DNA of 64,000 nucleotides from a virus, in the IMG/VR virus record IMGVR_UViG_3300015371_000021, positions 1 through 64,000 of that record, one strand, 5' to 3'. Positions 1 to 64,000 of this stretch are shown here, piece by piece. The notes under the pieces are model-generated. The model saw only the letters and a list, made by a program, of their open reading frames with translations, was not told where the DNA came from and searched no databases. Numbering within the stretch: the first letter of the stretch is position 1; every line of letters starts with the position of its first letter. The position numbers and the translations under genes are program-made.

Positions 1-1707
1 CCATACAGAGAAGGAATGCAGAGTAAAGGCATTTACGTTGGAGGTCCCCCACATAATTCGGCAGTGCTGCAGATCGATAATCGATCCAGGAGAGTTGTTC
101 GCCTGACCCGGCGTGCTGCCGCCTCCATACAAGTTATAGCGGTGGCGCTGCGGAATGATCTCGATGTCATCGAAAAACATCGTTATGTAACCCTGCGTAG
201 TCGAGGTTGCCGGCACCCAGAGCCCAGCGTACTTATGCGGCTGATTGATGTTGGTGCCGGGCGGCAGATTGCATGTGCCGCTCTCGCCGGCAGTCAGCGC
301 GCTGTAGTCTTGACCCGCGCCATACCAATGGTGCCATCCTGAGTCGAACTCTGAGTTATCGCCGTCACGTTGAAACTCAAAAAAATCCCACTCTAGATTT
401 TGGTTATTATTCAGCTGCCCTAACCCAAAATTGCCATTGCTTTCGGCGGCATTTGTCCAGTACGCCGGCCAGCCATTGGAATGCGCCACAGTACCGGCGA
501 TCGATATTACCGCCTCAAAATACCCGCCACCGCCAAACGCCACGCCGGTATTTCCGGCGCACGTGTTCAGCTCGTCGTTGAACGGACTGGTGCCGCCGGG
601 AATCCGGATCGTGCCGTCGCCATTCTGCACGATGTTGCCGCCGGCACCTGGAGTTCGGAACACGTTGACTCCCAGCGTCACATTCGGTCCCGCCGTTCGC
701 CTGGTAAAGCCAACCGCAGCCGCCACAGCCGGCACCCCCGGCGGTGGAGGCGGCGGCGGAGGCGCCGTCGCACTAACCGGCACGTTGATTACCGTACTAT
801 TCGGCCCCTGCCCCGTCGTGTTAGTGGCAAAGCCCTGCACATTGTACGTCCCGGTGCTCAGCCCAGAAATGACGATCCCAGGCGTCACCAAGGGCGAGGT
901 CGTGCCAATGCTGGTCCAATTCAACGTTCCGGTAATCGTTCCTGTCAACGACCACACGTACCACGTGCCGCCAATATTCACGTGATACAGGTTGTTGCCG
1001 ACCAGCAGCGCCTGCCCGAGATTCCAGGCCCCGGTCCAGACGCCGTTCGCCATCAGCGCATTGACCTGCCCGCCCGCGCTCGGCACCACCGTGTAAACGT
1101 TACCGAAGCTGTCGGTGAACGACGGCGCGTTCAGCGTGGTGTAGCGCGCCGTCGTCGCGTTCAAATACGTCCCTGACGTGCTCAGCTTATACTGTACCTG
1201 ATAGACCCCGGCGTTCTGTGCACCCCCCGTCGTCGGCACGGTGTAGGCAACCGTGATCGAGTTAGACGTCGTTCCCGCCGAGGCCACCACAGGCGCCCCA
1301 GGCGCTCCAGCGGCAGGCGGAGGCGGTGGTGGAGGCGGCCCAGGCGGCGAAGTGCCACCCGCCAGCCCTGGATGAGAGAACGAAAACCGCGTCGAGGTAA
1401 CCGACGAGCCCGCCGGCAACGGCAGCCATGACCCGGTGTTGTTGTCGCGATATTCCAGGGTCGGCGCCACCGTCATGTTGCCGATCGACCCCGACACCTG
1501 AAACGGCGTGAGGGGCGCCTGGGTACCGATCGTATCGATCGCCAGCGTTTCGCCACCACACGCCGCATAGGCATCCGGGAATAGCAGGCCGCCGATGGTG
1601 CCTAGAAAAGAGTGCTGTATTTGATCGCGAGGACACGCCTCGACCGGGTCAGCGCCCAGGAACACCCCCGCGCCAATCCCGCCCAGCAGTCGCCGCCGCC
1701 TCAACAT
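1..1707 (-). CDS. Tat-signal exported protein: FN3-like domain + GH16 glycoside hydrolase (3' end runs off the window)
   Basis: Not in the ORF track because there is no stop in the window. Manual translation from ATG at 1707 (in-frame TGA upstream at 1731-1729) is open to base 1. It starts MLRRRRLLGGIGAGVFLGADPVEA, has poly-Pro linkers and an FN3-like SNSITVAYTVP...YNVQGFATNTTGQGPNS, then GYFEA..GWPAYW..EWDFFE (GH16 ExDxxE motif, nt 393-376), ..HKYAGLW..ITMFFDD..HSFSVW. Confidence 0.85.
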   Translation of the reverse strand, partial: MLRRRRLLGGIGAGVFLGADPVEACPRDQIQHSFLGTIGGLLFPDAYAACGGETLAIDTIGTQAPLTPFQVSGSIGNMTVAPTLEYRDNNTGSWLPLPAGSSVTSTRFSFSHPGLAGGTSPPGPPPPPPPPAAGAPGAPVVASAGTTSNSITVAYTVPTTGGAQNAGVYQVQYKLSTSGTYLNATTARYTTLNAPSFTDSFGNVYTVVPSAGGQVNALMANGVWTGAWNLGQALLVGNNLYHVNIGGTWYVWSLTGTITGTLNWTSIGTTSPLVTPGIVISGLSTGTYNVQGFATNTTGQGPNSTVINVPVSATAPPPPPPPPGVPAVAAAVGFTRRTAGPNVTLGVNVFRTPGAGGNIVQNGDGTIRIPGGTSPFNDELNTCAGNTGVAFGGGGYFEAVISIAGTVAHSNGWPAYWTNAAESNGNFGLGQLNNNQNLEWDFFEFQRDGDNSEFDSGWHHWYGAGQDYSALTAGESGTCNLPPGTNINQPHKYAGLWVPATSTTQGYITMFFDDIEIIPQRHRYNLYGGGSTPGQANNSPGSIIDLQHCRIMWGTSNVNAFTLHSFSVW

Positions 1708-1797
1708 TGCGCCCAAAGTCCCCGTATCTCAGGGACCCCATGCCACAATCAGGGGACGTTTCGCTACCCGTAGACGCTAAATGTGGGGGAGGGGCGG

Positions 1798-2004
1798 TTA
1801 GGGGGCGTTATCGTTCACCGCCGCGTCGATCATCGCCTGCCACATCGCCACAATCAGATCGCGATTGCCGATCCATGACGCTACCGCGTCGATCATCACC
1901 GGATCAGGCTCGCGCGCCGCCTGCAGCGCCTCCCGCGCGCACTGCCGATAGTCACCCCAGTCCGCATCCTCGATCGCCGCCGCTACGCGCGCTAAGAGCT
2001 TCAC
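1798..2004 (-). CDS. hypothetical phage protein
   Basis: GTG start overlaps the endolysin stop; MKLLARVAAAIE...AREPDPVM...WQAMIDAA. Confidence 0.6.
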   Translation of the reverse strand: MKLLARVAAAIEDADWGDYRQCAREALQAAREPDPVMIDAVASWIGNRDLIVAMWQAMIDAAVNDNAP

Positions 2005-2606
2005 GGCACGTCCGACGGCGCTGGCGGGACCCCTAGCCCCTCCAAGCCCAAAGATGGGGGCGGGGGCGCCAACGAGTGCACAAACTGTGGCGCAGGCCAA
2101 ATGCTAGGCGCTGCGGCCACCGGTGCCGGCGGTGACGCCGGCGCGGGCTTAACCACGCCCACCGCCTTCTGATAGTTCCCCGGCCAGTCCGCCGGACGCC
2201 GCTTTCCTGGCTTCCACAGCCGCAGGTAATACTCCCATGCCGCGTCCTGCTCGCCGATCGCCGGCAGCGGGTCAGGGTCGCTCCACAGCAGCAGCCGACC
2301 AAATGCGCACGCCACCGGGTCGTGATATTGCAGTGCAGCAAAGGCTGAGGCCACGGGTATGTCGTTGGTGTCCAGCACCTGCCGCGCCAGATGCGGCAGC
2401 TTCTGCATCACCTCCGCCACTCCAATCCGCTCGAATTGCAAGTAGCTCAGCGCCGTGCCTTGTCCCAGCTGCTTACGAGCTGCCCAATTGGTCTCCTGCC
2501 CGGCGATCGCCACCAGCATCACCCGCGCCTCATCGCGCGTCATATACCCCGGCAGCAACGCCAGCCCAGGCTCGACGCAGCGCTCTAGGAAGAGGAGGGG
2601 GGTCAT
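2001..2606 (-). CDS. putative endolysin (lysozyme-like fold) with Pro-rich tail
   Basis: AIAGQET...ARKQ...ALSYLQFE...ACAFGRLLLWSDPDPLP...AWEYYLRLWKPGK pattern typical of a phage lysozyme-like family. Confidence 0.6.
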   Translation of the reverse strand: MTPLLFLERCVEPGLALLPGYMTRDEARVMLVAIAGQETNWAARKQLGQGTALSYLQFERIGVAEVMQKLPHLARQVLDTNDIPVASAFAALQYHDPVACAFGRLLLWSDPDPLPAIGEQDAAWEYYLRLWKPGKRRPADWPGNYQKAVGVVKPAPASPPAPVAAAPSIWPAPQFVHSLAPPPPSLGLEGLGVPPAPSDVP

Positions 2607-3700
2607 AGAGAACCACCGCCAATCACATTACCCGAACCCGTATTGATCACCGGGTTTTTGACATCGCTGTAAACATTGGACTGCACATTGTTCCCCTTGG
2701 ACGTGGCCTGCAGCACCACACCAGCCCGCAAAGTGCTGAAGCTATTACCGGTAATAGCTACCCCAGCCCCCGAATTGCTGTAAACCACGACACCATAAGC
2801 GCGCTCAAGTTCATTGAACCCCGAGAAACAGTTCCCCACGACCGCTCCACGATGCGTCTCGATCAGATTCAGTCCAACCGCCTGTCCAGACTTGGGGCCA
2901 GGAATAAATACTACGTTCCCGCTGAAGGTCAGGTCAGGAATGAAGGTGGCCGTATTGACCGCGGCAACCGTGCAGTTGAATTGCGAGGCACTTATGCTCA
3001 GCTGATCCAGCCCAGTTAAGCCGGCTACAGCATCGACCCCCACCATACAGCCAGTGAAATTCCCAGCAGTGATCGACACCCCCTGAACGTAGTCTCCATA
3101 CTCAACACCAGCGTTCAAGTAATTGAATGTGCAGCCGCTTAGGTTATAGACCACCGGCGGAAGAACCTCACTGCCGCGCACCAACAACCCCGTCCCTTGT
3201 GCCAGGGCGTTGCCGGTCACCATTACGTTGCTCAGATTCACATTCGACACATAATGAAGGTCTATACCGTACGACCAGTAGTTCGCTGCAGCTGGGGCAT
3301 CGGTGCCGCTCACCCACACGTTGCTGATGTCCGATAGCTCAGTATTGCCAGGGTTGGGGATGGCATTGGCGGAATTGAACAGCTTGATAGCCGCGTTGCC
3401 TGTGCCAGTTGCGCCCCCCAGCACGCTGAAGTCCCTCAGGTGCACCGAATGAAACTGATCCGACACGGTAAACCTAAAACCAGCATTGTCAGGGAACTGA
3501 AAGATCGTGTTGCGCACGCCAGCGCCAAACATGTGTAGGCGTCCGGTCCCGGTGATCGGCGCTGTGCAGACGTAGGTTCCAGACGGAACAAGGAGGGTTT
3601 GGTTATCCTTTAGACACACACGGACTGCCGCCTGAATAGCCACTGTATCGTCGGTCGAGCCGTCTCCCCTGGCCCCAAAGTTACCGACCGTGACGCTCAC
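2603..3700 (-). CDS. right-handed beta-helix protein (pectate lyase 3 / tailspike depolymerase-like)
   Basis: N-terminal VGNFGARGDGSTDDTVAIQAA...LLVPSGTY motif followed by Asn-rich beta-helix repeats; GTG start overlaps the upstream stop. Confidence 0.8.
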   Translation of the reverse strand: MSVTVGNFGARGDGSTDDTVAIQAAVRVCLKDNQTLLVPSGTYVCTAPITGTGRLHMFGAGVRNTIFQFPDNAGFRFTVSDQFHSVHLRDFSVLGGATGTGNAAIKLFNSANAIPNPGNTELSDISNVWVSGTDAPAAANYWSYGIDLHYVSNVNLSNVMVTGNALAQGTGLLVRGSEVLPPVVYNLSGCTFNYLNAGVEYGDYVQGVSITAGNFTGCMVGVDAVAGLTGLDQLSISASQFNCTVAAVNTATFIPDLTFSGNVVFIPGPKSGQAVGLNLIETHRGAVVGNCFSGFNELERAYGVVVYSNSGAGVAITGNSFSTLRAGVVLQATSKGNNVQSNVYSDVKNPVINTGSGNVIGGGSL

Positions 3701-4245
3701 CGCAGCGGCGCCTCGCCCAAAATCCAACACACCAACGACCAGCGCTCGCCCGACGTCACCGGCAAAGCCCGGTGCAGCATCATCGACGAAAACAGCGCCA
3801 TGTCCCCTCGCCTTAATTCCACCCGATCTCCCCCGACCTCCAGCCCGCCGCCTTCATAACTCTCGGGATCGGTCAGCTCGATAGACACGGAAATCTTCCG
3901 CCGGCTCATCGGCCCCGCGCCGATATCCACATGATTGCGATACTCCTGTCCCACGCCATACCGCGTCAGCTGCCCCGACCGGATCGGCTGAATGTCGTAC
4001 CAATACTTGGCATTGTATTCGTCGACGCGGGCGTTGATCCGATCGAACACCCACCCCGCGCCCTGCTCAGCATACAGCCACCGAATGCCGCTGTCCCTGA
4101 TCTGCTCCCCAGTATGGCGGTGCAGCACCGACCGATGCTCCGGCAGCGCCTCTGCCATCTCCAAGATGGCGCGGCATTCCAGCGCGGAAAACGCACCGTG
4201 CGAAACTTCGGAGTAGAAGAACTGATCCCACTCATGCATCAGCAA
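3697..4245 (-). CDS. 2OG-Fe(II) oxygenase (PKHD/prolyl hydroxylase-like)
   Basis: HxD (HVD)...YEGGGL...H(RALPVTSG)..RWSLVCW facial triad and RxS motif. Confidence 0.85.
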   Translation of the reverse strand: MLMHEWDQFFYSEVSHGAFSALECRAILEMAEALPEHRSVLHRHTGEQIRDSGIRWLYAEQGAGWVFDRINARVDEYNAKYWYDIQPIRSGQLTRYGVGQEYRNHVDIGAGPMSRRKISVSIELTDPESYEGGGLEVGGDRVELRRGDMALFSSMMLHRALPVTSGERWSLVCWILGEAPLR

Positions 4246-4438
4246 TCATCCCCATCACGAAACCAACCGCCCCAACCACAGTCACAGGAATGATCACCAC
4301 AGCAATCAGCCACGGGCTAACGCCCAGCCGAAACTGCGCATAGACGCAGCACATCGCCAGCAACATACTCATCGCATACAGCGCACAAAACATGACGACG
4401 AACCGCAGCAAAACCGCCACCGTGTCCCATTCGTTCAT
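4232..4438 (-). CDS. small two-TM membrane protein
   Basis: Two hydrophobic stretches; overlaps the downstream start. Confidence 0.6.
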   Translation of the reverse strand: MNEWDTVAVLLRFVVMFCALYAMSMLLAMCCVYAQFRLGVSPWLIAVVIIPVTVVGAVGFVMGMIADA

Positions 4439-4480
4439 TTGTAGCCCCCAGAGGGGCCTAGCCGATGCGCCCGCGTCGGA

Positions 4481-4711
4481 TCAAGTCAGGCGGTCAGGCG
4501 TAGGGCATGTGCCCAACCATGCTGCCACATGCTGGTGCCCCGCAGTGCCCAGCGATCCTGCCACATGCTGGTGCCCCGCAGTGCCCAGCGATCCTGCCGC
4601 ATGGGAATAGTCCCCCATGTATTGCTGCTGCCCCGCATACATCTCCCGCCACCACAGCGGCCCCCGGTCTTCCTGCCAACCGTCCGGTTTGGTCGTATTT
4701 TCATCGGTCAT
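4481..4711 (-). CDS. hypothetical protein with 12-aa tandem duplication
   Basis: MTDENTT..., AGSLGTAGHQHV x2. Confidence 0.45.
   Translation of the reverse strand: MTDENTTKPDGWQEDRGPLWWREMYAGQQQYMGDYSHAAGSLGTAGHQHVAGSLGTAGHQHVAAWLGTCPTPDRLT
4522..4603. repeat. 36-bp perfect tandem duplication
   Basis: ctgccacatgctggtgccccgcagtgcccagcgatc x2 plus a partial third copy. Confidence 0.95.
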
Positions 4712-4895
4712 GCTGATTGTCCTGCGAAGTGTAGTATCCGCCACGAAGGGCGGCGATTGCTTCTGATGCAGCTTCTAGGAAGTCAGACCACTCTGGGTTC
4801 GGCGGAAGGTTCGCAGCAATTGCACGAGCTACGCGATCAATCTCCGCAGCGTCCAATTCGGCCTCCGTCCAGCGGGTCGTCTGCTCATTAGCCAT
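4701..4895 (-). CDS. hypothetical protein
   Basis: ORF with GGAGG RBS in a run of small minus-strand genes. Confidence 0.6.
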   Translation of the reverse strand: MANEQTTRWTEAELDAAEIDRVARAIAANLPPNPEWSDFLEAASEAIAALRGGYYTSQDNQHDR

Positions 4896-5194
4896 CCTGA
4901 TCCTCCACCAGCGGAACCGTCACCCATATTAGCCGCCCATCGCGGTCGCGAATGCGTTGCTGAAGCCGAGGCCAGCGTTCAGGGCCAATCCAGCGCAGAG
5001 CCCCCTCTCTTTGCAGGATTCGGTCCATACTCTCCAGCAGCCCCTCGGTCGTTTCGTTATTCGCCATTTAGATGTTCCTCCCGCTTGCCAAACCTCATCC
5101 ACAGCCAAAATACCGGAATATCAGGCGAACCTGGTTGTTTGCCCGCTCCACTTCGAGGCGAGGTGGGGTCGTTTGGGATGTGGGTTTCTGATCG

Positions 5195-5428
5195 TCACTC
5201 ACCGACCACCTCCATCGCCTGCTCGATAGCTTCAAGCTGATCGGCTGCATCCAACACTTCAGTCAACGCCTCCTCGCAATACTTCAACTCACCGTCGAAC
5301 TCCGCCATGAGACGCGAGAGGTGCTTGGCAGCCATGAGAGTGCGGGAGCGTGCCTTCGAGAGAGCGCGCTCAGCTTCGGCGGCCCACTCCGGGGTGCCGG
5401 GAGTAAGTGTCGTTTGCTTATCCCCCAT
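5195..5428 (-). CDS. hypothetical helical protein
   Basis: GGAGG RBS, MGDKQTTLTPG... Confidence 0.6.
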   Translation of the reverse strand: MGDKQTTLTPGTPEWAAEAERALSKARSRTLMAAKHLSRLMAEFDGELKYCEEALTEVLDAADQLEAIEQAMEVVGE

Positions 5429-5621
5429 GCTGATCCTCCAGTCTCGTGCGTCGCCGAATGAACTGTGCCCTGCTGAGACCCACAGCACGCGCTCCAGCCC
5501 CAGTTCCCAGCGTCATAAACTTGCGTATCTTGTCGTCAGATACCGTCACCGGCCGACCAGGAAGGCGACCCTTTTTGGCAGCCTTACGCATGCCATCCAA
5601 CGTTTTCTTGCTGCGCGACAT
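5418..5621 (-). CDS. stand-alone resolvase/invertase-type HTH DNA-binding protein
   Basis: KTLDGMRKAAKKGRLPGRP arm + GARAVGLSRAQF HTH resembles the C-terminal part of serine resolvases; no catalytic domain. Confidence 0.55.
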   Translation of the reverse strand: MSRSKKTLDGMRKAAKKGRLPGRPVTVSDDKIRKFMTLGTGAGARAVGLSRAQFIRRRTRLEDQHGG

Positions 5622-5651
5622 CGCTGATTTATACACTCCGCAAACTAAGCG

Positions 5652-5685
5652 TTGACAGGGTATAGTAAAGGTCTCATATTGTCAA
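5652..5685. promoter_or_regulatory. overlapping bidirectional sigma70-type promoters
   Basis: Plus strand: TTGACA(5652)-17nt-CATATT. Minus strand: TTGACA(5685)-17nt-TACCCT. Lies between divergent genes. Confidence 0.7.
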
Positions 5686-5720
5686 TCAGGAAGGCTAGTA
5701 GGAAACCCCGGATAGAAGCC

Positions 5721-5897
5721 ATGGACCCCTTTGAGACAATTTCCGAAGTCTTCATTGAGACGCGGCGTATTGCCCTAGAACAGGCTATTGCGGCCTGTGA
5801 AAAAGAGCGCGTATCTGACCCGGATAACGCAGATGACGATACGTATAACCGAGCTATCGGTCATTGCGTGGATGCCATACGCGGACTGATGGCCTAA
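5721..5897 (+). CDS. hypothetical protein
   Basis: MDPFETISEVF...YNRAIGHCVDAIR downstream of the promoter. Confidence 0.6.
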   Translation: MDPFETISEVFIETRRIALEQAIAACEKERVSDPDNADDDTYNRAIGHCVDAIRGLMA

Positions 5898-5904
5898 ACC
5901 CCAA

Positions 5905-5994
5905 TTTGCGATGAGCGCGCGTGAGCATCGCAGATCGTGGCCGGAGCGTAGTCCGGCAATTGGCGGGGCGTCAGCGCACGCAGGCGTCCCGCCA
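5905..5994 (+). other. three consecutive RNA hairpins (structured leader)
   Basis: atttgcgatg/catcgcagat; gccgga/tccggc; tggcggggcg/cgtcccgcca. Confidence 0.6.
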
Positions 5995-6023
5995 CATGAA
6001 AGCAAACCCCCGAAAGGAAGCCG

Positions 6024-6104
6024 GTGAAAGACATAGTGTTCATAATGGCGTTGCTAAGTCTTCTGTTTCTCGGCTACCTCGGCGGCGCCGGATACATTCA
6101 CTAA
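6024..6104 (+). CDS. 26-aa hydrophobic peptide
   Basis: AAAGGAAG RBS, GTG start, MKDIVFIMALLSLLFLGYLGGAGYIH*. Confidence 0.55.
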   Translation: MKDIVFIMALLSLLFLGYLGGAGYIH

Positions 6105-6123
6105 ACCCCGGATAGGAACAGAG

Positions 6124-7041
6124 ATGAATATCATAACTTGGCCATATGTCCTGCGTCGCGGTCATAACGACAACCCAGCTGGTGGCGCGTGTGCAATGGA
6201 TGCAGTGAACTGGCTAGTGCACGGTAAACATGGTGATACACCAGAATGCGCCTGCCCCGTCATTACATCTTATGTCATTCGCGGAAACGACGCGATGCCA
6301 GATGACGTACGGCAAAACCTATTGCCGTACTTGCACCGAATCGCGGGTAGTCGCAGCAAGACGCATCAAGTTGCGCGAACACGCATTCTTGCTCTCGGCG
6401 CATTGCGTGTATGTGCCCCACGTGCATTGGACTTGGCTGGCTTACACGATCATGCAGCCACGCTACGGAGTTTGCCTGACAACGTAGACATAACGGCGGC
6501 AGTGGTAAAATGCCTAGCGGCCGTCAGGCCGGCGCGAAGAAGGGCAAAGGCGACGGCAAAGACGAATACAGAAGCAGCAGCAGCGCGCATAAGGGCCGAG
6601 ACGACGGCATGGATGGTAACGAAGACAGCAGCGGCGGCATGGGCAGAGGCGGCGCGGACAATGACGGAGGCAGAAGAAACGAAGGCGTGGACGATGACGA
6701 TGACAACAGCAGAGGCGGCGGATGCAGCGAAGGCGACGGCAGAGACAATAACAGATATAGCAGCATGGACAGCATTGAAAGCGGCGGAAATAGCAGCAAC
6801 AATGGTGGATACAGTGGTGGATGCAGTGGTGGATGCAGCGGCATGGGAGATGGAGGCGTGGGGCGACTACTTCGTTATCCTAAACGCGGTGCTTAATGCT
6901 GGCCCCCAAGGCGAGCCGTGGAGCGCTGATCAGATCGAAATAGGCAGCGCCCTATACCGATCCGCCAATGGCGCCGCCAACATTGGCTCAATGCTCAGTC
7001 TCGGCGATGCTACCCGCCCACACGACGGACAAATCTTCTAA
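6124..7041 (+). CDS. phage protein with conserved Cys/His N-terminus and Ala/Thr-rich variable middle (paralog of 20865..21674)
   Basis: Shares NPAGGACAM.AVNWLVHGKH.D.P.CACPV and DYFV.L..VLNAGPQGEPWSAD with the paralog. Confidence 0.8.
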   Translation: MNIITWPYVLRRGHNDNPAGGACAMDAVNWLVHGKHGDTPECACPVITSYVIRGNDAMPDDVRQNLLPYLHRIAGSRSKTHQVARTRILALGALRVCAPRALDLAGLHDHAATLRSLPDNVDITAAVVKCLAAVRPARRRAKATAKTNTEAAAARIRAETTAWMVTKTAAAAWAEAARTMTEAEETKAWTMTMTTAEAADAAKATAETITDIAAWTALKAAEIAATMVDTVVDAVVDAAAWEMEAWGDYFVILNAVLNAGPQGEPWSADQIEIGSALYRSANGAANIGSMLSLGDATRPHDGQIF

Positions 7042-7236
7042 CTGCTCCAGCAAAATCTCAAGTATCTGCGCCGTGTATGGCTCAAAGTCGCTCCCATAGC
7101 CCGCCTTCAGCCCAGCCACTAACAACGTAGCCAACGCAGCCACCACGTCATCCCATGACTGGCCACAACATAGCTCATTCAGCCTCATGCCCAGCTCTAC
7201 AATCTCGCCGACCTCTAGAGGAATATCGTCAGCCAC
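6988..7236 (-). CDS. hypothetical protein
   Basis: ORF coupled to the upstream gene. Confidence 0.5.
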   Translation of the reverse strand: MADDIPLEVGEIVELGMRLNELCCGQSWDDVVAALATLLVAGLKAGYGSDFEPYTAQILEILLEQLEDLSVVWAGSIAETEH

Positions 7237-7429
7237 CGCCGTCCAAACCCTCTATCGCAATCTCCAGCATATCGGCACAGTCGCGAATGGACTCGTCGCC
7301 TTGCTCGTCAGCGCACTTGCGCATCGCCGCAATGGCCGTCCGATACCCATTGTAAAAACTCATGTGCACCATCGGCTGAATACAACACTCCCAGTGCTCG
7401 CTTAGGTCTGGCTTGTGCCAAGCCATCAC
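7229..7429 (-). CDS. hypothetical protein
   Basis: ORF in an overlapping minus-strand gene chain. Confidence 0.55.
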   Translation of the reverse strand: MMAWHKPDLSEHWECCIQPMVHMSFYNGYRTAIAAMRKCADEQGDESIRDCADMLEIAIEGLDGGG

Positions 7430-7926
7430 GACCCGATCGCCCGCCGCAATGCGTCCCCGGCGTCTGCCCGATCCAAGCCCTCACGCAAGCGCTGGCGATT
7501 AGGTCGCGATACCGTCTGCTCGCTCAGGTCTTTCAGCACGCGCTCGATCGCCTGGCCGCCGTCCTTGTCCTCAGAGTCGGCCACCAAAAGCAGCTGGGCT
7601 TCCATATTGCCGACCTGCTGCCGACGTATTTCAAGCTCCGCCTCTAGCGCCAAGATGCGCCGGTTGGCCAACTCGTTCTGCGCCGACGCGGTGACCAGCG
7701 CGGTGTTCAGGTCGCCGATCGTGTTATCACGCCGGCAGATGATGTGCTCTTGGTGCGCGACCAAGCGCTTCATCGCATCCAGGGTGTTGGCCTCAACCTG
7801 CTCGGGATTATAGGTGAATTGATTCGCCTGCTCCGCGTCCCATACAGTGTCGGTGCGCCCAGGCTCGACTCGGACGTCCTCGATAATCAGCGTCCTACCG
7901 TGCTCGTCCTCTTTATAAGTCGTCAT
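7426..7926 (-). CDS. hypothetical coiled-coil protein
   Basis: RBS, heptad-rich middle. Confidence 0.65.
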   Translation of the reverse strand: MTTYKEDEHGRTLIIEDVRVEPGRTDTVWDAEQANQFTYNPEQVEANTLDAMKRLVAHQEHIICRRDNTIGDLNTALVTASAQNELANRRILALEAELEIRRQQVGNMEAQLLLVADSEDKDGGQAIERVLKDLSEQTVSRPNRQRLREGLDRADAGDALRRAIGS

Positions 7927-8075
7927 TCCTTCCCCCCCTCCGCCAGATGCTCACGCAGCTCGCGAATACGCTCCTCGATCGCTTCATGCACATAGGTGCC
8001 GGCGGCGGTCTGCCGCAACGCTATCAGCAACGTCAGCAGCGTTCGCATAAGCAACGCGACCTCCGCAGGTGTCAT
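7923..8075 (-). CDS. hypothetical protein
   Basis: MTPAEVALLMRTLL..., ATGA overlap with the next gene. Confidence 0.5.
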   Translation of the reverse strand: MTPAEVALLMRTLLTLLIALRQTAAGTYVHEAIEERIRELREHLAEGGKE

Positions 8076-8136
8076 TTGTTCGTTCCCTGTTCTACGTCCG
8101 ATAAGTGACCATTTTCGGACCCTTGCGGTGCAGCGT

Positions 8137-8715
8137 TCACGCCAGCGCCACGAACCCGAACGCCCCAGCATCATCCGCCCGGCCAGCGAGGCCGCCGGCA
8201 AACAGGACCATAGACGTCCAACCAGGATAATGCACCGACAGATCAGGTCGCGCCCAGATGCCCACGCCGTAGCGTGCAGCACACTCCTTTGCGGTCGCGC
8301 ATATCCCCGAATGCAACTCAGCATCGAGCGCGCGGCTCTCCCGTGGCCATAGATTATATGGATGCGCGATAATCAGAGTGTTCTTGAACGAACTCGGGCC
8401 GCGCGCGCCAAGCTGCCGATAGTGCTTCCAATGGTCCAACAGATCATGGTGATTGCCGGCAATGAACTCGCGATAGTATCCGCGCCTCACATAAAGGCCG
8501 CGCCCAGTTTCCCGCCACTCACCACCGAGAATGCGCGGCAGCATCTCTCGCGCATAGCAATTGCGGACACACTTCTCACTCTCGAGGTTAGCCTCGCATG
8601 CCTCACGATAAGCGCGGCGCGATACAGGGTCCGTAGGATGGGGCGCCGCCTGCAGCGCCTTAAAAGCCACCTCGCGACGCTCCATCGCGCCGTCGAGGGC
8701 GGAGTATTGCGTCAC
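8137..8715 (-). CDS. hypothetical protein
   Basis: 192-aa ORF coupled by GTGA overlap. Confidence 0.6.
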   Translation of the reverse strand: MTQYSALDGAMERREVAFKALQAAPHPTDPVSRRAYREACEANLESEKCVRNCYAREMLPRILGGEWRETGRGLYVRRGYYREFIAGNHHDLLDHWKHYRQLGARGPSSFKNTLIIAHPYNLWPRESRALDAELHSGICATAKECAARYGVGIWARPDLSVHYPGWTSMVLFAGGLAGRADDAGAFGFVALA

Positions 8716-8936
8716 CGCGCTCTAGCCGTATGCAGGAGTACATACCGCGCCCAACGCTTGTCGGGGCTTTTTTCCCAATGCGTGATGATGTGGTGCCCAG
8801 CCTTACGCAGTTCATAAATCCGCGCGGCTAGGCGAAAGCAGTCAAAGCGACGCAGTGCAAGTTGCGGAGTGATTGCCCGCCCTTCCTGTAACGCGGCGAG
8901 AATCCTGCGGTTTTGTGAGTCGGTGGCAGCACTCAT
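8712..8936 (-). CDS. winged helix-turn-helix protein
   Basis: SQNRRILAALQEGRAIT..ALRRFDCFRLAARIYELRKAGH.I, a common phage wHTH. Confidence 0.8.
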   Translation of the reverse strand: MSAATDSQNRRILAALQEGRAITPQLALRRFDCFRLAARIYELRKAGHHIITHWEKSPDKRWARYVLLHTARAR

Positions 8937-9139
8937 CGCACAACACGCTCCGGCATCGGCGTCACCTTCGGATGATCGGTCGCGATCTGTGCCGGCTCGT
9001 CATCTTCGTTCACCGCCTTGCGAAACGTCTTGAGTCCGTGGCCGAAATCGGCCATCAGCTTGCTGACCTTGTTGCCACCGAACAGCAACAGCACGACAGC
9101 CAGCACGATCGCCCAGTGTGCGAGAGACATCGCGCCCAT
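8933..9139 (-). CDS. tatA: twin-arginine translocase subunit TatA/E
   Basis: MGAMSLAHWAIVLAVVLLLFGGNKVSKLMADFGHGLKTFRKAV: TM helix, FG hinge and amphipathic helix of alphaproteobacterial TatA. Confidence 0.9.
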   Translation of the reverse strand: MGAMSLAHWAIVLAVVLLLFGGNKVSKLMADFGHGLKTFRKAVNEDDEPAQIATDHPKVTPMPERVVR

Positions 9140-9261
9140 CACTCAGCTCCCAAAGCACAGAGTATAAGGACAACGGTACCAACTAGCCCAAGGCCGGACA
9201 CCAGCCCGACAAAAGCGTCACCCGTTACCTGCCACACGGCCAGGATGGCGTTGGTGCCCAT
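9139..9261 (-). CDS. 40-aa single-TM peptide coupled to tatA
   Basis: GGGAG RBS; MGTNAILAVWQVTGDAFVGLVSGLGLVGTVVLILCALGAE*; TGATG overlap with the tatA start. Confidence 0.55.
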   Translation of the reverse strand: MGTNAILAVWQVTGDAFVGLVSGLGLVGTVVLILCALGAE

Positions 9262-9277
9262 TGGATCGCTCCCAGGC

Positions 9278-9661
9278 TCACATGCCCATGGCTTTTTTGA
9301 GCAATATCAAAAGTGCCCGCTGCTGGTCATCCGTCAGGTTGTCCGCGTTCAAGGTGCGCGGCTCCTCGTGAATCACATCCGGTTTGCCGACGCCTCTATC
9401 CATGACAGCTTGCGCTGCCATGAGGCCAACACGCGTGTCAGAGTCCTCCATCAGCTCCACCAAGCGCGCAGCGGCGCGCGGCGAGGCTTCCCGGCAGATT
9501 CTCTGGCACTCCAGATAAGCCCCTGATTTTCCTGAAGGATTTCCGCGCTGGCCCTTTTTCCACGGAGGCGCAATACGACCACCATGCGGCTGCGGCAGCA
9601 GTTCCCTTCCGCTAGCCGAATTTCCGGTAGCCGATCCGCTTGATGTAGCGGTTTCGCTCAT
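9278..9661 (-). CDS. putative terminase small subunit (DUF5681-like)
   Basis: PPWKKGQRGNPSG...AAARLVELM...AAQAVMDRGVGKP motif. Confidence 0.7.
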   Translation of the reverse strand: MSETATSSGSATGNSASGRELLPQPHGGRIAPPWKKGQRGNPSGKSGAYLECQRICREASPRAAARLVELMEDSDTRVGLMAAQAVMDRGVGKPDVIHEEPRTLNADNLTDDQQRALLILLKKAMGM

Positions 9662-9723
9662 TTCCCGCACTTACCACGACTTACAAGAATTCCGCTACCT
9701 CACGAACACGTGATACACAGAAC

Positions 9724-9778
9724 AGGGATATTTCCCTTGACTGTCTCGCTGTTCCTGACTATCTCAGATGCGAGACAG
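9724..9778 (+). promoter_or_regulatory. promoter with operator palindromes
   Basis: AGGGATATTTCCCT immediately before TTGACT; inverted repeat ctgtctcgc/gcgagacag spans the promoter. Confidence 0.6.
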
Positions 9779-9892
9779 AACCCAACACCGAGGCTAAGGG
9801 AATACAGCAAGAGGCGAAGCGGCGGAACAGTCGATAGTGCTCTTGGGGAAGTCCCGAGTTGGTTGAAAAGCCTCAGAAGAACGGAGGGAACA

Positions 9893-10201
9893 ATGAATAA
9901 GCCATACATCGAACAGGACTGCACCATCACACACGAAGGCAAGTCCTACACTTCTGGTGGAGCAGCTGTCACAGCAGATTACATCATCGCCTATCCGCTG
10001 AAGAATGGTGTCCTTGGAGACTGGCACGGTCGACCAATCGGCACATGGCGATCAGTTTCGACATGGCGCGTCAATTCGTGGATCAGCAGCCACATGCACC
10101 AAATCGAGGCCATCGTTAACAGTGTAACTTATACAGGACGCGGCTTCGGCGAAGGCATGGTCTATCGCGGCAAGCGCAAGGTATCGCGCTACGGCGGCTA
10201 A
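9893..10201 (+). CDS. hypothetical protein
   Basis: GGAGGG RBS, MNKPYIEQDC... Confidence 0.65.
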   Translation: MNKPYIEQDCTITHEGKSYTSGGAAVTADYIIAYPLKNGVLGDWHGRPIGTWRSVSTWRVNSWISSHMHQIEAIVNSVTYTGRGFGEGMVYRGKRKVSRYGG

Positions 10202-10284
10202 CCCAGACACCGGGCAGCGTGGGGCGCTGCCCTAGCCTGGAGTAGCCGAAGCTAGCAGGAACGAAAATAACCGGGGACAAACCA

Positions 10285-10512
10285 ATGAACGACAACGACC
10301 TTCGCTATGAAACTCAGCCCTCCGAACTCGACATCCGCGTGATGGGCATGCTGATCGACACCTACTCGGTGCCGCAGCTGTTAGAGCTCGTCGTGGACCA
10401 CTGCGCGGAACGCGCAGACCGCGCGAAAGCGGCGGGATGCAGCGCCAAAGCCGCAGTATGGAACCGCTACGTTAACCGAATCGAGGCGGCAATCACCACG
10501 ATTGCCGCGTAA
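10285..10512 (+). CDS. hypothetical protein
   Basis: ORF with RBS in a plus-strand cassette. Confidence 0.6.
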   Translation: MNDNDLRYETQPSELDIRVMGMLIDTYSVPQLLELVVDHCAERADRAKAAGCSAKAAVWNRYVNRIEAAITTIAA

Positions 10513-10529
10513 GCAACGGAGACGGAGGA

Positions 10530-10733
10530 ATGAAACGCGCGGCGCTAATGGCGCTCCTATGCCTCGCTTTGGGCGGCTGCGTTGACCGGCACGCCCAATT
10601 CCAGGACGCGAACGGGCACTGGGTCGGGGGCTGCAGCGCCACCGGCTGGGGGATCATCGGGGCGATCGTCGCGGCCTCGAACTACAACACGTGCATGGAG
10701 CGGGCGCAGGAGAAAGGTCTGCGACCGATCTAG
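10530..10733 (+). CDS. lipoprotein
   Basis: MKRAALMALLCLALGG-C lipobox; GGAGG RBS. Confidence 0.75.
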   Translation: MKRAALMALLCLALGGCVDRHAQFQDANGHWVGGCSATGWGIIGAIVAASNYNTCMERAQEKGLRPI

Positions 10734-10752
10734 CTCGAGCAAGGAGGAAACA

Positions 10753-11070
10753 ATGACAGAAGAACCACACTGGCGCATCCGCCGGACGGCGGCGGGCTTT
10801 GTCGAACTACGCGACGAAGACTTCCTTGGCCGCGAGTGGCGGCGGCAATTCTGGGTGCCGCAGGAGGGTGGCGTCATCCGGGAGAGCAATGACGGGCGAT
10901 GGGGATACGACCACGAGGTGTGCGAGTTGCTGGCCCACGGCGGGAGGCCGCTGCAGGCGACGCAGTCCACCCTACTGGACGTAATCCGCCGCGAATACCG
11001 CCGTGCCGTCGCCCAGGAGCGCCGCCAGGGCGTTCTGGACTACAAGGGCACCCTACCCACCGGCCCATAG
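10753..11070 (+). CDS. hypothetical protein
   Basis: AAGGAGG RBS, MTEEPHWRIRR... Confidence 0.7.
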   Translation: MTEEPHWRIRRTAAGFVELRDEDFLGREWRRQFWVPQEGGVIRESNDGRWGYDHEVCELLAHGGRPLQATQSTLLDVIRREYRRAVAQERRQGVLDYKGTLPTGP

Positions 11071-11081
11071 CTCCGCCGCCA

Positions 11082-11258
11082 ATGTGGAGGCTTCTCCGGC
11101 CCGTTACGGCCAGCGCGCTCCTCTGGGGCGCGTTGCTGTTATGGGTGCTGGCGTGCTTCGGGATACTGGTGGCGCTGTATTTTGCCGAGAAGCAGCTGGG
11201 GAGCGATCTGCACTACGGCATGATCCCGATACGTTCAGGGGCCGAAGGCAGGGGGTAG
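11082..11258 (+). CDS. small membrane protein
   Basis: Single long hydrophobic segment. Confidence 0.45.
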   Translation: MWRLLRPVTASALLWGALLLWVLACFGILVALYFAEKQLGSDLHYGMIPIRSGAEGRG

Positions 11259-11402
11259 GTTTGGCCCCCACTCGCCTCTACCGCCCCGATCCACAGCAGC
11301 AGGGCCAGGATCAGCACGAGTAGCACGATTAGGCCATAGGCCAGGACGCGGAACAAAGCGGCCGGGTCGAATGGCATTTACGGAATGCCGCGGACAAAAG
11401 GA

Positions 11403-11660
11403 TTTTGTGTATACAAAACGGGGGTTCGTTGCATTTTAGTTCGTTTCATTTATCCCGTTCCCGGGGTGAACGGGTAAATGAAACGGGGAACTTTTGCAAG
11501 TAGAAAATAAGGCCTTCTGTTTCGCCTGTTTCAGGCTGTTTCAAAACAGCCGAAACAGGCAGATTTCCGCCATTTTTTAGGGTGTAGGGGTCGCTGTTTC
11601 AGCGGTTTTTGTTTCAGCCTAATCTTCGGGGCGCTGTTTCAGCTCGATTTTGCCTGTTTC
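11403..11660. other. putative replication origin (iterons + hairpin, AT-rich)
   Basis: CTGTTTC at 11517, 11526, 11536, 11594, 11634 and 11654, a near-copy at 11610 and an inverted copy at 11552; long hairpin 11442-11485; at the 3' end of the primase-helicase gene. Confidence 0.65.
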
Positions 11661-13463
11661 GGTCAGCAGGTATTTGCCGCGAAACACCCGCACCAGCCTG
11701 TCAGTCGTCAGCTGCTGCAGGTGCCGGCGCACCTTGGAAAAATTGGGAATGCCGGCGTCATTGACCCAGCCGGCCTCTCTGGCCAGCTCCCGAAGCGAGA
11801 TATCGGGACGCTGATTGAGCCAATAGAGCACCGCGTTCTCATCCGCGCGGGTTTGTTTGGCCGCATGTGCCGCGGCTTCAGAGCTGATCGGCTCAGCGAC
11901 AACAGTCATAAAGGGCCGGCCATGTTTGTCGAGAAGCCCAGTCGGCACGGGTCGCAGGTCGTAGGTAAGCGGCGCAAAATCAGGACCGCGGATTTTCCCC
12001 TGCCAGTGCATTTCGGTTTTTTCGCGGGCGTCACTCGCCCACAAGGTGAGGTTGGCGTCCATCTCATTGAGAAAGCCGCCACCACCACGGGGTAAGAGGT
12101 TGTCTGCCGCCGCCCGCTTGATCGGATGACACAGTGGGATAACCGCGGGGTGGCCGGTGCATTCTGCGATGAACCGACGGAACGAACGGCCATAGGCACC
12201 CGCCTGCACGTTGTCGTTTTCATCGTCGCCGGGATAGAACGCTGCAGCGGTATCGCCAATAATCGCCGTAATCGGCACGCCTAGGGCGTTGATTTCCGCA
12301 ATCAGCGCGTCAATCTCGCTGTCGCTTAAGGGAAACGAGTGCGGCATCACGTAGGGCATATCTTCGGCACGTAGGCTGAATGCCTGCGCCATTCCGACCA
12401 TCCGCGCCTTGAGGTCTTCGGGGTTCTCGCCGGCCAGGTAGACGACGAAGCCTTTCGTCACTTCCATGTTCACAATCGGCCGGCCGGCCTGGATCATGCA
12501 CGCATTGTAGAGCCACACCGCGGTTTTGCCGTGACCGGTATTGGAGGTGCAGGAATAAAGCCTGCTGCGCTGCACAATGCCATCGATCAGCCAGTCGGGG
12601 ACGACGAGGCTCGACATGAACGTGGCACCCGTGACGATGCGGCTAGGGGGTGGGGCGGCGGGGCCTACTTCAGGCTGGGCTTCCGCCAGCTCGCGCAATT
12701 CCTCGACGTCATGGCCGGCGTCCAGCCAGTCAGACACGTCACCCTTTGGGGGCAGATCGGGCAGCAGCAGGACGCGCACCGAGGCGGCGGTGCCACGCAA
12801 GGCGTTGGCCACTTGGGCCGCGTGCTTTGCGCCGGGTGCGTCATTATCCTGCAGCACCACCACGGGCTTGCCGGCGAAGTGGGACGCGTAGTCAGCCCGC
12901 CACTTTTCCGCGCCACCGATATTGGTGGTGGCGATCAGTCCCTCGCCATGCAGACGATCGGCGTCCTTTTCCCCTTCGCATATCCAGACGGTTTCCGCCC
13001 CGGAGTGAATCAGGCCAGGTAGGCGATAGAGCAGCCGGTCGTGGTTTGGGATATGGGCCACCGACCAACGGCCATCTGGGGCGCGCTGACGAAAGCGCGG
13101 GCTGCCGGACAGCGTGCGAACCACCTGGAGGACCAGGCTTCCGTCCGCGTCGCGGTAATCGTAGAGGCGGGCGATGTCCTGCTCGTGGGGGAGGCGGGGG
13201 CCATGGCCATTAGTGCGCGGACGCGCATCGTTAGCGGGCGGTGGCACCCGGCGCGCCAGCATGTGGAGGTCGCGGTAGCCGCCGCCCTCGTTGGTCTCAT
13301 TGTCAAACCAGACGTTCTTGTCCGTTCGGACGGATTTGCTTTCTTTCGCGCCGAACCGGAGTTCGTTGGGCGCGCGTCTGGTGGGCTGACCCCATAGCTC
13401 GATCGCCAGTTCGACAATTGACGGCCACGATGGGTCAGGCGTGTAGCCGCTCATCGTGCGCAC
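11619..13463 (-). CDS. primase-helicase (TOPRIM + RepA/AAA_25 ATPase)
   Basis: CEGEKDAD and DND..G TOPRIM motifs, KGDVSDW, Walker A SNTGHGKT. Confidence 0.9.
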   Translation of the reverse strand: MRTMSGYTPDPSWPSIVELAIELWGQPTRRAPNELRFGAKESKSVRTDKNVWFDNETNEGGGYRDLHMLARRVPPPANDARPRTNGHGPRLPHEQDIARLYDYRDADGSLVLQVVRTLSGSPRFRQRAPDGRWSVAHIPNHDRLLYRLPGLIHSGAETVWICEGEKDADRLHGEGLIATTNIGGAEKWRADYASHFAGKPVVVLQDNDAPGAKHAAQVANALRGTAASVRVLLLPDLPPKGDVSDWLDAGHDVEELRELAEAQPEVGPAAPPPSRIVTGATFMSSLVVPDWLIDGIVQRSRLYSCTSNTGHGKTAVWLYNACMIQAGRPIVNMEVTKGFVVYLAGENPEDLKARMVGMAQAFSLRAEDMPYVMPHSFPLSDSEIDALIAEINALGVPITAIIGDTAAAFYPGDDENDNVQAGAYGRSFRRFIAECTGHPAVIPLCHPIKRAAADNLLPRGGGGFLNEMDANLTLWASDAREKTEMHWQGKIRGPDFAPLTYDLRPVPTGLLDKHGRPFMTVVAEPISSEAAAHAAKQTRADENAVLYWLNQRPDISLRELAREAGWVNDAGIPNFSKVRRHLQQLTTDRLVRVFRGKYLLTETGKIELKQRPED

Positions 13464-13920
13464 ACGGCACGGTGCAGGCGGAATAGGGTGGCGATCTCCA
13501 CACTGACCAAGCAGGCGGCGACGAAAAGCGCCTCAGGCCCTTTTAGGGCGGCTTGGTGCTCCTCTTTTAGGTCGAATGCGCACTCCCAGGCACGCTGCGC
13601 CACGAGTGGCGGAGGCAGCACTGGGATTTTCGGCATCGGCACGTTCCTTCCGTTCGGGATCGGACGACCGCAAAGGTTGGGACCCCATAGGGTCGGACCG
13701 CAGAGGTTGAGACCAGCACGAGAGGCACAGCGCGCGGGGCGCCCTGGCGCGCCATTTACCGGGCAGTTCGAAAAGGGAGGTGGCGGGGGCCTCGCCAGGA
13801 TCGACGATATGCAGGTCTGGCGTGCCACAGACGGCGCAGACGAGCCCTGGGAGGATCATAGCGCGACAATGGTCATGGGGCCGCCTGGGAGCCTCACGGG
13901 GGTGGGGCCGTCCGGTAGGA

Positions 13921-14556
13921 TCACGGCAACAGGGCGCGCTGGGTAGCAGCAGAGCGGGCGAGCTGGCGCGCTGTAGGGCGGGTGCGCCGGCGGTGGCCTT
14001 TGGTTGGTGGCTCCGGGTCGTTGGCCGGGGCGGGCGGGGCGTTCTCGTCGGCGATGAAGGCCGTCGCGTTCTCTCGCCTTGTCTCCCAGCCGCTACTAGC
14101 ACCACCAGGGCGGTGGCCCTTGGCTGCCTCTTTGGCTTCCTGCCGTCTGACTGCCGCGGCGTAGAGTTCGTCACCGACTTGCGCGACGGTGCGCCAGTTG
14201 GCCCGTAAGGGGACGCTGTGGCGCTCGCACGCCTCGCCGTAGGCCATGACGCTGTCGACCCATGTGGCGGGATGGCCGATAGCCGCGAGGCGGCCCAGTA
14301 TGTGCTCTTGCTGGGAGCCTTCCTGTACCTTGTTCCCTGGCGCCTTCAGCTCGCAGCGGAACGTACGGCCACCGTTCAAGCACAACTCGGTGTCGGGCCA
14401 GCCGGAACGAATGCCGCGAGACGCTTCGTGCAGATGCTCAAGCGCGGAGCGGGCCGCTCCACGATCGTGACAAGCGAATTCATGTTCGACGGCAATTGCC
14501 CGTGCCACAAACCACTTAATGCAGCTTTGCAATGACCATTCGCGATGAACAGCCAT
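13921..14556 (-). CDS. VRR-NUC family nuclease
   Basis: GIRSGWPD...CELKAPG..QQ PD-(D/E)xK motif. Confidence 0.75.
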   Translation of the reverse strand: MAVHREWSLQSCIKWFVARAIAVEHEFACHDRGAARSALEHLHEASRGIRSGWPDTELCLNGGRTFRCELKAPGNKVQEGSQQEHILGRLAAIGHPATWVDSVMAYGEACERHSVPLRANWRTVAQVGDELYAAAVRRQEAKEAAKGHRPGGASSGWETRRENATAFIADENAPPAPANDPEPPTKGHRRRTRPTARQLARSAATQRALLP

Positions 14557-14596
14557 CAGTGTGCGTTACCGAACATAAGGTGACGTTCCCTGGTGT

Positions 14597-14610
14597 GGGG
14601 ATATTTCCCC
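14597..14610. promoter_or_regulatory. operator palindrome
   Basis: GGGGATATTTCCCC, same core as at 9725 and 15257. Confidence 0.6.
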
Positions 14611-14859
14611 TTGAAGTGATGCGGACGATAGGCAAAAAATACCGGCCTCAAGCCGGGGGGCGGCATAGAAGCCGGTCAGGCAACTTTGGAGGAAACGCTT
14701 TTAATCAACTCAAGGCGGTAAGTCACATAACTGTCAGACTGGGAGGCCAACCTGTCAAGCCAAAAAAAGGTAGAGGGCTACGATTCGAAGGGAAACATCC
14801 CCGCTCAGCCGCGGCGTGGTGCGCGGCAGAAACAGCCCGAGCATTACAATTTGGAGGCG

Positions 14860-15252
14860 ATGTCGCCGATCGCGCGACAAATCTTTTATCTTGCGATGGC
14901 TACGGGCAGAACGCCCTATCAGCTTTCGCACGAAATCGGCGACAAATACGGGACCTATTTTCGCGACCTGTTCAACGGGACATTCAAAGAGCCACAGGCA
15001 GACAAGCTGCAGCTGATCGCGCGCGCGCTGGACTGTTCGGTGGAAGACCTACTTCCCAGCCTCACGGAGCAACCGCATCGCCTCAGAAATAGCCGCGCGA
15101 ACGACCCGTTCTTTACCCGCCCCAGTCAAACTACGCCAAAAGTCCAGCAACGCAGCCTCCTCGAGCTGCTCCGTCGCGCTCGGCGTATTTGGCGTCGTAC
15201 TGGGGTTCATTGGTCGATTGAACACGACCGGCTGAGAAGCAGAAGTTCTTGA
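14860..15252 (+). CDS. XRE-family HTH repressor
   Basis: TPYQLSHEIG...EPQADKLQLIARALDCSVEDLL HTH_XRE signature; at the divergence point. Confidence 0.8.
   Translation: MSPIARQIFYLAMATGRTPYQLSHEIGDKYGTYFRDLFNGTFKEPQADKLQLIARALDCSVEDLLPSLTEQPHRLRNSRANDPFFTRPSQTTPKVQQRSLLELLRRARRIWRRTGVHWSIEHDRLRSRSS
15049..15210 (-). CDS. antisense 53-aa helical protein resembling an XRE C-terminal dimerisation segment
   Basis: MNPSTT...EEAALLDFWRSLTGAGKERVVRAAISEAMRLLREAGK*. Confidence 0.45.
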   Translation of the reverse strand: MNPSTTPNTPSATEQLEEAALLDFWRSLTGAGKERVVRAAISEAMRLLREAGK

Positions 15253-15278
15253 CACAGGGAAATTTCCCCGGTTATGAT
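15249..15278 (+). promoter_or_regulatory. sigma70 promoter with operator in the spacer
   Basis: TTGACA-18nt-TATGAT; perfect palindrome GGGAAATTTCCC at 15257-15268. Confidence 0.75.
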
Positions 15279-15303
15279 CGTCGCCAACAGAGGAAACATC
15301 ATC

Positions 15304-15663
15304 ATGCACAACGTCACCTGTATCGCGTGTGGCGCGCTGGTGGAAGAAGGAATCGTCAAGGATTGTATGGGCACGGGTCGCGTCGACCTTGACTGCCCTG
15401 GCCATCCAGATCAATGGGCGCTGCGTCATTTTATGGACCCGCACCGGGCCTACAATTTACGGAGCGCCGTCGATCGCATGGCGATACGCGCGGCGATCGA
15501 GCGGCGCATTCGGGCCTGCGGGCAGCATTTCGCCATCCTGCGTGAGGACGATGCCGATCGCATCGTGGTCGGTAGGCGGCGTCAGAGCTACCTCGCGGCA
15601 CTCGACGTGCTCGACCGCTACGAGCCGGTGCGCGTCAACTACGGCAGGACGCTGGAGCCATGA
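15304..15663 (+). CDS. hypothetical protein
   Basis: First gene after the promoter; AGAGG RBS; CxxC. Confidence 0.6.
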   Translation: MHNVTCIACGALVEEGIVKDCMGTGRVDLDCPGHPDQWALRHFMDPHRAYNLRSAVDRMAIRAAIERRIRACGQHFAILREDDADRIVVGRRRQSYLAALDVLDRYEPVRVNYGRTLEP

Positions 15664-15848
15664 GCTACGAAAGCGCGCACCAACTCGCCGACGAGTTGTT
15701 CGATTGGCTAATGGATAGTTCTGAGGGTGCGCCAGAGATCATGATGGCGATGACGCTGGTATTCGAAAGGCTGCTTCGGCGGTGCCCACCGCCGATGCAG
15801 AGAAAGACCCTCAAAACGCTGGAGGAGGTATTGGAGATGGAGCCGTGA
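15660..15848 (+). CDS. hypothetical protein
   Basis: ATGA-coupled. Confidence 0.55.
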   Translation: MSYESAHQLADELFDWLMDSSEGAPEIMMAMTLVFERLLRRCPPPMQRKTLKTLEEVLEMEP

Positions 15849-16102
15849 GCGAGCCACTCTCCACGCAGTTGGAGGAGGCCAAGCGCCTCATAGTAGCGCT
15901 AGCTAAGTACGAGGGGCCGTTCCAGCGTAAACTGATGGTGCTGGCGCAGGCGTTTACCGCCTATGCAGCGCTGGCGCGGCGCTTAGAGGAGCGCAACGAG
16001 AGCTTGGAAATCAGCAACGCCATGCAATACCAGCCACCGGAATACGAACCACCGCGCCACCGTTGGTGGCAGATGGTTAGCGTGACAAGGAAAGACACAT
16101 GA
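15845..16102 (+). CDS. hypothetical protein
   Basis: GTGA-coupled, MSEPLSTQLEEAK. Confidence 0.55.
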   Translation: MSEPLSTQLEEAKRLIVALAKYEGPFQRKLMVLAQAFTAYAALARRLEERNESLEISNAMQYQPPEYEPPRHRWWQMVSVTRKDT

Positions 16103-16323
16103 CCCAAATTCCTCTCACCATCGACCTGGCAAACTGCAGCGAACACGAATTGCAGCTGATTGCCGATCGGCTACCGATGGCCAAGAAGGTGCCAGGCGTG
16201 GTCTGGGAGTTTCGCCCGCGCATCGCCCGGCCGTCGATGTTCAAGCGCTATCTCGAAGATCAGCAAAACGGTGCGGCGGCTGGTGCCGGTACAGAGCCAC
16301 CGGAAGGGCCAGCGGTGCAGTGA
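16099..16323 (+). CDS. hypothetical protein
   Basis: ATGA-coupled. Confidence 0.55.
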   Translation: MTQIPLTIDLANCSEHELQLIADRLPMAKKVPGVVWEFRPRIARPSMFKRYLEDQQNGAAAGAGTEPPEGPAVQ

Positions 16324-16571
16324 ACACGAGCTACACCCTCGCGGAGATCGAGGCGCTACGTGGGCATCTGTATCACTACCTACGGTTCAGCCAATCGTAT
16401 TGGCTGGATGACGGTTGGACTAGGGCTATGTACGAACCTCCCGATGAGCTACTTGAAGACCAACTTCGCACCTACATGCTCGCGGGCATCAGACCAGAAG
16501 AAATGCAGCATAGATCGCAGGAAGCCTGCGATCGGTTTTTTGCGGCGGACCCCAAACGCGATGACCAATGA
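16320..16571 (+). CDS. hypothetical protein
   Basis: GTGA-coupled. Confidence 0.55.
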   Translation: MNTSYTLAEIEALRGHLYHYLRFSQSYWLDDGWTRAMYEPPDELLEDQLRTYMLAGIRPEEMQHRSQEACDRFFAADPKRDDQ

Positions 16572-16735
16572 CCCTGATCCGCGGCCCAACCTCCTACTGG
16601 GCAACGACACTGTCATGAAGCGGTGCGCACGCCGCAGGTCCCGGATGTGCCACGGATCGGGCCGGGACCACTACTAAGGCGCAAGCCCCATAAGAAACTG
16701 AGGGAACACCACCCTTTACTGAACCGAGGAAACAA

Positions 16736-17677
16736 ATGACTGCGCGTACATGGCTTGGCGGACGCGGCAATAATGCCAACGACGCTCGCGACTGGTCACC
16801 TGGCGGGGCGCCGCAGCCCGGCGACACTCTGACAATGAACCGCGGCACGATCAACATCGGCGCCGACAACCCGTTAGGAAGCGACTGGCTAACGGTCACC
16901 GGCAACGCGACACTCAATCTACGCGGCACCACCGGCGATCACTTGAATTTCACCGGCCGCTATGGGCCGGGAAACACGCCGATTAAGGATACCGTTAACC
17001 TAATTAACTCTGACGCGTGGATTACCGGCCATCAGGCCAACGTTACGGTCCGCACGTCGGGCAACAGTCATCTATTCTTGTACCCTGACGTGCCGCGCGG
17101 TTCAGGACTGACCGCGACGATCAAGAATAGCGGGGTGCTGGACGCAAGCTTTAGCGGCTACATGAGCTACCGGATCGACGGTGGCACATTCCAAAACGAG
17201 GGGAGCGGCGGGGGCTTTGATGGCACCACCGCGGTGATCAATGCCGACGTGGTCGGCACCGGCTCATGGCTGGAAACGCCGGATCACGCGTCGTACGGCA
17301 AGCTTGAGTTCATGCAGTCAGTCAGCGCGGGGCAGACCGTGCAGATGATCAATGGCGCAGCCGGCGGCTACAGTTTGCTGCAAATCGACCAGCCGGGACG
17401 GTTCGCCGGGGAGATCAAGTTTAACACATATATGGGGGTAATTGATCTGCCGAAGCTCGCAGCGGATAGCTACTCGTATGACGCGGCGGCAGGAGCTTTG
17501 GATTTCTGGCACGGCAACACGTTGCTCGCGGCTCTGCGATTTTCCACCGCCGAAAATTACACGGTGGCGAAAGGCACATCCACCGGAGGCGCGGGGGTGG
17601 AAATCTTTTCGACCGACACGGGGTGGCGCATCCCGCACGGTGCGCTGTTGGATACGCATTACGTGCCTACCGCATAG
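16736..17677 (+). CDS. beta-rich extracellular/passenger-like protein (moron)
   Basis: GAGG RBS; W.GG.GN.A....WSPGGAPQPGD N-terminus typical of alphaproteobacterial surface proteins. Confidence 0.7.
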   Translation: MTARTWLGGRGNNANDARDWSPGGAPQPGDTLTMNRGTINIGADNPLGSDWLTVTGNATLNLRGTTGDHLNFTGRYGPGNTPIKDTVNLINSDAWITGHQANVTVRTSGNSHLFLYPDVPRGSGLTATIKNSGVLDASFSGYMSYRIDGGTFQNEGSGGGFDGTTAVINADVVGTGSWLETPDHASYGKLEFMQSVSAGQTVQMINGAAGGYSLLQIDQPGRFAGEIKFNTYMGVIDLPKLAADSYSYDAAAGALDFWHGNTLLAALRFSTAENYTVAKGTSTGGAGVEIFSTDTGWRIPHGALLDTHYVPTA

Positions 17678-17681
17678 GGAG

Positions 17682-17870
17682 ATGGCGATGGGATGGGTGT
17701 TCTTGATGGTCTGTCAGATGGGCACCGCGGTGTGTGTGCCTATCTGGTACGGCAATCACGTGCATCAGTTCTCATCGCTGACCTTATGTGCCCAGGCGGC
17801 AGCGTTGCTCACGCCCTCACCGGGGTTTGTGCTGCGCTGCCAGCCGGTGGCGATGGAGGTGGGGCGGTGA
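17682..17870 (+). CDS. small Cys-containing, probably exported protein
   Basis: GWVFLMVC...C...F.S...C...RC; ends AMEVGR. Confidence 0.55.
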   Translation: MAMGWVFLMVCQMGTAVCVPIWYGNHVHQFSSLTLCAQAAALLTPSPGFVLRCQPVAMEVGR

Positions 17871-18016
17871 AGATGATCAGTCCCATCATAGTCGCTACTG
17901 GCGTCGGTTTATTCGCCTTCTCGAATGGCGGACTGTGGGCTCTCGTGCTCGCTGGTGGCTCATTCTTCATCGGCATGGGACAGGGGATGTTTATGGCGAT
18001 GCAGGTGGGGCGGTGA
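17848..18016 (+). repeat. 23-bp direct repeat pair at gene ends
   Basis: tggcgatg(g/c)aggtggggcggtga at 17848-17870 and 17994-18016. Confidence 0.9.
17873..18016 (+). CDS. small membrane protein
   Basis: Hydrophobic; ends AMQVGR. Confidence 0.5.
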   Translation: MISPIIVATGVGLFAFSNGGLWALVLAGGSFFIGMGQGMFMAMQVGR

Positions 18017-18119
18017 GCCCCGCTAGACGTCAGCGCTGCCGGCGTGTCACGCTTTACTTCATCGAATACGTGCTGCTGGTCGGCGGTGGTGCGCTGGCCG
18101 TGCTGGTGTGGAGATTGTA

Positions 18120-18674
18120 ATGACGCGTTTTTACGAAACAAGTTTCGGTAGCACGGTAATCAACCTGGAGTTGGTTAGAAAAATCATCGTGAGGCGCATA
18201 AAGCGCCAGAACGATAGGGGAACGATCGCAACATTCTACGGCCCAGACGGTGATGTGATCGGTGAGGATGAGAGGTGGGGCAAGAGCAGCGAGCAACGAT
18301 TTGATGACCTGACCGCACCGCTTATTCCCGCCGTCGCCGGCCAGGAAGTATTACTTCTCGTGCCGAATGTGCTTTATAGCGTTAAGCCAACAGATATTAT
18401 CGTTGAACGCTATGCCGTCGTGGCCTGGCGCATTGAACAGTTTAGCAATGCCCACCCCTATGCTGTTCCAATCGTTGCGTGCGATGTTGGTGATGACCCA
18501 ACTTTTCTGACCCGTCGTCCAGACGGCTGGTATCAAGAGACGGGATTTCAGGGCGAAAGTTGGGAAACCCTCGATGCCGCCAAAGCGAGTGCCCTGGAAA
18601 GGGCACAGGATATCCACGAGCAATACGTTAGCCAAATGAAAGAAAAGAATGAAAGCGCTACTGGAAGAACTTGA
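18120..18674 (+). CDS. hypothetical protein
   Basis: 184-aa ORF with GGAG RBS. Confidence 0.65.
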   Translation: MTRFYETSFGSTVINLELVRKIIVRRIKRQNDRGTIATFYGPDGDVIGEDERWGKSSEQRFDDLTAPLIPAVAGQEVLLLVPNVLYSVKPTDIIVERYAVVAWRIEQFSNAHPYAVPIVACDVGDDPTFLTRRPDGWYQETGFQGESWETLDAAKASALERAQDIHEQYVSQMKEKNESATGRT

Positions 18675-18855
18675 GGCCAACGTCTTGCGCGGCGAGCAGA
18701 TATCTGCCAAGGCGCCGTTGCGGCAATTGTCTGACACCTTGGAAGAAGCGGCGCGCGATCTTGACAGCGGAGGATACCGCCTACAACGAGACGAGAAGCG
18801 CCGGTTAGCGATGCTGTGCGCGACTATGGCCTTGCGGTATATACGCAAGTTGTAG
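18649..18855 (+). CDS. hypothetical protein
   Basis: Overlapping ORF in the operon. Confidence 0.5.
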   Translation: MKALLEELEANVLRGEQISAKAPLRQLSDTLEEAARDLDSGGYRLQRDEKRRLAMLCATMALRYIRKL

Positions 18856-18932
18856 CGAAGGGGAGTTGTGCGCGGGCCTCACGTCTAACAGCGCACATGC
18901 GACATGCGACATGCGACAGAAGGAATATAGAC

Positions 18933-19559
18933 ATGGCGTTTGGTCTGATTACTCAACAGCGCTCTAGTGGCGACTTTGCCGATATCGTCAAATACGATGC
19001 GAATGCAGGGAGATTGTTCAGGGTCGACTATGACCCGGCGCTGCGTGAGAAAGAGAGTATTGATATCACGTCACCACCACCTCGGTTTGCCATCGACTTC
19101 GGTTCCCTCGAAATCGGTTTTGTGCATTTTTCGGCTAACGGTCCTGACTTTCTAATGGTACCGGAGGGCTCACCGCCGCCGAAACAGCCGGAAGACGTCG
19201 ATGATAAGGGTCGGCTGAAATATCAAGAGGCGTTTCGAGTCAAGCTGTTTGGTCGGGTGCTTAATGGATTACGGGAGTGGTCGTCGGCTGCTCGCTCGGT
19301 AGTGGATGTTGTCGAGCACATGTATAATGACTACCGCGTCGCTCCAGAGGCGAGAGAAGGTAAGATACCGATCGTCGAGCTGACCAAGACTGTGCCCATT
19401 AACTACGGCTCGCGCACGGTATATGCGCCGCATTTCACTATTGTCGGCTGGACCGCGCGCACGAGTGAGTTTGGTAGGCGCACAGTGCCGGCTCCGGCCG
19501 CCCCCAAGCCGCCTGCCAATGGTGGTGTGGACGCCTTGGAAGACGAAATCCCGTTTTGA
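18933..19559 (+). CDS. putative ssDNA-binding protein
   Basis: AAGGA RBS; Pro-rich linker and SSB-type acidic tail LEDEIPF. Confidence 0.6.
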   Translation: MAFGLITQQRSSGDFADIVKYDANAGRLFRVDYDPALREKESIDITSPPPRFAIDFGSLEIGFVHFSANGPDFLMVPEGSPPPKQPEDVDDKGRLKYQEAFRVKLFGRVLNGLREWSSAARSVVDVVEHMYNDYRVAPEAREGKIPIVELTKTVPINYGSRTVYAPHFTIVGWTARTSEFGRRTVPAPAAPKPPANGGVDALEDEIPF

Positions 19560-19611
19560 GGGCACAAAGCCCCCGTCAGCATTCGTCGCTGGCGGGGGTG
19601 TGGAGGGACAA

Positions 19612-20208
19612 ATGAGCGATCGTGTGGCGACTCAAGGCGCGAGCTGGCGGCAGCGTGAAATTATCGAACATCTTAAGGGCGGATTTACCATCGACTTCGA
19701 CGGCAGTAAATCGATCGAAGATGCGCGCGTGGTTGCTGGCCTAATCCACCGTCGCTGGCCTGAAGTATCCCATCATCTGATAGAGTTGGAAAACACTGCG
19801 CGGTGGCTGGCGCGGCTGTCAGCGGAATTGGACAAGTGCGAAAGCGCGGCGCAGGTCGATGCGCTCCATGCGCGCGACACTGTGCAGGAGATGTTCAGCA
19901 GCAGGCCAGACGTGGCACACGATATGGAGGAGCTGTTCGAGCGTGCTCGTGCGCGGGTGGGCTACGTGGCGGCCGTTCAGGAAAAAAAGAAGAAGACGAT
20001 CCGCATCATTTTTCCTCGCGATCCGCCAACCTTCGTTTCTGCTCTTGCGGCTTGGGATGCTGAGACACGCGATGCGATCGGCGATAGCGACGAGTGCAAA
20101 GAGTGGCTGAAGACCTTGTCCGACGAGGACTACAAATACATTCAGCAGGCGGTTGCCGACCATGTCGCATTCCATAAGGCGCGACTCAAAGAGCCGGTGG
20201 GTAAGTAA
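19612..20208 (+). CDS. hypothetical protein
   Basis: GGAGGG RBS. Confidence 0.65.
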   Translation: MSDRVATQGASWRQREIIEHLKGGFTIDFDGSKSIEDARVVAGLIHRRWPEVSHHLIELENTARWLARLSAELDKCESAAQVDALHARDTVQEMFSSRPDVAHDMEELFERARARVGYVAAVQEKKKKTIRIIFPRDPPTFVSALAAWDAETRDAIGDSDECKEWLKTLSDEDYKYIQQAVADHVAFHKARLKEPVGK

Positions 20209-20243
20209 ACAGGGACTTTGAACCAACAAGAAGGGAGCGAAAA

Positions 20244-20840
20244 ATGAGTACTATAGTTGTATTGGGTGGAACGCGCAGCAAGCTGGAGCTGGTGGTCGAT
20301 TTGCCGGCCTCGCCGCAAGGCACGTGGCTCGACATCGTGCAGGCGGCTGACGGGCGGTGTTTGTGCGTCGGTAAGGTGCCGCAGGAGAAGAAGCCGCCGG
20401 TATTTGTTCCGTTTGAGAAAAAGCCTGACCAGTTTGAGATGGACGGCACTCGGGTCATTCGGGCAAATAAACAACCGGACGACCATGGAGTTCCGGTGGC
20501 AGCAACGGGCACACCATTAGCTCGCGTCCACGACTTCGGACTCAAGGCGGCGCAAGCGCCGGCGGTTAGGACGGCTCCGCCACCGCCAGCCGCCGCCACA
20601 AATGGCGCTGGTCGCGCCAAGCATAGGCGCTACGCAGCCGGCGAGCATCCGCTAGACAAGAAAGCGCTGGCGTTCATGCGCAAAAAGCCGGTAACGGCTG
20701 ACGAGATCGCCAAACATCTTGGTTTAGAGGGTAAGGAAAAGCATAGATACACCTACCGCATCGTGCGCACTTTGGTGCCGTACAAGCTGGTCGGCTCGCG
20801 CGCCAGGGGTAACGAGACGGTGTATTTCGCGAGAGCGTGA
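20244..20840 (+). CDS. hypothetical protein with C-terminal winged HTH
   Basis: PVTADEIAKHLGL...YRIVRTL...RGNETVYF. Confidence 0.6.
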   Translation: MSTIVVLGGTRSKLELVVDLPASPQGTWLDIVQAADGRCLCVGKVPQEKKPPVFVPFEKKPDQFEMDGTRVIRANKQPDDHGVPVAATGTPLARVHDFGLKAAQAPAVRTAPPPPAAATNGAGRAKHRRYAAGEHPLDKKALAFMRKKPVTADEIAKHLGLEGKEKHRYTYRIVRTLVPYKLVGSRARGNETVYFARA

Positions 20841-20864
20841 CACCGCCATCCGAGAGGGTATGAC

Positions 20865-21674
20865 ATGGAATTCTGGCCTTACAAACTCCGCGCCGGACAT
20901 ACCCGCAATCCGGCGGGTGGTGCTTGCGCCATGGCAGCGGTCAACTGGCTGGTACACGGCAAGCACAGCGATCGGCCGAAATGCGCCTGCCCGGTTGTCG
21001 GTCGCTTCGTCATGGCCGGTAACGACGCGATGGATGACGACGATCGGCAGCGCCTGTTGCCGTATCTGCACCGGATTGCTGGCAGCCGCAGCCCCGAGTA
21101 CGCCCAGTCGCGGGCAGCCATCATCGTGAGCGCTGCACTGCGGATTTGGGCGCCGAAATGGCTGGATGATGCCGGGCTACCGATTCCCGCACGTCAGCTG
21201 CGCGAGTTGCCTGACCACGTGAGCGCCCAAGAAGCCTTCGAGGTCGCGAGGCAGGCTGAGCGTATAGCGCTGAAAAAGGCTATGCGGACGAATACGACAG
21301 CGGAAAGAAAGTTTGGATCGTTGCAGGGTTTCTTAATGAAGACCCTGCAGACAGCTAAGGCAGAGAGGGCCGCCAACGTGGCACGGGGGGCTGGAGAGGC
21401 GATAGTGCTTCTGTCGCAGGTAGAGAATGCAAGCCGGGTGTTGCCCTGGTCGTTGTCACGCTGGCCAGCAGCGCAGGCGATATTGCTGTCGGCGGTGAAT
21501 GAGGCGGTTATGGCGTTGCGTGCGCCGCGGAACTGCTGGGACGATTACTTCGTGGTCCTAGACGACGTGCTCAATGCCGGGCCGCAGGGCGAGCCATGGA
21601 GCGCTGACTTTATCGACCATGGGACGGCGGCGTATCGCGCTAAGGGCGGCAAGGCGGTGCTGACGGAGGCGTAG
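20865..21674 (+). CDS. paralog of 6124..7041
   Basis: Conserved N- and C-terminal blocks, divergent middle. Confidence 0.8.
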   Translation: MEFWPYKLRAGHTRNPAGGACAMAAVNWLVHGKHSDRPKCACPVVGRFVMAGNDAMDDDDRQRLLPYLHRIAGSRSPEYAQSRAAIIVSAALRIWAPKWLDDAGLPIPARQLRELPDHVSAQEAFEVARQAERIALKKAMRTNTTAERKFGSLQGFLMKTLQTAKAERAANVARGAGEAIVLLSQVENASRVLPWSLSRWPAAQAILLSAVNEAVMALRAPRNCWDDYFVVLDDVLNAGPQGEPWSADFIDHGTAAYRAKGGKAVLTEA

Positions 21675-21676
21675 GC

Positions 21677-21871
21677 ATGTGGCCGCGCTGGATGCAGAAG
21701 TCTTTCCTGCTGACCGCGGGGGCGTTGTATCTCTCGTTATGGGTGTTCTGGTGGTGGGTGATGGTAATCCTGTCACTCATCGCCTTCCCAATCGTTCTCC
21801 TTTGCGCGGTGCAGGACGTGCGTCGCCAGCTGGAGGACGAGGCACGACGGGGGGTCAGGGGGCCGGGCTAG
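21677..21871 (+). CDS. small membrane protein
   Basis: Long hydrophobic segment; last gene of the plus operon. Confidence 0.55.
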   Translation: MWPRWMQKSFLLTAGALYLSLWVFWWWVMVILSLIAFPIVLLCAVQDVRRQLEDEARRGVRGPG

Positions 21872-22086
21872 GGCTTAGGCGGCGGCGTGGTCTTAGCGGT
21901 GTTGTCATCGGGGATCAGGTGGCCGAGCACGTAGACGATTAGTGCCACTATTGCATCCACCTTAGGGTCTCCGGTCACCACGTTGCTGAGCCCAGCTGAC
22001 AGAGCGGTGCCCACGATGGTCAGCGCATGGATAGTGGTCGGCTGGCGCGCCCACGCAGAGAAGGTTTCCCCGCCGAATATTTTCAT
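21868..22086 (-). CDS. putative holin
   Basis: 72 aa, two TM segments, WARQPTT motif, end of the late operon. Confidence 0.55.
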   Translation of the reverse strand: MKIFGGETFSAWARQPTTIHALTIVGTALSAGLSNVVTGDPKVDAIVALIVYVLGHLIPDDNTAKTTPPPKP

Positions 22087-22087
22087 C

Positions 22088-22534
22088 TCAGTGTTCCTTG
22101 CCGTTGCTATAGCGGCTCTGATCGAGAAGCCGTCCGGTCATTTCCATGTGCTTTTGGGTGAGCGCTTGTAGGTCGACCACCAGCTTTGCAGTGCCGGCGC
22201 TTTCTCTTTCCAATCCCGCCAAGCGCTGTTGGAAGTTCAGCATTACCTCGCGCTGCGCCGTGTATCCGGTTTCCACCGCACCGACCCGGCGATCGAGGTT
22301 GACCACCTGTTCGTCCTGACGCGCATTGATCAGGCTGCCGCGTTCGATTGCCGTATAGACCCGGTCGTTCAGCACGGTGAGGTGCTGTTCGATGGCGCGA
22401 ATAGCGGCGGTGTCGACCTCGACTTCCCGCTTCATTTGGCCGACGAAGTAGATCGCGCCTCCGAGCGTGGAGATGATCGAGACGAGAAATATGAGGTCTC
22501 GCCGCAACGTGGAAGGAGGACCGACACCGCTCAC
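22088..22534 (-). CDS. N-terminal TM + coiled-coil protein (lysis accessory/spanin-like)
   Basis: One TM helix followed by heptad repeats. Confidence 0.6.
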   Translation of the reverse strand: MSGVGPPSTLRRDLIFLVSIISTLGGAIYFVGQMKREVEVDTAAIRAIEQHLTVLNDRVYTAIERGSLINARQDEQVVNLDRRVGAVETGYTAQREVMLNFQQRLAGLERESAGTAKLVVDLQALTQKHMEMTGRLLDQSRYSNGKEH

Positions 22535-22551
22535 GCTCGTTGCTCATGCTC

Positions 22552-22794
22552 CTATTTTATGGGGGGAGGCGGCGCGGCGTTTTTGGCTTGCAGCTCAGCA
22601 AGCTGGCGCTGATCAGACGCAACCTGTGCACGCAGGCGGCTGATCAGGCTGAGTAGCTCGGCGCCGGTGTTGTTGCAGGCGGTGATTTCGTCCTGCGGAG
22701 TCGCGCCGCCACTTTGTGCTGGCTGGGCCTGGACAGCGAAGGGGAGTAGTGCTGTCAAGGCAACGATTACTGTCAGCGAAGCGAGTTTTGCCAC
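22552..22794 (-). CDS. small secreted protein
   Basis: GTG start MAKLASLTVIVALTALLPFAVQA signal peptide. Confidence 0.55.
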   Translation of the reverse strand: MAKLASLTVIVALTALLPFAVQAQPAQSGGATPQDEITACNNTGAELLSLISRLRAQVASDQRQLAELQAKNAAPPPPIK

Positions 22795-24707
22795 GGAATA
22801 CCTCTGGTTGTGTTCAGTCCGAAAATGAGCATAGGACGGCCTGGCGTTGCAACCCTTGGTGTAAACAGCAGCTGCTGCCACCAGGACCATTGGCCGGATT
22901 TGACGCTGTTGTCGGCGTTCAGCGTGCCGTTCGGGTTGGAGCCCGGGCGGTTGCCCCAGACGAACCAGTTGGTCGACATCGGCTGATTACGGCCGGGGAA
23001 GGCTGGCCCACCCGAGGCGACGCCGTTGGCGTAGGAGACGAAGGTGGCCATAAAGTTCGAGTCGTTCGGCAGGTTGCCGTTCGAGCCATCGCAGGAGCAG
23101 CCAACCTCAGAGATGAACACCGGCGCGGTGCCGGCGATCTCCAGATAACCGAAGAAGGTGTTCCAGGCGGAGATGGCTGACGCGCCGTTGTCTGGGGTGA
23201 CGCCCCACACGTTGCTGGGATAGAGGTCGACCGAATAGGCCACCTTGTTTGCTGGCGGTCCGTTGGTGACCCCGCCAACCGGAGACTGCGCGACCCCGGT
23301 GAGGTCCATCAGCCCCGCGCCACTATTCAGCGGCTGGCCGTTGAGCAGGGTGGAGGTGCGGTTAACCGGCCCCGGCACGATCATGATGATGTTCGGGTTG
23401 ACCGCGAAAACCAGGTTGCCGAGTTCCTGTGCAATACACATCCAGTCGGTATCGCCTGAGCCACAGTTCCAGCAAATGCCGGGATTGACCCCGCCGCCTG
23501 GCTTGGCTTGGCCGGTAAATGAGCCGGTCACCAGCGGCCGGTGGTGGATTTGGTAGGCAATCACAGTTGGTTCGATAGTGTACCGCTGCATTAGGGCGAC
23601 GGTGTTGTTTTCCCACTGTACCAGCGTAACGTTGGACCCATTGCCGCAGCCGTCGTCGTTGCCGCTGGAGCCGCCGCTGTCATAGGGCAGGCCGTTAGCT
23701 TGCACCGACCAACACGGGCTGGCGGGCGAAGCAGGCAGCTCATTACCCTGATGTGAGAGGATGACCTTGAGGCCTGCGGCCTTGGCGTTCGCGACGCAGG
23801 CGTCGATCTGAGCGAAGGTATTGCAGCCGGTTGCCGGTAGCGTGCCGCCCGAGGATGGTCCGTTGGCCGGCGGCGCGGCGACAGGACCACTGTAGGTCTG
23901 GGTATTGGGGTCGAAAATGTGCCAGGTGCTGTCGCGAGCGTCGGAGATGTAAACTGTGGTCTGGTTGTAGTAGGCCATTTGGAGAGCGTTGTGACCGATG
24001 TCGCTGAAGTTGCCGAGGCTGACTTCCGCGCCACCAGCCGGGGTCCAAAACGCGTTCAGCTCGGTATCCAGTCGGTAACTGTCCCCGGTGACCGTGGTGA
24101 AGCTCTGACCACCGTTGATAAAGATTGTCGCGATGCCAGGAGTCGAGCCGCCGCTTGGCGGACCAGTGGCAGGTGGGGCGGCGACAGGACCGCCGACGCT
24201 AGGGCCGACTGGGTTGAAGATATGCCACGTGCTGTCGCGGATATCTTGGATGTAGACGGTCGTGTTGTTGTAGTACGCCATCGCGAAGGAGTTGAAACCG
24301 ATATCGCTGATTGAGCCGATCGATTGCTCGCTGCCGCCAGAGGGCGTCCAGAACGCGTTGCCTTCGGTGTCCAGGCGATAGGAATTGCCCTGCACGTCGT
24401 TGAATGACTGGCCGGGGCCGATAAAGGTGGTGGGGATGCCAGGGCCGCCGGTGCCGGCGTTGAGCGCCATGTCGCGCCAAGGAATGACGACGCAGTTGAA
24501 CTGCCCGGTGCTGCGGATTGCCGCCATAGTGCCGTCGTTCGGCGAGCCCAAGAACTGGGTGCATGCCAGCCGCTGCTGATTGCCGGCGCTATCGATAAAC
24601 TGGTTGCCGTTGGTCGACAGGAACCCGCTGGCGAGCGGCGAGCCGGTGATCTGCGCCCACGCGGGCTGCGCCACCAGCAGCAGTAGGAAGGCGAGGAACC
24701 GGATCAT
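22773..24707 (-). CDS. secreted GH5-family (cellulase-like) protein with degenerate active site and two inserted repeats
   Basis: Sec signal MIRFLAFLLLLVAQPAWA; GFLSTNGNQFID, AKAAGLKVIL, NKVAYSV.LYP, APVFISEVG and WFVW motifs of GH5. Confidence 0.8.
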   Translation of the reverse strand: MIRFLAFLLLLVAQPAWAQITGSPLASGFLSTNGNQFIDSAGNQQRLACTQFLGSPNDGTMAAIRSTGQFNCVVIPWRDMALNAGTGGPGIPTTFIGPGQSFNDVQGNSYRLDTEGNAFWTPSGGSEQSIGSISDIGFNSFAMAYYNNTTVYIQDIRDSTWHIFNPVGPSVGGPVAAPPATGPPSGGSTPGIATIFINGGQSFTTVTGDSYRLDTELNAFWTPAGGAEVSLGNFSDIGHNALQMAYYNQTTVYISDARDSTWHIFDPNTQTYSGPVAAPPANGPSSGGTLPATGCNTFAQIDACVANAKAAGLKVILSHQGNELPASPASPCWSVQANGLPYDSGGSSGNDDGCGNGSNVTLVQWENNTVALMQRYTIEPTVIAYQIHHRPLVTGSFTGQAKPGGGVNPGICWNCGSGDTDWMCIAQELGNLVFAVNPNIIMIVPGPVNRTSTLLNGQPLNSGAGLMDLTGVAQSPVGGVTNGPPANKVAYSVDLYPSNVWGVTPDNGASAISAWNTFFGYLEIAGTAPVFISEVGCSCDGSNGNLPNDSNFMATFVSYANGVASGGPAFPGRNQPMSTNWFVWGNRPGSNPNGTLNADNSVKSGQWSWWQQLLFTPRVATPGRPMLIFGLNTTRGIPWQNSLR

Positions 24708-26489
24708 TCACACCGGCCGCCGGTAGTTTACTTGAATCGCGGTCGATGCTGGGGTGCCGGTGACGCCAGAAATCACCATCGTCACGTGCTGGCCGCTGTT
24801 GACGGTATTGGCCGCGCTGCAAGTGGACGTCGTGCGGCTTGCGGCTGAGACGACGATGGCGTTGCAGCCGGTTACCGGCGTACCGTTGATCTGAATCGAC
24901 ACGGTAAAGGTGCCACCCGTTGTGTAATAGGTGATGGTGTCGATCGTGCCGGCGCCCCAGGGCCATGTGTCGATGACCGGGATCGTGTCATTGCTGACAG
25001 CAACCGTCGCGCCCCACCAGGCGGTGAGGGTGCTGGTCGTGTTGCCGATGGTCAGCACAGCAGCGCCTGACAAAGCGAGCGGCGCGGTCGCGGTCAGCGT
25101 GCCGCCCGAGGCGCCGGCCAGGCAGGTCGGGCAGGTAAAGTTGCCGGTGCCGTTATTGTAGACCAGCGGTGCGGTGGCGCTGAATCCGGTGAGTGACGCG
25201 TATGGCCCTTGGGTAAAGCCATTGAACCGGCCGAACAGCCCCTGCGTGGTGCACCAGATCATGCCGTTGGTGGGAGATGTCGGCGCGGTGCCTTGCGGGC
25301 AGATCAGGTTGGCGCCAACGCCAGTCGAGGCCGCTGTGGTTAATGTGCCGGAGAAGGTGGCAGCGGCGATCGTGGCGGTGCCGCTGATGACTGGATTGGT
25401 CAGTGTTGCTGTGGGAATGGTCAATGCTGTTGGCAGCGTGGTGGCGAACGCTGGCAGAGAGGCGCCATTGCTGACCAGCACGGCGTTGGGGAGTTGCCCC
25501 AGGCACGTTACCGACGTGCCGGACGCCGCGTAGTAAGCCAGCGCTGGCGCACTGCCGCAGTTGCCGACTGTGCCGCCGCCGCCTGACCCGCCGCCGGGAG
25601 GTGCGCCGCCGTCGATCGCCGTGCCGTTTGCCGAGGTGACGATGGCGTTGCCAGGAACGAAGGTACCGGTTGCGGTGAGCAGGCGCGGGCCGTTGCCTTG
25701 ACCGTTGACGGTGCCGCCGAGCGCCACAACTTGGCCGGCGACGTTGATCTGCAGGTTGGACGGATTGGACAACTGCACCCAGGTGCCGGCGTTGTTGCGA
25801 TAGCTGAAGCATCCAGTACCGGCGCCGGCACCTTCCGAGCCGTTGCGGCAATCGCTGGTCCAGACCCACAGGCTGGCGGCGCCCGAGCCGGGCAGCGCAC
25901 CGATCGTGGTGGACAAGAATGACACCGGCCCGCCGAACGACGTGGTGGCGCCGTTATTGGCGATCTGGAAGGTCGGGCCTGTGCTGGTGATCGAGGGCGC
26001 GGTGATTGCGCCGGTGACGCCAAGGGTTGAGCTTAGCGTGGTGGCGCCCGAGACGCCGAGCGTGCCGGTGATCGTGGTGTTGCCGGACGCTAGAGTCCCG
26101 ACCAGCGTGGTGTTGCCGGTGACGCGGAGCGAGGACAGCGTGGTGAGGCCGGCGGGGATGTTCACCGGCGAGCTGAATGTGGTGACACCGGTGACGGAGA
26201 GGCTGCCGCCGATGATGGTATTGCCGGAGGCCGTGATGGTTGAGGCGACGACTGGGAAGCCCGAGCCGACCAGCGTGCCGAGGGTGAACTTGACCGACTG
26301 GTTCGATCGCGTCGGGCCGACCGCCTGCTGGCCGAGCACAATGTCGTTGATCTGCGGATTGACCCCTTCCGCCTGGCAGGCGGTGGAATTCGGCACCGTG
26401 GTGAGGCAGGCGGGCTGCGAGCGGGCGCTGGCGATCGACGCCAGGATCAGGGCTAGGGTGATGAAGAGGGCAGAGAGGTAGCGTCGCAT
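24708..26489 (-). CDS. signal-peptide-bearing fibre/adhesin-like protein
   Basis: MRRYLSALFITLALILASIASA; G/T/S-rich beta repeats, 12 Cys. Confidence 0.75.
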   Translation of the reverse strand: MRRYLSALFITLALILASIASARSQPACLTTVPNSTACQAEGVNPQINDIVLGQQAVGPTRSNQSVKFTLGTLVGSGFPVVASTITASGNTIIGGSLSVTGVTTFSSPVNIPAGLTTLSSLRVTGNTTLVGTLASGNTTITGTLGVSGATTLSSTLGVTGAITAPSITSTGPTFQIANNGATTSFGGPVSFLSTTIGALPGSGAASLWVWTSDCRNGSEGAGAGTGCFSYRNNAGTWVQLSNPSNLQINVAGQVVALGGTVNGQGNGPRLLTATGTFVPGNAIVTSANGTAIDGGAPPGGGSGGGGTVGNCGSAPALAYYAASGTSVTCLGQLPNAVLVSNGASLPAFATTLPTALTIPTATLTNPVISGTATIAAATFSGTLTTAASTGVGANLICPQGTAPTSPTNGMIWCTTQGLFGRFNGFTQGPYASLTGFSATAPLVYNNGTGNFTCPTCLAGASGGTLTATAPLALSGAAVLTIGNTTSTLTAWWGATVAVSNDTIPVIDTWPWGAGTIDTITYYTTGGTFTVSIQINGTPVTGCNAIVVSAASRTTSTCSAANTVNSGQHVTMVISGVTGTPASTAIQVNYRRPV

Positions 26490-26652
26490 ATCGCGCAGTC
26501 CATCCAGGATGTGCGCTTACGGGACGCCCGAAGCCAGCCACCCTACCGCGCGCGGGTGTCACGGTTCAAGTTGCAGCGTCGTTAGGTTTGGGAGTATGCT
26601 GTGCGCCTGGACCTACCCCTTGCGCCGGCCGCGGTAATGGTCGGCGCTTCTT

Positions 26653-29600
26653 TTATGGCGCATGCTCCTGGGCGCGACGGAAACGCTCCTTTACTTCTGG
26701 CGTGCCGGTCTGTTCGATCATCCGCCTAGTCCGCCCTGATATCGTCGGGTTTTGTGTTTGGCGGATGAAGCGCCCGATCTCTCGCGGCTCCATGCCGAGA
26801 CGGCGCAGCTCCACCCAGGCGCCCTCGGTGTCGCCGTTGATGATTTGCTTTCTGATGTCGGGCATCGCCTTTTGCAGCGCGTATTCGTTGCGCTGTCTCT
26901 GGGCAAGGGCCTCGCCCGCGGCCCGCCCGCCCGGCACACCCTGGCTGACCGTGAAGGCCCCGGTCAGCGGGCCCAGCAGCTTCATCGCTGAGACGCCGGG
27001 ATCAGCCTGCGTCTTCTGCCCTAGCGCATACTGCTGGAATAGTTCCTTGCCGCCCTGGAGCATCATCGTCGGCCCCCAGTTGCTGGCCAGGTGCTGGACG
27101 ATGGCGCCAGCGGTATCGAGCCAATCGCCCATGGTTTCTGGGTGCGGCGGTAACTGTGCCCGGCCCAGCGTGTCATAGCCCATGCCTAGTTCAAGGAACG
27201 GACGCACAGGGACCGGCCCGGGCGAGAGCTTGTTCATTAGCATCGGGCCGAAGTGGATTGGCCAATTGATGAACTCCTTGCCGACCTTGCCGGGCGGCAA
27301 GCTCAGGTAAATGCCGCGCCCGTTGCTGTCGACGCCGGCATAGACATGGTCCTGCTTGCCGGGCTCGTTCCAATGCTGCGGCAGCACACCGAAGATGCTG
27401 AGCGGGTTATGCGTGACAGCGTCATGGAGTGAGAAGGCTGCCTGGTCATACCAGTCGTTGAAGACGTTTTGTGCCGTTTCTGGTAGGTTGCTTGCATACG
27501 ACTTCATCTTGGTGACGAGCGGGTCGTCAGACGAACCTCCCACCGGATTGTCGCGCAGCACCTGCAGCCCGGCCTGCACAAGCGCGTTGGCGATGTAGAA
27601 GAAGCCGATGTCCAGCGCGACGGCAGCTCGCGCCTCACGCTTCATATGCTGCTTTGCCGACTTGGCTACATCAGGCCCAGCCATCTCCTCGATCCGGGCG
27701 CGGATATGCGACGGCGCGCCGTTAAACATATCCTTCAGCACGCCAGCGTTGCCCAGCGTGAACGAGCGCGAGAACAGCAGCAGGTTCGCCGCCATGTTGG
27801 CGCCCTTGCTGAGGTGCTCAGGCGGTAGCGCGCCGGCGTAGCGATTGGCAAAGTGCGCCCCTATCGTCGCGGCGACATCGGGAGCGAAACCCTTTTTCTG
27901 AGCCTCTTTCGTCATATGGTTGTAGATGCCGACCTGGAGATCGAAAACCTTGTCCCACAGCAGCCGCTGGTGCACTTGTTCCCAGGCGTGCGGGATAGCC
28001 ATAACCGCACGGCGAAACGCACCCTCAGACACCGGCTCGCGCGCCTCATCAGCAATCGAGGCAAGATCGACCCAACCGCTACGGGCACGGCCAAGTGGGG
28101 CGAGCCCGTGTTGAATTGCCCGATCCATGTAATCGAGGTCCTGCCGTAGTACCCGGCCATCGCGCAGCGCTTGGAGCGTCAGCACGCGCATCGGCATGAC
28201 CGCCAAAGCGCGCCCCATCTCGACGCCTAGATGGATGTAGGGGGAGGCCATAATGACCGACATTAGGCCACTCTTGCCGCTCTGCAGCGTCCTGTACCAC
28301 TGCGGCGACTTCTCGGTGATGACCGCCTTTATGGGTCCTTCAAATCCAACTGGGATGCGGATATCGCGGTAGCCTGTGCCGGTCCATTCGCGAAATGCCG
28401 GATGGTTCGGCATGGTGGTGTAGTCGGCGGGGTTGAGCAGGCCGGGAATATCCCCCCGCACCACTGTCTGCACGCCGGTCTCTTTTCCGACCCTATCGAT
28501 CTTGTCGATCAGATCACGCGCAATGATTGCTCGCTGGATCGAGGATAGGACGTTCGGCAACGCGCGAATGTCACGCACCATCTGCGCCTCAGGCCCGAGC
28601 TTGGCCTGTGCTGCCGCCTCAGTTTCCTCCGGTGTCAGATGCTCACGTCGCATCGGCCCGGCGGTGCTGGACAGATTGCCGCGTTGGTCAATGGTGATCG
28701 ACGCGCCCGTCCCGCCCTGCGGCCGGGTGAAGCCTTGCTCTTCGGACCACATCAACATGCGGCGCGGCATGTAATAGGGCAGACCTTGCGCCTCGGGCGC
28801 CACCATCCCGCGCTCTTGCATCTGATGCCAAAGGTTTTGCGAGATGGCGTCCAGCGCATCGATCATCTGGCGTTGTGGCTCGCTAAGGCCGGTGAGCCCG
28901 GTGTGGCCAGCATCAAACTCGGCGCGCGCCGCATCGCGCATGTCCGGCGGCATCTGCCGCACCTGCTGCTCGAACACAGACTGAGCGTCCATGGCCCGCC
29001 CCATGGCATCACGCTCTTGGCGACCGAACTTGCTTTTGATGCCGCGGTCGATCTCATTGAAGTGGTAGTTGTTCTGCCGCATCAGATTGGCGACGTCGGC
29101 GAGCGATGCTTGAGCGAATGTGTCGCCCTTGCCCATTGGAAAGAGCATGTCGTCGCGGAACGATTTGGCGATTGCGGCCGAGTTGTCTCGGAGACCCCGC
29201 AGGGGCTTTGCCAGCGGGCCGAATGCGCGCTTCCACGCCTCGGGATCGAACAGCGCGCCGGGGAATGAGTAGAGCTGCGCGCCGGGTGACTGGTCCCTGC
29301 GAGCCTCTACCTCCGCCATAAACTGGTCGCGCGTCTTACCCTCAGTCTCGATGCCGTGTTGCGACGCGAGGCGGTCAATTTCGGAATTGGCGAATTTGGC
29401 GCGCTCATAATTGGCGACCGACGCGTCGTCGAGCATCGAGTAGCGCGGCCGATACTTCAGGTCATCGTTCAGCGCGTCGCGAAGATCATTGATCGATGGG
29501 CGCTGATCGCCGAGATCGGGGAAGTAGCCAGCCTCCCAGGCGCGCAGCGCGGCTTCATCCATCGGCAAGCCGGTTTTGCTGATCAGGCCCGGCCGATATT

Positions 29601-31188
29601 TGGCGCCCCCGAGGGTGGAACGGACATCGCCCCCCTCATCGCTTATGCCGCCTTGGCGACGCAGGAATTGCGAAAGCCGTTCCGGCTCCTTGGGAGTTGG
29701 CTCGTAGGGTGTTATCTGCTCTAACGCTGGATTTTCGGCAGATTTGGCAAAATTTTCGGGAGCTTCTGTGGGCGGCGGTTCGCCGAAAGGCGGTTCCTCG
29801 GGGAGCTGGGTTTCGGCTTTCGGTGGGGCGGCTTGCGGCGGGGGCTCCGGCTCCGTCCCAGCCTTACGTTGCAGCGCATCAATCGCGCCTTCTGCCGGCT
29901 CACCAGCGGCGGCCTTCTGCAGATCGGCGACGCCTTCGGCTTCCGGCGCTGCCTCGCGTGCTGCGTTCCGCTCGCGCGCCTGTGCCGCCATCCGATCGAG
30001 CGCGGGGATGCCTGTAGATTGAGCCGCGGGGGGACTTGGCTCTGCAGCAGCCGCGTCCCCCTTTGGAGCGGTGACGTGGACGGTAGGCAGCCCTTGCTCG
30101 ACCTCGGGAACTGCCGCCGTTGGTTCGGCCCGCACCGCAGGACCACGCGCTCCGTGCAGTTCCGGCGCGCCGGTCTGCAGCCAGTCCATCACCTCGCCAA
30201 CGGCTTTCCCCGCGTCTTTGCCGCCAAAGTATTTGGCCGCCTGCGTGGCTGCTTCTGAGCCGGCAGCGATGACGGTATTGATCGCGCCTAGCGGCACGAT
30301 GGGCTGGGTCAGTCCGGCCATGCCATGCTGCGATAGCCACTGGCCAGGTCCCGACTGAGGATTAATCAGCGGTGGCGCCGACGTGTAGCCCTTGGCTGCC
30401 GCCTCATTGACTGCTTCCCCTGCCTCAGCGAGCGCTGCGTGCCGCTGCTGCAATTCCTTTCCGTAGTTGGCCCATGGCATGGATGATGGCGCGGGTGCCG
30501 TGGCGGCATCGTTCGCCAGCTCGCCCTCGGATGGCCCGACGCCGGGCGGTGACTGCGGATGTTCTGCTGAAGTCGGCTGGTCTAGTTCCGCAGGTGGGAG
30601 CCGCCCGGGGCGCGGGTTAAGCCCGAGGTGCTTATAGACCGCGTCGTCGCCGTAGCCGGCCTGGCGTGCTGCCTCGAACTTCGGCCCCCAAGTCTTGGAC
30701 TGGCGTAGGTAGTCGCCGATCTGCTGGTCGTTGAAGCCAGACTTGCGCGCAGTTTCGATCTGCTCACGGATGTTGGGCTGCTGCGGGGCTTCGGCGACCT
30801 GCTCCGGCTCGCGTTCACGCGCTGCTACGCGCCGGGTGTAGTCGGCATGGACCTTCCGTGCGTAGCCCTCGACATCGTCCGTCGCTCTGCCGCCAGGTCC
30901 AGCGTAGTAGGCCATGACCGCAGCCGCTGGGTCCCCGCCAAGTTTATCAGCGTTTTGGCGCAGGTAGCGTGCGGTGCCGTGGATGGCATCCGGCGCCCAG
31001 GTCGGGTTGATACCAAGCTCGCGTGCGGTGCCCGGCATGAACTGGCCGCGCCCTAAGGCTCCGGTTGACGATATCGCGTTGTCGTTGTCACCACCGCTTT
31101 CGACATGGTGCACAGCGCGGATCAGATCGGGGTCGATGCCGTTGGCCCGGCCCGCGTCTTCATAGACGCTGTCGTAAGTCTCGCTCAC
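26653..31188 (-). CDS. large internal virion (ejection) protein with N-terminal lytic transglycosylase
   Basis: IDPDLIRAVHHVESGG..AISSTGALGRGQFMPGTA..AVMAYYAG SLT motifs; 1511 aa. Confidence 0.85.
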   Translation of the reverse strand: MSETYDSVYEDAGRANGIDPDLIRAVHHVESGGDNDNAISSTGALGRGQFMPGTARELGINPTWAPDAIHGTARYLRQNADKLGGDPAAAVMAYYAGPGGRATDDVEGYARKVHADYTRRVAAREREPEQVAEAPQQPNIREQIETARKSGFNDQQIGDYLRQSKTWGPKFEAARQAGYGDDAVYKHLGLNPRPGRLPPAELDQPTSAEHPQSPPGVGPSEGELANDAATAPAPSSMPWANYGKELQQRHAALAEAGEAVNEAAAKGYTSAPPLINPQSGPGQWLSQHGMAGLTQPIVPLGAINTVIAAGSEAATQAAKYFGGKDAGKAVGEVMDWLQTGAPELHGARGPAVRAEPTAAVPEVEQGLPTVHVTAPKGDAAAAEPSPPAAQSTGIPALDRMAAQARERNAAREAAPEAEGVADLQKAAAGEPAEGAIDALQRKAGTEPEPPPQAAPPKAETQLPEEPPFGEPPPTEAPENFAKSAENPALEQITPYEPTPKEPERLSQFLRRQGGISDEGGDVRSTLGGAKYRPGLISKTGLPMDEAALRAWEAGYFPDLGDQRPSINDLRDALNDDLKYRPRYSMLDDASVANYERAKFANSEIDRLASQHGIETEGKTRDQFMAEVEARRDQSPGAQLYSFPGALFDPEAWKRAFGPLAKPLRGLRDNSAAIAKSFRDDMLFPMGKGDTFAQASLADVANLMRQNNYHFNEIDRGIKSKFGRQERDAMGRAMDAQSVFEQQVRQMPPDMRDAARAEFDAGHTGLTGLSEPQRQMIDALDAISQNLWHQMQERGMVAPEAQGLPYYMPRRMLMWSEEQGFTRPQGGTGASITIDQRGNLSSTAGPMRREHLTPEETEAAAQAKLGPEAQMVRDIRALPNVLSSIQRAIIARDLIDKIDRVGKETGVQTVVRGDIPGLLNPADYTTMPNHPAFREWTGTGYRDIRIPVGFEGPIKAVITEKSPQWYRTLQSGKSGLMSVIMASPYIHLGVEMGRALAVMPMRVLTLQALRDGRVLRQDLDYMDRAIQHGLAPLGRARSGWVDLASIADEAREPVSEGAFRRAVMAIPHAWEQVHQRLLWDKVFDLQVGIYNHMTKEAQKKGFAPDVAATIGAHFANRYAGALPPEHLSKGANMAANLLLFSRSFTLGNAGVLKDMFNGAPSHIRARIEEMAGPDVAKSAKQHMKREARAAVALDIGFFYIANALVQAGLQVLRDNPVGGSSDDPLVTKMKSYASNLPETAQNVFNDWYDQAAFSLHDAVTHNPLSIFGVLPQHWNEPGKQDHVYAGVDSNGRGIYLSLPPGKVGKEFINWPIHFGPMLMNKLSPGPVPVRPFLELGMGYDTLGRAQLPPHPETMGDWLDTAGAIVQHLASNWGPTMMLQGGKELFQQYALGQKTQADPGVSAMKLLGPLTGAFTVSQGVPGGRAAGEALAQRQRNEYALQKAMPDIRKQIINGDTEGAWVELRRLGMEPREIGRFIRQTQNPTISGRTRRMIEQTGTPEVKERFRRAQEHAP

Positions 31189-34100
31189 TGGCCGAAGATG
31201 TTCTCAAGCGATGGGCCGCCTTCCGGCGGAGTGCCGACAGCACCAGTCGCGGGCGGACTAAGTTCCTGCTTGATCTGGCGGTTAATGTTGAGAGCCTTTT
31301 GCTTGGCCTGATCCGGCGTCATCTTGCCGCCCATCAGCATGTCGTTCGTCAGGATTTTGATGGCGTCCGTGGTGAGCTTGGAGACTTCGGTGCTGTAAGC
31401 CTTCTCCTGCGCGCTACCCTTCTGCCAGCCGAACTTTTGACGCGCCAGGTCGAGTGCCTGATCGCGTGTCTGCTGCGCGGCCATCTGCTGCTCGTGACGC
31501 TGCTGCCTCCAATCCTGGAGGTCGGCGTGCTTTTGAGCGTCTTGGTTAAGCTTCGTGCCTCGGTAATCCTTCAGGTCCATAGCTTTGCCAAAATCGAGGC
31601 CGAGGTGTTGCTCGCGAAGGTTCACGCCCTGCTGGCGAATGTCCCTGTCCTGCTGCCGGAGCGGATACAGGGCCTTGAACTCTTCGTCGCGCCGGGTCTC
31701 GCGCTTGTCCTCCATGATCAGCTGCTGGCGGTGCCACTCGACTTCGTTCGCCAGCCGCTCCGCCGCCTGCTGCTCAGTCTCGCGCATGTGCCGCTGCTGC
31801 GAGTATTGCTGCAGCCCGGCCAGCGCACCGCGGCCGATGTTGGTCAGTGCGTTGGGTGATGTGCCGCCCATCGTGCCGAGCCCGGCATATAGCAGCGCTT
31901 CCCATGGATTGCCGGCTGCAGGCTGACGCACTTGTGGGGCGGCCATCTGGGGCGGTCCGGCCAGCATGCCGTTGCCGGGTGGTCCGCCCATCGGCATTCC
32001 GCCACCCATCGGCCCGATCTGCGGCGCGGGTGGTGGCCCCATGCCCATCGGGGGGCGCACGGGCGGTGCCGCCATGCCCTGACGCTGCGGTGGAATCGGT
32101 GGTGTGGGCAGCACCATGTCGCTCGGCGCCCCTTGCGTGCCTGGTATTGGCTGCGAGGGAGCGAATGAACCAGGCACTTGATCATAGAGCGGACGCGGTA
32201 CGTCGACCGCATTAGGCGGCATGGCGGGGGTGAACTGGGGAGGCGCCTGCGGCTTGTCGTAGATTGCCCAGTCCGGCAGCCCGACCGTAGGCTCGTCGTC
32301 CTCCGGCGAGCCGCCGCCTGCCATGCCACCGCGGGCGCGGTTCAGCATCGGCAGCCAGCCGTCCGCTGTCGGATACGGGCCACGATAGTCCGCGCCAGCA
32401 CCTGCCGCTGGATCGATGCCCGGCACCCCAGCGGTATTGGCCTGGGTCAGCGGTGTGTAGTTCATCGACGGCATGGTTGGGCCGGGGCTCGCCTGCGGCG
32501 GGCCACCCATCGGCAGCGAGGCGAACGAACCGGGCAGAGGCGCGTTGGGCACGGGCGTCGGAGTAGTGGGCGGAGCCTGACCCGAGCCGGCCGAAGCAGT
32601 AGCCGGCGGTGGTGCTGCCCCAGGCGGTGGGGCCGGGGGTATAGCGGACGCCCTGACGGCATCCAAGTAATCGTTGACCGCGCCCATGCCGCCTGACCCC
32701 ACGTTCAGGTGCGGCACTCCCGACTGGACGGAAACTGAGACCGGTGCCGCGCCGCCCGAAGCGCGGCCGGGATAGAAGCTTGGGTTGAAGCCACGATAAT
32801 CCGCCGCCGCGACGGCTGCCGGATCGATGCTCTGCACTCCGGCGTTGGCCAGGGTCGACAATGTGTAGCCGATCGGCTGCCCGCTGGGTCCGACTTGCGG
32901 CAGATTGGAGGTGGCAGCAATCCAGCTGGGTGGGATAGGCGCGAACTGGCCGGGCAAAGGTGCACCCGGAGCTGGCGCTGGAGCCGGGGCTGCTGCTGGT
33001 GCGGGAGCTGGCGCGGGTGGTGCAGGTGGAGCGGGCGGCGGTGTGGCCGACGCCTTGGTGCTTGCCAGGTAATCGTTGATCGACCCCATACCGGGGGCTT
33101 CAGTGCGTCCGACGTTTAGCTGCGGGATGCCTGGCGAGCCGGCATACGACCCCGGCTTGATGGTAACCGACACCGGCGCCTCGCCGCCCGAGGCGCGACC
33201 TGGAATGCGCCCGCCGCGTGCGGCCAGGGCCAACGCCCCGCCTATAGCGCCAGCGCCGGCAGCGGCTGCAGGCGCCGCATCAGCGGCGATGGCGGTCATC
33301 AGCGCCGCATCGCCCAGACCGACGCCGCCGTATGCCAGGCTGGCATCGGTAGCGGCAGCGCCAGCGCCCATACCAAGGGCACCTCCCAACCCGCCAGCTC
33401 CAAACAGTCCGGCTTGGTTCGCTAAGGCAGCCCCACCCAATGCGGTCATACCCGCGCCGGCGATCTGCGAGGCCGGCGACGCGCCAGGATACCTGGTCGA
33501 TGACGTGCCGCCCGCCGCGCCGCCCAGGCCTGAGGCGATGCCCGCCTCCCAGCCGGCTGTCTGGTACGGCCAGGACTGCGCCGCGAGCCACTGCTGGTAG
33601 GGGATGTTGAGCGACTGCTGCGCCTGCTGTTGTTCCAGGTTGCCGGCGCCCATCAGCGCGTTTGCGCCGGTCAACGTGTTGTTCAGCGCTTGGTTGCCGA
33701 GCCCGGCCATACCGGCTGCGGCCTGATTGTTTAGCCAGGCGTTAGCCTCGCGCGCCCCCAGCTGCATCTGCGCTTGCTGCGCCGCAGCATTGGCGGCGTT
33801 CTGATACAGTCCACCGGCTGCTTGGCTTCCCTGGATGCCGAGCGGGCCCTGCTGCAGGGCGTTCTGCATCGTCTGGCCATAAAGGCTTCCTTCGAGCCCC
33901 AGCGTCTGATTGCTCAGCCCGGCCTGCTGCAAGGCGTTCTGTGCGCCCTGACTATAGAGGCTGCCCTGTAGCTGCTGGCCCTGGAGACCAAGGCCTGCCT
34001 GTTGCAGTGCTTGCTGTGCTCCCTGGTTGTAGATGTTGCTCTGCAGCTGCTGGCCCTGCAGGCCGAGGCCGGCTTGCTGGAGCGCGTTCTGTGCTGCGTT

Positions 34101-35396
34101 TTGGTAGAGCTGGCCTTGCAATCCGGCACCCTGCAGGCCCTGTCCGGCTTGTTGGAGTGCGTTCTGTGCCGCTTGATTGTAGATGCCGGCCTGCCCCAAC
34201 TGACCCTGTAGTCCGAGCTGGCCTTGCGCCAGGCCGGTCTGGGCCGCTTGACCGTAGAGCCCACCGGCCAGCCCAAGGCTCGATAGCTGCGCCTGTTGGT
34301 TCGCCAGGTGCGCCTGCTGCTGTTGCTGCGCCGTCGCGACCGCCTGCTGGTAGCCCTGGCTTTCCAGTCCGGCGATGACGGGCGCCTGTGCCAGCTGCTG
34401 TTGGTTCGCTAGCGTGCTTTGCGCGATCGCCTCACGGTCGCCGCCAAAGGCGCCGGCCGACACCGCGTTACCCGACAGCTGGTTGGACTGCTGGCGGTTC
34501 TGGTTGTTGAACTGCGCCTGGGTCTTGGCGACGACATTGTCCAGGTAGGGATTGAGGTACTGATTGATCTGCTGCGGACCGAGCTGCTGGAATTGCCCGA
34601 TCGTGTCAGGGGCGATGCCGGCAATGCCGCGCATTCCGCCGACGTCCATGCCGGACTGACCGATCGCACCGCCCGTGATGCCGGGGATGCCACCAGCAGC
34701 CTGCTGCATCGCAGCAACGTTCGCGTTGCTCTGGTTATTATAGCCCTGCAGCATGCCAGGGATGCCGCCTGCTACCCCATACTGCGCACCAATGCCGGCA
34801 TTGCTCTGGCCAAAATAGTTCTGCAGTGCCGGCTGCACCGCATCGGCGATACCATACATCGAGCCGACGGCAGCGTTGTTCTGCCCGAAGTAGTTCTGCA
34901 GCGCCGGCTGCACCGCATCGGCGACGTTCTGCATGCCGCCGACGTACTGATTGCTCTGGCCTAGGTAGTTCTGTAGCGCAGGGTAGGCCGAGCCGGCGAC
35001 AGTATTGATCGCTCCAGCACTGTTATTCGCGTCGGTGAAAGCGTTGGTGAGGTAGCCGCCAATGCCGTTGGCAATGGCCTGCTGCATGCCGATGCTGGTG
35101 TTCTGGTTCTGAAAGTATGGATCGAGGCTGCCGGCTAGCGGCGTGGTCGCCGCGTTGTAGTAGTCGGCGGCAGCATTGATGTAAGGCGCGGAAATGCCCT
35201 GCGCTGACTGGATGTTGCCGATCGCCGCCTGCTGGTCGGGCGACAGCGGCGCCTGGAGATTTCCGCCGTACTGCTGGTAGGGCTGGGCCGCGAGACCCTG
35301 TGCGTTCTGAACCGCGTGGGTATAGGCGTCGAGGAACTGCTGCGGCGGCTGCTGGTTCTGGACTACTGTATTAGTGCCGCCGCCACCCTTGCACAT
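31185..35396 (-). CDS. DNA ejection/pilot protein, Gln/Gly/Ala-rich with about 25-aa repeats
   Basis: MCKGGGG start, YLNPY..V...AGAFGGDR motif typical of podovirus DNA-transfer proteins. Confidence 0.8.
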   Translation of the reverse strand: MCKGGGGTNTVVQNQQPPQQFLDAYTHAVQNAQGLAAQPYQQYGGNLQAPLSPDQQAAIGNIQSAQGISAPYINAAADYYNAATTPLAGSLDPYFQNQNTSIGMQQAIANGIGGYLTNAFTDANNSAGAINTVAGSAYPALQNYLGQSNQYVGGMQNVADAVQPALQNYFGQNNAAVGSMYGIADAVQPALQNYFGQSNAGIGAQYGVAGGIPGMLQGYNNQSNANVAAMQQAAGGIPGITGGAIGQSGMDVGGMRGIAGIAPDTIGQFQQLGPQQINQYLNPYLDNVVAKTQAQFNNQNRQQSNQLSGNAVSAGAFGGDREAIAQSTLANQQQLAQAPVIAGLESQGYQQAVATAQQQQQAHLANQQAQLSSLGLAGGLYGQAAQTGLAQGQLGLQGQLGQAGIYNQAAQNALQQAGQGLQGAGLQGQLYQNAAQNALQQAGLGLQGQQLQSNIYNQGAQQALQQAGLGLQGQQLQGSLYSQGAQNALQQAGLSNQTLGLEGSLYGQTMQNALQQGPLGIQGSQAAGGLYQNAANAAAQQAQMQLGAREANAWLNNQAAAGMAGLGNQALNNTLTGANALMGAGNLEQQQAQQSLNIPYQQWLAAQSWPYQTAGWEAGIASGLGGAAGGTSSTRYPGASPASQIAGAGMTALGGAALANQAGLFGAGGLGGALGMGAGAAATDASLAYGGVGLGDAALMTAIAADAAPAAAAGAGAIGGALALAARGGRIPGRASGGEAPVSVTIKPGSYAGSPGIPQLNVGRTEAPGMGSINDYLASTKASATPPPAPPAPPAPAPAPAAAPAPAPAPGAPLPGQFAPIPPSWIAATSNLPQVGPSGQPIGYTLSTLANAGVQSIDPAAVAAADYRGFNPSFYPGRASGGAAPVSVSVQSGVPHLNVGSGGMGAVNDYLDAVRASAIPPAPPPGAAPPPATASAGSGQAPPTTPTPVPNAPLPGSFASLPMGGPPQASPGPTMPSMNYTPLTQANTAGVPGIDPAAGAGADYRGPYPTADGWLPMLNRARGGMAGGGSPEDDEPTVGLPDWAIYDKPQAPPQFTPAMPPNAVDVPRPLYDQVPGSFAPSQPIPGTQGAPSDMVLPTPPIPPQRQGMAAPPVRPPMGMGPPPAPQIGPMGGGMPMGGPPGNGMLAGPPQMAAPQVRQPAAGNPWEALLYAGLGTMGGTSPNALTNIGRGALAGLQQYSQQRHMRETEQQAAERLANEVEWHRQQLIMEDKRETRRDEEFKALYPLRQQDRDIRQQGVNLREQHLGLDFGKAMDLKDYRGTKLNQDAQKHADLQDWRQQRHEQQMAAQQTRDQALDLARQKFGWQKGSAQEKAYSTEVSKLTTDAIKILTNDMLMGGKMTPDQAKQKALNINRQIKQELSPPATGAVGTPPEGGPSLENIFGQ

Positions 35397-35884
35397 GCTG
35401 CCTCATCCTCCATCGGCACTTTGCCGAACAGGTATGAGGCGCCAACACGACGGGCGTAGCGCCCAAACAACGCTTCCTTCGCACCGAGGCGGTCGAACGT
35501 TTCGATCGACATCACCACCGGCGCGCCACAGGGAGCGCCGACGACGTTAGCCCACCACTCAACGAAACGGAATAGTCGGAACGCATGGCGCGACCGCCGG
35601 TGCGCGGGGTGCACGTAGAGAAACCGGTCCGACCAGTAGAGGTCCTCGGAGTACCAGTGCGACCCGAGCATCAGGCAGACCGCGGCCTCGATCCGCTCCG
35701 GCCCGTCGATCAGCCCGATGACCGCGTCAGGATTGCGCCAGCAGGCGCGCTTGAGCACGGCGATAATTTTGTGCGGTGCAATACGAAACGCACCATTGGT
35801 CGCATGGCCGACGAGGCACAGGTCCCAAAGGCGGTCTAGGTCGGCGGGCTCGGCGATGCGGACGCCGCGAGGCGGTTCAGTCAC
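35363..35884 (-). CDS. GNAT-like acetyltransferase (virion module)
   Basis: VRIAEPAD...FLYVHPAHRRS motif A. Confidence 0.7.
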   Translation of the reverse strand: MTEPPRGVRIAEPADLDRLWDLCLVGHATNGAFRIAPHKIIAVLKRACWRNPDAVIGLIDGPERIEAAVCLMLGSHWYSEDLYWSDRFLYVHPAHRRSRHAFRLFRFVEWWANVVGAPCGAPVVMSIETFDRLGAKEALFGRYARRVGASYLFGKVPMEDEAACARVAAALIQ

Positions 35885-35970
35885 CGCACCGGGCGACGAC
35901 AGGTGTCGGCGATCATCCACAGCGTGGCGAAGAAGAAGACGAGCACTAGCCCGAGGATTAGTTCCATCAT
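35881..35970 (-). CDS. 29-aa membrane peptide
   Basis: MMELILGLVLVFFFATLWMIADTCRRPVR*, GTGA overlap with the GNAT gene. Confidence 0.45.
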   Translation of the reverse strand: MMELILGLVLVFFFATLWMIADTCRRPVR

Positions 35971-35983
35971 GCCAGTGGGATAG

Positions 35984-36163
35984 TCACATCCATACCCTCG
36001 CGCCAGGCACGAGATAGGCCAGAATGGTGAGCAGCGCGATCAGCAGGAGTACCAGTCGCGCGACCAATCCGAACGGATCGGGCAACGGCAGATGCTCGAT
36101 GATCACCCACACCACCGCAAAGACGATAATCAGAACGAGCAGCTGGACCAGGACCATAATCAT
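35984..36163 (-). CDS. two-TM small membrane protein
   Basis: MIMVLVQLLVLIIVFAVVWVIIEHLPLPDPFGLVARLVLLLIALLTILAYLVPG; GGAG RBS. Confidence 0.65.
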   Translation of the reverse strand: MIMVLVQLLVLIIVFAVVWVIIEHLPLPDPFGLVARLVLLLIALLTILAYLVPGARVWM

Positions 36164-36726
36164 GCCGCTTCTCCCTCCAGTGCCGCGGCCACCATTTGAC
36201 CCTGGAAATTGCCCTCCGCGCCAAACGCGTAATACGCGCCGATCTGCGGCACATGCCGCGCGTGTAACGCCATTTTGTTGGTCAGACCGTCGAGCGTGAG
36301 CACATCCCAGCGCATGATGATGCGGTGACCGGCTGCCTGCTGCATGCCGTTATGTGCCCAGCGGGCAAAGCCGAACAGCCGTCGGCCGTAGTGGCGACGC
36401 GGGTGATGCAGGTCGTGTTTGATTTCCTCCGGCAGCTTACGCGCTGCTGGCGACATGCCGCACCAGACGACCGAGATGAATGGTTCGTCGCTCACTTCCG
36501 AGGTCGCGAAGGTCATGCCGATCGAGGCGTCGATCGCGCCATGCTCGCCATCGATGACCCCAGCGATGGCGCCGCTCCTCTGCAGGCAGCAGCGCTCCAC
36601 CAGGTCCTGGATTTTCGGCGCGGACAGCGTCAGCACTTCGCTCTCGACCAGAATTTGCGGCACCAGCTCGAATAGCGGTTCGATGTCGCTTTCCGTCGCG
36701 CGACGGACCCCGTGTGGATTGTTCAT
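36160..36726 (-). CDS. second GNAT-like protein
   Basis: VRRATESDI...AGVIDG...SPAARK; similar layout to 35363..35884. Confidence 0.6.
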   Translation of the reverse strand: MNNPHGVRRATESDIEPLFELVPQILVESEVLTLSAPKIQDLVERCCLQRSGAIAGVIDGEHGAIDASIGMTFATSEVSDEPFISVVWCGMSPAARKLPEEIKHDLHHPRRHYGRRLFGFARWAHNGMQQAAGHRIIMRWDVLTLDGLTNKMALHARHVPQIGAYYAFGAEGNFQGQMVAAALEGEAA

Positions 36727-37679
36727 GCTGCTTTGGCCCCGACCGGTCCCTTCAGTTCCTTGAGTTTCTTGATGTGCCGTTTGCGCAGGATCATGGTGAA
36801 CAGGTCGAGCACCCGTTTGCCGCGCGCCATATCGCCGTCGCCGAATACCCATTGTACCTGCTCGGGCGTGAACGAAAATTCCCCGTGGCTGAGCGCCACT
36901 GGCTGATGTTCGGCGGCCGCGTTGTCGTTGGCGACGCCACCTTCCGCTAGAGCTTCGGGGGCCTGCGGTGCTTCCTGTCCGGTGGGCGGACGCGGGAGAC
37001 CGCGCCCACTCCCGTGCATCGCGGGCAGCGCGATGCCACGCGGGCCAGTTGACAGCATGCGCTGGATGGCGCGCGCGCCATTCAGGCCGTTGCCCTCGCC
37101 AATGTAGGCCACTTCCTCGGACGGCAGGATGTAGCTGTCGGGCATCGCGGTGCCCTTGATCGCGTCGGCCCGTCCGGATGTGTGGCCCTCCAGGTATCCG
37201 GTCATCGGCTTCTCGGGCCCCATCAGGGGCGCGGTCGATGGCATAGCCCCGCCGGCGTCATAGCCCTGGATCGCCCCAGACGGTGGCGCCATGCCGAGCA
37301 TGCCCGGCATCGCTGGGTTGGTCTCGGCCATGCCCATGTTCCGCTGGCGCAGTAGCTGGCGGATGATCCCGCCCTGCGGCGAGGTGCCCGTCCTGACCGC
37401 CAGCTCGCGCAGCTTCTCGGTCGGCAGCTGGGAAAACTTTTGCAGGTTCGCCTGGTAGTTCGGCGACGTGGTCTGTGCCGTCGGCTCGATCGGGCCGTTG
37501 TCGTTCATCATCCCGCCGTCGGCGCGATGCTTCCCGGCCCATTTGTTGGCGACTGCCAGCGCCATCCCTTCATCGCCCGAACTTTTCAGCACGGCGTTGG
37601 CGATGCGCGCGGCGTGCCCCGCTTTCTCACCGTGCAAGGCATGATTATGCGATGCCATGCCCCTTGCGTCCCAAGGCAT
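36723..37679 (-). CDS. internal virion protein with duplicated 'GG...D...(S/G)(Y/E)F/I' module
   Basis: GHTSGRADAI...PDSYILPSEEV..IGEGN and PVALSHGEFSFTPEQV..FGDGD. Confidence 0.7.
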   Translation of the reverse strand: MPWDARGMASHNHALHGEKAGHAARIANAVLKSSGDEGMALAVANKWAGKHRADGGMMNDNGPIEPTAQTTSPNYQANLQKFSQLPTEKLRELAVRTGTSPQGGIIRQLLRQRNMGMAETNPAMPGMLGMAPPSGAIQGYDAGGAMPSTAPLMGPEKPMTGYLEGHTSGRADAIKGTAMPDSYILPSEEVAYIGEGNGLNGARAIQRMLSTGPRGIALPAMHGSGRGLPRPPTGQEAPQAPEALAEGGVANDNAAAEHQPVALSHGEFSFTPEQVQWVFGDGDMARGKRVLDLFTMILRKRHIKKLKELKGPVGAKAA

Positions 37680-37981
37680 CAGCGTTTTCCCTTTTTCTGC
37701 GGTGGCTGCAGAAACCAGCGGTCTTCCAGCGCTTCCCACACGTCGATGCCGTCCGCCCGTCGCCGCCTAGCCCCGGTTTTATCGCCTTTGCGGAAATTGT
37801 GGCTCTTCGCCATCGGCGTGCCGTCGATCTCGATGATGACGCTGTTCGCGTCGATCACGCGATCGACCCGGCAGCGCATGATCTCGCCCGGCAGATGCAC
37901 AACGAGGAGCCCACCCACTTTGGGGCGGATCAGCGGATAACCCGACGTAAAACGTTGCAGCACAGGCACGATGATCACCAT
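37679..37981 (-). CDS. hypothetical protein
   Basis: Coupled ORF. Confidence 0.6.
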   Translation of the reverse strand: MVIIVPVLQRFTSGYPLIRPKVGGLLVVHLPGEIMRCRVDRVIDANSVIIEIDGTPMAKSHNFRKGDKTGARRRRADGIDVWEALEDRWFLQPPQKKGKR

Positions 37982-38949
37982 AACACTTGCGGTCGTAGCG
38001 GCGCTACACGCGGACGCCGCACCGTGCCGCGCATGGTAATCGTCTGGTCAGCTTGGGTTTGGATAATCGCGCCATGGTTCGCCACCTGCCCCTGCATGCT
38101 TATTGTTTGGTCGGCTTGCGTTGCGACAATCTGCAGTACTGGCGTGAGCACGCCGCGCATGTCGATCGCCTGGTCGTCCTGCGTTTGAACGATGGCGCCG
38201 GTGGCGGGGCCGATGACTATTACTGGCGTGGGCCAGAAGACCGCCTGCTGTTGGGCGGCACGAAGACCTGCTCGGGCCGGCGGCTGAATCGAAAGCGGTT
38301 GCCACCAGCGGTCTACAGTGGTCGCCTCTGGCCGCGTGGAGACGTGCCAGAAGAAGGTTTGTTGGCTGGCGACTCGCAGACCAGGCTTTGGCGCCGGTGG
38401 CAGTGAGAGTGGCGGCAACCATCGATCGACGGTTGTCCTCTCCGGTACAGATGGCAGGCTCCAGGAGAACGCTAGCTGGTTTGCAGCAGAGAGACCGCGC
38501 TTTGGGGGTGGTGGTGTTGCAAATGGCGCGAACCAGCGGTCGAGGGTTGTGGCCTCGGGCGCTGTGGAAACGTGCCAGGAGAACGCCAGTTGTTCGGCCG
38601 TCGGCAGACCGCGTTTTGGCGCAGGCGGTGTTTGTAGCGGAGCGAACCACCGATCGAGGGTGGTGGTCTCTGGCGCCGTGGAGACGTGCCAGAAGAATGC
38701 TTGCTGCTCTGCCGCGGGAAGGGCGCGCTTGGGAGCCGGTGGTGTAGCGAGTGGGGCGTGCCAGCGATCGAGGGTCGTTGCCTCTGGCGCTGTAGACGGT
38801 GGCGCGGTGAGACCGGAGGCGAGCGCTGCGGCGAGCGCAGAACGACGGACGACGGGAGTGGCAAGCGGCTGGAGCCAGCCAATAGACGTCGTGGTCGTCG
38901 GCGGTGTGAAGACCGGTTCAAAATGCGTGGGGTAAAGAAGTCTAGGCAT
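37975..38949 (-). CDS. Pro/Trp-rich protein with about five 38-aa repeats
   Basis: PE.TT.DRW..PL..PP.PK.GL..A.Q.AF.W repeats. Confidence 0.75.
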   Translation of the reverse strand: MPRLLYPTHFEPVFTPPTTTTSIGWLQPLATPVVRRSALAAALASGLTAPPSTAPEATTLDRWHAPLATPPAPKRALPAAEQQAFFWHVSTAPETTTLDRWFAPLQTPPAPKRGLPTAEQLAFSWHVSTAPEATTLDRWFAPFATPPPPKRGLSAANQLAFSWSLPSVPERTTVDRWLPPLSLPPAPKPGLRVASQQTFFWHVSTRPEATTVDRWWQPLSIQPPARAGLRAAQQQAVFWPTPVIVIGPATGAIVQTQDDQAIDMRGVLTPVLQIVATQADQTISMQGQVANHGAIIQTQADQTITMRGTVRRPRVAPLRPQVLW

Positions 38950-38952
38950 TCA

Positions 38953-39249
38953 TTACCCCTCGTAGGATTTGCGCGTCCGCTCCCTCTCCAGGCCGCGCTC
39001 GATCATCTCAAGCAGCTTTTCTACCGGACGGCAGATATCCTTATCGACGCACGGGCCGCAGATATTTTTGCCGCATGCGCGACAGAACCCACCGATATCG
39101 GCGGCACGCTCACGGGCGTTGACGAAAACCACACCGCTGCAATGCGCGCAGGTAAAGGTGTCGTGCTCGACATCAATCAGACGCCCATGGCGATCACGTG
39201 CGACAATCGGATCATCGCAAATGATCTGCCCATAGCCAGCGCCTCTCAC
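38953..39249 (-). CDS. Cys-rich zinc-finger-like protein
   Basis: CAHC, CRAC, CGPC. Confidence 0.65.
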   Translation of the reverse strand: MRGAGYGQIICDDPIVARDRHGRLIDVEHDTFTCAHCSGVVFVNARERAADIGGFCRACGKNICGPCVDKDICRPVEKLLEMIERGLERERTRKSYEG

Positions 39250-39719
39250 TGCTCTTCAAACCAGAACGCAGCAGTCGAGGTCGCCGTGCCGCCAGACACC
39301 GAGCGGGTGCGGAGGCCAAGCCCGTTGAGGTTTGTTGCTGGCCAGACCATCTCGCCACCCGGCGGGCAAACCCAGCGGTAACTCGCGCGCTGGTTCGTGC
39401 CGAGATAGAACAGCGAGCTGGTCGCGGTGACAGTCGGCTCGACCGTGTGATTTGCCGTTCCGACAGTAAATGCCGCGGCATCCGCCGGATCGAGCGCGAG
39501 CGGCGTCACCGCCGTTCCGGTGCCGATCGTGGTGTAGCGAGAGATGTCCCATTCATAGGTCTGATCAGCCGCTGTGCCGATCGTGCCGAAGGTGAAGTCG
39601 TACAGCTTCCCGCGCTTGAGGGAAGTCGTCTGCGCGGTCACTTCCAGCAGCGACTTGTAAGTCGAAGTGATCGCCTGGAGCGTACCGGCGAGACCGTTGT
39701 TGACTGCGAACTTGGCCAT
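39246..39719 (-). CDS. minor structural protein
   Basis: AAGGA RBS, T/A-rich beta protein. Confidence 0.7.
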   Translation of the reverse strand: MAKFAVNNGLAGTLQAITSTYKSLLEVTAQTTSLKRGKLYDFTFGTIGTAADQTYEWDISRYTTIGTGTAVTPLALDPADAAAFTVGTANHTVEPTVTATSSLFYLGTNQRASYRWVCPPGGEMVWPATNLNGLGLRTRSVSGGTATSTAAFWFEEQ

Positions 39720-39732
39720 GTATCGTCCTTTC

Positions 39733-40569
39733 CTAGTAAGGGATTATTTCCAGGCGACGTGCCGGCGGCGTTTCCAGGAAGGCCGGTGGAGAGTTTATCA
39801 CCATAGCCGCTATATCGATACGTCCAGGGTTATAAAGCGGCGCCAACGGGTCTCCATAAAGCCGCCGGATTTCGGTGAGTTTTAGCGCACGGTTCCAAAT
39901 TGCGACGTTCGCTATGCCGCCCGCGTGCCAGGCATTCGCCAGGCCGTTGTCTCCGAACCTCAGTGATTGCGTTGGCTGCGTGTTGTTGACCGTAGTGACG
40001 GCGGCGGCGGTGGCCCCTTGCTGGCCATTGACGTAAACCGTGACGTTAGCGCCGTCGAACAAGCCGACCACGTGGTTCCACGCATTCTCGATCATTAAGA
40101 CCGAGCTGTCGCTGGTGCTGAAATGTGCGCCGCCGCTGGCGGAGACCCCGAATTTCGGGGCGCCTGTGACATTGTCGCTGTAGGACAGCGCGAACTGATC
40201 AGACGTCGTGGCGGCGTCGTTTAGAGCGGTGACCGGGAAGCTCCAATGTGCTGGCGCGAAATTCGGCCGCAGCCACACCGATACCGTTATTGCGTTGAGC
40301 GGCAGTTTGACTGAGTAATTTGTGTTTATAGAATTGGTCGAACCATTAGACGGGAAGTTGAGAGTGCGGCCCCACTTGCTGCCACCGCGATTGACGGTGC
40401 CGGTCCAGGTTGCCGATGTCTTGCAGCGGCCACAGGTGTCAACAACTTTGGTGCCAACGTTCTCGTTCAAAGGAAAGAAGTGCAGCAGTCCTTTGGCTAG
40501 ACTGTCATTCCAGTCGATCGTGGCGGCGCCACTATCCTGATGGACTGCAAGTCGGTTTATGTGGTCCAT
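39733..40569 (-). CDS. LamG/concanavalin A-like lectin domain protein
   Basis: ITVSVWLRP...WNHVVGLFDG..VTVYVNG...GGIANVAIWNRAL..EIRRLY. Confidence 0.85.
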   Translation of the reverse strand: MDHINRLAVHQDSGAATIDWNDSLAKGLLHFFPLNENVGTKVVDTCGRCKTSATWTGTVNRGGSKWGRTLNFPSNGSTNSINTNYSVKLPLNAITVSVWLRPNFAPAHWSFPVTALNDAATTSDQFALSYSDNVTGAPKFGVSASGGAHFSTSDSSVLMIENAWNHVVGLFDGANVTVYVNGQQGATAAAVTTVNNTQPTQSLRFGDNGLANAWHAGGIANVAIWNRALKLTEIRRLYGDPLAPLYNPGRIDIAAMVINSPPAFLETPPARRLEIIPY

Positions 40570-41058
40570 CTAGATCACCGTGTACGTGACGCCGGTGTAC
40601 GTCTTCTGATGATTGCCCTCCGTGGCGTCGAGCGCCTGCCCTGTAAAGTTCTGTAACACGAAGCCCCACTTTAACGGCAGCACTCCACCAAAGAAACTTG
40701 CGACAGAGATCACCGTTCGGTATGTGACGCTCACAGCTGGACAGCTCAGTACTACCGGCCCCTTCATATTGGACGGGCTGTCTATCGTCACCGAGGCATT
40801 TGTCCCAACCGCTTCCGCCGACGATGCGCTGTAGTTGGTGCCGTCTTCAGACCCGTATATATAAATGTAACATGCCTTATCATTTGCGAGCGCGGATGAG
40901 CTAGTCTTGACCGCTATCGTCAATAAAGCGTCGTCGAATAGATTGCTCGTGTTGTCAACTACGGCGCTACCTTGTCCCACAGTAGACGACGAAGCCTTAG
41001 AGGCCAAAGTACACGAAATGGCCGTGGAAGTTCCAAAAGCAATCTTGACTACTGCCAT
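40570..41058 (-). CDS. minor structural protein
   Basis: S/T-rich beta protein. Confidence 0.7.
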   Translation of the reverse strand: MAVVKIAFGTSTAISCTLASKASSSTVGQGSAVVDNTSNLFDDALLTIAVKTSSSALANDKACYIYIYGSEDGTNYSASSAEAVGTNASVTIDSPSNMKGPVVLSCPAVSVTYRTVISVASFFGGVLPLKWGFVLQNFTGQALDATEGNHQKTYTGVTYTVI

Positions 41059-41412
41059 CTACGCCACCGTCACCTGGGTCCACGATGTACCGTCATAGAA
41101 CGAGCCATAACGATTCCACGGGTTTTGGTTGTTAACCGCCTGCTGCAACGTGGTGAATCGCGTCACCAAAGCATTGCTGATCGCAGGAAACCCTGTCCCC
41201 ACCGCGAAAGAAAATTCCTCCACCCTCTCCAGCACCTGCCCGGCCTGCAATGCGGTTAGTTCTCCAGCAGACAGACCGATGACGCGGCTCTTGAATGTCG
41301 CGTCGGCGTTGAACTGTTGACGGGCCGCAGGCACGGTCAGCCAGAAACATACGTTGTACCGCAAATCGCTGGGCAAACCAGGCTGATCAAGAATGATGAT
41401 CTGTCGCGCCAA
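41059..41412 (-). CDS. hypothetical protein
   Basis: GGAG RBS, TTG start. Confidence 0.65.
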   Translation of the reverse strand: MARQIIILDQPGLPSDLRYNVCFWLTVPAARQQFNADATFKSRVIGLSAGELTALQAGQVLERVEEFSFAVGTGFPAISNALVTRFTTLQQAVNNQNPWNRYGSFYDGTSWTQVTVA

Positions 41413-41424
41413 GGTGCATCTCCA

Positions 41425-41823
41425 TCAGGCGTTGCCGGCGGTGATCGTGTAGGTGGTGACAGTGACCGCCTGACCCGCGGTGATGGACAGGTTGTCGAGC
41501 GTCAGGTTGCCGCCGCCACCAGTTATCGTGACGTTGCCCTGCTGGTGACAGGTACCGCCGCCGGAATACATGCGCCACGATGCTGCGCTTCCACTTCCTG
41601 ACGCCGCCACAGTCCATGAACCAGCGATCGTGGTGACGCCGCTGGCGCTGGTCATAAACGTCGCGGGCAGTGTGATCGTTGCCAACAGGCCGGACGGATC
41701 GGCCGCCGCGCAATTCACCGGCTCTGTGCCAGAGAATATTTTGACCGTGCCGGAACTACCCACCACAGTCTGGATGGCTGAGGTCTGCGCGTCCCGCAGG
41801 GCAGTCGAATACTGGAGCGCCAC
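41425..41823 (-). CDS. minor tail protein
   Basis: IFSGTEP...GLLATITLP..SGSAASWRM..QGNV..LTLDN.SITAGQ family pattern. Confidence 0.7.
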   Translation of the reverse strand: MALQYSTALRDAQTSAIQTVVGSSGTVKIFSGTEPVNCAAADPSGLLATITLPATFMTSASGVTTIAGSWTVAASGSGSAASWRMYSGGGTCHQQGNVTITGGGGNLTLDNLSITAGQAVTVTTYTITAGNA

Positions 41824-41834
41824 AGGTCAGGTCC

Positions 41835-42443
41835 TCACGGTGTGCGATTAAAGGCGGTTACGCTCGCGCCGGTCTCGTACTGCGCTGCGCCGAGCCGGAG
41901 GGTGCAGTCCACTGCCGTTCCGTTATCAATGAAGGCGACGCACTGCATATCGACAAAAACGCCACCCACCGGCGTGAGCACGTTGGTGTACGATGTCCGC
42001 ACGAGCGGCCCACTAGCAGGCGTGATGCCAAAGCCCGGGGTAGATGAAGCAAGGTAGGCATTGCCGCTATCCTGCCAGTCGATCTGCATGCCCCATTCAA
42101 GACTGCCGATCGAGCCACTTACCAACGCATAATAAAATGAGTAGGAATACTGAGCGCCCGCGGTGGACGGGGTATCCGAGTCATCCGATATCATGAATAC
42201 CTGGAGATAGCCGTCGGCGTCGGCTGTGCCGTTGAACCGTATGTCACAGGTGGGGAGGCCGTCACGGTCGGTACGGCGGTCAACCAGCGTGACGGTGATG
42301 CCGCCAGGGGTGGCTTGGACAAGCCAAGGAAGCACACTTGGTGCCGACCCGCCTGAGCCAATGACACCGACCACTGCGCTGGCAACCTCAGTTGTCGCAA
42401 TCAGATTGGTGCGCAGCTGATAGCGTCCAGCGCGAGCGAGCAT
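41835..42443 (-). CDS. carbohydrate-binding-like structural protein
   Basis: RTNLI N-terminus, LGAAQYETGASVT C-terminus; TGATG overlap. Confidence 0.6.
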   Translation of the reverse strand: MLARAGRYQLRTNLIATTEVASAVVGVIGSGGSAPSVLPWLVQATPGGITVTLVDRRTDRDGLPTCDIRFNGTADADGYLQVFMISDDSDTPSTAGAQYSYSFYYALVSGSIGSLEWGMQIDWQDSGNAYLASSTPGFGITPASGPLVRTSYTNVLTPVGGVFVDMQCVAFIDNGTAVDCTLRLGAAQYETGASVTAFNRTP

Positions 42444-42883
42444 CAGGCAAGGTCCCCGAACACGTACCAGGTGTTCGTCGAATACTGCCAAGCCCAAATG
42501 ATCGAACCAGCGGCGCGCGCGGTGGTCGTCCCTGTGCCCGACACGAGCGTCACACCGCTACCCGCCACGAAGCCTGGACGCCCAGCCGCACCCGAGAGCC
42601 AGACCAGCCCTAGCACGTTGCCGACGGCATAGGCGTTCGAGCTGTTGGGCGGGATGGTGAAGTTGGCGGCCGATGCCGCGTTGAACGGCACGATACAGCC
42701 GCGATCATCGAGGTTCGCGGCGGCCGGTGTGTAGTTGCCCGTCTTCACACCGTTCGGCGAGACACTGATGGAGAACGCGCTTTCCGAAGCGTTGCGGATT
42801 GCTCCCTCATTGATCGCGTTGGTGTTGTTGTCCTGCTGCTCCGTGGAGAGCGCCGAGGGCGCTTTGACGGTTCCGATCGCCAT
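42443..42883 (-). CDS. minor tail/fibre protein
   Basis: FTIPPNSS.AY.VG...FVAGSGVTL...NTWYVFGDLA pattern. Confidence 0.7.
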   Translation of the reverse strand: MAIGTVKAPSALSTEQQDNNTNAINEGAIRNASESAFSISVSPNGVKTGNYTPAAANLDDRGCIVPFNAASAANFTIPPNSSNAYAVGNVLGLVWLSGAAGRPGFVAGSGVTLVSGTGTTTARAAGSIIWAWQYSTNTWYVFGDLA

Positions 42884-42885
42884 AC

Positions 42886-43380
42886 CTATGCCCTCAGTGC
42901 CATCAGGGTGATGCAGCCGTCCGCCAACGTGGGGTCCTCCACGGCGGGGGCGACGCGCTGCAGCACGTCACCTACAATCAGCGACGCGCCAGGACCAGCC
43001 AGGACAGCGGACGTGTTGGTTGCCGGCGTGATAGTCACCGTGCCGATCAGCGTGGTCACCCCGCCGCGGATGCGGTTAAAGGTGAACACCGCGTTCGCTG
43101 TCGGCGGGGTCACGTCATACACCTGAGACCCGGCCAGCACAGCAGGGATCGAGATGCTGGACGCCATTACGATGTGCTGCATCTCGCCGGCTGCCGGCAC
43201 GCCGGTAAATGGAAACGCGATGGGCACCTGCTGCAGCGAGGCCGGCAGCTGTGCATAGCCGATGCTGCCGGTCGCGACGCTGACTCCGCGCAGCACCAAC
43301 GCCAATTCGGCCAGCAGCTGGTTGCCGTTGATCTGCTGAGCAACGATGCTGGACACGTCGGGTGGAAGAAACCCGGACAC
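42886..43380 (-). CDS. tail protein
   Basis: Follows the tail nozzle gene; beta-sandwich C-terminus (DPTLAD). Confidence 0.65.
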   Translation of the reverse strand: MSGFLPPDVSSIVAQQINGNQLLAELALVLRGVSVATGSIGYAQLPASLQQVPIAFPFTGVPAAGEMQHIVMASSISIPAVLAGSQVYDVTPPTANAVFTFNRIRGGVTTLIGTVTITPATNTSAVLAGPGASLIVGDVLQRVAPAVEDPTLADGCITLMALRA

Positions 43381-45437
43381 TAATAACCCCTGCCATCTGC
43401 CGCGACACGATAGCGAAACTTTCCCAGCCGGTTGAAGGAGCCGATGTCGTTGCCCTCCACCAAGATCGCCATCTGACGACCGCGCCCGGCGAACGGCGGG
43501 ATGTACGCCGCGTGCGGCGACCAGGCGAACGGCCCGACGACGCTGTAATCGTCCGACGGTAGGTTGCGAAACAGCAGCGAGATGCGAATTTGCGGCTCGC
43601 CCAAGGTGATGAAGTCCGGAATGAACTGATCGACGAACTCCATGTCCTCGCCCTCGCCGAGGAAGAAGTCCGCGGTCTGCCAGGACCAGGCTATGCCTGT
43701 GCCATTGTCATCGCGCCCAATCTCGTGCTGCAGCATCAGTCCCGACGGATCGGTGCCAAGCGGGATGCCTGGCGCGGAGCCAGCCTGCAGCGTATGGCCG
43801 ACCCAGGCGGTGCGCTGCAGCTGCGGCGAGATCGAGTAATCCCAGGCGTTTTCCACCACGTTGAACTTGACTGAGCCGCGGGTGACGCTGCCCGCAACGT
43901 AGAGGTCTGACGCAGGGTCGATCGGAAAGAACAGCTCGAATTCGTTGTAGGTCGCGTTGACGCCCATGTGAAACAGGCCGGGTTGGTTGAGGTCCCAGTT
44001 GTTGTAGAGGATGTCCCAGACCGAGCACGGCACCGGCTGCGGCGCGCCGCCAGCGATGCTCATCATGTAGAAGCCATGCGGCGATAGCCAGAACACGACC
44101 TGTCCGAGCACCGCAAAGCAGCGCATGCCGAGCAGCCCGCAACGCTGCGCGATCGGCTGAAATCCAAACACGAACGGCAGGCCCATATAGGTCATCGACC
44201 AGGCGCCAAGATCAGTCCAGAGGATGGCACCGAGGCCGGTGGGAAGGCCGCCAACCAGGCGGTTGCCTTGCGGGATGGTAAACGAGCCGGCCTGATTGAA
44301 CTCGGTCGGCACCCAGTCGGTGTAGTCGCCGTTGGTCGACCAGCGCACCAGCATCGGCTGCTGCTGGCCAAACACTTCGGCGCCCAGCGCCACCACCATC
44401 CGGGCCTGCGACATGACGAAGACCGCGGTATTCGCGGTCGGCGCGTCGGGAGAGACAATGGCGGCCGGCACGATGGCCGGTGGGGTCCACTGATAAATTC
44501 CACCGCCGCTCGGGCTGGCGATTAGCACCGCGCCCCAGTTGGTCAGCGACCACTGCCGCATCGGTTGGATCGCCTGCTCGGACGCGAGCGACCCACCATA
44601 GTCTCCGGCGCCGTAGTCGCCGCCGCCATAACCAGAGAGCGCGGTGTCCTGCGCAAAGCCGGTCTGCAGCAGGTAGCGAATTTGCGCCGCACCGCCGTTG
44701 AGCGGCACGGTGGCGCCGCCAGAGGCGGTGTCAGTAACGCTGATGGTAAAGTGCGAACTGTCCGGCACAGTCTCCACGGCATAGAGCCCTTCGACTGTCA
44801 CTCCGGAGAACGTGGTCGGGACCACCGCATTATAGGGCGAGCCGACGGCAAGACCGTGTTGCGGGAATTCCACCGTGATCACCGCGCTGCCGCCGGTCGA
44901 CGTGTAGGTCGGCACCACCCCGCCCGACGTGGTAAACGTCGCGGGTGTCGCTGCCTCGACGGTGTATTCCGTGCCGCCGCCGGCACCCGATACCTGGTAG
45001 ATACCAAACAGGATCAGCCCGTCGATCGAGACCGGTGTGGCGATGCTGATCCAGTCGCCAATCTGCGGCGCGTGGTCCGGGTCATCGATGGTGACCGCGG
45101 TGGACCCACCCTGCGTCGAGAAGGCCGGCAGCGGATTGGTGGTCGCCTGTAAGGGCGTAATGTCATCGATCACGCCGCCGGTGAACACTTCCAGCCGCTG
45201 CTCAGTACCGGCGACGATGTAGGAGTTGCCCTTGAGATCATCGAAGGCATGCAGCCCGCTACAGGTGCCGATCAGACGTTCGGCGGTCAGTTGCTGCCAC
45301 CCGCCACGCTTTTCCGGCAGACCCGAACGGAACCGGATTAGCCGAGATGTATTCAGCTTGGTCTGGTTAGTCGTCGGGGTGTTCTGGACGTCGACCCCTG
45401 GCTCCAGGGTGAGGTCACGGTAAGCCACGGGTGTCAC
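43380..45437 (-). CDS. tail tubular/nozzle (P22 gp10-like stabilisation) protein
   Basis: PGVD..TPT, IRFRSGLPEKRGGW, VRWS..DY..W.PT..NQAGS, GR..RYRVAADGR. Confidence 0.8.
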   Translation of the reverse strand: MTPVAYRDLTLEPGVDVQNTPTTNQTKLNTSRLIRFRSGLPEKRGGWQQLTAERLIGTCSGLHAFDDLKGNSYIVAGTEQRLEVFTGGVIDDITPLQATTNPLPAFSTQGGSTAVTIDDPDHAPQIGDWISIATPVSIDGLILFGIYQVSGAGGGTEYTVEAATPATFTTSGGVVPTYTSTGGSAVITVEFPQHGLAVGSPYNAVVPTTFSGVTVEGLYAVETVPDSSHFTISVTDTASGGATVPLNGGAAQIRYLLQTGFAQDTALSGYGGGDYGAGDYGGSLASEQAIQPMRQWSLTNWGAVLIASPSGGGIYQWTPPAIVPAAIVSPDAPTANTAVFVMSQARMVVALGAEVFGQQQPMLVRWSTNGDYTDWVPTEFNQAGSFTIPQGNRLVGGLPTGLGAILWTDLGAWSMTYMGLPFVFGFQPIAQRCGLLGMRCFAVLGQVVFWLSPHGFYMMSIAGGAPQPVPCSVWDILYNNWDLNQPGLFHMGVNATYNEFELFFPIDPASDLYVAGSVTRGSVKFNVVENAWDYSISPQLQRTAWVGHTLQAGSAPGIPLGTDPSGLMLQHEIGRDDNGTGIAWSWQTADFFLGEGEDMEFVDQFIPDFITLGEPQIRISLLFRNLPSDDYSVVGPFAWSPHAAYIPPFAGRGRQMAILVEGNDIGSFNRLGKFRYRVAADGRGY

Positions 45438-47202
45438 CTGCCGTCGCGGCCTTCAGTTCATCCAGCTCACGCATGACGTGTTGCAGTGCAGCAGTTAGGT
45501 AGGCGACGTCGTGCGCATAGTCGCGCGTCAGGCGATAGCCGCCCGCTACAGTGCCGTCGCTCTCGGCGTATTCGGGGCGCGCGTCCGGCACCGGCACCAG
45601 CGCGGCGCCGCGTCCGTTGATCCATTCCTCTTGGGCGATAAAGCCCGAGGAGTCCTTGCCGCCCTTCCAGGTAAAGGTGACCGGCCTGGCACGGTCGATC
45701 CACTCGCGCGCTCGCGCGGGGGAGATGGTTTCGATGGCTTCCTTGGCGCGGGCATCAGACGTGGTGAAGAAACCCTGGCCGACATAGGAGTTCGATGCGT
45801 TGCAACCGATCGCGACCGGACCCCATGCGCCTGGCGTGGTCGCAACGGATGGTTGGATGACGTAGCAGCCGTTGCCACTGATCGCGGCTGCGCCGCCGAG
45901 AGAGACCAGGCCACTAACATTGAGGGTAGTGCTGACCGATACACTCCCGGTCACGGCGAGGGTCGTCAGGAAGGCCCCGGACGCATTGAGTATGTGCGCG
46001 CCGCTGCCCGCATTGATCGTCGGCGCGGTGACAGTTGGAGCGGTGAGCAAATTCCCCGAGACCGTGCCGGACGCAGTGAGCGATGGGGCGGTGATTGCCG
46101 GGGCGGTGAGGTCCGTCGCGGTGAGCGTAATGCCGCCCGAGGTGTTGACGGTGAACCCGGCGCCCCCGCCGCCATGGTACTGTATATACTGACCGGAGGC
46201 GAAGTTGAGCTGCTGATTACCCGACGCGTTCGGCTCGGCGTAGAACTGCGCACCGGTGCCGAAATTCGTTCGACCGTTGACGGTCAGGTTGCCGGTAATG
46301 GTCTGGCTGCCGTTGACCGTGCCACCCGAATTGGTGGCGGCTGAGCCGGTGATGTTGATCGCGTAAGTGCCGCCGTCGTTCAACACCGGCTGCGCGCCGG
46401 AGACTGTCAGGCCGCCATTACACGCCGTCGTACCGCCCACGATAAGCGCGCCGCCGATCGATGTTCCGGCGTGGGTACCGTCGATCGACACCGCGCCGGT
46501 GCTCATGTTCCAAGAGAACGGCCGGAGACTGTCCCACGACCCGAACGGTTGGCCAGCCGCCGTCTGCATGAAGAACGTGGAGGAGCCGTCGTTATGGATG
46601 AACATGGCGCGCCCGCCACCGATGGCGCGGAATTGAGCGCCGCCTTGGTCGGTGCCCTGTGCGGTGATGCCACCTGACGCGGAGAACATGCCGCCACCCG
46701 AGGCGATAGCCCCGCCGGCGGAGATGTTCGCGGTGACGTTTGCGCTGCCGCCGACGGTCAGATCGCCGGTCGTGGTTTGTCCGCCGACGCCGACGTTCAG
46801 CGACGAGACATTGGTGAAGCCGTCGGTCCAGTAGAGATACCAGAGATTGTCGTTGGGCACGGTCAGCGTTGTCCCGCCGCCAGCAGTCAGGGTCAGTATC
46901 TGCCCACCGGTGGTCGCGTTCCGCACGTAGCCGATTTTCTGCACGTTCGGCATGTGAATATTGCAGGCGCTCGCCAACGTGCCGATGAAAGTCTTCATCC
47001 GATAGCGCCGCTCGTCGGGCACACCATTGCCAACGGTGAGCGTGTAATCGAGCCGGTTGGAGATATCGATTGTCACGAGCCCGTCGAGCGACTGGTCCTC
47101 CAAGGTCGCGTTGGTGCTGTTCGGCGCGCCCCAGGAATTGCGAATCGACGGATCGAACGGCTGCAGCACCGCAAAGCCGTTCGACTGGGTATACGTAGTC
47201 AT
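45415..47202 (-). CDS. tail fibre with C-terminal intramolecular chaperone (peptidase S74)
   Basis: TSDARAKEAI...GFIAQE...DY..VAYLTAALQ + coiled coil. Confidence 0.85.
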   Translation of the reverse strand: MTTYTQSNGFAVLQPFDPSIRNSWGAPNSTNATLEDQSLDGLVTIDISNRLDYTLTVGNGVPDERRYRMKTFIGTLASACNIHMPNVQKIGYVRNATTGGQILTLTAGGGTTLTVPNDNLWYLYWTDGFTNVSSLNVGVGGQTTTGDLTVGGSANVTANISAGGAIASGGGMFSASGGITAQGTDQGGAQFRAIGGGRAMFIHNDGSSTFFMQTAAGQPFGSWDSLRPFSWNMSTGAVSIDGTHAGTSIGGALIVGGTTACNGGLTVSGAQPVLNDGGTYAINITGSAATNSGGTVNGSQTITGNLTVNGRTNFGTGAQFYAEPNASGNQQLNFASGQYIQYHGGGGAGFTVNTSGGITLTATDLTAPAITAPSLTASGTVSGNLLTAPTVTAPTINAGSGAHILNASGAFLTTLAVTGSVSVSTTLNVSGLVSLGGAAAISGNGCYVIQPSVATTPGAWGPVAIGCNASNSYVGQGFFTTSDARAKEAIETISPARAREWIDRARPVTFTWKGGKDSSGFIAQEEWINGRGAALVPVPDARPEYAESDGTVAGGYRLTRDYAHDVAYLTAALQHVMRELDELKAATAGDTRGLP

Positions 47203-47912
47203 GCGGCTCTCCTATCCGCGTCGGACATGCCGCGGCGGCGCATCTCCTCACCCTTGGCCGCGGCTAGGTGTTTCGTGAAGAGCGCTTCCCAGCTGAGCGC
47301 CTGGCCGGTTTCGTCGGCCGCAGCGCCGTAGTTACGATTGAGCGCGCCCGCAAGAAATACGCAGATCGCCGCCTGCAGCAGCTCGGGATACTGACGCGAC
47401 AGATAGGTTGAGGGATTGGTTACGCTCATCGGTGAGGCGGCAAACAACCCACCGAGTCTGACCGTGTAAGCATTGTCCGGCGTTGGTGCGATCACCACGC
47501 TGGTCGCGTCACGCAGCGCCCAATAGCGCCCGCCCTGCCAGGTCAGCGATGGCATCATGGTGGTGAATTCGTTGGGCCAGACGCGATCGATGAAATCGAT
47601 GCTGACCCGATCGAAGGGAATCAGCCCGCCATTGACCACCAGGCGAAGCACTTCCGGCGTAACCAGCGGCAGCGGGGTCGCGGACAGATCGATGACACGC
47701 GATCCCGTGGTGGTCGACGCAGAACTGTCCTCGACATACGACGCGATGAAAGGAATTTCATGGTAGATGCGCGTCTCGGCGGTACTTACGGCAATCGGGA
47801 ACTGGGCGAGGAACAGCGTGTCGTAGACCGGTGTGGTTGGCACAGGCGACGGCAAACGCCCCATTGCAATGGCACAGGATTGCATCAGCGAGGACCAGGT
47901 TTGCTCAGCCAT
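47199..47912 (-). CDS. head-tail adaptor / tail tubular protein A
   Basis: AETRIY...IAPTPDNAYTV...TYLS..YPELL. Confidence 0.75.
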   Translation of the reverse strand: MAEQTWSSLMQSCAIAMGRLPSPVPTTPVYDTLFLAQFPIAVSTAETRIYHEIPFIASYVEDSSASTTTGSRVIDLSATPLPLVTPEVLRLVVNGGLIPFDRVSIDFIDRVWPNEFTTMMPSLTWQGGRYWALRDATSVVIAPTPDNAYTVRLGGLFAASPMSVTNPSTYLSRQYPELLQAAICVFLAGALNRNYGAAADETGQALSWEALFTKHLAAAKGEEMRRRGMSDADRRAA

Positions 47913-47924
47913 CGTGGATGTCCA

Positions 47925-48122
47925 TCAACGCGCCCGCCAGCCGATTGTCGTCGGACGCACCTGACTGCCGATGTTGAACCCCTGAGTGAATGCGTCGCGC
48001 TTAAACCCGCCAGCCGCACCTCCGCCGGCACCGATCGCGCCCTCTGACCGCCGCGCGCGCCAGGGCAGCAGAAACGCCAACAAAAGTGCGCCTAGCGAAC
48101 GGCGACTAAGTAACGCTCTCAT
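47925..48122 (-). CDS. small protein with twin-arginine-like signal
   Basis: ATGA-coupled; MRALLSRRSLGALLLAFLLPW. Confidence 0.55.
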   Translation of the reverse strand: MRALLSRRSLGALLLAFLLPWRARRSEGAIGAGGGAAGGFKRDAFTQGFNIGSQVRPTTIGWRAR

Positions 48123-50857
48123 CCGGTGCGTCCGTTGATAAAGGCGGTGATGGTGCCAGTCGTCTTGGTAAAGCAGGTCGTTGCACTGGAAACCACCGCA
48201 GTGATGCCGGTGGAGAACACCTGCGGTGGCCCCGGGGAATAGTCGATCTGTGCGTAGCTCGACGCCGGTAGCGGCACGCACGCGAGTGGCGTGACTGCGC
48301 CATCTGCTGGTGACGTGGTGGAATTCAGCACCAGCAGGAACCCAGCAGTCGATGTCAGGTTGGTCGCGTAGACGCTGTACAGATTGCCAGCGCTGGCCTT
48401 CAGCACGTGATTATTCTCAGCCGCACTGGAAACCACAGAAGTAATACCGGCGGCGGAGGCGGACGTCGGCGCGACGGTGGTCTGCACCGGCGTCATGCCG
48501 GACGAGCCCTGCACCGTCCACGGACCAGACGCCTGAGTGACGGCGCCGATCGTGTTCGAGCCCGGCGGCAACTGGGTATTCACGGTGACCAGCGTGTTGC
48601 CGCCGCTGTCACACTGCACCGGCGAAGAGCGGGTGGAGGTAATAGCGGTCGGCGCGGTGTTGAACTGACAGCCGGTGAGAATGGCGTTGGCCGGGGACAC
48701 CGCGTTCTGCCCGGCAAAGTCCAGCACCGCCCCACCATTGCCGAGCAGGTTCACCGTCGCCTTCAGATTAGCCGCAGTCGCCTGCGCCACGGTGGCATTC
48801 AGGTTGGCCGCGGTGGATTGGCTGACTACGAGCGCCGTGCCGTTGGCACCGGTGTTGGCGAGCGACACCTGCAGGGGAGTGGTGGACGTGCCGACCTCGG
48901 TGCCGGAGGCGTCACGCAGGTTGGAAAACAGCGCCCGCTGCGCCGTCACCTGAAACGCACCCTGCTGCCCGGTAGTGAGTGCGTTGGAGGTGGCGGTGGT
49001 CTGGAAAAAGCCGCCCACCAGGGTCTGCGGCGAGGTGCTGGCGGTGAAGGTACTCTTGTCCGCCGCTGTCGTGGTCGTGCAGCCGCTGTCGCAGACGATG
49101 TGCAGATTGGTGCCGGTGGCCTGGGACACCGTCGCATTCAAGTTCGACGCCGTCGACTGGCTTACCTGGATCGGCGTCATTGAGGCGATGCCCTGGACTG
49201 TCATCACGCCGGTGTCTGACGTCCCGGCAGTGCCTGCTCCCGTCGCCTGCGTCTTTAGGTTCGACGCGGTGGCCTGGCTGACATTGGCATTGAGGTTCGC
49301 CGCCGTGCTCTGCACCACAGTCGCGTTCAAGTTGGCCGCTGTGCTCTGCGCCGCCGTCACCAGCACCGCCGTGCCATTGGCTGCCGTGTTAGCCAGTGAG
49401 ACCTGTACCGGCGTGGTCGAAGTGCCGATTTCCGTGCCCGACGCGTTGCGCAGGTTGGTGAACAGCGCGCGATTCGCGGTGACCTGAAACGCGCCCATCT
49501 GGCCGGTGGTCAGCGCGTTGTTTGTCGCGGTGGTCTGAAACACGCCACCGATTGGCGTCTGCGAGGTGGTGCTGAATGTAAAGGTCGACGCGTCGGCCGG
49601 TGCGGTCGAGGACGAGCAACCGCTGTCGCAGGAAACATGCAGGCTGGCGCCAGACGACTGTGCCACGGTGACCGCCGTCCCCGAGGCGATGCCCTGGATG
49701 GTCTGCACGCCGGTGTCAGGCGTGCCTGCAGTACCCGCGCCGGTGACCTTAGCGTTCAGGTTCGCTGCGGTACTCTGCACCACGGTCGCGTTAAGATTCC
49801 CGGCCGTCGCCTGCGACACCTGCACCGGCGTCATTGACGCGATGCCTTGGACCGTCAGCACGCCCGCGTTGGCCGTGCCGGCGGTGCCGGCACCGATAAC
49901 GGTCGCGTTCAGATTGGCCGCCGCGGCCTGACTGACGGTGACCGGTGTGGCGTTGGAAGCAGTGTTGGCAAGCGAGACCTGCAGCGGCACAGCAGCGACC
50001 CCGGCCTCAGCCCCCGTTGCGTTGCGCAGGTTGACATGCAGTGCGCGGTTAATCGTCGCTTGCACCGCGCCCATCTGACCCGAGGTCAATGGATTGGACG
50101 TCGCCGTCGTCTGATATACCGCGCCGATCGGCGTCTGCGATGACGAGCCGAAGGTAAATGCCCCCTGATCGGCCGGCGCTCCGGTAGCCGAGCAGCCACT
50201 ATCGCAGACCATGTGCAAATTGGACCCGGTGCCTTGGACAGCGGTGACCGTGCCGGATACCGTCGCCAGCAAATTGCCGGCGCTGGCATTGTTGACGATC
50301 AGCGGGGTCATCCCCGAGATGCCTTGCACCGTCTGCACCCCGGTGTCAGCGGTGCCTGCGGTGCCGGCGCCAGTCGCCTGCGTCTTCAAATTCGCCGCGG
50401 TGGATTGGATTGCCGTCACAGACCCGCCGGCTTGCACCGAGACAGAGACCGGGGTCATGCCCGCGATACCCTGGACGGTCATCACGCCAGCATTCGCCGT
50501 ACCCGCTGCCCCAGCACCGACCACGGTCGCGTTCAGATTTGCCGCCGTCGCGTTGTTGACGATCACCGGCGTCATCGACGCGATGCCCTGAATCGTCAGC
50601 ACGCCAGCGTCAGCAGTTCCTGCGGTACCCTTACCGGTCGCGAGCACAGAGAGTCCAAGCGTCGCAGAAACCGGCGCGCAGGTGTTCGGATCAGTCGCGT
50701 CGCAGGTAATACCGCGGTTAGAGAACTGGCCGCCGATATTGGCCTTCACGTTCATCTGCTGATTGGCGCCGTCGGCGTCTTTGATCTTCAGTCCGTCGGC
50801 GTGCGCCGGGACCGATACCAAGAGCAGGAGAAGAGCAACGATCCATCGCGCCATCAC
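48119..50857 (-). CDS. signal-peptide-bearing repetitive adhesin/structural protein
   Basis: MMARWIVALLLLLVSVPAHA; repeats GAGTAGT.D.GV.TVQGI, QSTAANLNATV, CDSGC x3. Confidence 0.8.
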   Translation of the reverse strand: MMARWIVALLLLLVSVPAHADGLKIKDADGANQQMNVKANIGGQFSNRGITCDATDPNTCAPVSATLGLSVLATGKGTAGTADAGVLTIQGIASMTPVIVNNATAANLNATVVGAGAAGTANAGVMTVQGIAGMTPVSVSVQAGGSVTAIQSTAANLKTQATGAGTAGTADTGVQTVQGISGMTPLIVNNASAGNLLATVSGTVTAVQGTGSNLHMVCDSGCSATGAPADQGAFTFGSSSQTPIGAVYQTTATSNPLTSGQMGAVQATINRALHVNLRNATGAEAGVAAVPLQVSLANTASNATPVTVSQAAAANLNATVIGAGTAGTANAGVLTVQGIASMTPVQVSQATAGNLNATVVQSTAANLNAKVTGAGTAGTPDTGVQTIQGIASGTAVTVAQSSGASLHVSCDSGCSSSTAPADASTFTFSTTSQTPIGGVFQTTATNNALTTGQMGAFQVTANRALFTNLRNASGTEIGTSTTPVQVSLANTAANGTAVLVTAAQSTAANLNATVVQSTAANLNANVSQATASNLKTQATGAGTAGTSDTGVMTVQGIASMTPIQVSQSTASNLNATVSQATGTNLHIVCDSGCTTTTAADKSTFTASTSPQTLVGGFFQTTATSNALTTGQQGAFQVTAQRALFSNLRDASGTEVGTSTTPLQVSLANTGANGTALVVSQSTAANLNATVAQATAANLKATVNLLGNGGAVLDFAGQNAVSPANAILTGCQFNTAPTAITSTRSSPVQCDSGGNTLVTVNTQLPPGSNTIGAVTQASGPWTVQGSSGMTPVQTTVAPTSASAAGITSVVSSAAENNHVLKASAGNLYSVYATNLTSTAGFLLVLNSTTSPADGAVTPLACVPLPASSYAQIDYSPGPPQVFSTGITAVVSSATTCFTKTTGTITAFINGRTG

Positions 50858-51471
50858 GAGATCACCGGTAGGTATTGCGTATTGTCTGGGTCGGAGAAAT
50901 CCAACTGCCCTTGCTGCCCACCCGGAGGCACCGGCGTCGTTCCAGGTCCCGCGTCGACCATGATCGGGACGCCCTGATCGTCGGTGATGATGTTGCCCTG
51001 ATCGTCGGTGAGATACGCGAACAGCTCAGCCGGCGGTGGTGGCGGGGGTGGTGGTGGCGCCGCCTGTCCCCGGTCAAGCATGATCGGCTTGCCGAGATCA
51101 TCGGTGATGACGTTCCCCAGGTCGTCGGTCAGGAAGTCAAACAGCGGTTCGACGAACGGCGGCACCGCCTCGAATGGCTCGAATGGGAAGAACGGCGGCG
51201 GCGCGGGGCCTGCCTGCTGCGTCACATAACCAGGGCGCGGGTGCTTCAGTGGCCGCGGATCAGGCGGGATGACGATCGGTCGTAGGTGATGGTGCGGCCG
51301 GTCCTCACAGGTCCCGCACACCAGAATGCGCAGATTAGCCAATTGCGGGCCGCGAAAGTCGTGCTGCCAGCGCAGATCACCGAGCCAATAGCGATGGTTG
51401 CAGCGGTCGCAGTAGCCGATCGGCTGCGGCTTATTGAGGTCAGCATAGTTGCGGGTGAGGCCCTTACCCAT
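50854..51471 (-). CDS. CxxC-CxxC virion-module protein with duplicated acidic LTDD.GN.ITDD.G motif
   Basis: CDRC...VCGTCED.PH; two C-terminal repeats. Confidence 0.7.
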   Translation of the reverse strand: MGKGLTRNYADLNKPQPIGYCDRCNHRYWLGDLRWQHDFRGPQLANLRILVCGTCEDRPHHHLRPIVIPPDPRPLKHPRPGYVTQQAGPAPPPFFPFEPFEAVPPFVEPLFDFLTDDLGNVITDDLGKPIMLDRGQAAPPPPPPPPPAELFAYLTDDQGNIITDDQGVPIMVDAGPGTTPVPPGGQQGQLDFSDPDNTQYLPVIS

Positions 51472-52672
51472 AGTAGGCCGCAAAATCTGGCACGATGTAG
51501 GTCGATACCCGTTCGCGGTCCTCGCCCGCCACCTCTTGCCATTTCATGCCCGCATAGGCCGTCAGCGGCACCGCGCGGTCGGGTGCAAACTTGGTCGCCA
51601 GCATGGCGGCCAGCTCCGCGGTGTAGGCCTCCAGAAACCGGAACGGCGCCTGCAGCTGCAGGCCGTTGATGATATCGGCGTCCTGGATTTGCCGCGAGCG
51701 GCGATAGCGCAGCTCGAACGGTCCGGTGTTGTCCGGCGCTGGCCAGACGTTGATCACCGGCACGACCTGCCGATCGATCCAAAACGAGGTCGGCCGTGCC
51801 TGCTGGGATTTATTCGGAATCGCCATGTATTCGTCGCGACTAATTGCCCATAGCAATAGATCAGTCGGATTGGATGCGAACCCGATCCCAGCCACCTGCG
51901 ACGACAAGAGCGTCTTGCCGCCGTTCTCGGCCAGATTGGTGTTAAACCCCGCCTTAAACGAAGCGAGGATTTGGAACGTGGAGCCGGTCAGGCTGGTCGG
52001 CTGCACGGTATAGGGGCCGAACAGCTGACCACCGCCGATCGCCGTTGGCCGCTCGACGGTGAACGTCTGTCCCGCCAACTTGCCGTGATTGGCGAAGGTG
52101 ACGGTGACAACGTTCGAGGCCTGCGTCATAGCAAACACCGGCACCGAGCCGCCTGGCGTCGAGATGCTGATAGTCGCCGGCTTGCCGGCATTGATCACCG
52201 CATAGCCCGAAGACGGCACAGACTGCACCTGATAGGTGCCGCTAATGATCAGGCCACCAACCGAAACCTGCACCCCGACATTGATGTAGCTGCCGACCGT
52301 CGGGGTGACCGGGAACCCGCCGATGGCGACATTGGCTGAACCGAGATTGGTGGCAAACGCCGGGGTCACCGAGGTCGGCGCGCCCATCATGTATTGGCGC
52401 ATGGTGACCGAGGCCGGCAGGATATCAACGCAGGACGCGTCGTCGAAATACTGCGTCACCCCTTGCGGCATCGGCTGCACAACCTCTTGCACCGTCCAGA
52501 GGTTGATGCCGCGATTGCTCCAGCTCGACAGCACGAAATTCATCGAGCGGCGCACCGAGGTCGTGCGCTCGTTATTCAGCGAGGTCGCTGGCAACCCGCA
52601 CCGCTCAAGCGCGTCGATCGCTATCTCGCTCAGAGCGGGCGCGAAGGCGTAGGTGCCCGTCGTGCCGCTCAT
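51464..52672 (-). CDS. head-tail adaptor / tail tubular protein with inserted beta domains
   Basis: WSNRGINLWT...ISRDEY.AIPNK.QQARP..W.DRQ...PFRFLEA. Confidence 0.75.
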   Translation of the reverse strand: MSGTTGTYAFAPALSEIAIDALERCGLPATSLNNERTTSVRRSMNFVLSSWSNRGINLWTVQEVVQPMPQGVTQYFDDASCVDILPASVTMRQYMMGAPTSVTPAFATNLGSANVAIGGFPVTPTVGSYINVGVQVSVGGLIISGTYQVQSVPSSGYAVINAGKPATISISTPGGSVPVFAMTQASNVVTVTFANHGKLAGQTFTVERPTAIGGGQLFGPYTVQPTSLTGSTFQILASFKAGFNTNLAENGGKTLLSSQVAGIGFASNPTDLLLWAISRDEYMAIPNKSQQARPTSFWIDRQVVPVINVWPAPDNTGPFELRYRRSRQIQDADIINGLQLQAPFRFLEAYTAELAAMLATKFAPDRAVPLTAYAGMKWQEVAGEDRERVSTYIVPDFAAYYG

Positions 52673-52681
52673 GGCCCAGGA

Positions 52682-52909
52682 CTACCCCTTGCCGATGTCG
52701 GGATACTTCCGATGCACTGCGGCGCGCACCCGAGCCTTTTCCGACGATGAGCCGTGCTGGCTAACGCGCGCCAATGCGTTAGCCGCGTGGCTTCGGTCTG
52801 GAATAGGATAGCTCCCGGCGCCCGCACCTTTCGGTCCTTTCCCGTGGCCAGGTAAGGCAAAGCTCGACTTCGGCATCGTCTGCCGCTGCTTCGCGGTCAG
52901 CCGGCTCAT
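52682..52909 (-). CDS. small basic head-module protein
   Basis: RLTAKQR..MPKSSFALP...YPIPDRSHAANALARV. Confidence 0.7.
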   Translation of the reverse strand: MSRLTAKQRQTMPKSSFALPGHGKGPKGAGAGSYPIPDRSHAANALARVSQHGSSSEKARVRAAVHRKYPDIGKG

Positions 52910-53223
52910 ACCGTCGGCGCCTGCTCGCCCGGACCGCAGCTGCTGTTCTTGCCCTTGGGCGCGGTCGCAGAGCGGTCCGCCGAGTATGGCGAGCTGGAGC
53001 CGCCACGCGCCCGGCCCTTGCGGATCGCACCGCCACGCGCACGCCCCATGTGATGCTTGCCGCCTTCGCCTTCGACCGCGCCGCCATCGGCCCGACATTT
53101 GCTGCCGCCGCGCTTGAAGCCCTCGCTCTTGGCATCGATGTTCTCCGCCGCTGGCGAGCCCTTCGCGTTGTAGAGGTTCATCGAGCCGCCTGACTTGCGC
53201 GACCGCCGGTTTTTGTATGCCAT
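52906..53223 (-). CDS. small basic protein with repeated xxxGG motifs
   Basis: RKSGG, FKRGG, RADGG, RARGG x2. Confidence 0.7.
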   Translation of the reverse strand: MAYKNRRSRKSGGSMNLYNAKGSPAAENIDAKSEGFKRGGSKCRADGGAVEGEGGKHHMGRARGGAIRKGRARGGSSSPYSADRSATAPKGKNSSCGPGEQAPTV

Positions 53224-53244
53224 TCGGATAGCTCCTGCCTTCCG

Positions 53245-53895
53245 TTAGCGGTTAGTGATGCCGGCCTGGACCACCTGCGCGGTGAGCGTGCCGGTGCCGG
53301 CGGTAATCGTAAGACGCACGCCGGTGATGGGGTTGGTAAGCGCCGTGACACCGGCGGCGCTCCCCGAGGCGATCGGTGTCGCCACGTTGATCGTCGAGGT
53401 GACGTTCAGCGTCGGGCCGGACGGCGCTGACCAGAAGTCGTCGCAGGTGCTCTCGCCCTGATAGGTCACAGACCCACTCAACTGGGTCGAGACATTAACT
53501 GCGAACGGCGTCAGGTTGGTGTTGCACCGCCCCCACCGGGTCGAGCCGGTGGTGGTAGTGCCGATGCTGATCGTCGTGGCGATCGCCCCGTCCACCCCGA
53601 CCCTGGTGACCGTTTTGTAGTCCAGCACCGAGTTGGCGGTGCCGGCGCTGGTCAGCTGCACAGTCTCGGAGATGATCGCCCCGTCGTCGTTGGTGCCGAC
53701 CACCGTCGCGCGGCGCGCGCTGTCATTGCCGCCCGACGTAAGCGCCAGCCGGCGCTGGGTGGTAAACGTCGCCACCCCGCCAGAGACTGACCCGCCATTC
53801 AGGGTCAGATTGCCGGCCGCCGCGAGCGCCCCAGCGTTAACGACCGCGGTTGCGGACGCCGCGGTCATCACCTTGGTCAGGTTAACCGGGATCAT
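53245..53895 (-). CDS. structural (decoration-like) protein
   Basis: Downstream of MCP, T/G/A-rich. Confidence 0.7.
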   Translation of the reverse strand: MIPVNLTKVMTAASATAVVNAGALAAAGNLTLNGGSVSGGVATFTTQRRLALTSGGNDSARRATVVGTNDDGAIISETVQLTSAGTANSVLDYKTVTRVGVDGAIATTISIGTTTTGSTRWGRCNTNLTPFAVNVSTQLSGSVTYQGESTCDDFWSAPSGPTLNVTSTINVATPIASGSAAGVTALTNPITGVRLTITAGTGTLTAQVVQAGITNR

Positions 53896-54350
53896 GAGAC
53901 CCCGAGTGTGGTCTGCACCGTCTGCAGGTAGACGACAGTCACGATAGTCGTGCCCGCCGAAGTCGCGCCCGACGGTGTCGCGGTGATGTAGAGCGTTGCG
54001 GTCGGCGTCGTGGTGCCGACGTTAGACATCGCGTTCAGCTGTGCCGCCGTCCAGGCCGGACGTTGTCGCGCCGTCGCGCTCTTCAGATCGACCGATCCCC
54101 CATACTGCGTGCCGGCAGCTGCGGTACCGATACTCAGCGTGGCCGAGGTGCCGCTGTTCCACGCGACAGTGCTATCGGAGATGATGTCGATGATCGCCGA
54201 TCCGCCAGGCACCACGATCGTATTGGTGACCGCCGTGGTGCTGTTCTGAACGAGCGTGGTTTGCTGCGCGAGAACGACACCGCCGAAGTCGGTGCCGATC
54301 TTACTGCCGACCTGTAGAGGACCGTTGAATGAAGTGCCAGGGCCGGGCAT
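53892..54350 (-). CDS. structural (decoration-like) protein
   Basis: TSFNGPLQVG N-terminus, directly after MCP. Confidence 0.7.
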   Translation of the reverse strand: MPGPGTSFNGPLQVGSKIGTDFGGVVLAQQTTLVQNSTTAVTNTIVVPGGSAIIDIISDSTVAWNSGTSATLSIGTAAAGTQYGGSVDLKSATARQRPAWTAAQLNAMSNVGTTTPTATLYITATPSGATSAGTTIVTVVYLQTVQTTLGVS

Positions 54351-54361
54351 CTAGGTTCTCC

Positions 54362-55270
54362 CTACGAAGTCGGAGTGCTGCCGAACACCGCACGTGGATT
54401 GGTGTAGGCAGTTCCATACCTCTCGTAGCCGACGCACAGCAGGTTGCCGGTCGTCGCATCCACCTGAATGTCCATTTCGTATGGCACGCGATCGAATACC
54501 CGCAGCCCCTTCACGTTGGTCATCACGAACCAAGCGAACTGGCTAGTCAGGAACTCGCTCACCACATAGCTCTCAGGCACCGCGCCCGAGGTGATGATCG
54601 CGCTCACATCGTTGTTCGCAGTGTTGGTGCGCAGTTCGGTTTTGAACAGACGCTCCGCAGCCCATGACAGGCCCACAGGCACCACGATCTTGCGCGCGCG
54701 CACCATAGCGAGCAGCCCAGCTTGGTCGGGCCACAAGCGAATAGTGTTCAGCGCACTTTCGACGCTCGCTTCGTTGAAGCCAAGCTGCGTGGTGAACGTG
54801 TTGGCATAGGTGCCGTTGTCGATCGGATGCGCCGTCGACAGCAACGCCACGCCATCCGCAACGATGCTGGAGTTGTATGTGGTCGCAGTGTTCAAGAGGT
54901 TGTGGACGTAGACCTCTTTGAACTGGCTGAAGGCTTCAGCCAAGCCCATGCTCGTCGGGCCGAACTGCTCTTTGTAGAGATTGTCATCCAGCAGTTCACG
55001 GGTCATCGCGAAGCCGAGACCCACGTTGATCATGTTGGCGACGTAGGTAAAGCGCTGGCCGGACGCGTTGTCGAAGGTGGTTGCCGCACCTTCGCCCTTC
55101 AGCTGCGGCAGGCCGATGTAGCGCATCTCGTCGATACGCTCCATTGCCATCTTCGACGTACTGACCGCCGCCCATTCCTTATAGCGCGTGGGCAGTTGTG
55201 GATACTTGCCCTCGATGTCCGCCAGACCAGGAAGTAGACCGTCGCGGAAACTTGCTCTGTTGATCGGCAT
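54362..55270 (-). CDS. major capsid protein
   Basis: INRA...LLPGL, K.EG....FD, LGFAMT.E..DDNLY, DGVALLS.AHP, ERY....NPR..FGS. Confidence 0.85.
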   Translation of the reverse strand: MPINRASFRDGLLPGLADIEGKYPQLPTRYKEWAAVSTSKMAMERIDEMRYIGLPQLKGEGAATTFDNASGQRFTYVANMINVGLGFAMTRELLDDNLYKEQFGPTSMGLAEAFSQFKEVYVHNLLNTATTYNSSIVADGVALLSTAHPIDNGTYANTFTTQLGFNEASVESALNTIRLWPDQAGLLAMVRARKIVVPVGLSWAAERLFKTELRTNTANNDVSAIITSGAVPESYVVSEFLTSQFAWFVMTNVKGLRVFDRVPYEMDIQVDATTGNLLCVGYERYGTAYTNPRAVFGSTPTS

Positions 55271-55285
55271 TGCCCCCGCTCCCCG

Positions 55286-55921
55286 TTATGCCTGACCGAC
55301 GCGAGTGCGCAGGTCGTGCGTGTTCATCACCACCGCGAGCCACTGGTTGTCGTTGGTCGCGACGTAACCAGGCGCGATGCAGGGGGCGTTGGCCGAGAAT
55401 CCAGGGGTCAGACCGACGATGCCGACCAGACGGAACGGCAGCGTCGACGTGGTTGAGCCGCTGGCGGCATCGAGCGCGCAGACACTGAGCCCAGAGCCGG
55501 TGACGGGCGCGCCGGAGGTGCCGGTGTAGATATCGAAGTTCTTGCCGATCGAGGAAACGGTCAGCGCAGTGCCACGTCCTTGGACGTAGAACACCGCCTG
55601 CGGGTCGGCGATCACCTTGACCTCGACGATCGTGGCGGAGTTTAGCCCCGACGGTTGCAGCCACGCCGGCCGGTAGCGGCCCGACATAATGTTATTCGGG
55701 TCGAAATATTCGACGCCGAGAGCAATGCCATCGATCGAGGTGCCGCCGTTGGCGACGGTTTTCACGTAGCCGTCGGTCGACAGGTACACCGGATCGCCGA
55801 AAGCGACGTTGGAGGCGTAGTTGTAGGTGAGTTGCCGGTATTCCAGCGCGTAGTTCGGAGGACTGGACCCCCACTGACGCGTATGATGGAACCCGCTGGG
55901 TGCTAGGGTGTTAGCGGCCAC
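55286..55921 (-). CDS. capsid-associated protein
   Basis: AAGGAG RBS, GTG start, ANT.APSGF motif; immediately upstream of MCP. Confidence 0.75.
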   Translation of the reverse strand: MAANTLAPSGFHHTRQWGSSPPNYALEYRQLTYNYASNVAFGDPVYLSTDGYVKTVANGGTSIDGIALGVEYFDPNNIMSGRYRPAWLQPSGLNSATIVEVKVIADPQAVFYVQGRGTALTVSSIGKNFDIYTGTSGAPVTGSGLSVCALDAASGSTTSTLPFRLVGIVGLTPGFSANAPCIAPGYVATNDNQWLAVVMNTHDLRTRVGQA

Positions 55922-55948
55922 GGGCGCGCCACTCCTTGCTTCGCAGCA

Positions 55949-56366
55949 CCCCGGCCGGAGCACAGTTCTCCCGGCCGGGGACGCACGGTTTCAGGGATGG
56001 CTGGGACGCCCAGCTGCAGACCGACGACGGGCCGGCCTGGTCTCCTTGCCTGCGCTCTACGTCAGGACGTCCAACGGAGCGCGCGACAACGGCCCGGACG
56101 TTAGGCGCGAGTAATGGCCCGCGTCAATGTGCAGAAGCGCACAGCTGGGGCACGGCTCGATGCTTCGAGAAATCTACAAATCTGGAGCCGCGGGAAATAT
56201 GTCAGGGTAAATTAGCCGTCGTTCACCAGAAGTTCGGCTTTTCCCGGGCAGCGGCTCCTGATAATGAAGCCATGCTGCCCGGCCGGTTCCTACCGGGTAG
56301 TGATAGCGAAACTTGGCCGGCGCTGACGTCGTGTGAAGCGAAGCCCCGAACGCCTTAGCGCCGGCC
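55949..56366. other. non-coding region with several strong hairpins
   Basis: ccccggccgg/ccggccgggg; gctggg/cccagc; ccgggcagc/gctgcccgg; ggccggcgct/agcgccggcc. Confidence 0.55.
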
Positions 56367-56384
56367 GCCCTTTTATGCCCATGT

Positions 56385-57134
56385 TTGCTACAAGACAAAC
56401 GATACCTGCACGCGATAGAAGCGCGCATGTCAGATGACCTCATTCCGCTAACCGATCAGGGCCGCAACAACGCCGAGCTGGGCGAAACCGTGCGGCGCCT
56501 ATCCGAACAGGCGACCTGGAAGGACAGCCGTACTGTCATTGTCAGCCCCTGCGGCACGTCCGTGCCAATGCGGACGGTAGCCGCCTGGACCTCGTTGCAG
56601 AGACCGCCCAACTCGGCCTGCGCGCGGCTGTTCACCCAGAATCTGGAGGTCGGCCAAGCTTACACCCAGATGGTCGAGGACATCCTGGGCAGTCCAACGC
56701 TACGTGATCTGCCGTTCATGTGCACCGCCGAGCACGACAACCTGCCACCGCCGCGCGGGCTAATCGATCTGATCGGCCAGCTGCACAACCACCCAGAGTT
56801 ATCCGCAGTCTCCGGACTATACTTTCTCAAGAGCAGGGATGGATTTGCGCACATCTACGGCGAGCCAGGCCAGGACCATCTCCGCCCAATGCTGCCAGAC
56901 CCGAACGGCGGACTGGTCGAATGCCGCGCCATTGCCATGGGGTTTGCCGTTTTCCGGCTCGATATGTTCCGTGACGACCGGCTACGGCGCCCATGGTTTC
57001 TCAGCGGACAGCACCCAGTCGGCACCCAAGACCTATATTTCTGGGACGACGCAGCAAGGTTCGGCTACCGCTGCGCGGTCGACTGCAGTGTCCGGGTTGG
57101 GCACTTAGATGTGGACAGCGGGATAGTTTGGTAA
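56385..57134 (+). CDS. GT-A fold glycosyltransferase-like protein
   Basis: TAEHDNLPP, VSGLYF, AMGFAVFR..MF..RPWF, QDLYF..A..GY...D.SV.VGH. Confidence 0.65.
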   Translation: MLQDKRYLHAIEARMSDDLIPLTDQGRNNAELGETVRRLSEQATWKDSRTVIVSPCGTSVPMRTVAAWTSLQRPPNSACARLFTQNLEVGQAYTQMVEDILGSPTLRDLPFMCTAEHDNLPPPRGLIDLIGQLHNHPELSAVSGLYFLKSRDGFAHIYGEPGQDHLRPMLPDPNGGLVECRAIAMGFAVFRLDMFRDDRLRRPWFLSGQHPVGTQDLYFWDDAARFGYRCAVDCSVRVGHLDVDSGIVW

Positions 57135-57150
57135 TGATGATCCGCGTAAC

Positions 57151-58521
57151 ATGATCAGCGTTCTGCACGGTGACTGCCGCGATCTGCTGCCGACGATGGA
57201 GGCGGACACCTTCGACGCTATCGTAACTGATCCGCCCTACCATCTAAACAGCATTGTTAAGCGGTTTGGCAGTACCACTAGCGAAACGCCTGGAAAGGTA
57301 GTTGAACGAATTAACGCCCGAGCAGACGGCTATGCCCGTGTTGCTCGTGGCTTCATGGGTAAACAATGGGACGGTGGCGACGTAGCCTTCCGTCCCGAGA
57401 CATGGGCCGAGGTGTTTCGTGTTCTTAAGCCCGGCGGCTATCTCGTAGCATGCGGTGGCACACGCACGTATCACCGCATGGTCTGCGCAATTGAGGACGC
57501 CGGTTTCATAATCCACCCAATGCTGGTCTGGGCCTTTGGGCAGGGATTCCCGAAAGCTACGAATTTGTCAAAAATGTTCGACCGAGTGGCTGGTGCTGAG
57601 CGGGAAGTTGTTGGGCAGCGTGATCGCTACCTAGACGGCAAAGTTCGGAAGAACTTGGGGCCAGCCAATAATTGGCATGGTGGTGCGACATTCAGCACGA
57701 ATGGTGTTGCCGATATAACCGCCCCAGCCACGCCAGAGGCCCAGCAATGGGACGGCTGGTTCTACGGGGGTCAGGCGCTTAAGCCGAGCTTGGAGCCAAT
57801 TTGCGTAGCACAGCGTCGGCCTGAGGGCCGTATGGTTGATAATGTGCGGAAGTATGGTACTGGGGCGATCAACATTGCGGCGTGTCGGGTTGCTGCGCCC
57901 GATGCCCCAGAGGAAGCACGAATCAGCCATGGCGCCGGTAGTCGCTATGTTGGTGTGCTGAACGGCGGCGCTGTCAGCGAAGCCGAGCCGCGCACAACCA
58001 CCGCAAGCCAAGCCGGCCGTTGGCCGCCTAATTTATTGCACGACGGCAGCAAGGAACTGGAAGCGGCGTTCGCGGCGTTTGGGGAGAGGCCCGGCGCTGT
58101 TAGCAACGGGCGCAAAACTGGCGGCGACGAATATTTCAGCGGCAAAGGTCCGCAGCCGCAGACTCCCGGACGTGCCGACTCCGGTAGCGCATCCCGATTC
58201 TTCCAACGCTGCGAGTTCACGCCCGACGAATTGCGTATGTTCTACTCGCCTAAGGCTGGTGGCGCAGATCGTGCCGACAGCAAGCACCCCACAATCAAGC
58301 CTGTGTCGCTACTGCGCTGGTTGGTGCGGCTGATCACGCCGCCCGGCGGCCACATACTAGATCCATTCGCCGGCAGCGGCACGACCGCCGAGGCAGCCAT
58401 GCTCGAAGGTTTCGGCTGCACGCTGATCGAGCGTGAGGCTGAGCATGTCGCTGACATTCAGCATCGCATAAAGCGCTGGCGTGGCGATGACATGCCGCTA
58501 TTCACTGCCGAAGGCTTATGA
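57151..58521 (+). CDS. DNA N4-cytosine/N6-adenine methyltransferase
   Basis: TDPPY, HPTIKP, LDPFAGSGTT motifs (beta order). Confidence 0.92.
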   Translation: MISVLHGDCRDLLPTMEADTFDAIVTDPPYHLNSIVKRFGSTTSETPGKVVERINARADGYARVARGFMGKQWDGGDVAFRPETWAEVFRVLKPGGYLVACGGTRTYHRMVCAIEDAGFIIHPMLVWAFGQGFPKATNLSKMFDRVAGAEREVVGQRDRYLDGKVRKNLGPANNWHGGATFSTNGVADITAPATPEAQQWDGWFYGGQALKPSLEPICVAQRRPEGRMVDNVRKYGTGAINIAACRVAAPDAPEEARISHGAGSRYVGVLNGGAVSEAEPRTTTASQAGRWPPNLLHDGSKELEAAFAAFGERPGAVSNGRKTGGDEYFSGKGPQPQTPGRADSGSASRFFQRCEFTPDELRMFYSPKAGGADRADSKHPTIKPVSLLRWLVRLITPPGGHILDPFAGSGTTAEAAMLEGFGCTLIEREAEHVADIQHRIKRWRGDDMPLFTAEGL

Positions 58522-58677
58522 TTATATACGCGTGTCATGGCTTGACTAATGCCACACTTTCGCTGTATACACAATCGCCATGATAGATGATGACCTGACC
58601 GTCACCGAGCGGCTAACCGCGCGCATGACTGAGTTCGCTGCACTGTTCCGCCGCAAGCCAGAGATCGATGAGCAATC

Positions 58678-58938
58678 CTATGTGGCGGCGTCGGGTTCCT
58701 CGGGGGGTGCGTCGCCAGCAGCCGCCTGTAGCGCCTTAAGGATACGATGCAACTGGCGACACACTTCGTCCTGCTCCAATAGACTACGCCGGCCCGGCTG
58801 CTCCAGCCGATCAATCTCAGCGACGATCTGGTCGCGTAGCGCCTGACTGCCCCGCATGGCCGCGATCGCCCGCTCGCGCCGGTTGGCCACCCAATCCGCT
58901 ATCAGCGCGTTAAGGCCAGGACTGCTACTGCCGGTCAT
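58678..58938 (-). CDS. hypothetical protein
   Basis: ORF following the head genes. Confidence 0.5.
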   Translation of the reverse strand: MTGSSSPGLNALIADWVANRRERAIAAMRGSQALRDQIVAEIDRLEQPGRRSLLEQDEVCRQLHRILKALQAAAGDAPPEEPDAAT

Positions 58939-58946
58939 TCAACCCA

Positions 58947-59432
58947 TCATCCTTCGACCACATCGTCATTGGCCGCCACGGTGACCGGACTACGCTCGCG
59001 CCTGACACCACCACGGCGCCCGCCAAGATGCCGGGCCTCCAGGCCGAGCCGCGCGATCTGGCTCTCTAGCGGGTCCATCGCAGCGTGCCGGTCCAACGCC
59101 AACATCTGCTGATACCATTCAGTGGGTATTTGCATGAGCATCTGATCGCCACGGATGATCGGCGCGCTCGCTTCCTCTTTGGCGCGGCGCTGACCTACCA
59201 ATTCAGGATGACGACCGGACGGCACCGGCTCCCAGCCGTTCAGTTCGGCCTGCACGATGGCCTCCGTCCACTCCATGCCGGCAACCTTCAGCACCTTCCA
59301 CTCATAAGTATAGCCCGGCGGCTTTTTGCTCTCGTCGAGATCAAAGCGGCTAAGCGCATTGAATATCTTCTGTCGCTGGGGTAGCCGCTGCTCCTGCCGC
59401 TGCTGACCCAAGCGAACGTTGTTATCTGCCAT
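58947..59432 (-). CDS. head-module hypothetical protein
   Basis: PPGYTYEWK...GWEPVP..RHPEL...LM.IP motif common upstream of such capsid genes. Confidence 0.7.
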   Translation of the reverse strand: MADNNVRLGQQRQEQRLPQRQKIFNALSRFDLDESKKPPGYTYEWKVLKVAGMEWTEAIVQAELNGWEPVPSGRHPELVGQRRAKEEASAPIIRGDQMLMQIPTEWYQQMLALDRHAAMDPLESQIARLGLEARHLGGRRGGVRRERSPVTVAANDDVVEG

Positions 59433-60325
59433 TATATCCTCCCCGCTGCGCGCATCGCTTCTTTGTTCTTGAAGTAGTGCTCATAGCGCTCGGCCGGGTT
59501 TTGGATGTAGTTGATCGCCGTATTGGGATCACCGTACATCGCATCAGCGATCTCGCGCTCTGTGGCCGTCAGTTCGACCCGCCCCCTCCCGGCCGGCGCG
59601 GCTCCTGGTGCTGAGCGTCGCGTCGGCGCCAGGTCGGCAGACGGGCGGCGGGCCGGTGGCTCGTCTGCATCATAACCGTTACCGGATTGGCTCTGAGACG
59701 CCTGACGAGTCTCGCCCATGATCTCCTCGATGCGGCGGAGATATCCTTCTGAGCCACGCTCGTGATCCATGTTTGCTATCGAGGAGGCGCGAATGACGCG
59801 CTCGCGATAACTCGGGTCAGTACGAAACCGTGGCCGGCTCGCGACCCACTCGCGTTCGCTCGGCAGCAGCTGCGCGTCGATATCATCCGATGGACGCTGC
59901 TGCGGTGCAGCAAATTGCGGCTTGTTGCTCTCCAGATACGCCTTACGTTGCTGCCACTGCGTCTCTGCTGCGGCAGCACGCGTCAACATCACGTGAGCTT
60001 CGGCTGCCCTGGCGTGCTCGCCCTGCTCCATGGCGTTTTGATACGCCGCCTTAGCCGCGCCGATCGTGTCAGTCAGCGACGATAGCTGCGAATTAGCCGC
60101 AGCCAACTCAGCGTTGTAGCGCTGCTCCGCCTCACTGACGACGCGGATTTGTGCTTCATCGCGCTCTCGCTCAGCAGATCGAAAACGGCTCCGGTAGTCG
60201 TCGCGTTCGCGTTCCAGGCTGGTGTTGCGGCTGCGTGACTCAGCCAACATACGAGCCAGGTCCTCTTGAGTAACCTGACCGTCATCCACTGGCTCAGAGA
60301 CGTTCTGAGCCGGAAGATCAGACAT
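59432..60325 (-). CDS. putative scaffolding protein
   Basis: Coiled-coil, C-terminal V.LT..EREIA motif; located between portal and MCP. Confidence 0.65.
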   Translation of the reverse strand: MSDLPAQNVSEPVDDGQVTQEDLARMLAESRSRNTSLERERDDYRSRFRSAERERDEAQIRVVSEAEQRYNAELAAANSQLSSLTDTIGAAKAAYQNAMEQGEHARAAEAHVMLTRAAAAETQWQQRKAYLESNKPQFAAPQQRPSDDIDAQLLPSEREWVASRPRFRTDPSYRERVIRASSIANMDHERGSEGYLRRIEEIMGETRQASQSQSGNGYDADEPPARRPSADLAPTRRSAPGAAPAGRGRVELTATEREIADAMYGDPNTAINYIQNPAERYEHYFKNKEAMRAAGRI

Positions 60326-60357
60326 TTTTCACTCCCCTACCGGGACGCCCGGTGCGG

Positions 60358-60795
60358 TTACCAAATCGCGTCAAAGGTTTCGTCGGGCACGATTGCCTCG
60401 ACGTAGATGTCCTGTACGAAGCGCGCACGTCGCCCTCCAGGCAGGTCGAACGGCGATGTGTTGTTGGTCTCAAACATCACCCAGTCGAACAGCTTAGGGA
60501 GCTTGTCGCCCCAATGGTGATTGTCATCGTCTTGGAACGCCAAAGGCCCCTTGGCCACAAGCAACCCAACGCGGCCTTGCCATTTATCCTCTCCCAACAC
60601 GCCCGTCCGCACGTCCGGCACAATGATGCCACCAGCCGTGCGGGCGTCTTCTTTGTCCTTCTGCTTACCGCGCTCGTAGACCACCACCAGGATGCGAGCA
60701 CCCATCGGCTGGAAACCATCGAGCAGGTCTTTAACGTCATCCCAGATGACGTCCTTGGGATTGTCCGTGTGTAGAACGCGAATAGGGGTGGGCAT
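60358..60795 (-). CDS. GroES-like co-chaperonin
   Basis: QPMGARILV...RTAGGIIVPD...G..VAKGP..F..DWVMF. Confidence 0.8.
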   Translation of the reverse strand: MPTPIRVLHTDNPKDVIWDDVKDLLDGFQPMGARILVVVYERGKQKDKEDARTAGGIIVPDVRTGVLGEDKWQGRVGLLVAKGPLAFQDDDNHHWGDKLPKLFDWVMFETNNTSPFDLPGGRRARFVQDIYVEAIVPDETFDAIW

Positions 60796-60989
60796 CAGGC
60801 GGCCTCTTGTGGCTGTGGCTTATCGAATTCTGCGATAACCCAATCGAACGCCGTAATGTAACCCCTAAGATAATGCAAAGCCTCCAGGTTGTTCGCCCGT
60901 AACAGCCCGGCATACGCGTCGGCTCTTTGCTGCTCGATCGCCCGTCGCACCTCCCGCAACTCATCAGTGCCGATGATATGCAGCGTCAT
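60795..60989 (-). CDS. hypothetical protein
   Basis: Y..LRGYI..F motif, commonly upstream of phage GroES-like genes. Confidence 0.6.
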   Translation of the reverse strand: MTLHIIGTDELREVRRAIEQQRADAYAGLLRANNLEALHYLRGYITAFDWVIAEFDKPQPQEAA

Positions 60990-61651
60990 GCGATACGCTT
61001 CCGCTTGGGCTTGAAGCCGCCCTCGCCATATTCCTCCATCTTCTCAAGGCGCCCCGGCCCCGAGCCAGCACCGCCCTCCATCTTAACTATCCCGCCACCC
61101 CGCGCCCGCATCATCCCCGGCGGCGCGGCCCCAGGCGGCAACATCGGCGGCCGTTGCAAAGCCGCGGGCGGGGGGCCAGCCATCGGCCCGCCCGGAGGCA
61201 TCGGCCCCCCAGGCGGTAGTCCGGGCGGGCCAGCACCAGGGGGCATCCCACCCATCGGGCTAGCCCCAGGCGGCATACCGCCAGGAGGCGCCCCAGGCGC
61301 CATCGGCGGCCGCGGCGCTCCCATCATCGGTGGCCGAACAGGCATCGGCGGCGCACCGCCTCCACCCTGTGGAGCGACGATCACGTTGACCTTGGTATGA
61401 CGCGGCCCGCGCGACTTGGCCTTGCCGCCGCGGGCGCGACCAACGTGGTGCTTGCCAGACTCACCATCGACCATACCGCCCGAGGCAAGCTTGGTTTTCG
61501 GCTCGCCTTTGTGCAGGTGGCTTTCGTGCTTGTGCACCGCCATCCCGCCGATGGCACCACCACGAGCAAATCCCGCGTTGCCGGTGCGCGAGATCAGCGA
61601 ACTCGCCTTACCACGACGGTCGCTGCACTCAGATGCATAGGGATGTGCCAT
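60986..61651 (-). CDS. Pro/Gly-rich basic protein with xAxGG motifs
   Basis: FARGG, LASGG, RARGG x2, GGAGSGPGRLEK. Confidence 0.7.
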   Translation of the reverse strand: MAHPYASECSDRRGKASSLISRTGNAGFARGGAIGGMAVHKHESHLHKGEPKTKLASGGMVDGESGKHHVGRARGGKAKSRGPRHTKVNVIVAPQGGGGAPPMPVRPPMMGAPRPPMAPGAPPGGMPPGASPMGGMPPGAGPPGLPPGGPMPPGGPMAGPPPAALQRPPMLPPGAAPPGMMRARGGGIVKMEGGAGSGPGRLEKMEEYGEGGFKPKRKRIA

Positions 61652-61827
61652 TACAACAAATCCTTCTCGACGTTGTTCTTCGTCTCACGCGGCGCGGGGG
61701 GCTCTTTGACTGGCATCTTCGGCGCGTGGTCCTTCACGTCGCTGACCTTTCCGTAGCCCGTCCGTCGCACCACTGCCTCCGCCTCAGATTGGCGCTTAGC
61801 GTGGCTATCGAGATATGGATGGGTCAT
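61651..61827 (-). CDS. hypothetical protein
   Basis: MTHPYL..., TAATG coupling. Confidence 0.55.
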   Translation of the reverse strand: MTHPYLDSHAKRQSEAEAVVRRTGYGKVSDVKDHAPKMPVKEPPAPRETKNNVEKDLL

Positions 61828-61982
61828 TGGAGTTGCTGCCTCATCGCTGCATTCTGTTCGGTAAGCTGTTGCGCCGTGGCTTTCTCGGGCAACTGAGGCG
61901 GCAGGGACAGGCCACGTCCCGTCATCTGCATGCGCAGAAAGTAGTTCTCTTTCTGCAGCCGCCGCTCCTCGGTCTCTGACAT
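61824..61982 (-). CDS. hypothetical protein
   Basis: MSETEERRLQKEN..., RBS in the portal end, ATGA overlap. Confidence 0.5.
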   Translation of the reverse strand: MSETEERRLQKENYFLRMQMTGRGLSLPPQLPEKATAQQLTEQNAAMRQQLQ

Positions 61983-61984
61983 CG

Positions 61985-64000
61985 CTAAATCCCCTCTCCG
62001 CCAAACGAGCGCCGCTGCCCGCCTTGGCCGCCGCCTTGCCCAGGGGGCAGCCGCTGCGCTGCCATCTGCTGGTCGTGCGCCATGCGGGTGTGCTCTAGCG
62101 CCTGGTTCGCCTGCATCTCCTGGGCATGCAGCTGGTGATCCATCTGCGCCTGCTGGACGTCGTGCACGTGCTGCCGCTCGGCGAGCTGCTGATCGTGCGC
62201 CAGCTTCAGCGTCTCGATCTGCATCTTCTGCGCGCCGAGGGCCATCTTGTTCTGCCGCTCCGCCGCATCGTTGGCCGCCTTACGTTGGCTATCGCGCTCA
62301 CGCTGTTGCATGTCCGCCAGCTGCGACGCGGCCTTGCGCTGGCTGTCCTGGGTCTTCTGCTGGTTGGTCATCTCGGTCGTCTTGATCTTGGCTGCCGCCG
62401 CCGCCGCCCCGGGATCAGTCCCCGGTGCCTGTGGCGGCGGCTGTACCACGATCTTGTCGGCATCCGAGATACCGACCATCCGCATGATACGCTTCAAGAT
62501 ATCGTCCATATCGAGACGCGGCATGAACTGCGGCATCGAACTCAGGGTCGCGAGCGCAGTGGCCAGCATAGTGCGATGCACCTGGGATGGCACGTTGGGA
62601 TCGGACGCCGGCACCAGGTTCAGATTGGCGAACTCGGACGCTGCCGCCCAGGCTCGCTTAGGGTTGTCCAGCACCTCAGGAAACGACTTTGGGTCCTCCA
62701 TAAACAGCTCGCGGAGCATTACCAGCTCCTGCCGCATCGCTTCGTGCAAGCGCTTATGGATCGCGCTCATCACCATGGTCTTTTCTTCGAGCATGGCCAT
62801 AATCGTACCAACTGGAGTGTTGGCCCGCCCTTCACCAACCTCCAACTGGGCCGCCGCGCCAACACGCTGTGCCGCTTGTTGGATCAGCTCGTAAAACTGG
62901 ATAGCGACCGGGGATAGGTCCTTATACGGCAGCGCCATCACCGCATCGCGCAGGTTGGTGATAGTGGCCGGAACCGCGACGTCGACGAACTCGCCCGGCC
63001 CTGGATTTAGATCATTACGCTCGGTGCGAGCGTCCTTGATCTTCAGCCCGCCCGGAAACGTCGCGAACAGCATGCAATCGGTCAGCTGCCGCACGATACC
63101 GGTCAGTGTCGCGACGTTATTGCCCTGTAGGTGCAAAAAGCCATACGCCAGAAAGCCGAAGCCAGGTACCATTTGATAGTGAACGCAGCGGCGCTTACGG
63201 GCGAATTTTTTGTCACCCTGCTTCCAGAACCGCTCAATACGCAAAATCTCCCGGCTCGACCTTTCCAACGTCACCCGATAGGGCAACGGCAGGCCACGCT
63301 TGGCGCCCTTCTCACGCAGCCCATACATCGCTAGATCGAGGTCGGTCACCGTCGCATAGACCTCGAATGGCTGGTCCTGCGGGCGCTGCCCGTGCGGCGT
63401 GATGCCGGCTGTCTGGTCTAGCTTGGCCCTAGCCGGGTCGGTGGACGGCAATGGAATGCCCAGAGCGCAATCGCGCCACAACCCATAATGCTGCCGCCGC
63501 CGCATCTCCACGGGAGAAACGATGCTGCGCATAGTCCAGCGCGTGGCGGTCTCCAGGCTAGTCGCTTCCTCGGAGACAATCAGGTCCTCGACCCCCACCG
63601 TATCGACCCGGGGCCGGCGCCTGACCGGACAGTGGTAGCCGTAGCGAAACAGATTCCCGCTATAAAACAGCGAAAACAGCCCCCGATCGAGATCAGGGAC
63701 GTATTCCGGCATTCCTTGAGTGAGAGCCAGGTTGAAGTCCTGTTCGAAGTCGGCGGCCAGCTGGTCATCGGCTTCCGCCGACCCTGCCACTTCCTGAACT
63801 TTAGCGGGGCCGCCAGCCGGCAGCAGCTCGCCACGCGCCTGTGCCTGCGCCTTGACCACCGACTCTAACATCGTCGTGTCTTTTAGCTGACTGACCTTGC
63901 GGCCGGTCGTCGCGGCCTTGCTGTCGCCAGAGTGGCCGGGCCACTCAGTACTCAAACCCAGCGCGTCGATGCCGGCGCGGTAGTTGTCGATGAACCCCTG
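61985..64000 (-). CDS. portal protein (5' end outside the window)
   Basis: ARGELLPAGGP.K, Y...PGFGF..YGF.HL.G, LPYK..S, PVGT..A.LE...VMSAIHKRLH, P.SDPN. Confidence 0.88.
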   Translation of the reverse strand, partial: QGFIDNYRAGIDALGLSTEWPGHSGDSKAATTGRKVSQLKDTTMLESVVKAQAQARGELLPAGGPAKVQEVAGSAEADDQLAADFEQDFNLALTQGMPEYVPDLDRGLFSLFYSGNLFRYGYHCPVRRRPRVDTVGVEDLIVSEEATSLETATRWTMRSIVSPVEMRRRQHYGLWRDCALGIPLPSTDPARAKLDQTAGITPHGQRPQDQPFEVYATVTDLDLAMYGLREKGAKRGLPLPYRVTLERSSREILRIERFWKQGDKKFARKRRCVHYQMVPGFGFLAYGFLHLQGNNVATLTGIVRQLTDCMLFATFPGGLKIKDARTERNDLNPGPGEFVDVAVPATITNLRDAVMALPYKDLSPVAIQFYELIQQAAQRVGAAAQLEVGEGRANTPVGTIMAMLEEKTMVMSAIHKRLHEAMRQELVMLRELFMEDPKSFPEVLDNPKRAWAAASEFANLNLVPASDPNVPSQVHRTMLATALATLSSMPQFMPRLDMDDILKRIMRMVGISDADKIVVQPPPQAPGTDPGAAAAAAKIKTTEMTNQQKTQDSQRKAASQLADMQQRERDSQRKAANDAAERQNKMALGAQKMQIETLKLAHDQQLAERQHVHDVQQAQMDHQLHAQEMQANQALEHTRMAHDQQMAAQRLPPGQGGGQGGQRRSFGGEGI

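Follow-up and report, generated by a model that had tools for sequence, protein, structure and literature searches.

What a phage might gain from carrying a single subunit of the twin-arginine translocation (Tat) machinery, when it encodes neither of the partner subunits, is the question raised by the locus described here. The window, that is the whole 64-kb stretch of DNA that was analysed, comes from a phage record of 72,189 bp that is complete and bears terminal repeats of 123 bp. This phage, an uncultured one from soil, is referred to below as G000 and its closest complete relative as G001; the genome is of the virulent type.

The gene in question (8933–9139, minus strand) encodes a protein of 68 amino acids, counted from its ATG, which exceeds the cut-offs of both Pfam PF02416 (38.4 bits against 21) and the TIGR01411 tatAE model (57.5 against 53.9); the species-level equivalog models for TatA all remain under their cut-offs, the best of them being NF001940 (70 against 83). 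In an alignment of 15 sequences, made up of the phage protein, three near relatives and 11 alphaproteobacterial TatAs, the phage protein keeps all 17 invariant columns. Present are H8, W9, the transmembrane (TM) helix, the F20-G21 hinge, K24 and the amphipathic helix, together with the segments VLAVVLLLF and LM.DFG.GLK.F.K and an acidic patch, EDDE. From work on the E. coli protein, the polar residue near the start of the TM helix, the F-G hinge, the amphipathic helix and the acidic patch presumably have their usual roles. Judged by its sequence, the gene encodes a true member of the TatA/E family, as the preliminary description of this DNA had held. That description also found no tatB or tatC, and the same is true of the full 72,189-bp record, in which PF02416 has one match, namely TatA itself, and PF00902 none. 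By analogy with TatE, whose partners come from a tatABC locus elsewhere, the TatC/TatB partner would have to be supplied by the host.

An orphan subunit without TatBC might conceivably act as a dominant-negative TatA, poisoning the host Tat system so as to block export of cell-wall amidases or to exclude other phages. In keeping with this are a few lineage-specific substitutions beside the invariant positions (SLAHWA for SIWHWI and FGHGLKTFRKA for FGKGLKSFKKG); not one invariant position is itself altered, however, and the proteins of G000 and G001 that bear twin-arginine (RR) leaders would be blocked as well, all of which makes such a role highly improbable.

With regard to origin, the three near relatives are 77–88% identical to the phage TatA and differ from it almost only in the C-terminal tail, while the closest cellular TatA, among 258 confirmed genome hits, reaches 66% identity over some 50 residues, the best cellular matches being mostly labelled Alphaproteobacteria. 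Moreover, tatA has a GC3 of 0.77, on a par with the capsid, portal and terL genes. Given this distant best cellular match and a GC3 like that of core phage genes, tatA is no fresh capture.

A long array of minus-strand genes opens with a hypervariable accessory block, and it is here, rather than next to genes for lysis or late cargo, that tatA is found. The surrounding 13.5 kb contain no G000 gene with a G001 counterpart at E < 1e-5. The immediate neighbours of tatA form a chain of overlapping codons on the same strand: the stop of a 40-aa ORF (9139–9261) overlaps the tatA start (TGATG), the tatA stop overlaps the start of a winged-helix gene (8712–8936; HTH_39, PF14090 at 64 bits, phrog_4973) through ATGA, and the stop of the latter overlaps a 192-aa ORF (8137–8715) through GTGA, this last ORF having no match in Pfam, PHROGs, NCBIfam or the Atlas. 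The 40-aa ORF has one hydrophobic stretch, no lysine or arginine and a GGGAG 8 nt upstream; it matches no family in Pfam or PHROGs. Since it has no homologue among the relatives, and since codon position 3 is not its most GC-rich one (GC1/2/3 of 0.68/0.46/0.61), it is rated a probable rather than a certain gene. In other words, the coupling of tatA to a small peptide that was first noted from the sequence is borne out by the overlap, with the peptide gene itself only probable. The 'terS-like' identity given to the first gene of the array (9278–9670, minus strand) is not supported: DUF5681 scores 16.9 bits where 27.5 are required, PHROGs give no match, the single match among GenBank phages is annotated 'hypothetical protein', and terL (phrog_38, 2.7e-68) lies 13.5 kb downstream. 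The gene does have a 45% identical homologue in G001 (L013:15236–15607).

From such a setting it could be argued that tatA is a passenger, a captured host gene with little or no selected role, the more so in that G001 lacks it, the whole 13.5-kb block is without G001 counterparts, and searches of IMG/VR with a single protein and with an alignment found just one other TatA-bearing viral contig. Set against this are the retention of all 17 invariant columns, a core nearly unchanged in the 77–88% relatives, the absence of any cellular TatA above 66%, the GC3 and the codon overlaps with both neighbours. Furthermore, near-identical copies of the phage recur in rhizosphere and soil sequencing runs of ten named studies (two of which are possibly the source of the record). 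A mere passenger is thus an unlikely account of the gene, though one to be taken seriously.

The short TM helix of TatA, the known capacity of TatA to destabilise membranes and the coupling to a small hydrophobic peptide are also what might be expected if TatA, alone or with that peptide, thinned or depolarised the inner membrane and so timed lysis independently of TatC, as the preliminary description had offered in the alternative. This suggestion is weakened by a separate lysis-like cassette (21868–22534, minus strand), whose translations show a 72-aa ORF with two hydrophobic stretches and a 148-aa ORF in which an N-terminal anchor is followed by a long polar tail; these are predicted to be a holin and a spanin, respectively. 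G001, which lacks tatA, also has a conserved counterpart of the 72-aa ORF. In addition, tatA is 6.3 kb from the gene at the endolysin position and not next to lysis genes, and a mere pore-former would have no need to keep every residue that is invariant in TatA. A holin-like function accordingly appears improbable, even allowing for a TatA in a second phage (see below) that retains the TM and amphipathic helices alone.

Further along the minus strand, an ATG at 1707 opens a reading frame beginning MLRRRRLLGGIGAGVFLGADPVEA, which runs to position 1, crosses the contig joint and the 123-bp terminal repeat, and ends at genome position 72016, giving a protein of 585 aa. The preliminary description had singled out this RR-leader gene on the tatA strand, and the leader, the extension over the joint and a GH16-like domain now substantiate it. 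The protein consists of the leader, an N-terminal domain of about 100 aa, proline-rich linkers, a β-strand middle part, the homologues of which carry Pfam fn3, and the C-terminal GH16-like domain. GC3 supports the frame from about 1620 downward and is ambiguous across the leader. Gene callers dropped the leader in two models, P0005 and P0033, the former being the 446-aa model of the same protein, with its start 139 residues further in.

Just upstream lies a small conserved protein gene (1798–2100, minus strand; likely start GTG at 2004, in a GTGA overlap with the preceding stop), which serves as a synteny anchor, as its product is 40% identical over 57 aa (E 3e-8) to G001 L013:18603–18923. It is preceded by a gene (2001–2606, minus strand) for a phrog_3108 protein (1.4e-32) with no Pfam match even at E ≤ 1; at this position G001 has a GH108 endolysin (L013:17630–18172; GH108 at 22.3 bits against 21.2).

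The catalytic assignment of the 1707 protein comes from profile and structural comparisons. In an alignment of 22 sequences, an ExDxxE motif has invariant E300 and D302, with E305 at least 90% conserved; a PDB profile match to a GH16 kappa-carrageenase (E 6.5e-4) places this motif on the carrageenase EIDFPE. The AF2 model (pLDDT 78.7) finds as its best Foldseek matches GH16 β-1,3-glucanases, laminarinases and carrageenases, at E values of 2e-6 to 1e-5 and TM-scores (target) of about 0.4–0.5. The protein itself has no Pfam match at E ≤ 0.01, PF00722 included, and no NCBIfam match, and one of its 21 homologues (P0020) carries PF00722. As modelled, the C-terminal domain is remotely GH16-like and has a β-jelly-roll fold.

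The leader, M-L-R-R-R-R-L-L-G, fits the Tat consensus S/T-R-R-x-F-L-K only loosely, since S/T is missing before the arginine pair, as are F and K behind it. Our loose RR rule also matches 13 of 494 non-coding-like ORFs (a few of these being duplicates from the wrap-around extension) and hence the leader taken alone is not beyond chance. What supports it is its conservation in relatives at the sequence level. R-R-x-L-L-x-G is invariant in all three aligned phage proteins (that of G000 and two G001 paralogues), the leader alignment having 16 invariant columns and both cysteines, a count to which no statistic is attached; the motif recurs in a fourth sequence, P0034, which begins MTLLRRRTLLGG, and all four genes follow the same small anchor gene. 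The conserved RR leader on GH16-like proteins can accordingly be seen, from sequence comparison, in two related phages and in one further sequence, which comes from a short contig of unassigned origin.

The h-region of the 1707 leader is 13 residues long, with a mean hydrophobicity of 1.88 and 54% small residues, and V-E-A stands directly before Cys25, as an A-x-A-type cleavage site would. More generally, the h-regions of the RR leaders are Gly/Ala-rich, with mean hydrophobicities of 1.3–1.9 compared with 2.0–2.5 for Sec-type leaders of the same phages, where the hydrophobicity and cleavage-site criteria are our own measures rather than a trained predictor. Taken together, these features suggest that the 1707 protein is targeted to Tat. 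Strongly hydrophobic Sec-type leaders are found on two predicted exported proteins at 22773–26489 (minus strand), one of 644 aa with a weak GH5 match and one of 593 aa, the G001 homologue of which has no RR pair. A second RR leader had been proposed in the tail operon, in a 65-aa ORF (47925–48122, minus strand); the ORF exists, but its flat GC1/2/3 (0.64/0.65/0.67) and the lack of a counterpart in relatives indicate that it is probably not a gene.

Comparison with G001 bears directly on whether TatA and this cargo belong together. G001 has no tatA, yet the syntenic position is occupied by two glycanases that bear RR leaders of this type; the phage TatA is therefore dispensable for such cargo. 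As far as the sequences tell, the cargo preceded tatA and had no need of a phage TatA. By BLASTP the RR proteins of the two phages have no significant whole-protein similarity (best E 1.4). The proposed pairing of TatA with its own RR cargo is consequently upheld in so far as both lie on the same strand in G000, with some 7 kb between them and the rest of that block unrelated to G001, and is called into question by the RR glycanases that G001 has without tatA.

The same observation, together with the fully canonical TatA and the place of its gene at the head of the array among small genes far from the cargo gene, would suit a TatA that sustains the host's own Tat substrates, for example Rieske-type respiratory proteins, and so keeps the cell energised without serving phage cargo. 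Nothing in the analysis gave a sign of the host TatA pool falling during infection, though, and the second TatA-bearing viral contig from the IMG/VR searches points towards phage cargo. In this unrelated, myovirus-like contig, a 45-aa TatA, comprising the TM and amphipathic helix only, belongs to an inserted cassette, the first ORF of which has a canonical RRRDFLTG leader at its start. Maintenance of host substrates is, on balance, a rather improbable explanation. A more radical proposal is that TatA and the 40-aa peptide form a phage-controlled gate which exports folded glycanases before lysis, via the host TatBC or without TatC; this seems very doubtful. Were it true, it would represent a new class of phage egress device, and orphan tatA genes would be seen to recur as auxiliary genes among soil phages, with two unrelated lineages represented here.

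The best reading, held tentatively and at a little less than an even chance, is that the phage TatA is an auxiliary one which raises the Tat capacity of the host for phage cargo. The gene would be an accessory acquired in the distant past from an alphaproteobacterial host lineage and kept intact, and its product would provide extra protomers for the host TatBC receptor during infection. In such a scheme, the GH16-like glycanase made by the phage, a large enzyme of several domains headed by a twin-arginine leader, would fold in the cytoplasm and dock on the host TatBC; its crossing would call for many TatA protomers, such that a pool enlarged by the phage TatA could let export keep pace late in infection. 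The leader would be cut after VEA in the periplasm, and the enzyme might then attack a β-glucan or exopolysaccharide of the host envelope, leading to progeny escape or receptor destruction. Gene expression, the targeting of the cargo to Tat, the entry of phage TatA into the translocon of the host, the identity of the glycan attacked and any gain for the phage are all inferred.

In favour of an auxiliary TatA are the intact, conserved gene, embedded in its operon by codon overlaps on both sides, the conserved, Tat-type-looking leader, the glycanase cargo and the recurrence in a second, unrelated phage contig. Against it are the RR glycanases of G001 without tatA, the 7 kb between tatA and the cargo gene, the dissimilarity of the G000 and G001 RR proteins, the leader-less gene models and the non-coding-like ORFs matched by the loose rule; TatBC rather than TatA may, moreover, be what limits export. 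The suggestion in the preliminary description that the phage boosts host Tat thus survives as the preferred reading, by inference, notwithstanding that the RR cargo of G001 requires no phage TatA.

If the phage TatA does work with host TatBC, then Tat capacity would limit some infections, and folded phage depolymerases would have a pre-lysis export route in rhizosphere bacteria. For those who study Tat, the protein would be a naturally divergent TatA that must fit a foreign receptor. The earlier statement that no phage system is known to pair TatA with its own Tat substrates agrees with searches of the open-access literature, which turned up no description of a phage-encoded TatA, nor any of a phage that carries a subunit for protein export.

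Stand-alone TatA paralogues encoded away from tatC are known in E. coli (TatE) and B. subtilis (TatAc). Like these, the phage TatA is a small TatA/E-family protein that exceeds the TIGR01411 cut-off, has no adjacent tatC and is presumed to join a receptor encoded elsewhere; it differs in belonging to a virulent-type genome, in its codon overlaps with phage genes and in that the receptor is that of another organism, the host. In the phoD-tatAd-tatCd operon of B. subtilis, the Tat components are linked to their cargo, and here too a translocase component and an RR cargo share one replicon, whereas the phage has no TatC, its cargo lies some 7 kb away and G001 keeps cargo without tatA. For the cargo, a parallel is WceF of Pantoea stewartii, a chromosomally encoded, glycan-cutting enzyme of phage-like architecture and tailspike-like fold with a twin-arginine signal, whose final localisation, by the paper's own statement, was left unanalysed (PMC7949094); the two share glycan cutting and the signal, while the phage enzyme is GH16-like and phage-encoded. 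The rhizobial GH16 endo-1,3-1,4-β-glycanases ExoK/EglC (NF052454) are matched by the syntenic RR protein of G001 (E 1.3e-16), at a score of 60.5, which falls far short of the 700 set for the equivalog; the predicted GH16 fold and the ExDxxE motif are features of the G000 protein too, without a Pfam or NCBIfam match. Finally, there are known instances of a phage with one subunit of a host machine, such as psbA in cyanophages, and the phage TatA would resemble this in being one limiting subunit of a host complex on a phage, with the difference that the subunit belongs to protein export and not to metabolism or photosynthesis.

The ORF at 8933–9139 on the minus strand, which encodes a protein of 68 amino acids, was described in preliminary form as a convincing tatA, and this is borne out in that it passes the cut-offs of both family models, scoring 38.4 bits against Pfam TatA_B_E (cut-off 21) and 57.5 against TIGR01411 tatAE (cut-off 53.9). 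The phage TatA was aligned with three near relatives and with 11 TatA sequences obtained by translating genome records, of which nine carry the label Alphaproteobacteria or that of a member taxon and two are labelled Peiella sedimenti and Reyranella sp. It keeps 17 of 17 invariant columns, among them H8, W9, the short transmembrane segment, the F20-G21 pair, K24 and the amphipathic helix. The EDDE patch is retained as well. The earlier statement that tatB and tatC are lacking also holds, as PF02416 matches nothing else in the phage and TatC is absent. Against the background of a TatA that preserves every invariant position, the suggestion that it inhibits the Tat system of the host is highly improbable.

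With regard to its origin, 258 TatA matches were confirmed in species genomes, of which the best 80 are 37–66% identical to the phage protein and are mostly labelled alphaproteobacterial (Bradyrhizobium, Xanthobacter, Rhodospirillales and Alphaproteobacteria MAGs). Since the best genomic matches reach just this level of identity, the phage tatA is not a recent acquisition from any of the genomes sampled. Its GC3, at 0.77, is also the value found for terL and for the portal and capsid genes. Three relatives of 77–88% identity lie on contigs of 729–2021 bp, their divergence from the phage TatA being almost confined to the C-terminal tail. A single-protein search of IMG/VR gave no close relative, and a scan of JGI metagenomes returned the same phage (contig stretch L098, 99.98% identical) and matches of at most 67% identity, with nothing else. 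A near-identical tatA region occurs in rhizosphere and soil runs from 10 named studies, two of which are possibly the source itself; contigs from four runs, compared with 8600–9750, gave only identical pieces or pieces of other organisms, and hence no variants for gauging selection. Seven GenBank phage records with a TatA match, all of at most 40% identity, were set aside as presumed bacterial DNA: two are titled as Salmonella enterica genomes, one is an unannotated record of 1,849 bp, and four, labelled Acinetobacter phage MD-2021a, are of 57–220 kb and annotated with tatA_1 or tatA_2.

The full record is of 72,189 bases, the window being bases 1–64000, and has direct terminal repeats of 123 bp, giving a circularised length of 72,066 and a completeness rating of 100% in IMG/VR. 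PHROG matches include a primase/helicase, a portal, a tail fibre, virion structural proteins, weakly a major head protein, and an N-terminal transglycosylase on a protein of 1511 aa. The terL gene lies outside the window at genome positions 65955–67793 (phrog_38, E 2.7e-68); its identity to GenBank phages is at most 34%, the top matches being Roseobacter, Paracoccus and Rhizobium phages. A search with the capsid gene, covering one genome for each of 185,579 species, gave no prophage relative. Several other features may be recorded. A DNA methyltransferase gene (57151–58521, plus strand; phrog_67, E 3.2e-55) lies on the opposite strand within the structural gene block. Two paralogous proteins without a family match (6124–7041 and 20865–21674, both plus strand; 44% identity, E 2e-70) share a conserved Cys-rich N-terminus, and one of them sits on the opposite strand inside the tatA-bearing minus-strand array. 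Of two 2OG-Fe(II) oxygenase genes, at 3697–4245 (minus strand) and genome 65312–65857 (minus strand), one adjoins a 375-aa pectate-lyase-like protein and the other is directly downstream of terL. Lastly, some 36 bases are duplicated in tandem (4505–4603, self-matches of 92% identity) within the ORF at 4481–4744, the translation of which repeats AGSLGTAGHQHV.

The gene order on the minus strand is that of the first array gene (9278–9670), 16 bases containing GGGAG, a 40-aa ORF, tatA, a winged-helix gene and a 192-aa ORF. The proposed coupling of the 40-aa ORF to tatA is seen as a stop/start overlap, TGATG; likewise the tatA stop overlaps the winged-helix start (ATGA) and the winged-helix stop overlaps the 192-aa ORF (GTGA). 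The preliminary label of terS for the first array gene finds no support, given that its DUF5681 match is sub-threshold, that it has no PHROG match and that terL is 13.5 kb downstream; among GenBank phages it has one match, annotated ‘hypothetical protein’. The 40-aa ORF contains no K and no R, has a weak codon-position signature and gave no homologue, and a complex prediction for its product with TatA gave no verdict either way (score 0.00). For the 192-aa ORF an Atlas search gave no usable match, and a scan of 1–11000 for promoters and terminators gave counts not above those of shuffled sequence.

The twin-arginine-type leader previously noted on the gene running from 1707 off the edge of the window is confirmed as part of an ORF, and the gene is completed across the contig joint. 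From the ATG at 1707 (minus strand) the protein begins MLRRRRLLGGIGAGVFLGADPVEA, then Cys, and extends for 585 amino acids to genome position 72016. Below about 1620 the frame is backed by GC3, which across the leader is ambiguous; one gene-caller model begins 139 residues inside the ORF. The protein has no match in Pfam. Its C-terminal 250 residues are common to 21 database proteins with varied N-termini, in the alignment of which E300 and D302 of the GH16 ExDxxE motif are invariant and E305 is near-invariant. A profile from this alignment finds a GH16 kappa-carrageenase in the PDB (E 6.5e-4), aligned over the same motif, and the AF2 model (pLDDT 78.7) has GH16 beta-1,3-glucanases as its nearest structures (E ~2e-6).

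Among complete genomes the nearest relative is G001, which has terminal repeats and a length of 67,331 bp and is ca 66% identical in portal and 89% in capsid. None of five related records, G001 among them, has a TatA match, the other four being fragments of 11–31%. G001 has a homologue of the first array gene (45% identity), after which, as far as terL, it holds an unrelated gene set; as the genes of this interval have no G001 counterpart at E<1e-5, the block from first array gene to terL is hypervariable. Between the glycanase and terL our phage places two proteins without a family match, one of 1038 aa (genome 68869–71985, minus strand) and one of 397 aa (genome 67664–68857, minus strand), both outside the window. 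The G001 set encodes a GH108 endolysin, then a small protein homologous to 1798–2004 (E 3e-8) and, directly after it, two tandem proteins starting MLIARRSLLAGAAAALPGMAYADCG and MIGRRALLGGGAAIIAGPAVAEPCG, the first of which matches the NCBIfam EglC endo-1,3-1,4-beta-glycanase model (E 1.3e-16). Across the three leaders 16 columns are invariant, those of the two arginines, L-L-x-G, the two cysteines and P-x-A-Y-A-C, in an alignment of three short sequences that carries no statistic. A fourth leader, MTLLRRRTLLGG, begins a protein that shares 79% identity with the one in G001. Compared over their full length by BLASTP, the RR proteins of our phage (G000) and of G001 show no significant similarity (E 1.4), and a loose RR rule picks up 13 of 494 non-coding-like ORFs as well. 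The leaders were considered as lipoprotein signals and rejected, since the first Cys is preceded by A, D or P at a variable spacing. Since G001 is without a TatA match but has aligned RR leaders, the leader is a trait conserved among the GH16-like proteins of the group, to which tatA was added later, in a single lineage. That such an addition is simply a passenger gene is rather unlikely. Two small G001 ORFs carry lipoprotein-type leaders, LLSGC and LLAGC (L014 1883–2122 and L016 5879–6310, stretches of the relative's sequence); one is just upstream of terL and the other adjoins a holin-like gene, and both are possible spanin components.

The glycanase is not the only candidate for export. At the far end of the minus-strand structural array (22773–26489, minus strand) are two proteins with Sec-type leaders, both conserved in G001: one is of 593 aa, the other of 644 aa and with a weak match to GH5 cellulase. 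The 593-aa protein starts MRR and its G001 homologue is without the RR pair, both leaders being strongly hydrophobic. Counting the RR glycanase, the large proteins that this phage would seem to export number at least three. That the phage TatA serves to maintain the host's own Tat substrates is distinctly unlikely. The same end of the array holds an ORF whose N-terminus resembles a leader, a 148-aa ORF that combines an N-terminal anchor with a long polar tail, and a 72-aa ORF, conserved in G001, in which there are two hydrophobic stretches; the latter two may be spanin-like and holin-like, respectively. Membrane weakening is an improbable role for TatA, and the presence of holin-like and spanin-like ORFs in the relative that has no tatA speaks against TatA as the trigger of lysis.

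An alignment-based scan of IMG/VR gave one further TatA-bearing viral contig, G006 (25,613 bp, 41% complete), which is myovirus-like and unrelated. Its TatA is a 45-aa ORF consisting solely of a transmembrane segment and amphipathic helix (PF02416 24.5 versus a cut-off of 21; TIGR01411 57.4 versus 53.9). The gene closes a run of ORFs without family matches, an inserted cassette (L179, 4458–6698, a stretch of that contig) between the head protein and the neck terminator of a sheath-bearing tail module, and the cassette opens with a 64-aa ORF starting MRRRDFLTGSAALAAFA, with a canonical RRRDFLTG leader and a weak coding signature. A search for relatives of the cassette returned the contig itself only. 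The tail region of G006 also encodes a protein of 915 aa that has a Sec-type leader. Since both phage TatAs match phrog_29532, a PHROGs family of unknown function, TatA-like (pro)phage proteins are already catalogued there, though not interpreted.

The best-supported view, to which we give a little less than an even chance, is that of an auxiliary TatA which would enlarge the TatA pool of the host for phage Tat cargo. Full-text searches of the open-access literature listed no report of a phage-encoded TatA, and none of the four passages with the word ‘phage’ in a review from 2026 on the evolution of Tat deals with phage tatA (PMC13673990). WceF of Pantoea is a tailspike-like glycan enzyme with a Tat signal (PMC7949094), and for phage Mu it has been speculated that part of the Tat system might be used (PMC9239132).

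Follow-up and report, generated by a model that had tools for sequence, protein, structure and literature searches.

The uncultured phage analyzed here encodes four late proteins, two tail-fibre-like, one of a sugar-cleaving type and one small protein of the lysis region, which very probably fold in the periplasm rather than in the cytoplasm, as predicted from their export signals and paired cysteines. The window that was analyzed covers 64,000 nucleotides of a podovirus-type (short-tailed) genome of 72,189 bp, which was assembled as a circle, and the four genes lie among its minus-strand late genes (Table 1). In the textbook view, tailed-phage assembly takes place entirely in the reducing cytoplasm, and we know of no tailed-phage fibre that travels by the Sec route. 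Full-text literature searches, whose scope did not extend to the Cellulophaga proteomics paper, returned no paper describing signal peptides on tailed-phage tail fibres, and the available portion of a DGR paper states that signal peptides are lacking from phage DGR targets (PMC6199706).

Table 1. Features of the leader-bearing genes and their surroundings, in window coordinates
Feature	Position	Strand	Evidence or remark
72-aa holin-like protein, two TM, closes the operon	21868..22086	-	48% identical to a 63-aa ORF in the G001 cassette
148-aa i-spanin-like protein, N-terminal TM segment and long heptad-like domain	22088..22534	-	weak PHROG match, function unknown
80-aa protein, leader or signal-anchor, coiled-coil-like segment, Pro-rich end	22552..22794	-	first gene of lysis-type cassette
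P0003 gene, predicted exported GH5-derived protein, 644 aa	22773..24707	-	start codon abuts P0002 stop
P0003 Arg390, codon CGG, at GH5 acid/base Glu site	23538..23540	-	HHRP here vs HHEP in homologs
P0002 gene, predicted exported tail-fibre-like protein, 593 aa, six Cys pairs	24708..26489	-	translation; 9/9 full-length homologs with leaders
P0002 C-terminal jelly-roll knob, residues 478-593	24711..25058	-	AF2 pLDDT 68-86
1511-aa ejection-type protein, N-terminal lytic transglycosylase domain, 0 Cys	26653..31188	-	Pfam SLT E 2.9e-11; PHROG 'lytic tail protein' E 2.5e-19
SU10-type adaptor	47199..47912	-	directly downstream of P0001; Pfam PF24175, E 4e-11
P0001/P0005 gene, predicted exported fibre-type protein, 911 aa	48119..50854	-	translation; start overlaps upstream stop as TGATG
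P0001 C-terminal jelly-roll knob, residues 800-911, Cys pair 859/894	48122..48457	-	AF2 pLDDT 88-97
P0001 Sec-type leader, residues 1-19, MARWIVALLLLLVSVPAHA	50798..50854	-	KD mean 3.37; expected cleavage before DGL
209-aa Cys4 protein	50854..51483	-	translationally coupled to P0001; MW202675.1 homolog comes after adaptor

Relatives of the phage

A megablast search with 20 kb of the phage genome found no close known phage, and tblastn returned a single metagenomic record for P0001 and zero matches for P0003. Queries of genome contigs with the MCP and P0003 also gave zero relatives, and no tRNA genes were found in the phage genome. Relatives of P0001 were located on Acidobacteriota, Terriglobia and Aestuariivirga MAG contigs, which name hosts of relatives and not the host of this phage. 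A related genome of 67 kb, G001, retains the leaders, the Cys pairs and the gene order.

Predicted signal peptides on four late proteins

Leaders were called with an n/h/c-region heuristic, in which hydrophobicity was scored as an 11-residue Kyte-Doolittle (KD) mean of at least 2.5 beginning within the first 8 residues. Across the whole genome, 6 of 84 ORFs passed this hydrophobicity threshold; four are the leader genes under study, and the remaining two encode membrane proteins that are 68 and 59 aa long. By the heuristic, the four N-termini have the make-up of Sec (SPase I) signal peptides, with a basic n-region, a hydrophobic h-region of 10-14 residues, where about 7-15 are expected (KD means 2.75-3.37, starting within residue 7), and small residues at -3/-1 in A-x-A-type sites. 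The start codons are set by the stop of the preceding gene, which each of them overlaps or abuts. The 912-aa ORF at 48119-50857 reads V-MARWIVALLLLLVSVPAHA followed by DGL, and its likely start is the ATG at 50854. P0002 reads MRRYLSALFITLALILASIASARS followed by QPAC, P0003 reads MIRFLAFLLLLVAQPAWA followed by QIT, and the 80-aa protein, which has a GTG start, reads (M)AKLASLTVIVALTALLPFAVQA followed by QPA.

The first-pass annotation had placed leaders on these four ORFs, and all four are present on the minus strand at the coordinates it gave. Homologs in the same syntenic position keep the signal, with leaders on all four counterparts in G001. Leaders were also found in 95/120 and 72/86 P0001 relatives (two sets), in every full-length P0002 homolog, and at the called start of 10 of the 15 non-self P0003 matches, with 2 more behind probably mis-called starts. 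The A-x-A-type sites are kept in homologs although the leader sequence drifts. The Tat signal motif is S/T-R-R-x-F-L-K; an RR occurs only in P0002 (MRRYLS), where four close homologs have GR and P0132 retains RR, and Tat export was therefore rejected. We conclude from these sequence comparisons that each of the four proteins begins with what is strongly predicted to be a type-I signal peptide.

Cysteine pairing and the folding compartment

Translation reproduced the earlier Cys counts of 12 for ORF 48119-50857, where CDSGC occurs three times (residues 217-221, 409-413 and 588-592), 12 for 24708-26489 and 11 for 22773-24707, and most of these residues stand in close pairs. The gaps within consecutive pairs are 8, 4, 4, 4, 19 and 35 in the 912-aa protein and 10, 13, 18, 16, 3 and 15 in the 593-aa protein, which random placement equalled in 551 and 229 of 100,000 trials, respectively. 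Other large structural proteins contain between 0 and 4 Cys. The product of the MCP-like gene (54362-55270) shows the single Cys that had been claimed for the MCP, and the terminase has 13. An even Cys count was found in 78 of 95 leader-bearing P0001 relatives. In P0009, Cys 729 and 748 are both lost. Among P0002 homologs, loss affects three of the Cys pairs, and in each of the 8 instances both partners are gone. Leaderless full-length relatives have few Cys, namely 0 Cys (P0050, P0068, P0236), 1 Cys (P0070, P0111, P0237, P0243) or 2 Cys (P0083, P0175).

If the hydrophobic N-termini were left uncleaved, the proteins would either remain in the cytoplasm or stay attached to the inner membrane, and their Cys would be structural or metal-binding. 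We regard this explanation as very improbable. The 80-aa protein could indeed be a signal-anchor, and a Cys-rich protein such as the terminase is cytoplasmic; however, cleavage sites conserved in drifting leaders, even and paired Cys whose partners are lost together, and Cys-poor leaderless relatives all argue against it. These same features, together with the conserved syntenic leaders, bear out the earlier inference of export followed by oxidative folding in the periplasm, which we consider highly likely. The three large proteins are thus strongly predicted to fold in the oxidising periplasm, held by five or six predicted short-range disulfides.

Two fibre-type proteins

P0001 opens with the leader and the shared mature N-terminal module, continues with three repeats that each have a CDSGC end, and closes with a C-terminal knob. 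In P0002 the leader is followed by a Cys loop, a shaft of fibre repeats and a knob at the C-terminus. P0001 had no Pfam or PHROG family match, neither fibre protein showed an S74, outer-membrane or any other domain in Pfam, and the N-termini of both proteins gave no Pfam or PHROG match to known virion-attachment domains. The protein atlas returned unnamed viral clusters only, and a cluster look-up gave no names. In the comparison with known fibres, P0001 had only the single metagenomic record mentioned above. Residues 76-173 of P0002 matched 'fiber/structural protein' genes in 7 cyanophage records and also fibres bearing Peptidase_S74.

AF2 monomer models of the two fibre proteins had mean pLDDT of 56.9 and 45.7 and are usable only in the knobs. 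Structure matches of the P0001 knob were Pgp3, XepA, C1q, TNF and BclA (Z 5.5-6.9), and against BFVD it matched U6C862 of Ralstonia phage RSK1 (E 1.9e-9). The best clean match of the P0002 knob was the tail fibre of Agrobacterium phage 7-7-1 (9rkv_M; Z 10.3, rmsd 2.6, 106 residues aligned), so P0002 combines a shaft related to known fibres with a distal knob like that of a solved fibre. Both proteins share the jelly-roll knob with the 7-7-1 tip and with C1q/TNF/BclA-type knobs, although identity to the 7-7-1 tip is only 13% and most knob matches are of a strength at which a shared fold may reflect no more than a common arrangement. As judged from these matches, the 911-aa and 593-aa proteins are probably fibre-type proteins, with a shaft plus a C1q/TNF-like jelly-roll knob like those of phage tail-fibre tips. 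By analogy, the fibre proteins and knobs are expected to be trimers; a trimer prediction for three copies of the P0001 knob scored 0.26 against a mark of 0.42, which counts neither for nor against a trimer.

We found 560 homologs of P0001 and 3410 family cluster representatives. In proteins of 364-744 aa, the mature N-terminal module (residues 20-80) recurs immediately after the leader (z 12-21), and it was found at residue 3 of the leaderless P0083 (z 5.3). This recurrence appears to be the pattern of fibres with one common attachment module. The module is missing from 7 of 8 leaderless relatives tested. Many family members are just 146-340 aa long, which is a leader plus a knob. The genes occupy differing genome positions, either after the portal or in clusters upstream of the terminase, and some lie in Acidobacteriota MAG chromosomes, probably in prophages.

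In G001, P0001 occupies the identical slot with 68% identity. The corresponding slot of MW202675.1 (52% MCP identity) holds a leaderless 688-aa 'tail fiber' with 0 Cys and a chaperone, and the 912-aa gene thus occupies a variable fibre slot. No leader protein was found in the homologous modules of MW202675.1, and the leader proteins are therefore accessory. The first-pass annotation had set the 912-aa gene between two adaptor/tail-tube genes; this holds on the downstream side, where the SU10-type adaptor lies, but the upstream neighbour is the 209-aa Cys4 protein, one gene downstream of a 402-aa adaptor homolog.

A GH5-derived protein

P0003 consists of a leader, the start of a barrel, an insert of two ~100-aa repeats and the remaining barrel. 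It scored 23.4 bits against Pfam Cellulase (PF00150), for which the curated cut-off is 23.5, and its homologs carry precomputed PF00150. The catalytic half aligns with the GH5 endoglucanase E1 of Acidothermus cellulolyticus (PDB 1ece; E 6.5e-11) and has the nucleophile Glu in common with it, since FISEVG aligns with WLGEFG of E1. In contrast to E1, the P0003 barrel is split by a 205-aa insert and the acid/base residue is Arg; the Glu of the N-E-P motif is absent, whereas close homologs have HHEP (6/6) and P0167 has HNEP. Because of this replacement, we named P0003 GH5-derived and not an active GH5. The C-terminal domain of its close homologs is missing as well. Based on its sequence, P0003 is a putative GH5-derived module for glycan binding or glycan cleavage.

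The 80-aa protein and the lysis cassette

The last virion gene without a leader ahead of P0002 encodes the 1511-aa ejection-type protein. The 80-aa protein, which has 1 Cys and no family match in Pfam or PHROG, had been described as a leader-bearing member of the virion morphogenesis operon. The leader stood, but its neighbours and its positional counterpart in G001, an 86-aa protein with a leader, fit the lysis cassette better than the virion, and it is better read as a putative periplasmic coiled-coil member of that cassette. The G001 cassette also includes a 143-aa lipobox protein, which has no equivalent in the cassette of this phage.

Morons of the Lambda Lom/Bor type have their own promoter and terminator and are independent of the late operon. 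Around the leader genes, we found no promoter-like sites, and terminator-like sites on the coding strand were not above shuffles. A moron reading was ruled out because a separate promoter and terminator were not found; the starts overlap or abut upstream stops.

Possible destinations of the proteins predicted to be exported

We propose that the four late proteins would exit the cytoplasm through the host Sec pathway, and that the periplasm would supply disulfides to the three large ones, which may be host-surface recognition gear destined for the outside world. Once the holin has opened the inner membrane, the two compartments, cytoplasm and periplasm, would become one inside the still closed outer envelope, and the fibres would dock on finished particles, after which endolysin and spanin-type proteins would burst the cell. 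We hold this full chain, export included, tentatively, at somewhat below an even chance. The tail-fibre architecture of P0001 and P0002 and the position of P0001 in a variable fibre slot are consistent with docking.

A cultured siphovirus of a Bacteroidota host, Cellulophaga phage phi10:1 (NC_021802), likewise has Sec-type leaders on the fibre- and pectate-lyase-type proteins gp091-gp094. The record notes, which leave the leaders unmentioned, describe all four as structural 'based on experimental MS/MS proteomics analysis', and the genes come last in the tail module, directly ahead of small lysis-like TM genes. By analogy, docking may gain from this precedent, although phi10:1 is another phage type with a host from another phylum, its proteins have 0-2 Cys, and it is likened here by leaders and position, not by sequence. 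Furthermore, the MS/MS detection could reflect a co-purifying secreted protein.

Other findings argue against docking, including the lack of leader proteins in the homologous modules of MW202675.1, the varied positions of the family, its many leader-plus-knob members, the N-terminal module missing in most leaderless relatives, the Arg at the GH5 acid/base site in this phage and AF2 monomer models that are poor outside the knobs. In addition, the phage encodes leaderless receptor-binding candidates, namely a fibre with Gp34_trimer and S74 (45415-47202), a LamG protein (39733-40569) and a tailspike-like protein (2603-3730), so the leader proteins are not needed as its only fibres.

These leaderless fibres also suit a different fate, in which the exported proteins never enter the particle and are released at lysis as free periplasmic lectins or enzymes. 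Freed in this way, they could strip, mask or block the host surface glycan receptor, and the benefits would be progeny spared from debris, exopolysaccharide or biofilm loosened near the burst cell, or superinfecting phage excluded. The leader proteins are accessory in that they are absent from MW202675.1, P0002 and P0003 follow the last ejection gene directly ahead of the lysis cassette, and the many small leader-plus-knob family members, which stand at varied genome positions, have no obvious anchor. In the available part of a paper on soil prophages, 5% of CAZymes (3261/64,678) have signal peptides (PMC13507307). However, the mature N-terminal module is common to proteins of very different length, which suggests a common docking partner, and P0001 occupies a fibre slot flanked by genes of the adaptor region, with translational coupling to a gene of the structural region. 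Leaderless, Cys-poor relatives exist, so the role cannot depend on a periplasmic location before lysis, and the virion proteome of phi10:1 is recorded as including its leader proteins. We consider free release only slightly less likely than the docking chain.

It is very unlikely, in our estimate, that a host secretion system carries the fibres out as adhesins on the infected or lysogenic cell. The idea draws on the MAT fibres of Bdellovibrio bacteriovorus, which, in the part of the report available, are trimers on the predator surface with a signal peptide, a conserved N-terminal domain, a tail-fibre-like shaft and a variable C-terminal binding domain (PMC10769870). This likeness is by description, with no MAT sequence compared, and the MAT fibres differ in being encoded by bacterial chromosomal genes, in serving the predator surface, and in S74, which is present in 13/21 MAT in that part of the report and absent from P0001 and P0002 (PMC10769870). 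One P0002 homolog is named 'fibronectin-binding autotransporter adhesin' by its jgi source, and the family members in Acidobacteriota MAG chromosomes would also suit display. However, display needs a second secretion step, and the Pfam search of P0001 and P0002 gave neither an autotransporter barrel nor a sorting signal nor any other domain; the C-termini of both are jelly-roll knobs. Coupling ties the genes to the late structural genes, no promoter-like site was found around them, no integrase was seen in the phage, and the MCP query of genome contigs, which came back empty, revealed no prophage relatives.

Discussion

The host Sec pathway carries some phage late proteins across the inner membrane, among them the g3p of filamentous phages and Sec- or SAR-exported endolysins and spanins. 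Of these, g3p belongs to the virion and has periplasmic disulfides, in phages whose assembly site is the membrane; endolysins and spanins do not form part of the particle. Host-recognition-like parts with predicted export signals and conserved Cys pairs contrast with the all-cytoplasmic assembly of the textbook, and this signature spans a very large uncultured family. A broader, speculative possibility, with a chance well short of even, is that virion assembly in tailed phages from soil and water includes a second branch outside the cytoplasm, in which Sec-exported, Dsb-cross-linked fibres, knobs and enzymes are added to cytoplasm-built particles between holin action and burst. Most of the 3410 cluster representatives bear leaders, so such a branch, if true, would be widespread rather than exceptional.

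Should the proteins become part of the particle, assembly would gain a periplasmic step that is gated by the timing of lysis, host Sec and Dsb would be phage dependency factors, and virion annotation rules that discard signal-peptide proteins would be wrong for such phages. If they stay free, lysis would release disulfide-hardened soluble lectins and enzymes, which would bear on receptor masking, biofilm and soil carbon turnover.

A podovirus-type late operon encodes four proteins with leaders

The phage genome was assembled as a circle (a 72,189-bp contig with a 123-bp repeat at its ends, the window being its first 64,000 bases), and its DNA has a G+C content of ~62%. A close relative was not found in the cultured-phage collection; by major capsid protein (MCP), the phage is nearest, among named relatives, to podophages of Pelagibacter, Roseobacter and Caulobacter (32-37% identity). 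The late genes form a long operon on the minus strand, which extends from past the window end down to ~21,900 and has the layout of a T7/P22/SU10-style podovirus.

Features of the late operon, listed in operon order, and of two distant loci
Feature	Position	Strand	Remarks
612-aa ORF	65955-67793	-	terminase suggested by position alone; 13 Cys
769-aa ORF	61985-64294	-	position and size alone suggest a portal; weakly similar to an ORF of the relative G001; 4 Cys
Island within head module	56385-58521	+	249-aa gene (also present in G001) and N6/N4 DNA methylase
MCP-like gene	54362-55270	-	weak Mu gpT and PHROG major-head matches; 52% identity to annotated MCP
402-aa gene		-	after MCP-like gene; homolog of annotated 'tail adaptor'
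209-aa Cys4 protein		-	between 402-aa and 911-aa genes, by gene order
911-aa gene	48119-50854	-	leader
SU10-type adaptor		-	next after 911-aa gene, by gene order
595-aa fibre		-	next; Gp34_trimer and Peptidase_S74 domains; 4 Cys
685-aa nozzle or 'stabilization'-type protein		-	after 595-aa fibre; 4 Cys
Several small tail genes and LamG protein		-	after 685-aa protein
Acetyltransferase-like gene		-	after small tail genes/LamG, before ejection-type giants
59-aa two-TM protein	35984-36163	-	between acetyltransferase-like gene and 36160-36852; weak PHROG match, family of unknown function
Ejection-type giants, 1403 and 1511 aa		-	before 593-aa gene; 1 and 0 Cys; N-terminal SLT domain in 1511-aa protein
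10-bp GC-rich hairpin	26622-26647		directly 3' of SLT ejection gene stop, within 163-bp gap before 593-aa gene
593-aa gene	24708-26489	-	leader
644-aa gene	22773-24707	-	leader
Arg codon (CGG) in 644-aa gene	23538-23540	-	GH5 acid/base position
80-aa gene	22552-22794	-	leader
148-aa TM and coiled-coil protein, then 72-aa two-TM protein		-	end of operon
67-aa ORF	10530-10733	+	early region; strong lipoprotein signal (lipobox LGGC behind basic, hydrophobic leader)
375-aa pectate-lyase/tailspike-like protein and adjacent 201-aa protein	2001-3730	-	375-aa protein leaderless; far from virion operon

The first-pass annotation had described four signal-bearing ORFs, and reading their translations showed that all four exist and that each opens with a classical leader (a predicted Sec-type signal peptide). 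The 911-aa gene start is set by a TGATG stop/start overlap, the 644-aa gene start abuts the 593-aa gene stop, and the 80-aa gene begins at a GTG that lies within the 3' end of the 644-aa gene; the 80-aa counterpart in a relative has an ATG start right after the preceding stop. A strongly hydrophobic stretch beginning in the first eight residues was found in 6 of the 84 genome ORFs, namely these four genes and two membrane proteins (59 and 68 aa). The hairpin preceding the 593-aa gene has a T-run on the plus strand only, and is thus no obvious terminator for the minus-strand operon.

Leaders and paired cysteines occur together

The 911-, 593- and 644-aa proteins contain 12, 12 and 11 Cys, and the MCP-like protein has the single Cys claimed for it previously; the other large proteins compared have 0-4 Cys, with the ORF at the terminase position as an exception. 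Consecutive Cys residues form close pairs with gaps of 8, 4, 4, 4, 19 and 35 in the 911-aa protein and 10, 13, 18, 16, 3 and 15 in the 593-aa protein, and random Cys placement equalled this pairing in 551 and 229 of 100,000 trials, respectively. The same pairing is seen in the four full-length homologs of the 911-aa protein, apart from one that lacks both 729 and 748. When the 593-aa protein was aligned with nine homologs, pairs 28/38, 311/329 and 397/413 were absent in 2, 3 and 3 sequences, always with loss of both partners (a garbled fragment, P0134, was left out of this count).

A leader is present by a strict test in 82 of the 120 best relatives of the 911-aa protein and by a looser test in 95, of which 78 have an even number of Cys. 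Of the 25 that fail the looser test, several are fragmentary or mis-started; those that are clearly full-length and leaderless carry 0-4 Cys. Searching 1.84 billion cluster representatives yielded 3410 relatives at E <=0.001, 1377 at <=1e-10 and 171 at <=1e-30; new representatives carry leaders in 72 of 86 cases, and the leaderless ones are Cys-poor here too. Leaders and paired Cys go together, as predicted by export into an oxidising compartment. We strongly infer that, late in infection, the proteins would leave the cytoplasm via Sec and undergo disulfide-linked folding in the periplasm, and non-functional leaders are a less likely explanation. The earlier reading had proposed export, oxidative periplasmic folding and then docking or display, of which export and folding are well supported by the conserved leaders and paired Cys.

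Leader proteins occupy variable fibre slots

Leaders are conserved at the same syntenic positions in G001, a complete 67,331-bp relative with 89% MCP identity, whose counterparts of all four genes carry them. Its 911-aa homolog (930 aa, 12 Cys) lies right after the Cys4 gene. Behind its SLT ejection protein come, in turn, homologs of the 593-aa protein (600 aa with 12 Cys) and the 644-aa protein (661 aa with 15 Cys), then a leader protein of 86 aa, a homolog of the 72-aa protein that is 63 aa long, and a lipobox protein of 143 aa. In contrast, leader proteins are absent from the homologous modules of MW202675.1, a more distant relative (MCP identity 52%). There, a 'tail fiber' of 688 aa, leaderless and devoid of Cys, and a chaperone take the 911-aa gene position. 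Because G001 keeps the leader proteins and MW202675.1 has a leaderless fibre there instead, gene content indicates that they are accessory occupants of variable fibre slots.

On other phage contigs, a 911-aa family member right after the portal is followed by a leader-bearing ConA-like lectin, and the family also occurs upstream of terminase, where two to four leader proteins are clustered, Acidobacteriota MAGs included. A 39-kb viral contig (L021, 7760-14119) encodes a leaderless 2119-aa member with only 5 Cys, with a PHROG 'tail fiber protein' match two genes downstream and terminase further on. The leaderless tailspike-like protein neighbours a 201-aa protein of PHROG 3108 (unknown function), which ends in a Pro-rich tail and has a relative at another locus (L007).

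Fibre architecture and a possible docking on particles

The 911-aa protein matched no Pfam or PHROG family, and its BFVD matches are uncharacterised phage proteins. In its AF2 monomer model, otherwise poor, residues 800-911 (pLDDT 88-97) form a predicted jelly roll with Z 5.5-6.9 to the Pgp3 C-domain, XepA, C1q, TNF ligands and BclA, which indicates fold class, not kinship. The 593-aa shaft of fibre repeats matches genes annotated 'fiber/structural protein' in 7 records of cyanomyophages as well as fibres carrying S74 chaperone domains. Its knob (residues 478-593, pLDDT 68-86) best matches the Agrobacterium phage 7-7-1 tail fibre (Z 10.3, rmsd 2.6, 106 residues), followed by capsid decoration proteins, XepA and C1q/TNF/BclA. 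The mature N-terminal module of the 911-aa protein (residues 20-80) also follows the leaders of 364-744-aa proteins (z 12-21), and one leaderless relative has it at residue 3 (z 5.3); the seven other leaderless relatives compared are without it.

We favour a later fate in which the exported proteins would dock on particles after holin merges cytoplasm and periplasm, based on the fibre architecture of both proteins, the fibre slot occupied by the 911-aa gene, and the N-terminal module common to leader proteins of different lengths and one leaderless relative. There is also a cultured precedent: gp091-gp094 of Cellulophaga phage phi10:1, annotated as structural by MS/MS in its record, all have Sec-type leaders and are encoded where the tail module ends, ahead of lysis-like TM genes. 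Docking is also favoured by the occurrence of leaderless relatives, which means that the role cannot depend on a stay in the periplasm before lysis. Surface display is less likely. The main rival to docking is release as free lectins or enzymes, which is consistent with the accessory nature of the leader proteins, the leaderless fibres that the same phage encodes, the many tiny leader-plus-knob relatives, and the signal peptides on 5% of soil-prophage CAZymes given in an excerpt of PMC13507307.

The 644-aa protein appears from sequence to be GH5-derived, scoring 23.4 bits against the Pfam GH5 family, just below the cut-off of 23.5, and E 6.5e-11 against endocellulase E1. It has a two-repeat insert, is without the C-terminal domain present in homologs, and retains the nucleophile Glu. 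The acid/base Glu, kept in 6/6 close homologs (HHEP), is replaced by Arg, and a non-hydrolytic, sugar-binding role is possible for this copy.

The 80-aa protein and its neighbours look like a lysis cassette. That of G001 is closed by the 143-aa lipobox protein (LLAGC; L032, 14880-15311), whereas the window cassette has no lipobox gene and the 148-aa protein instead, which indicates that envelope-disruption genes are swapped between these close relatives. The early 67-aa ORF may encode an exclusion lipoprotein or an outer-membrane spanin apart from the cassette.

Sec-exported phage proteins include endolysins, spanins, exclusion lipoproteins and filamentous-phage coat proteins. An excerpt of PMC10769870 describes secreted fibre trimers in Bdellovibrio. 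In full-text literature we found no description of fibre-type proteins with signal peptides encoded within the virion operons of tailed phages, although supplements and unindexed papers may differ. If docking were proven, the finding would be categorically new.
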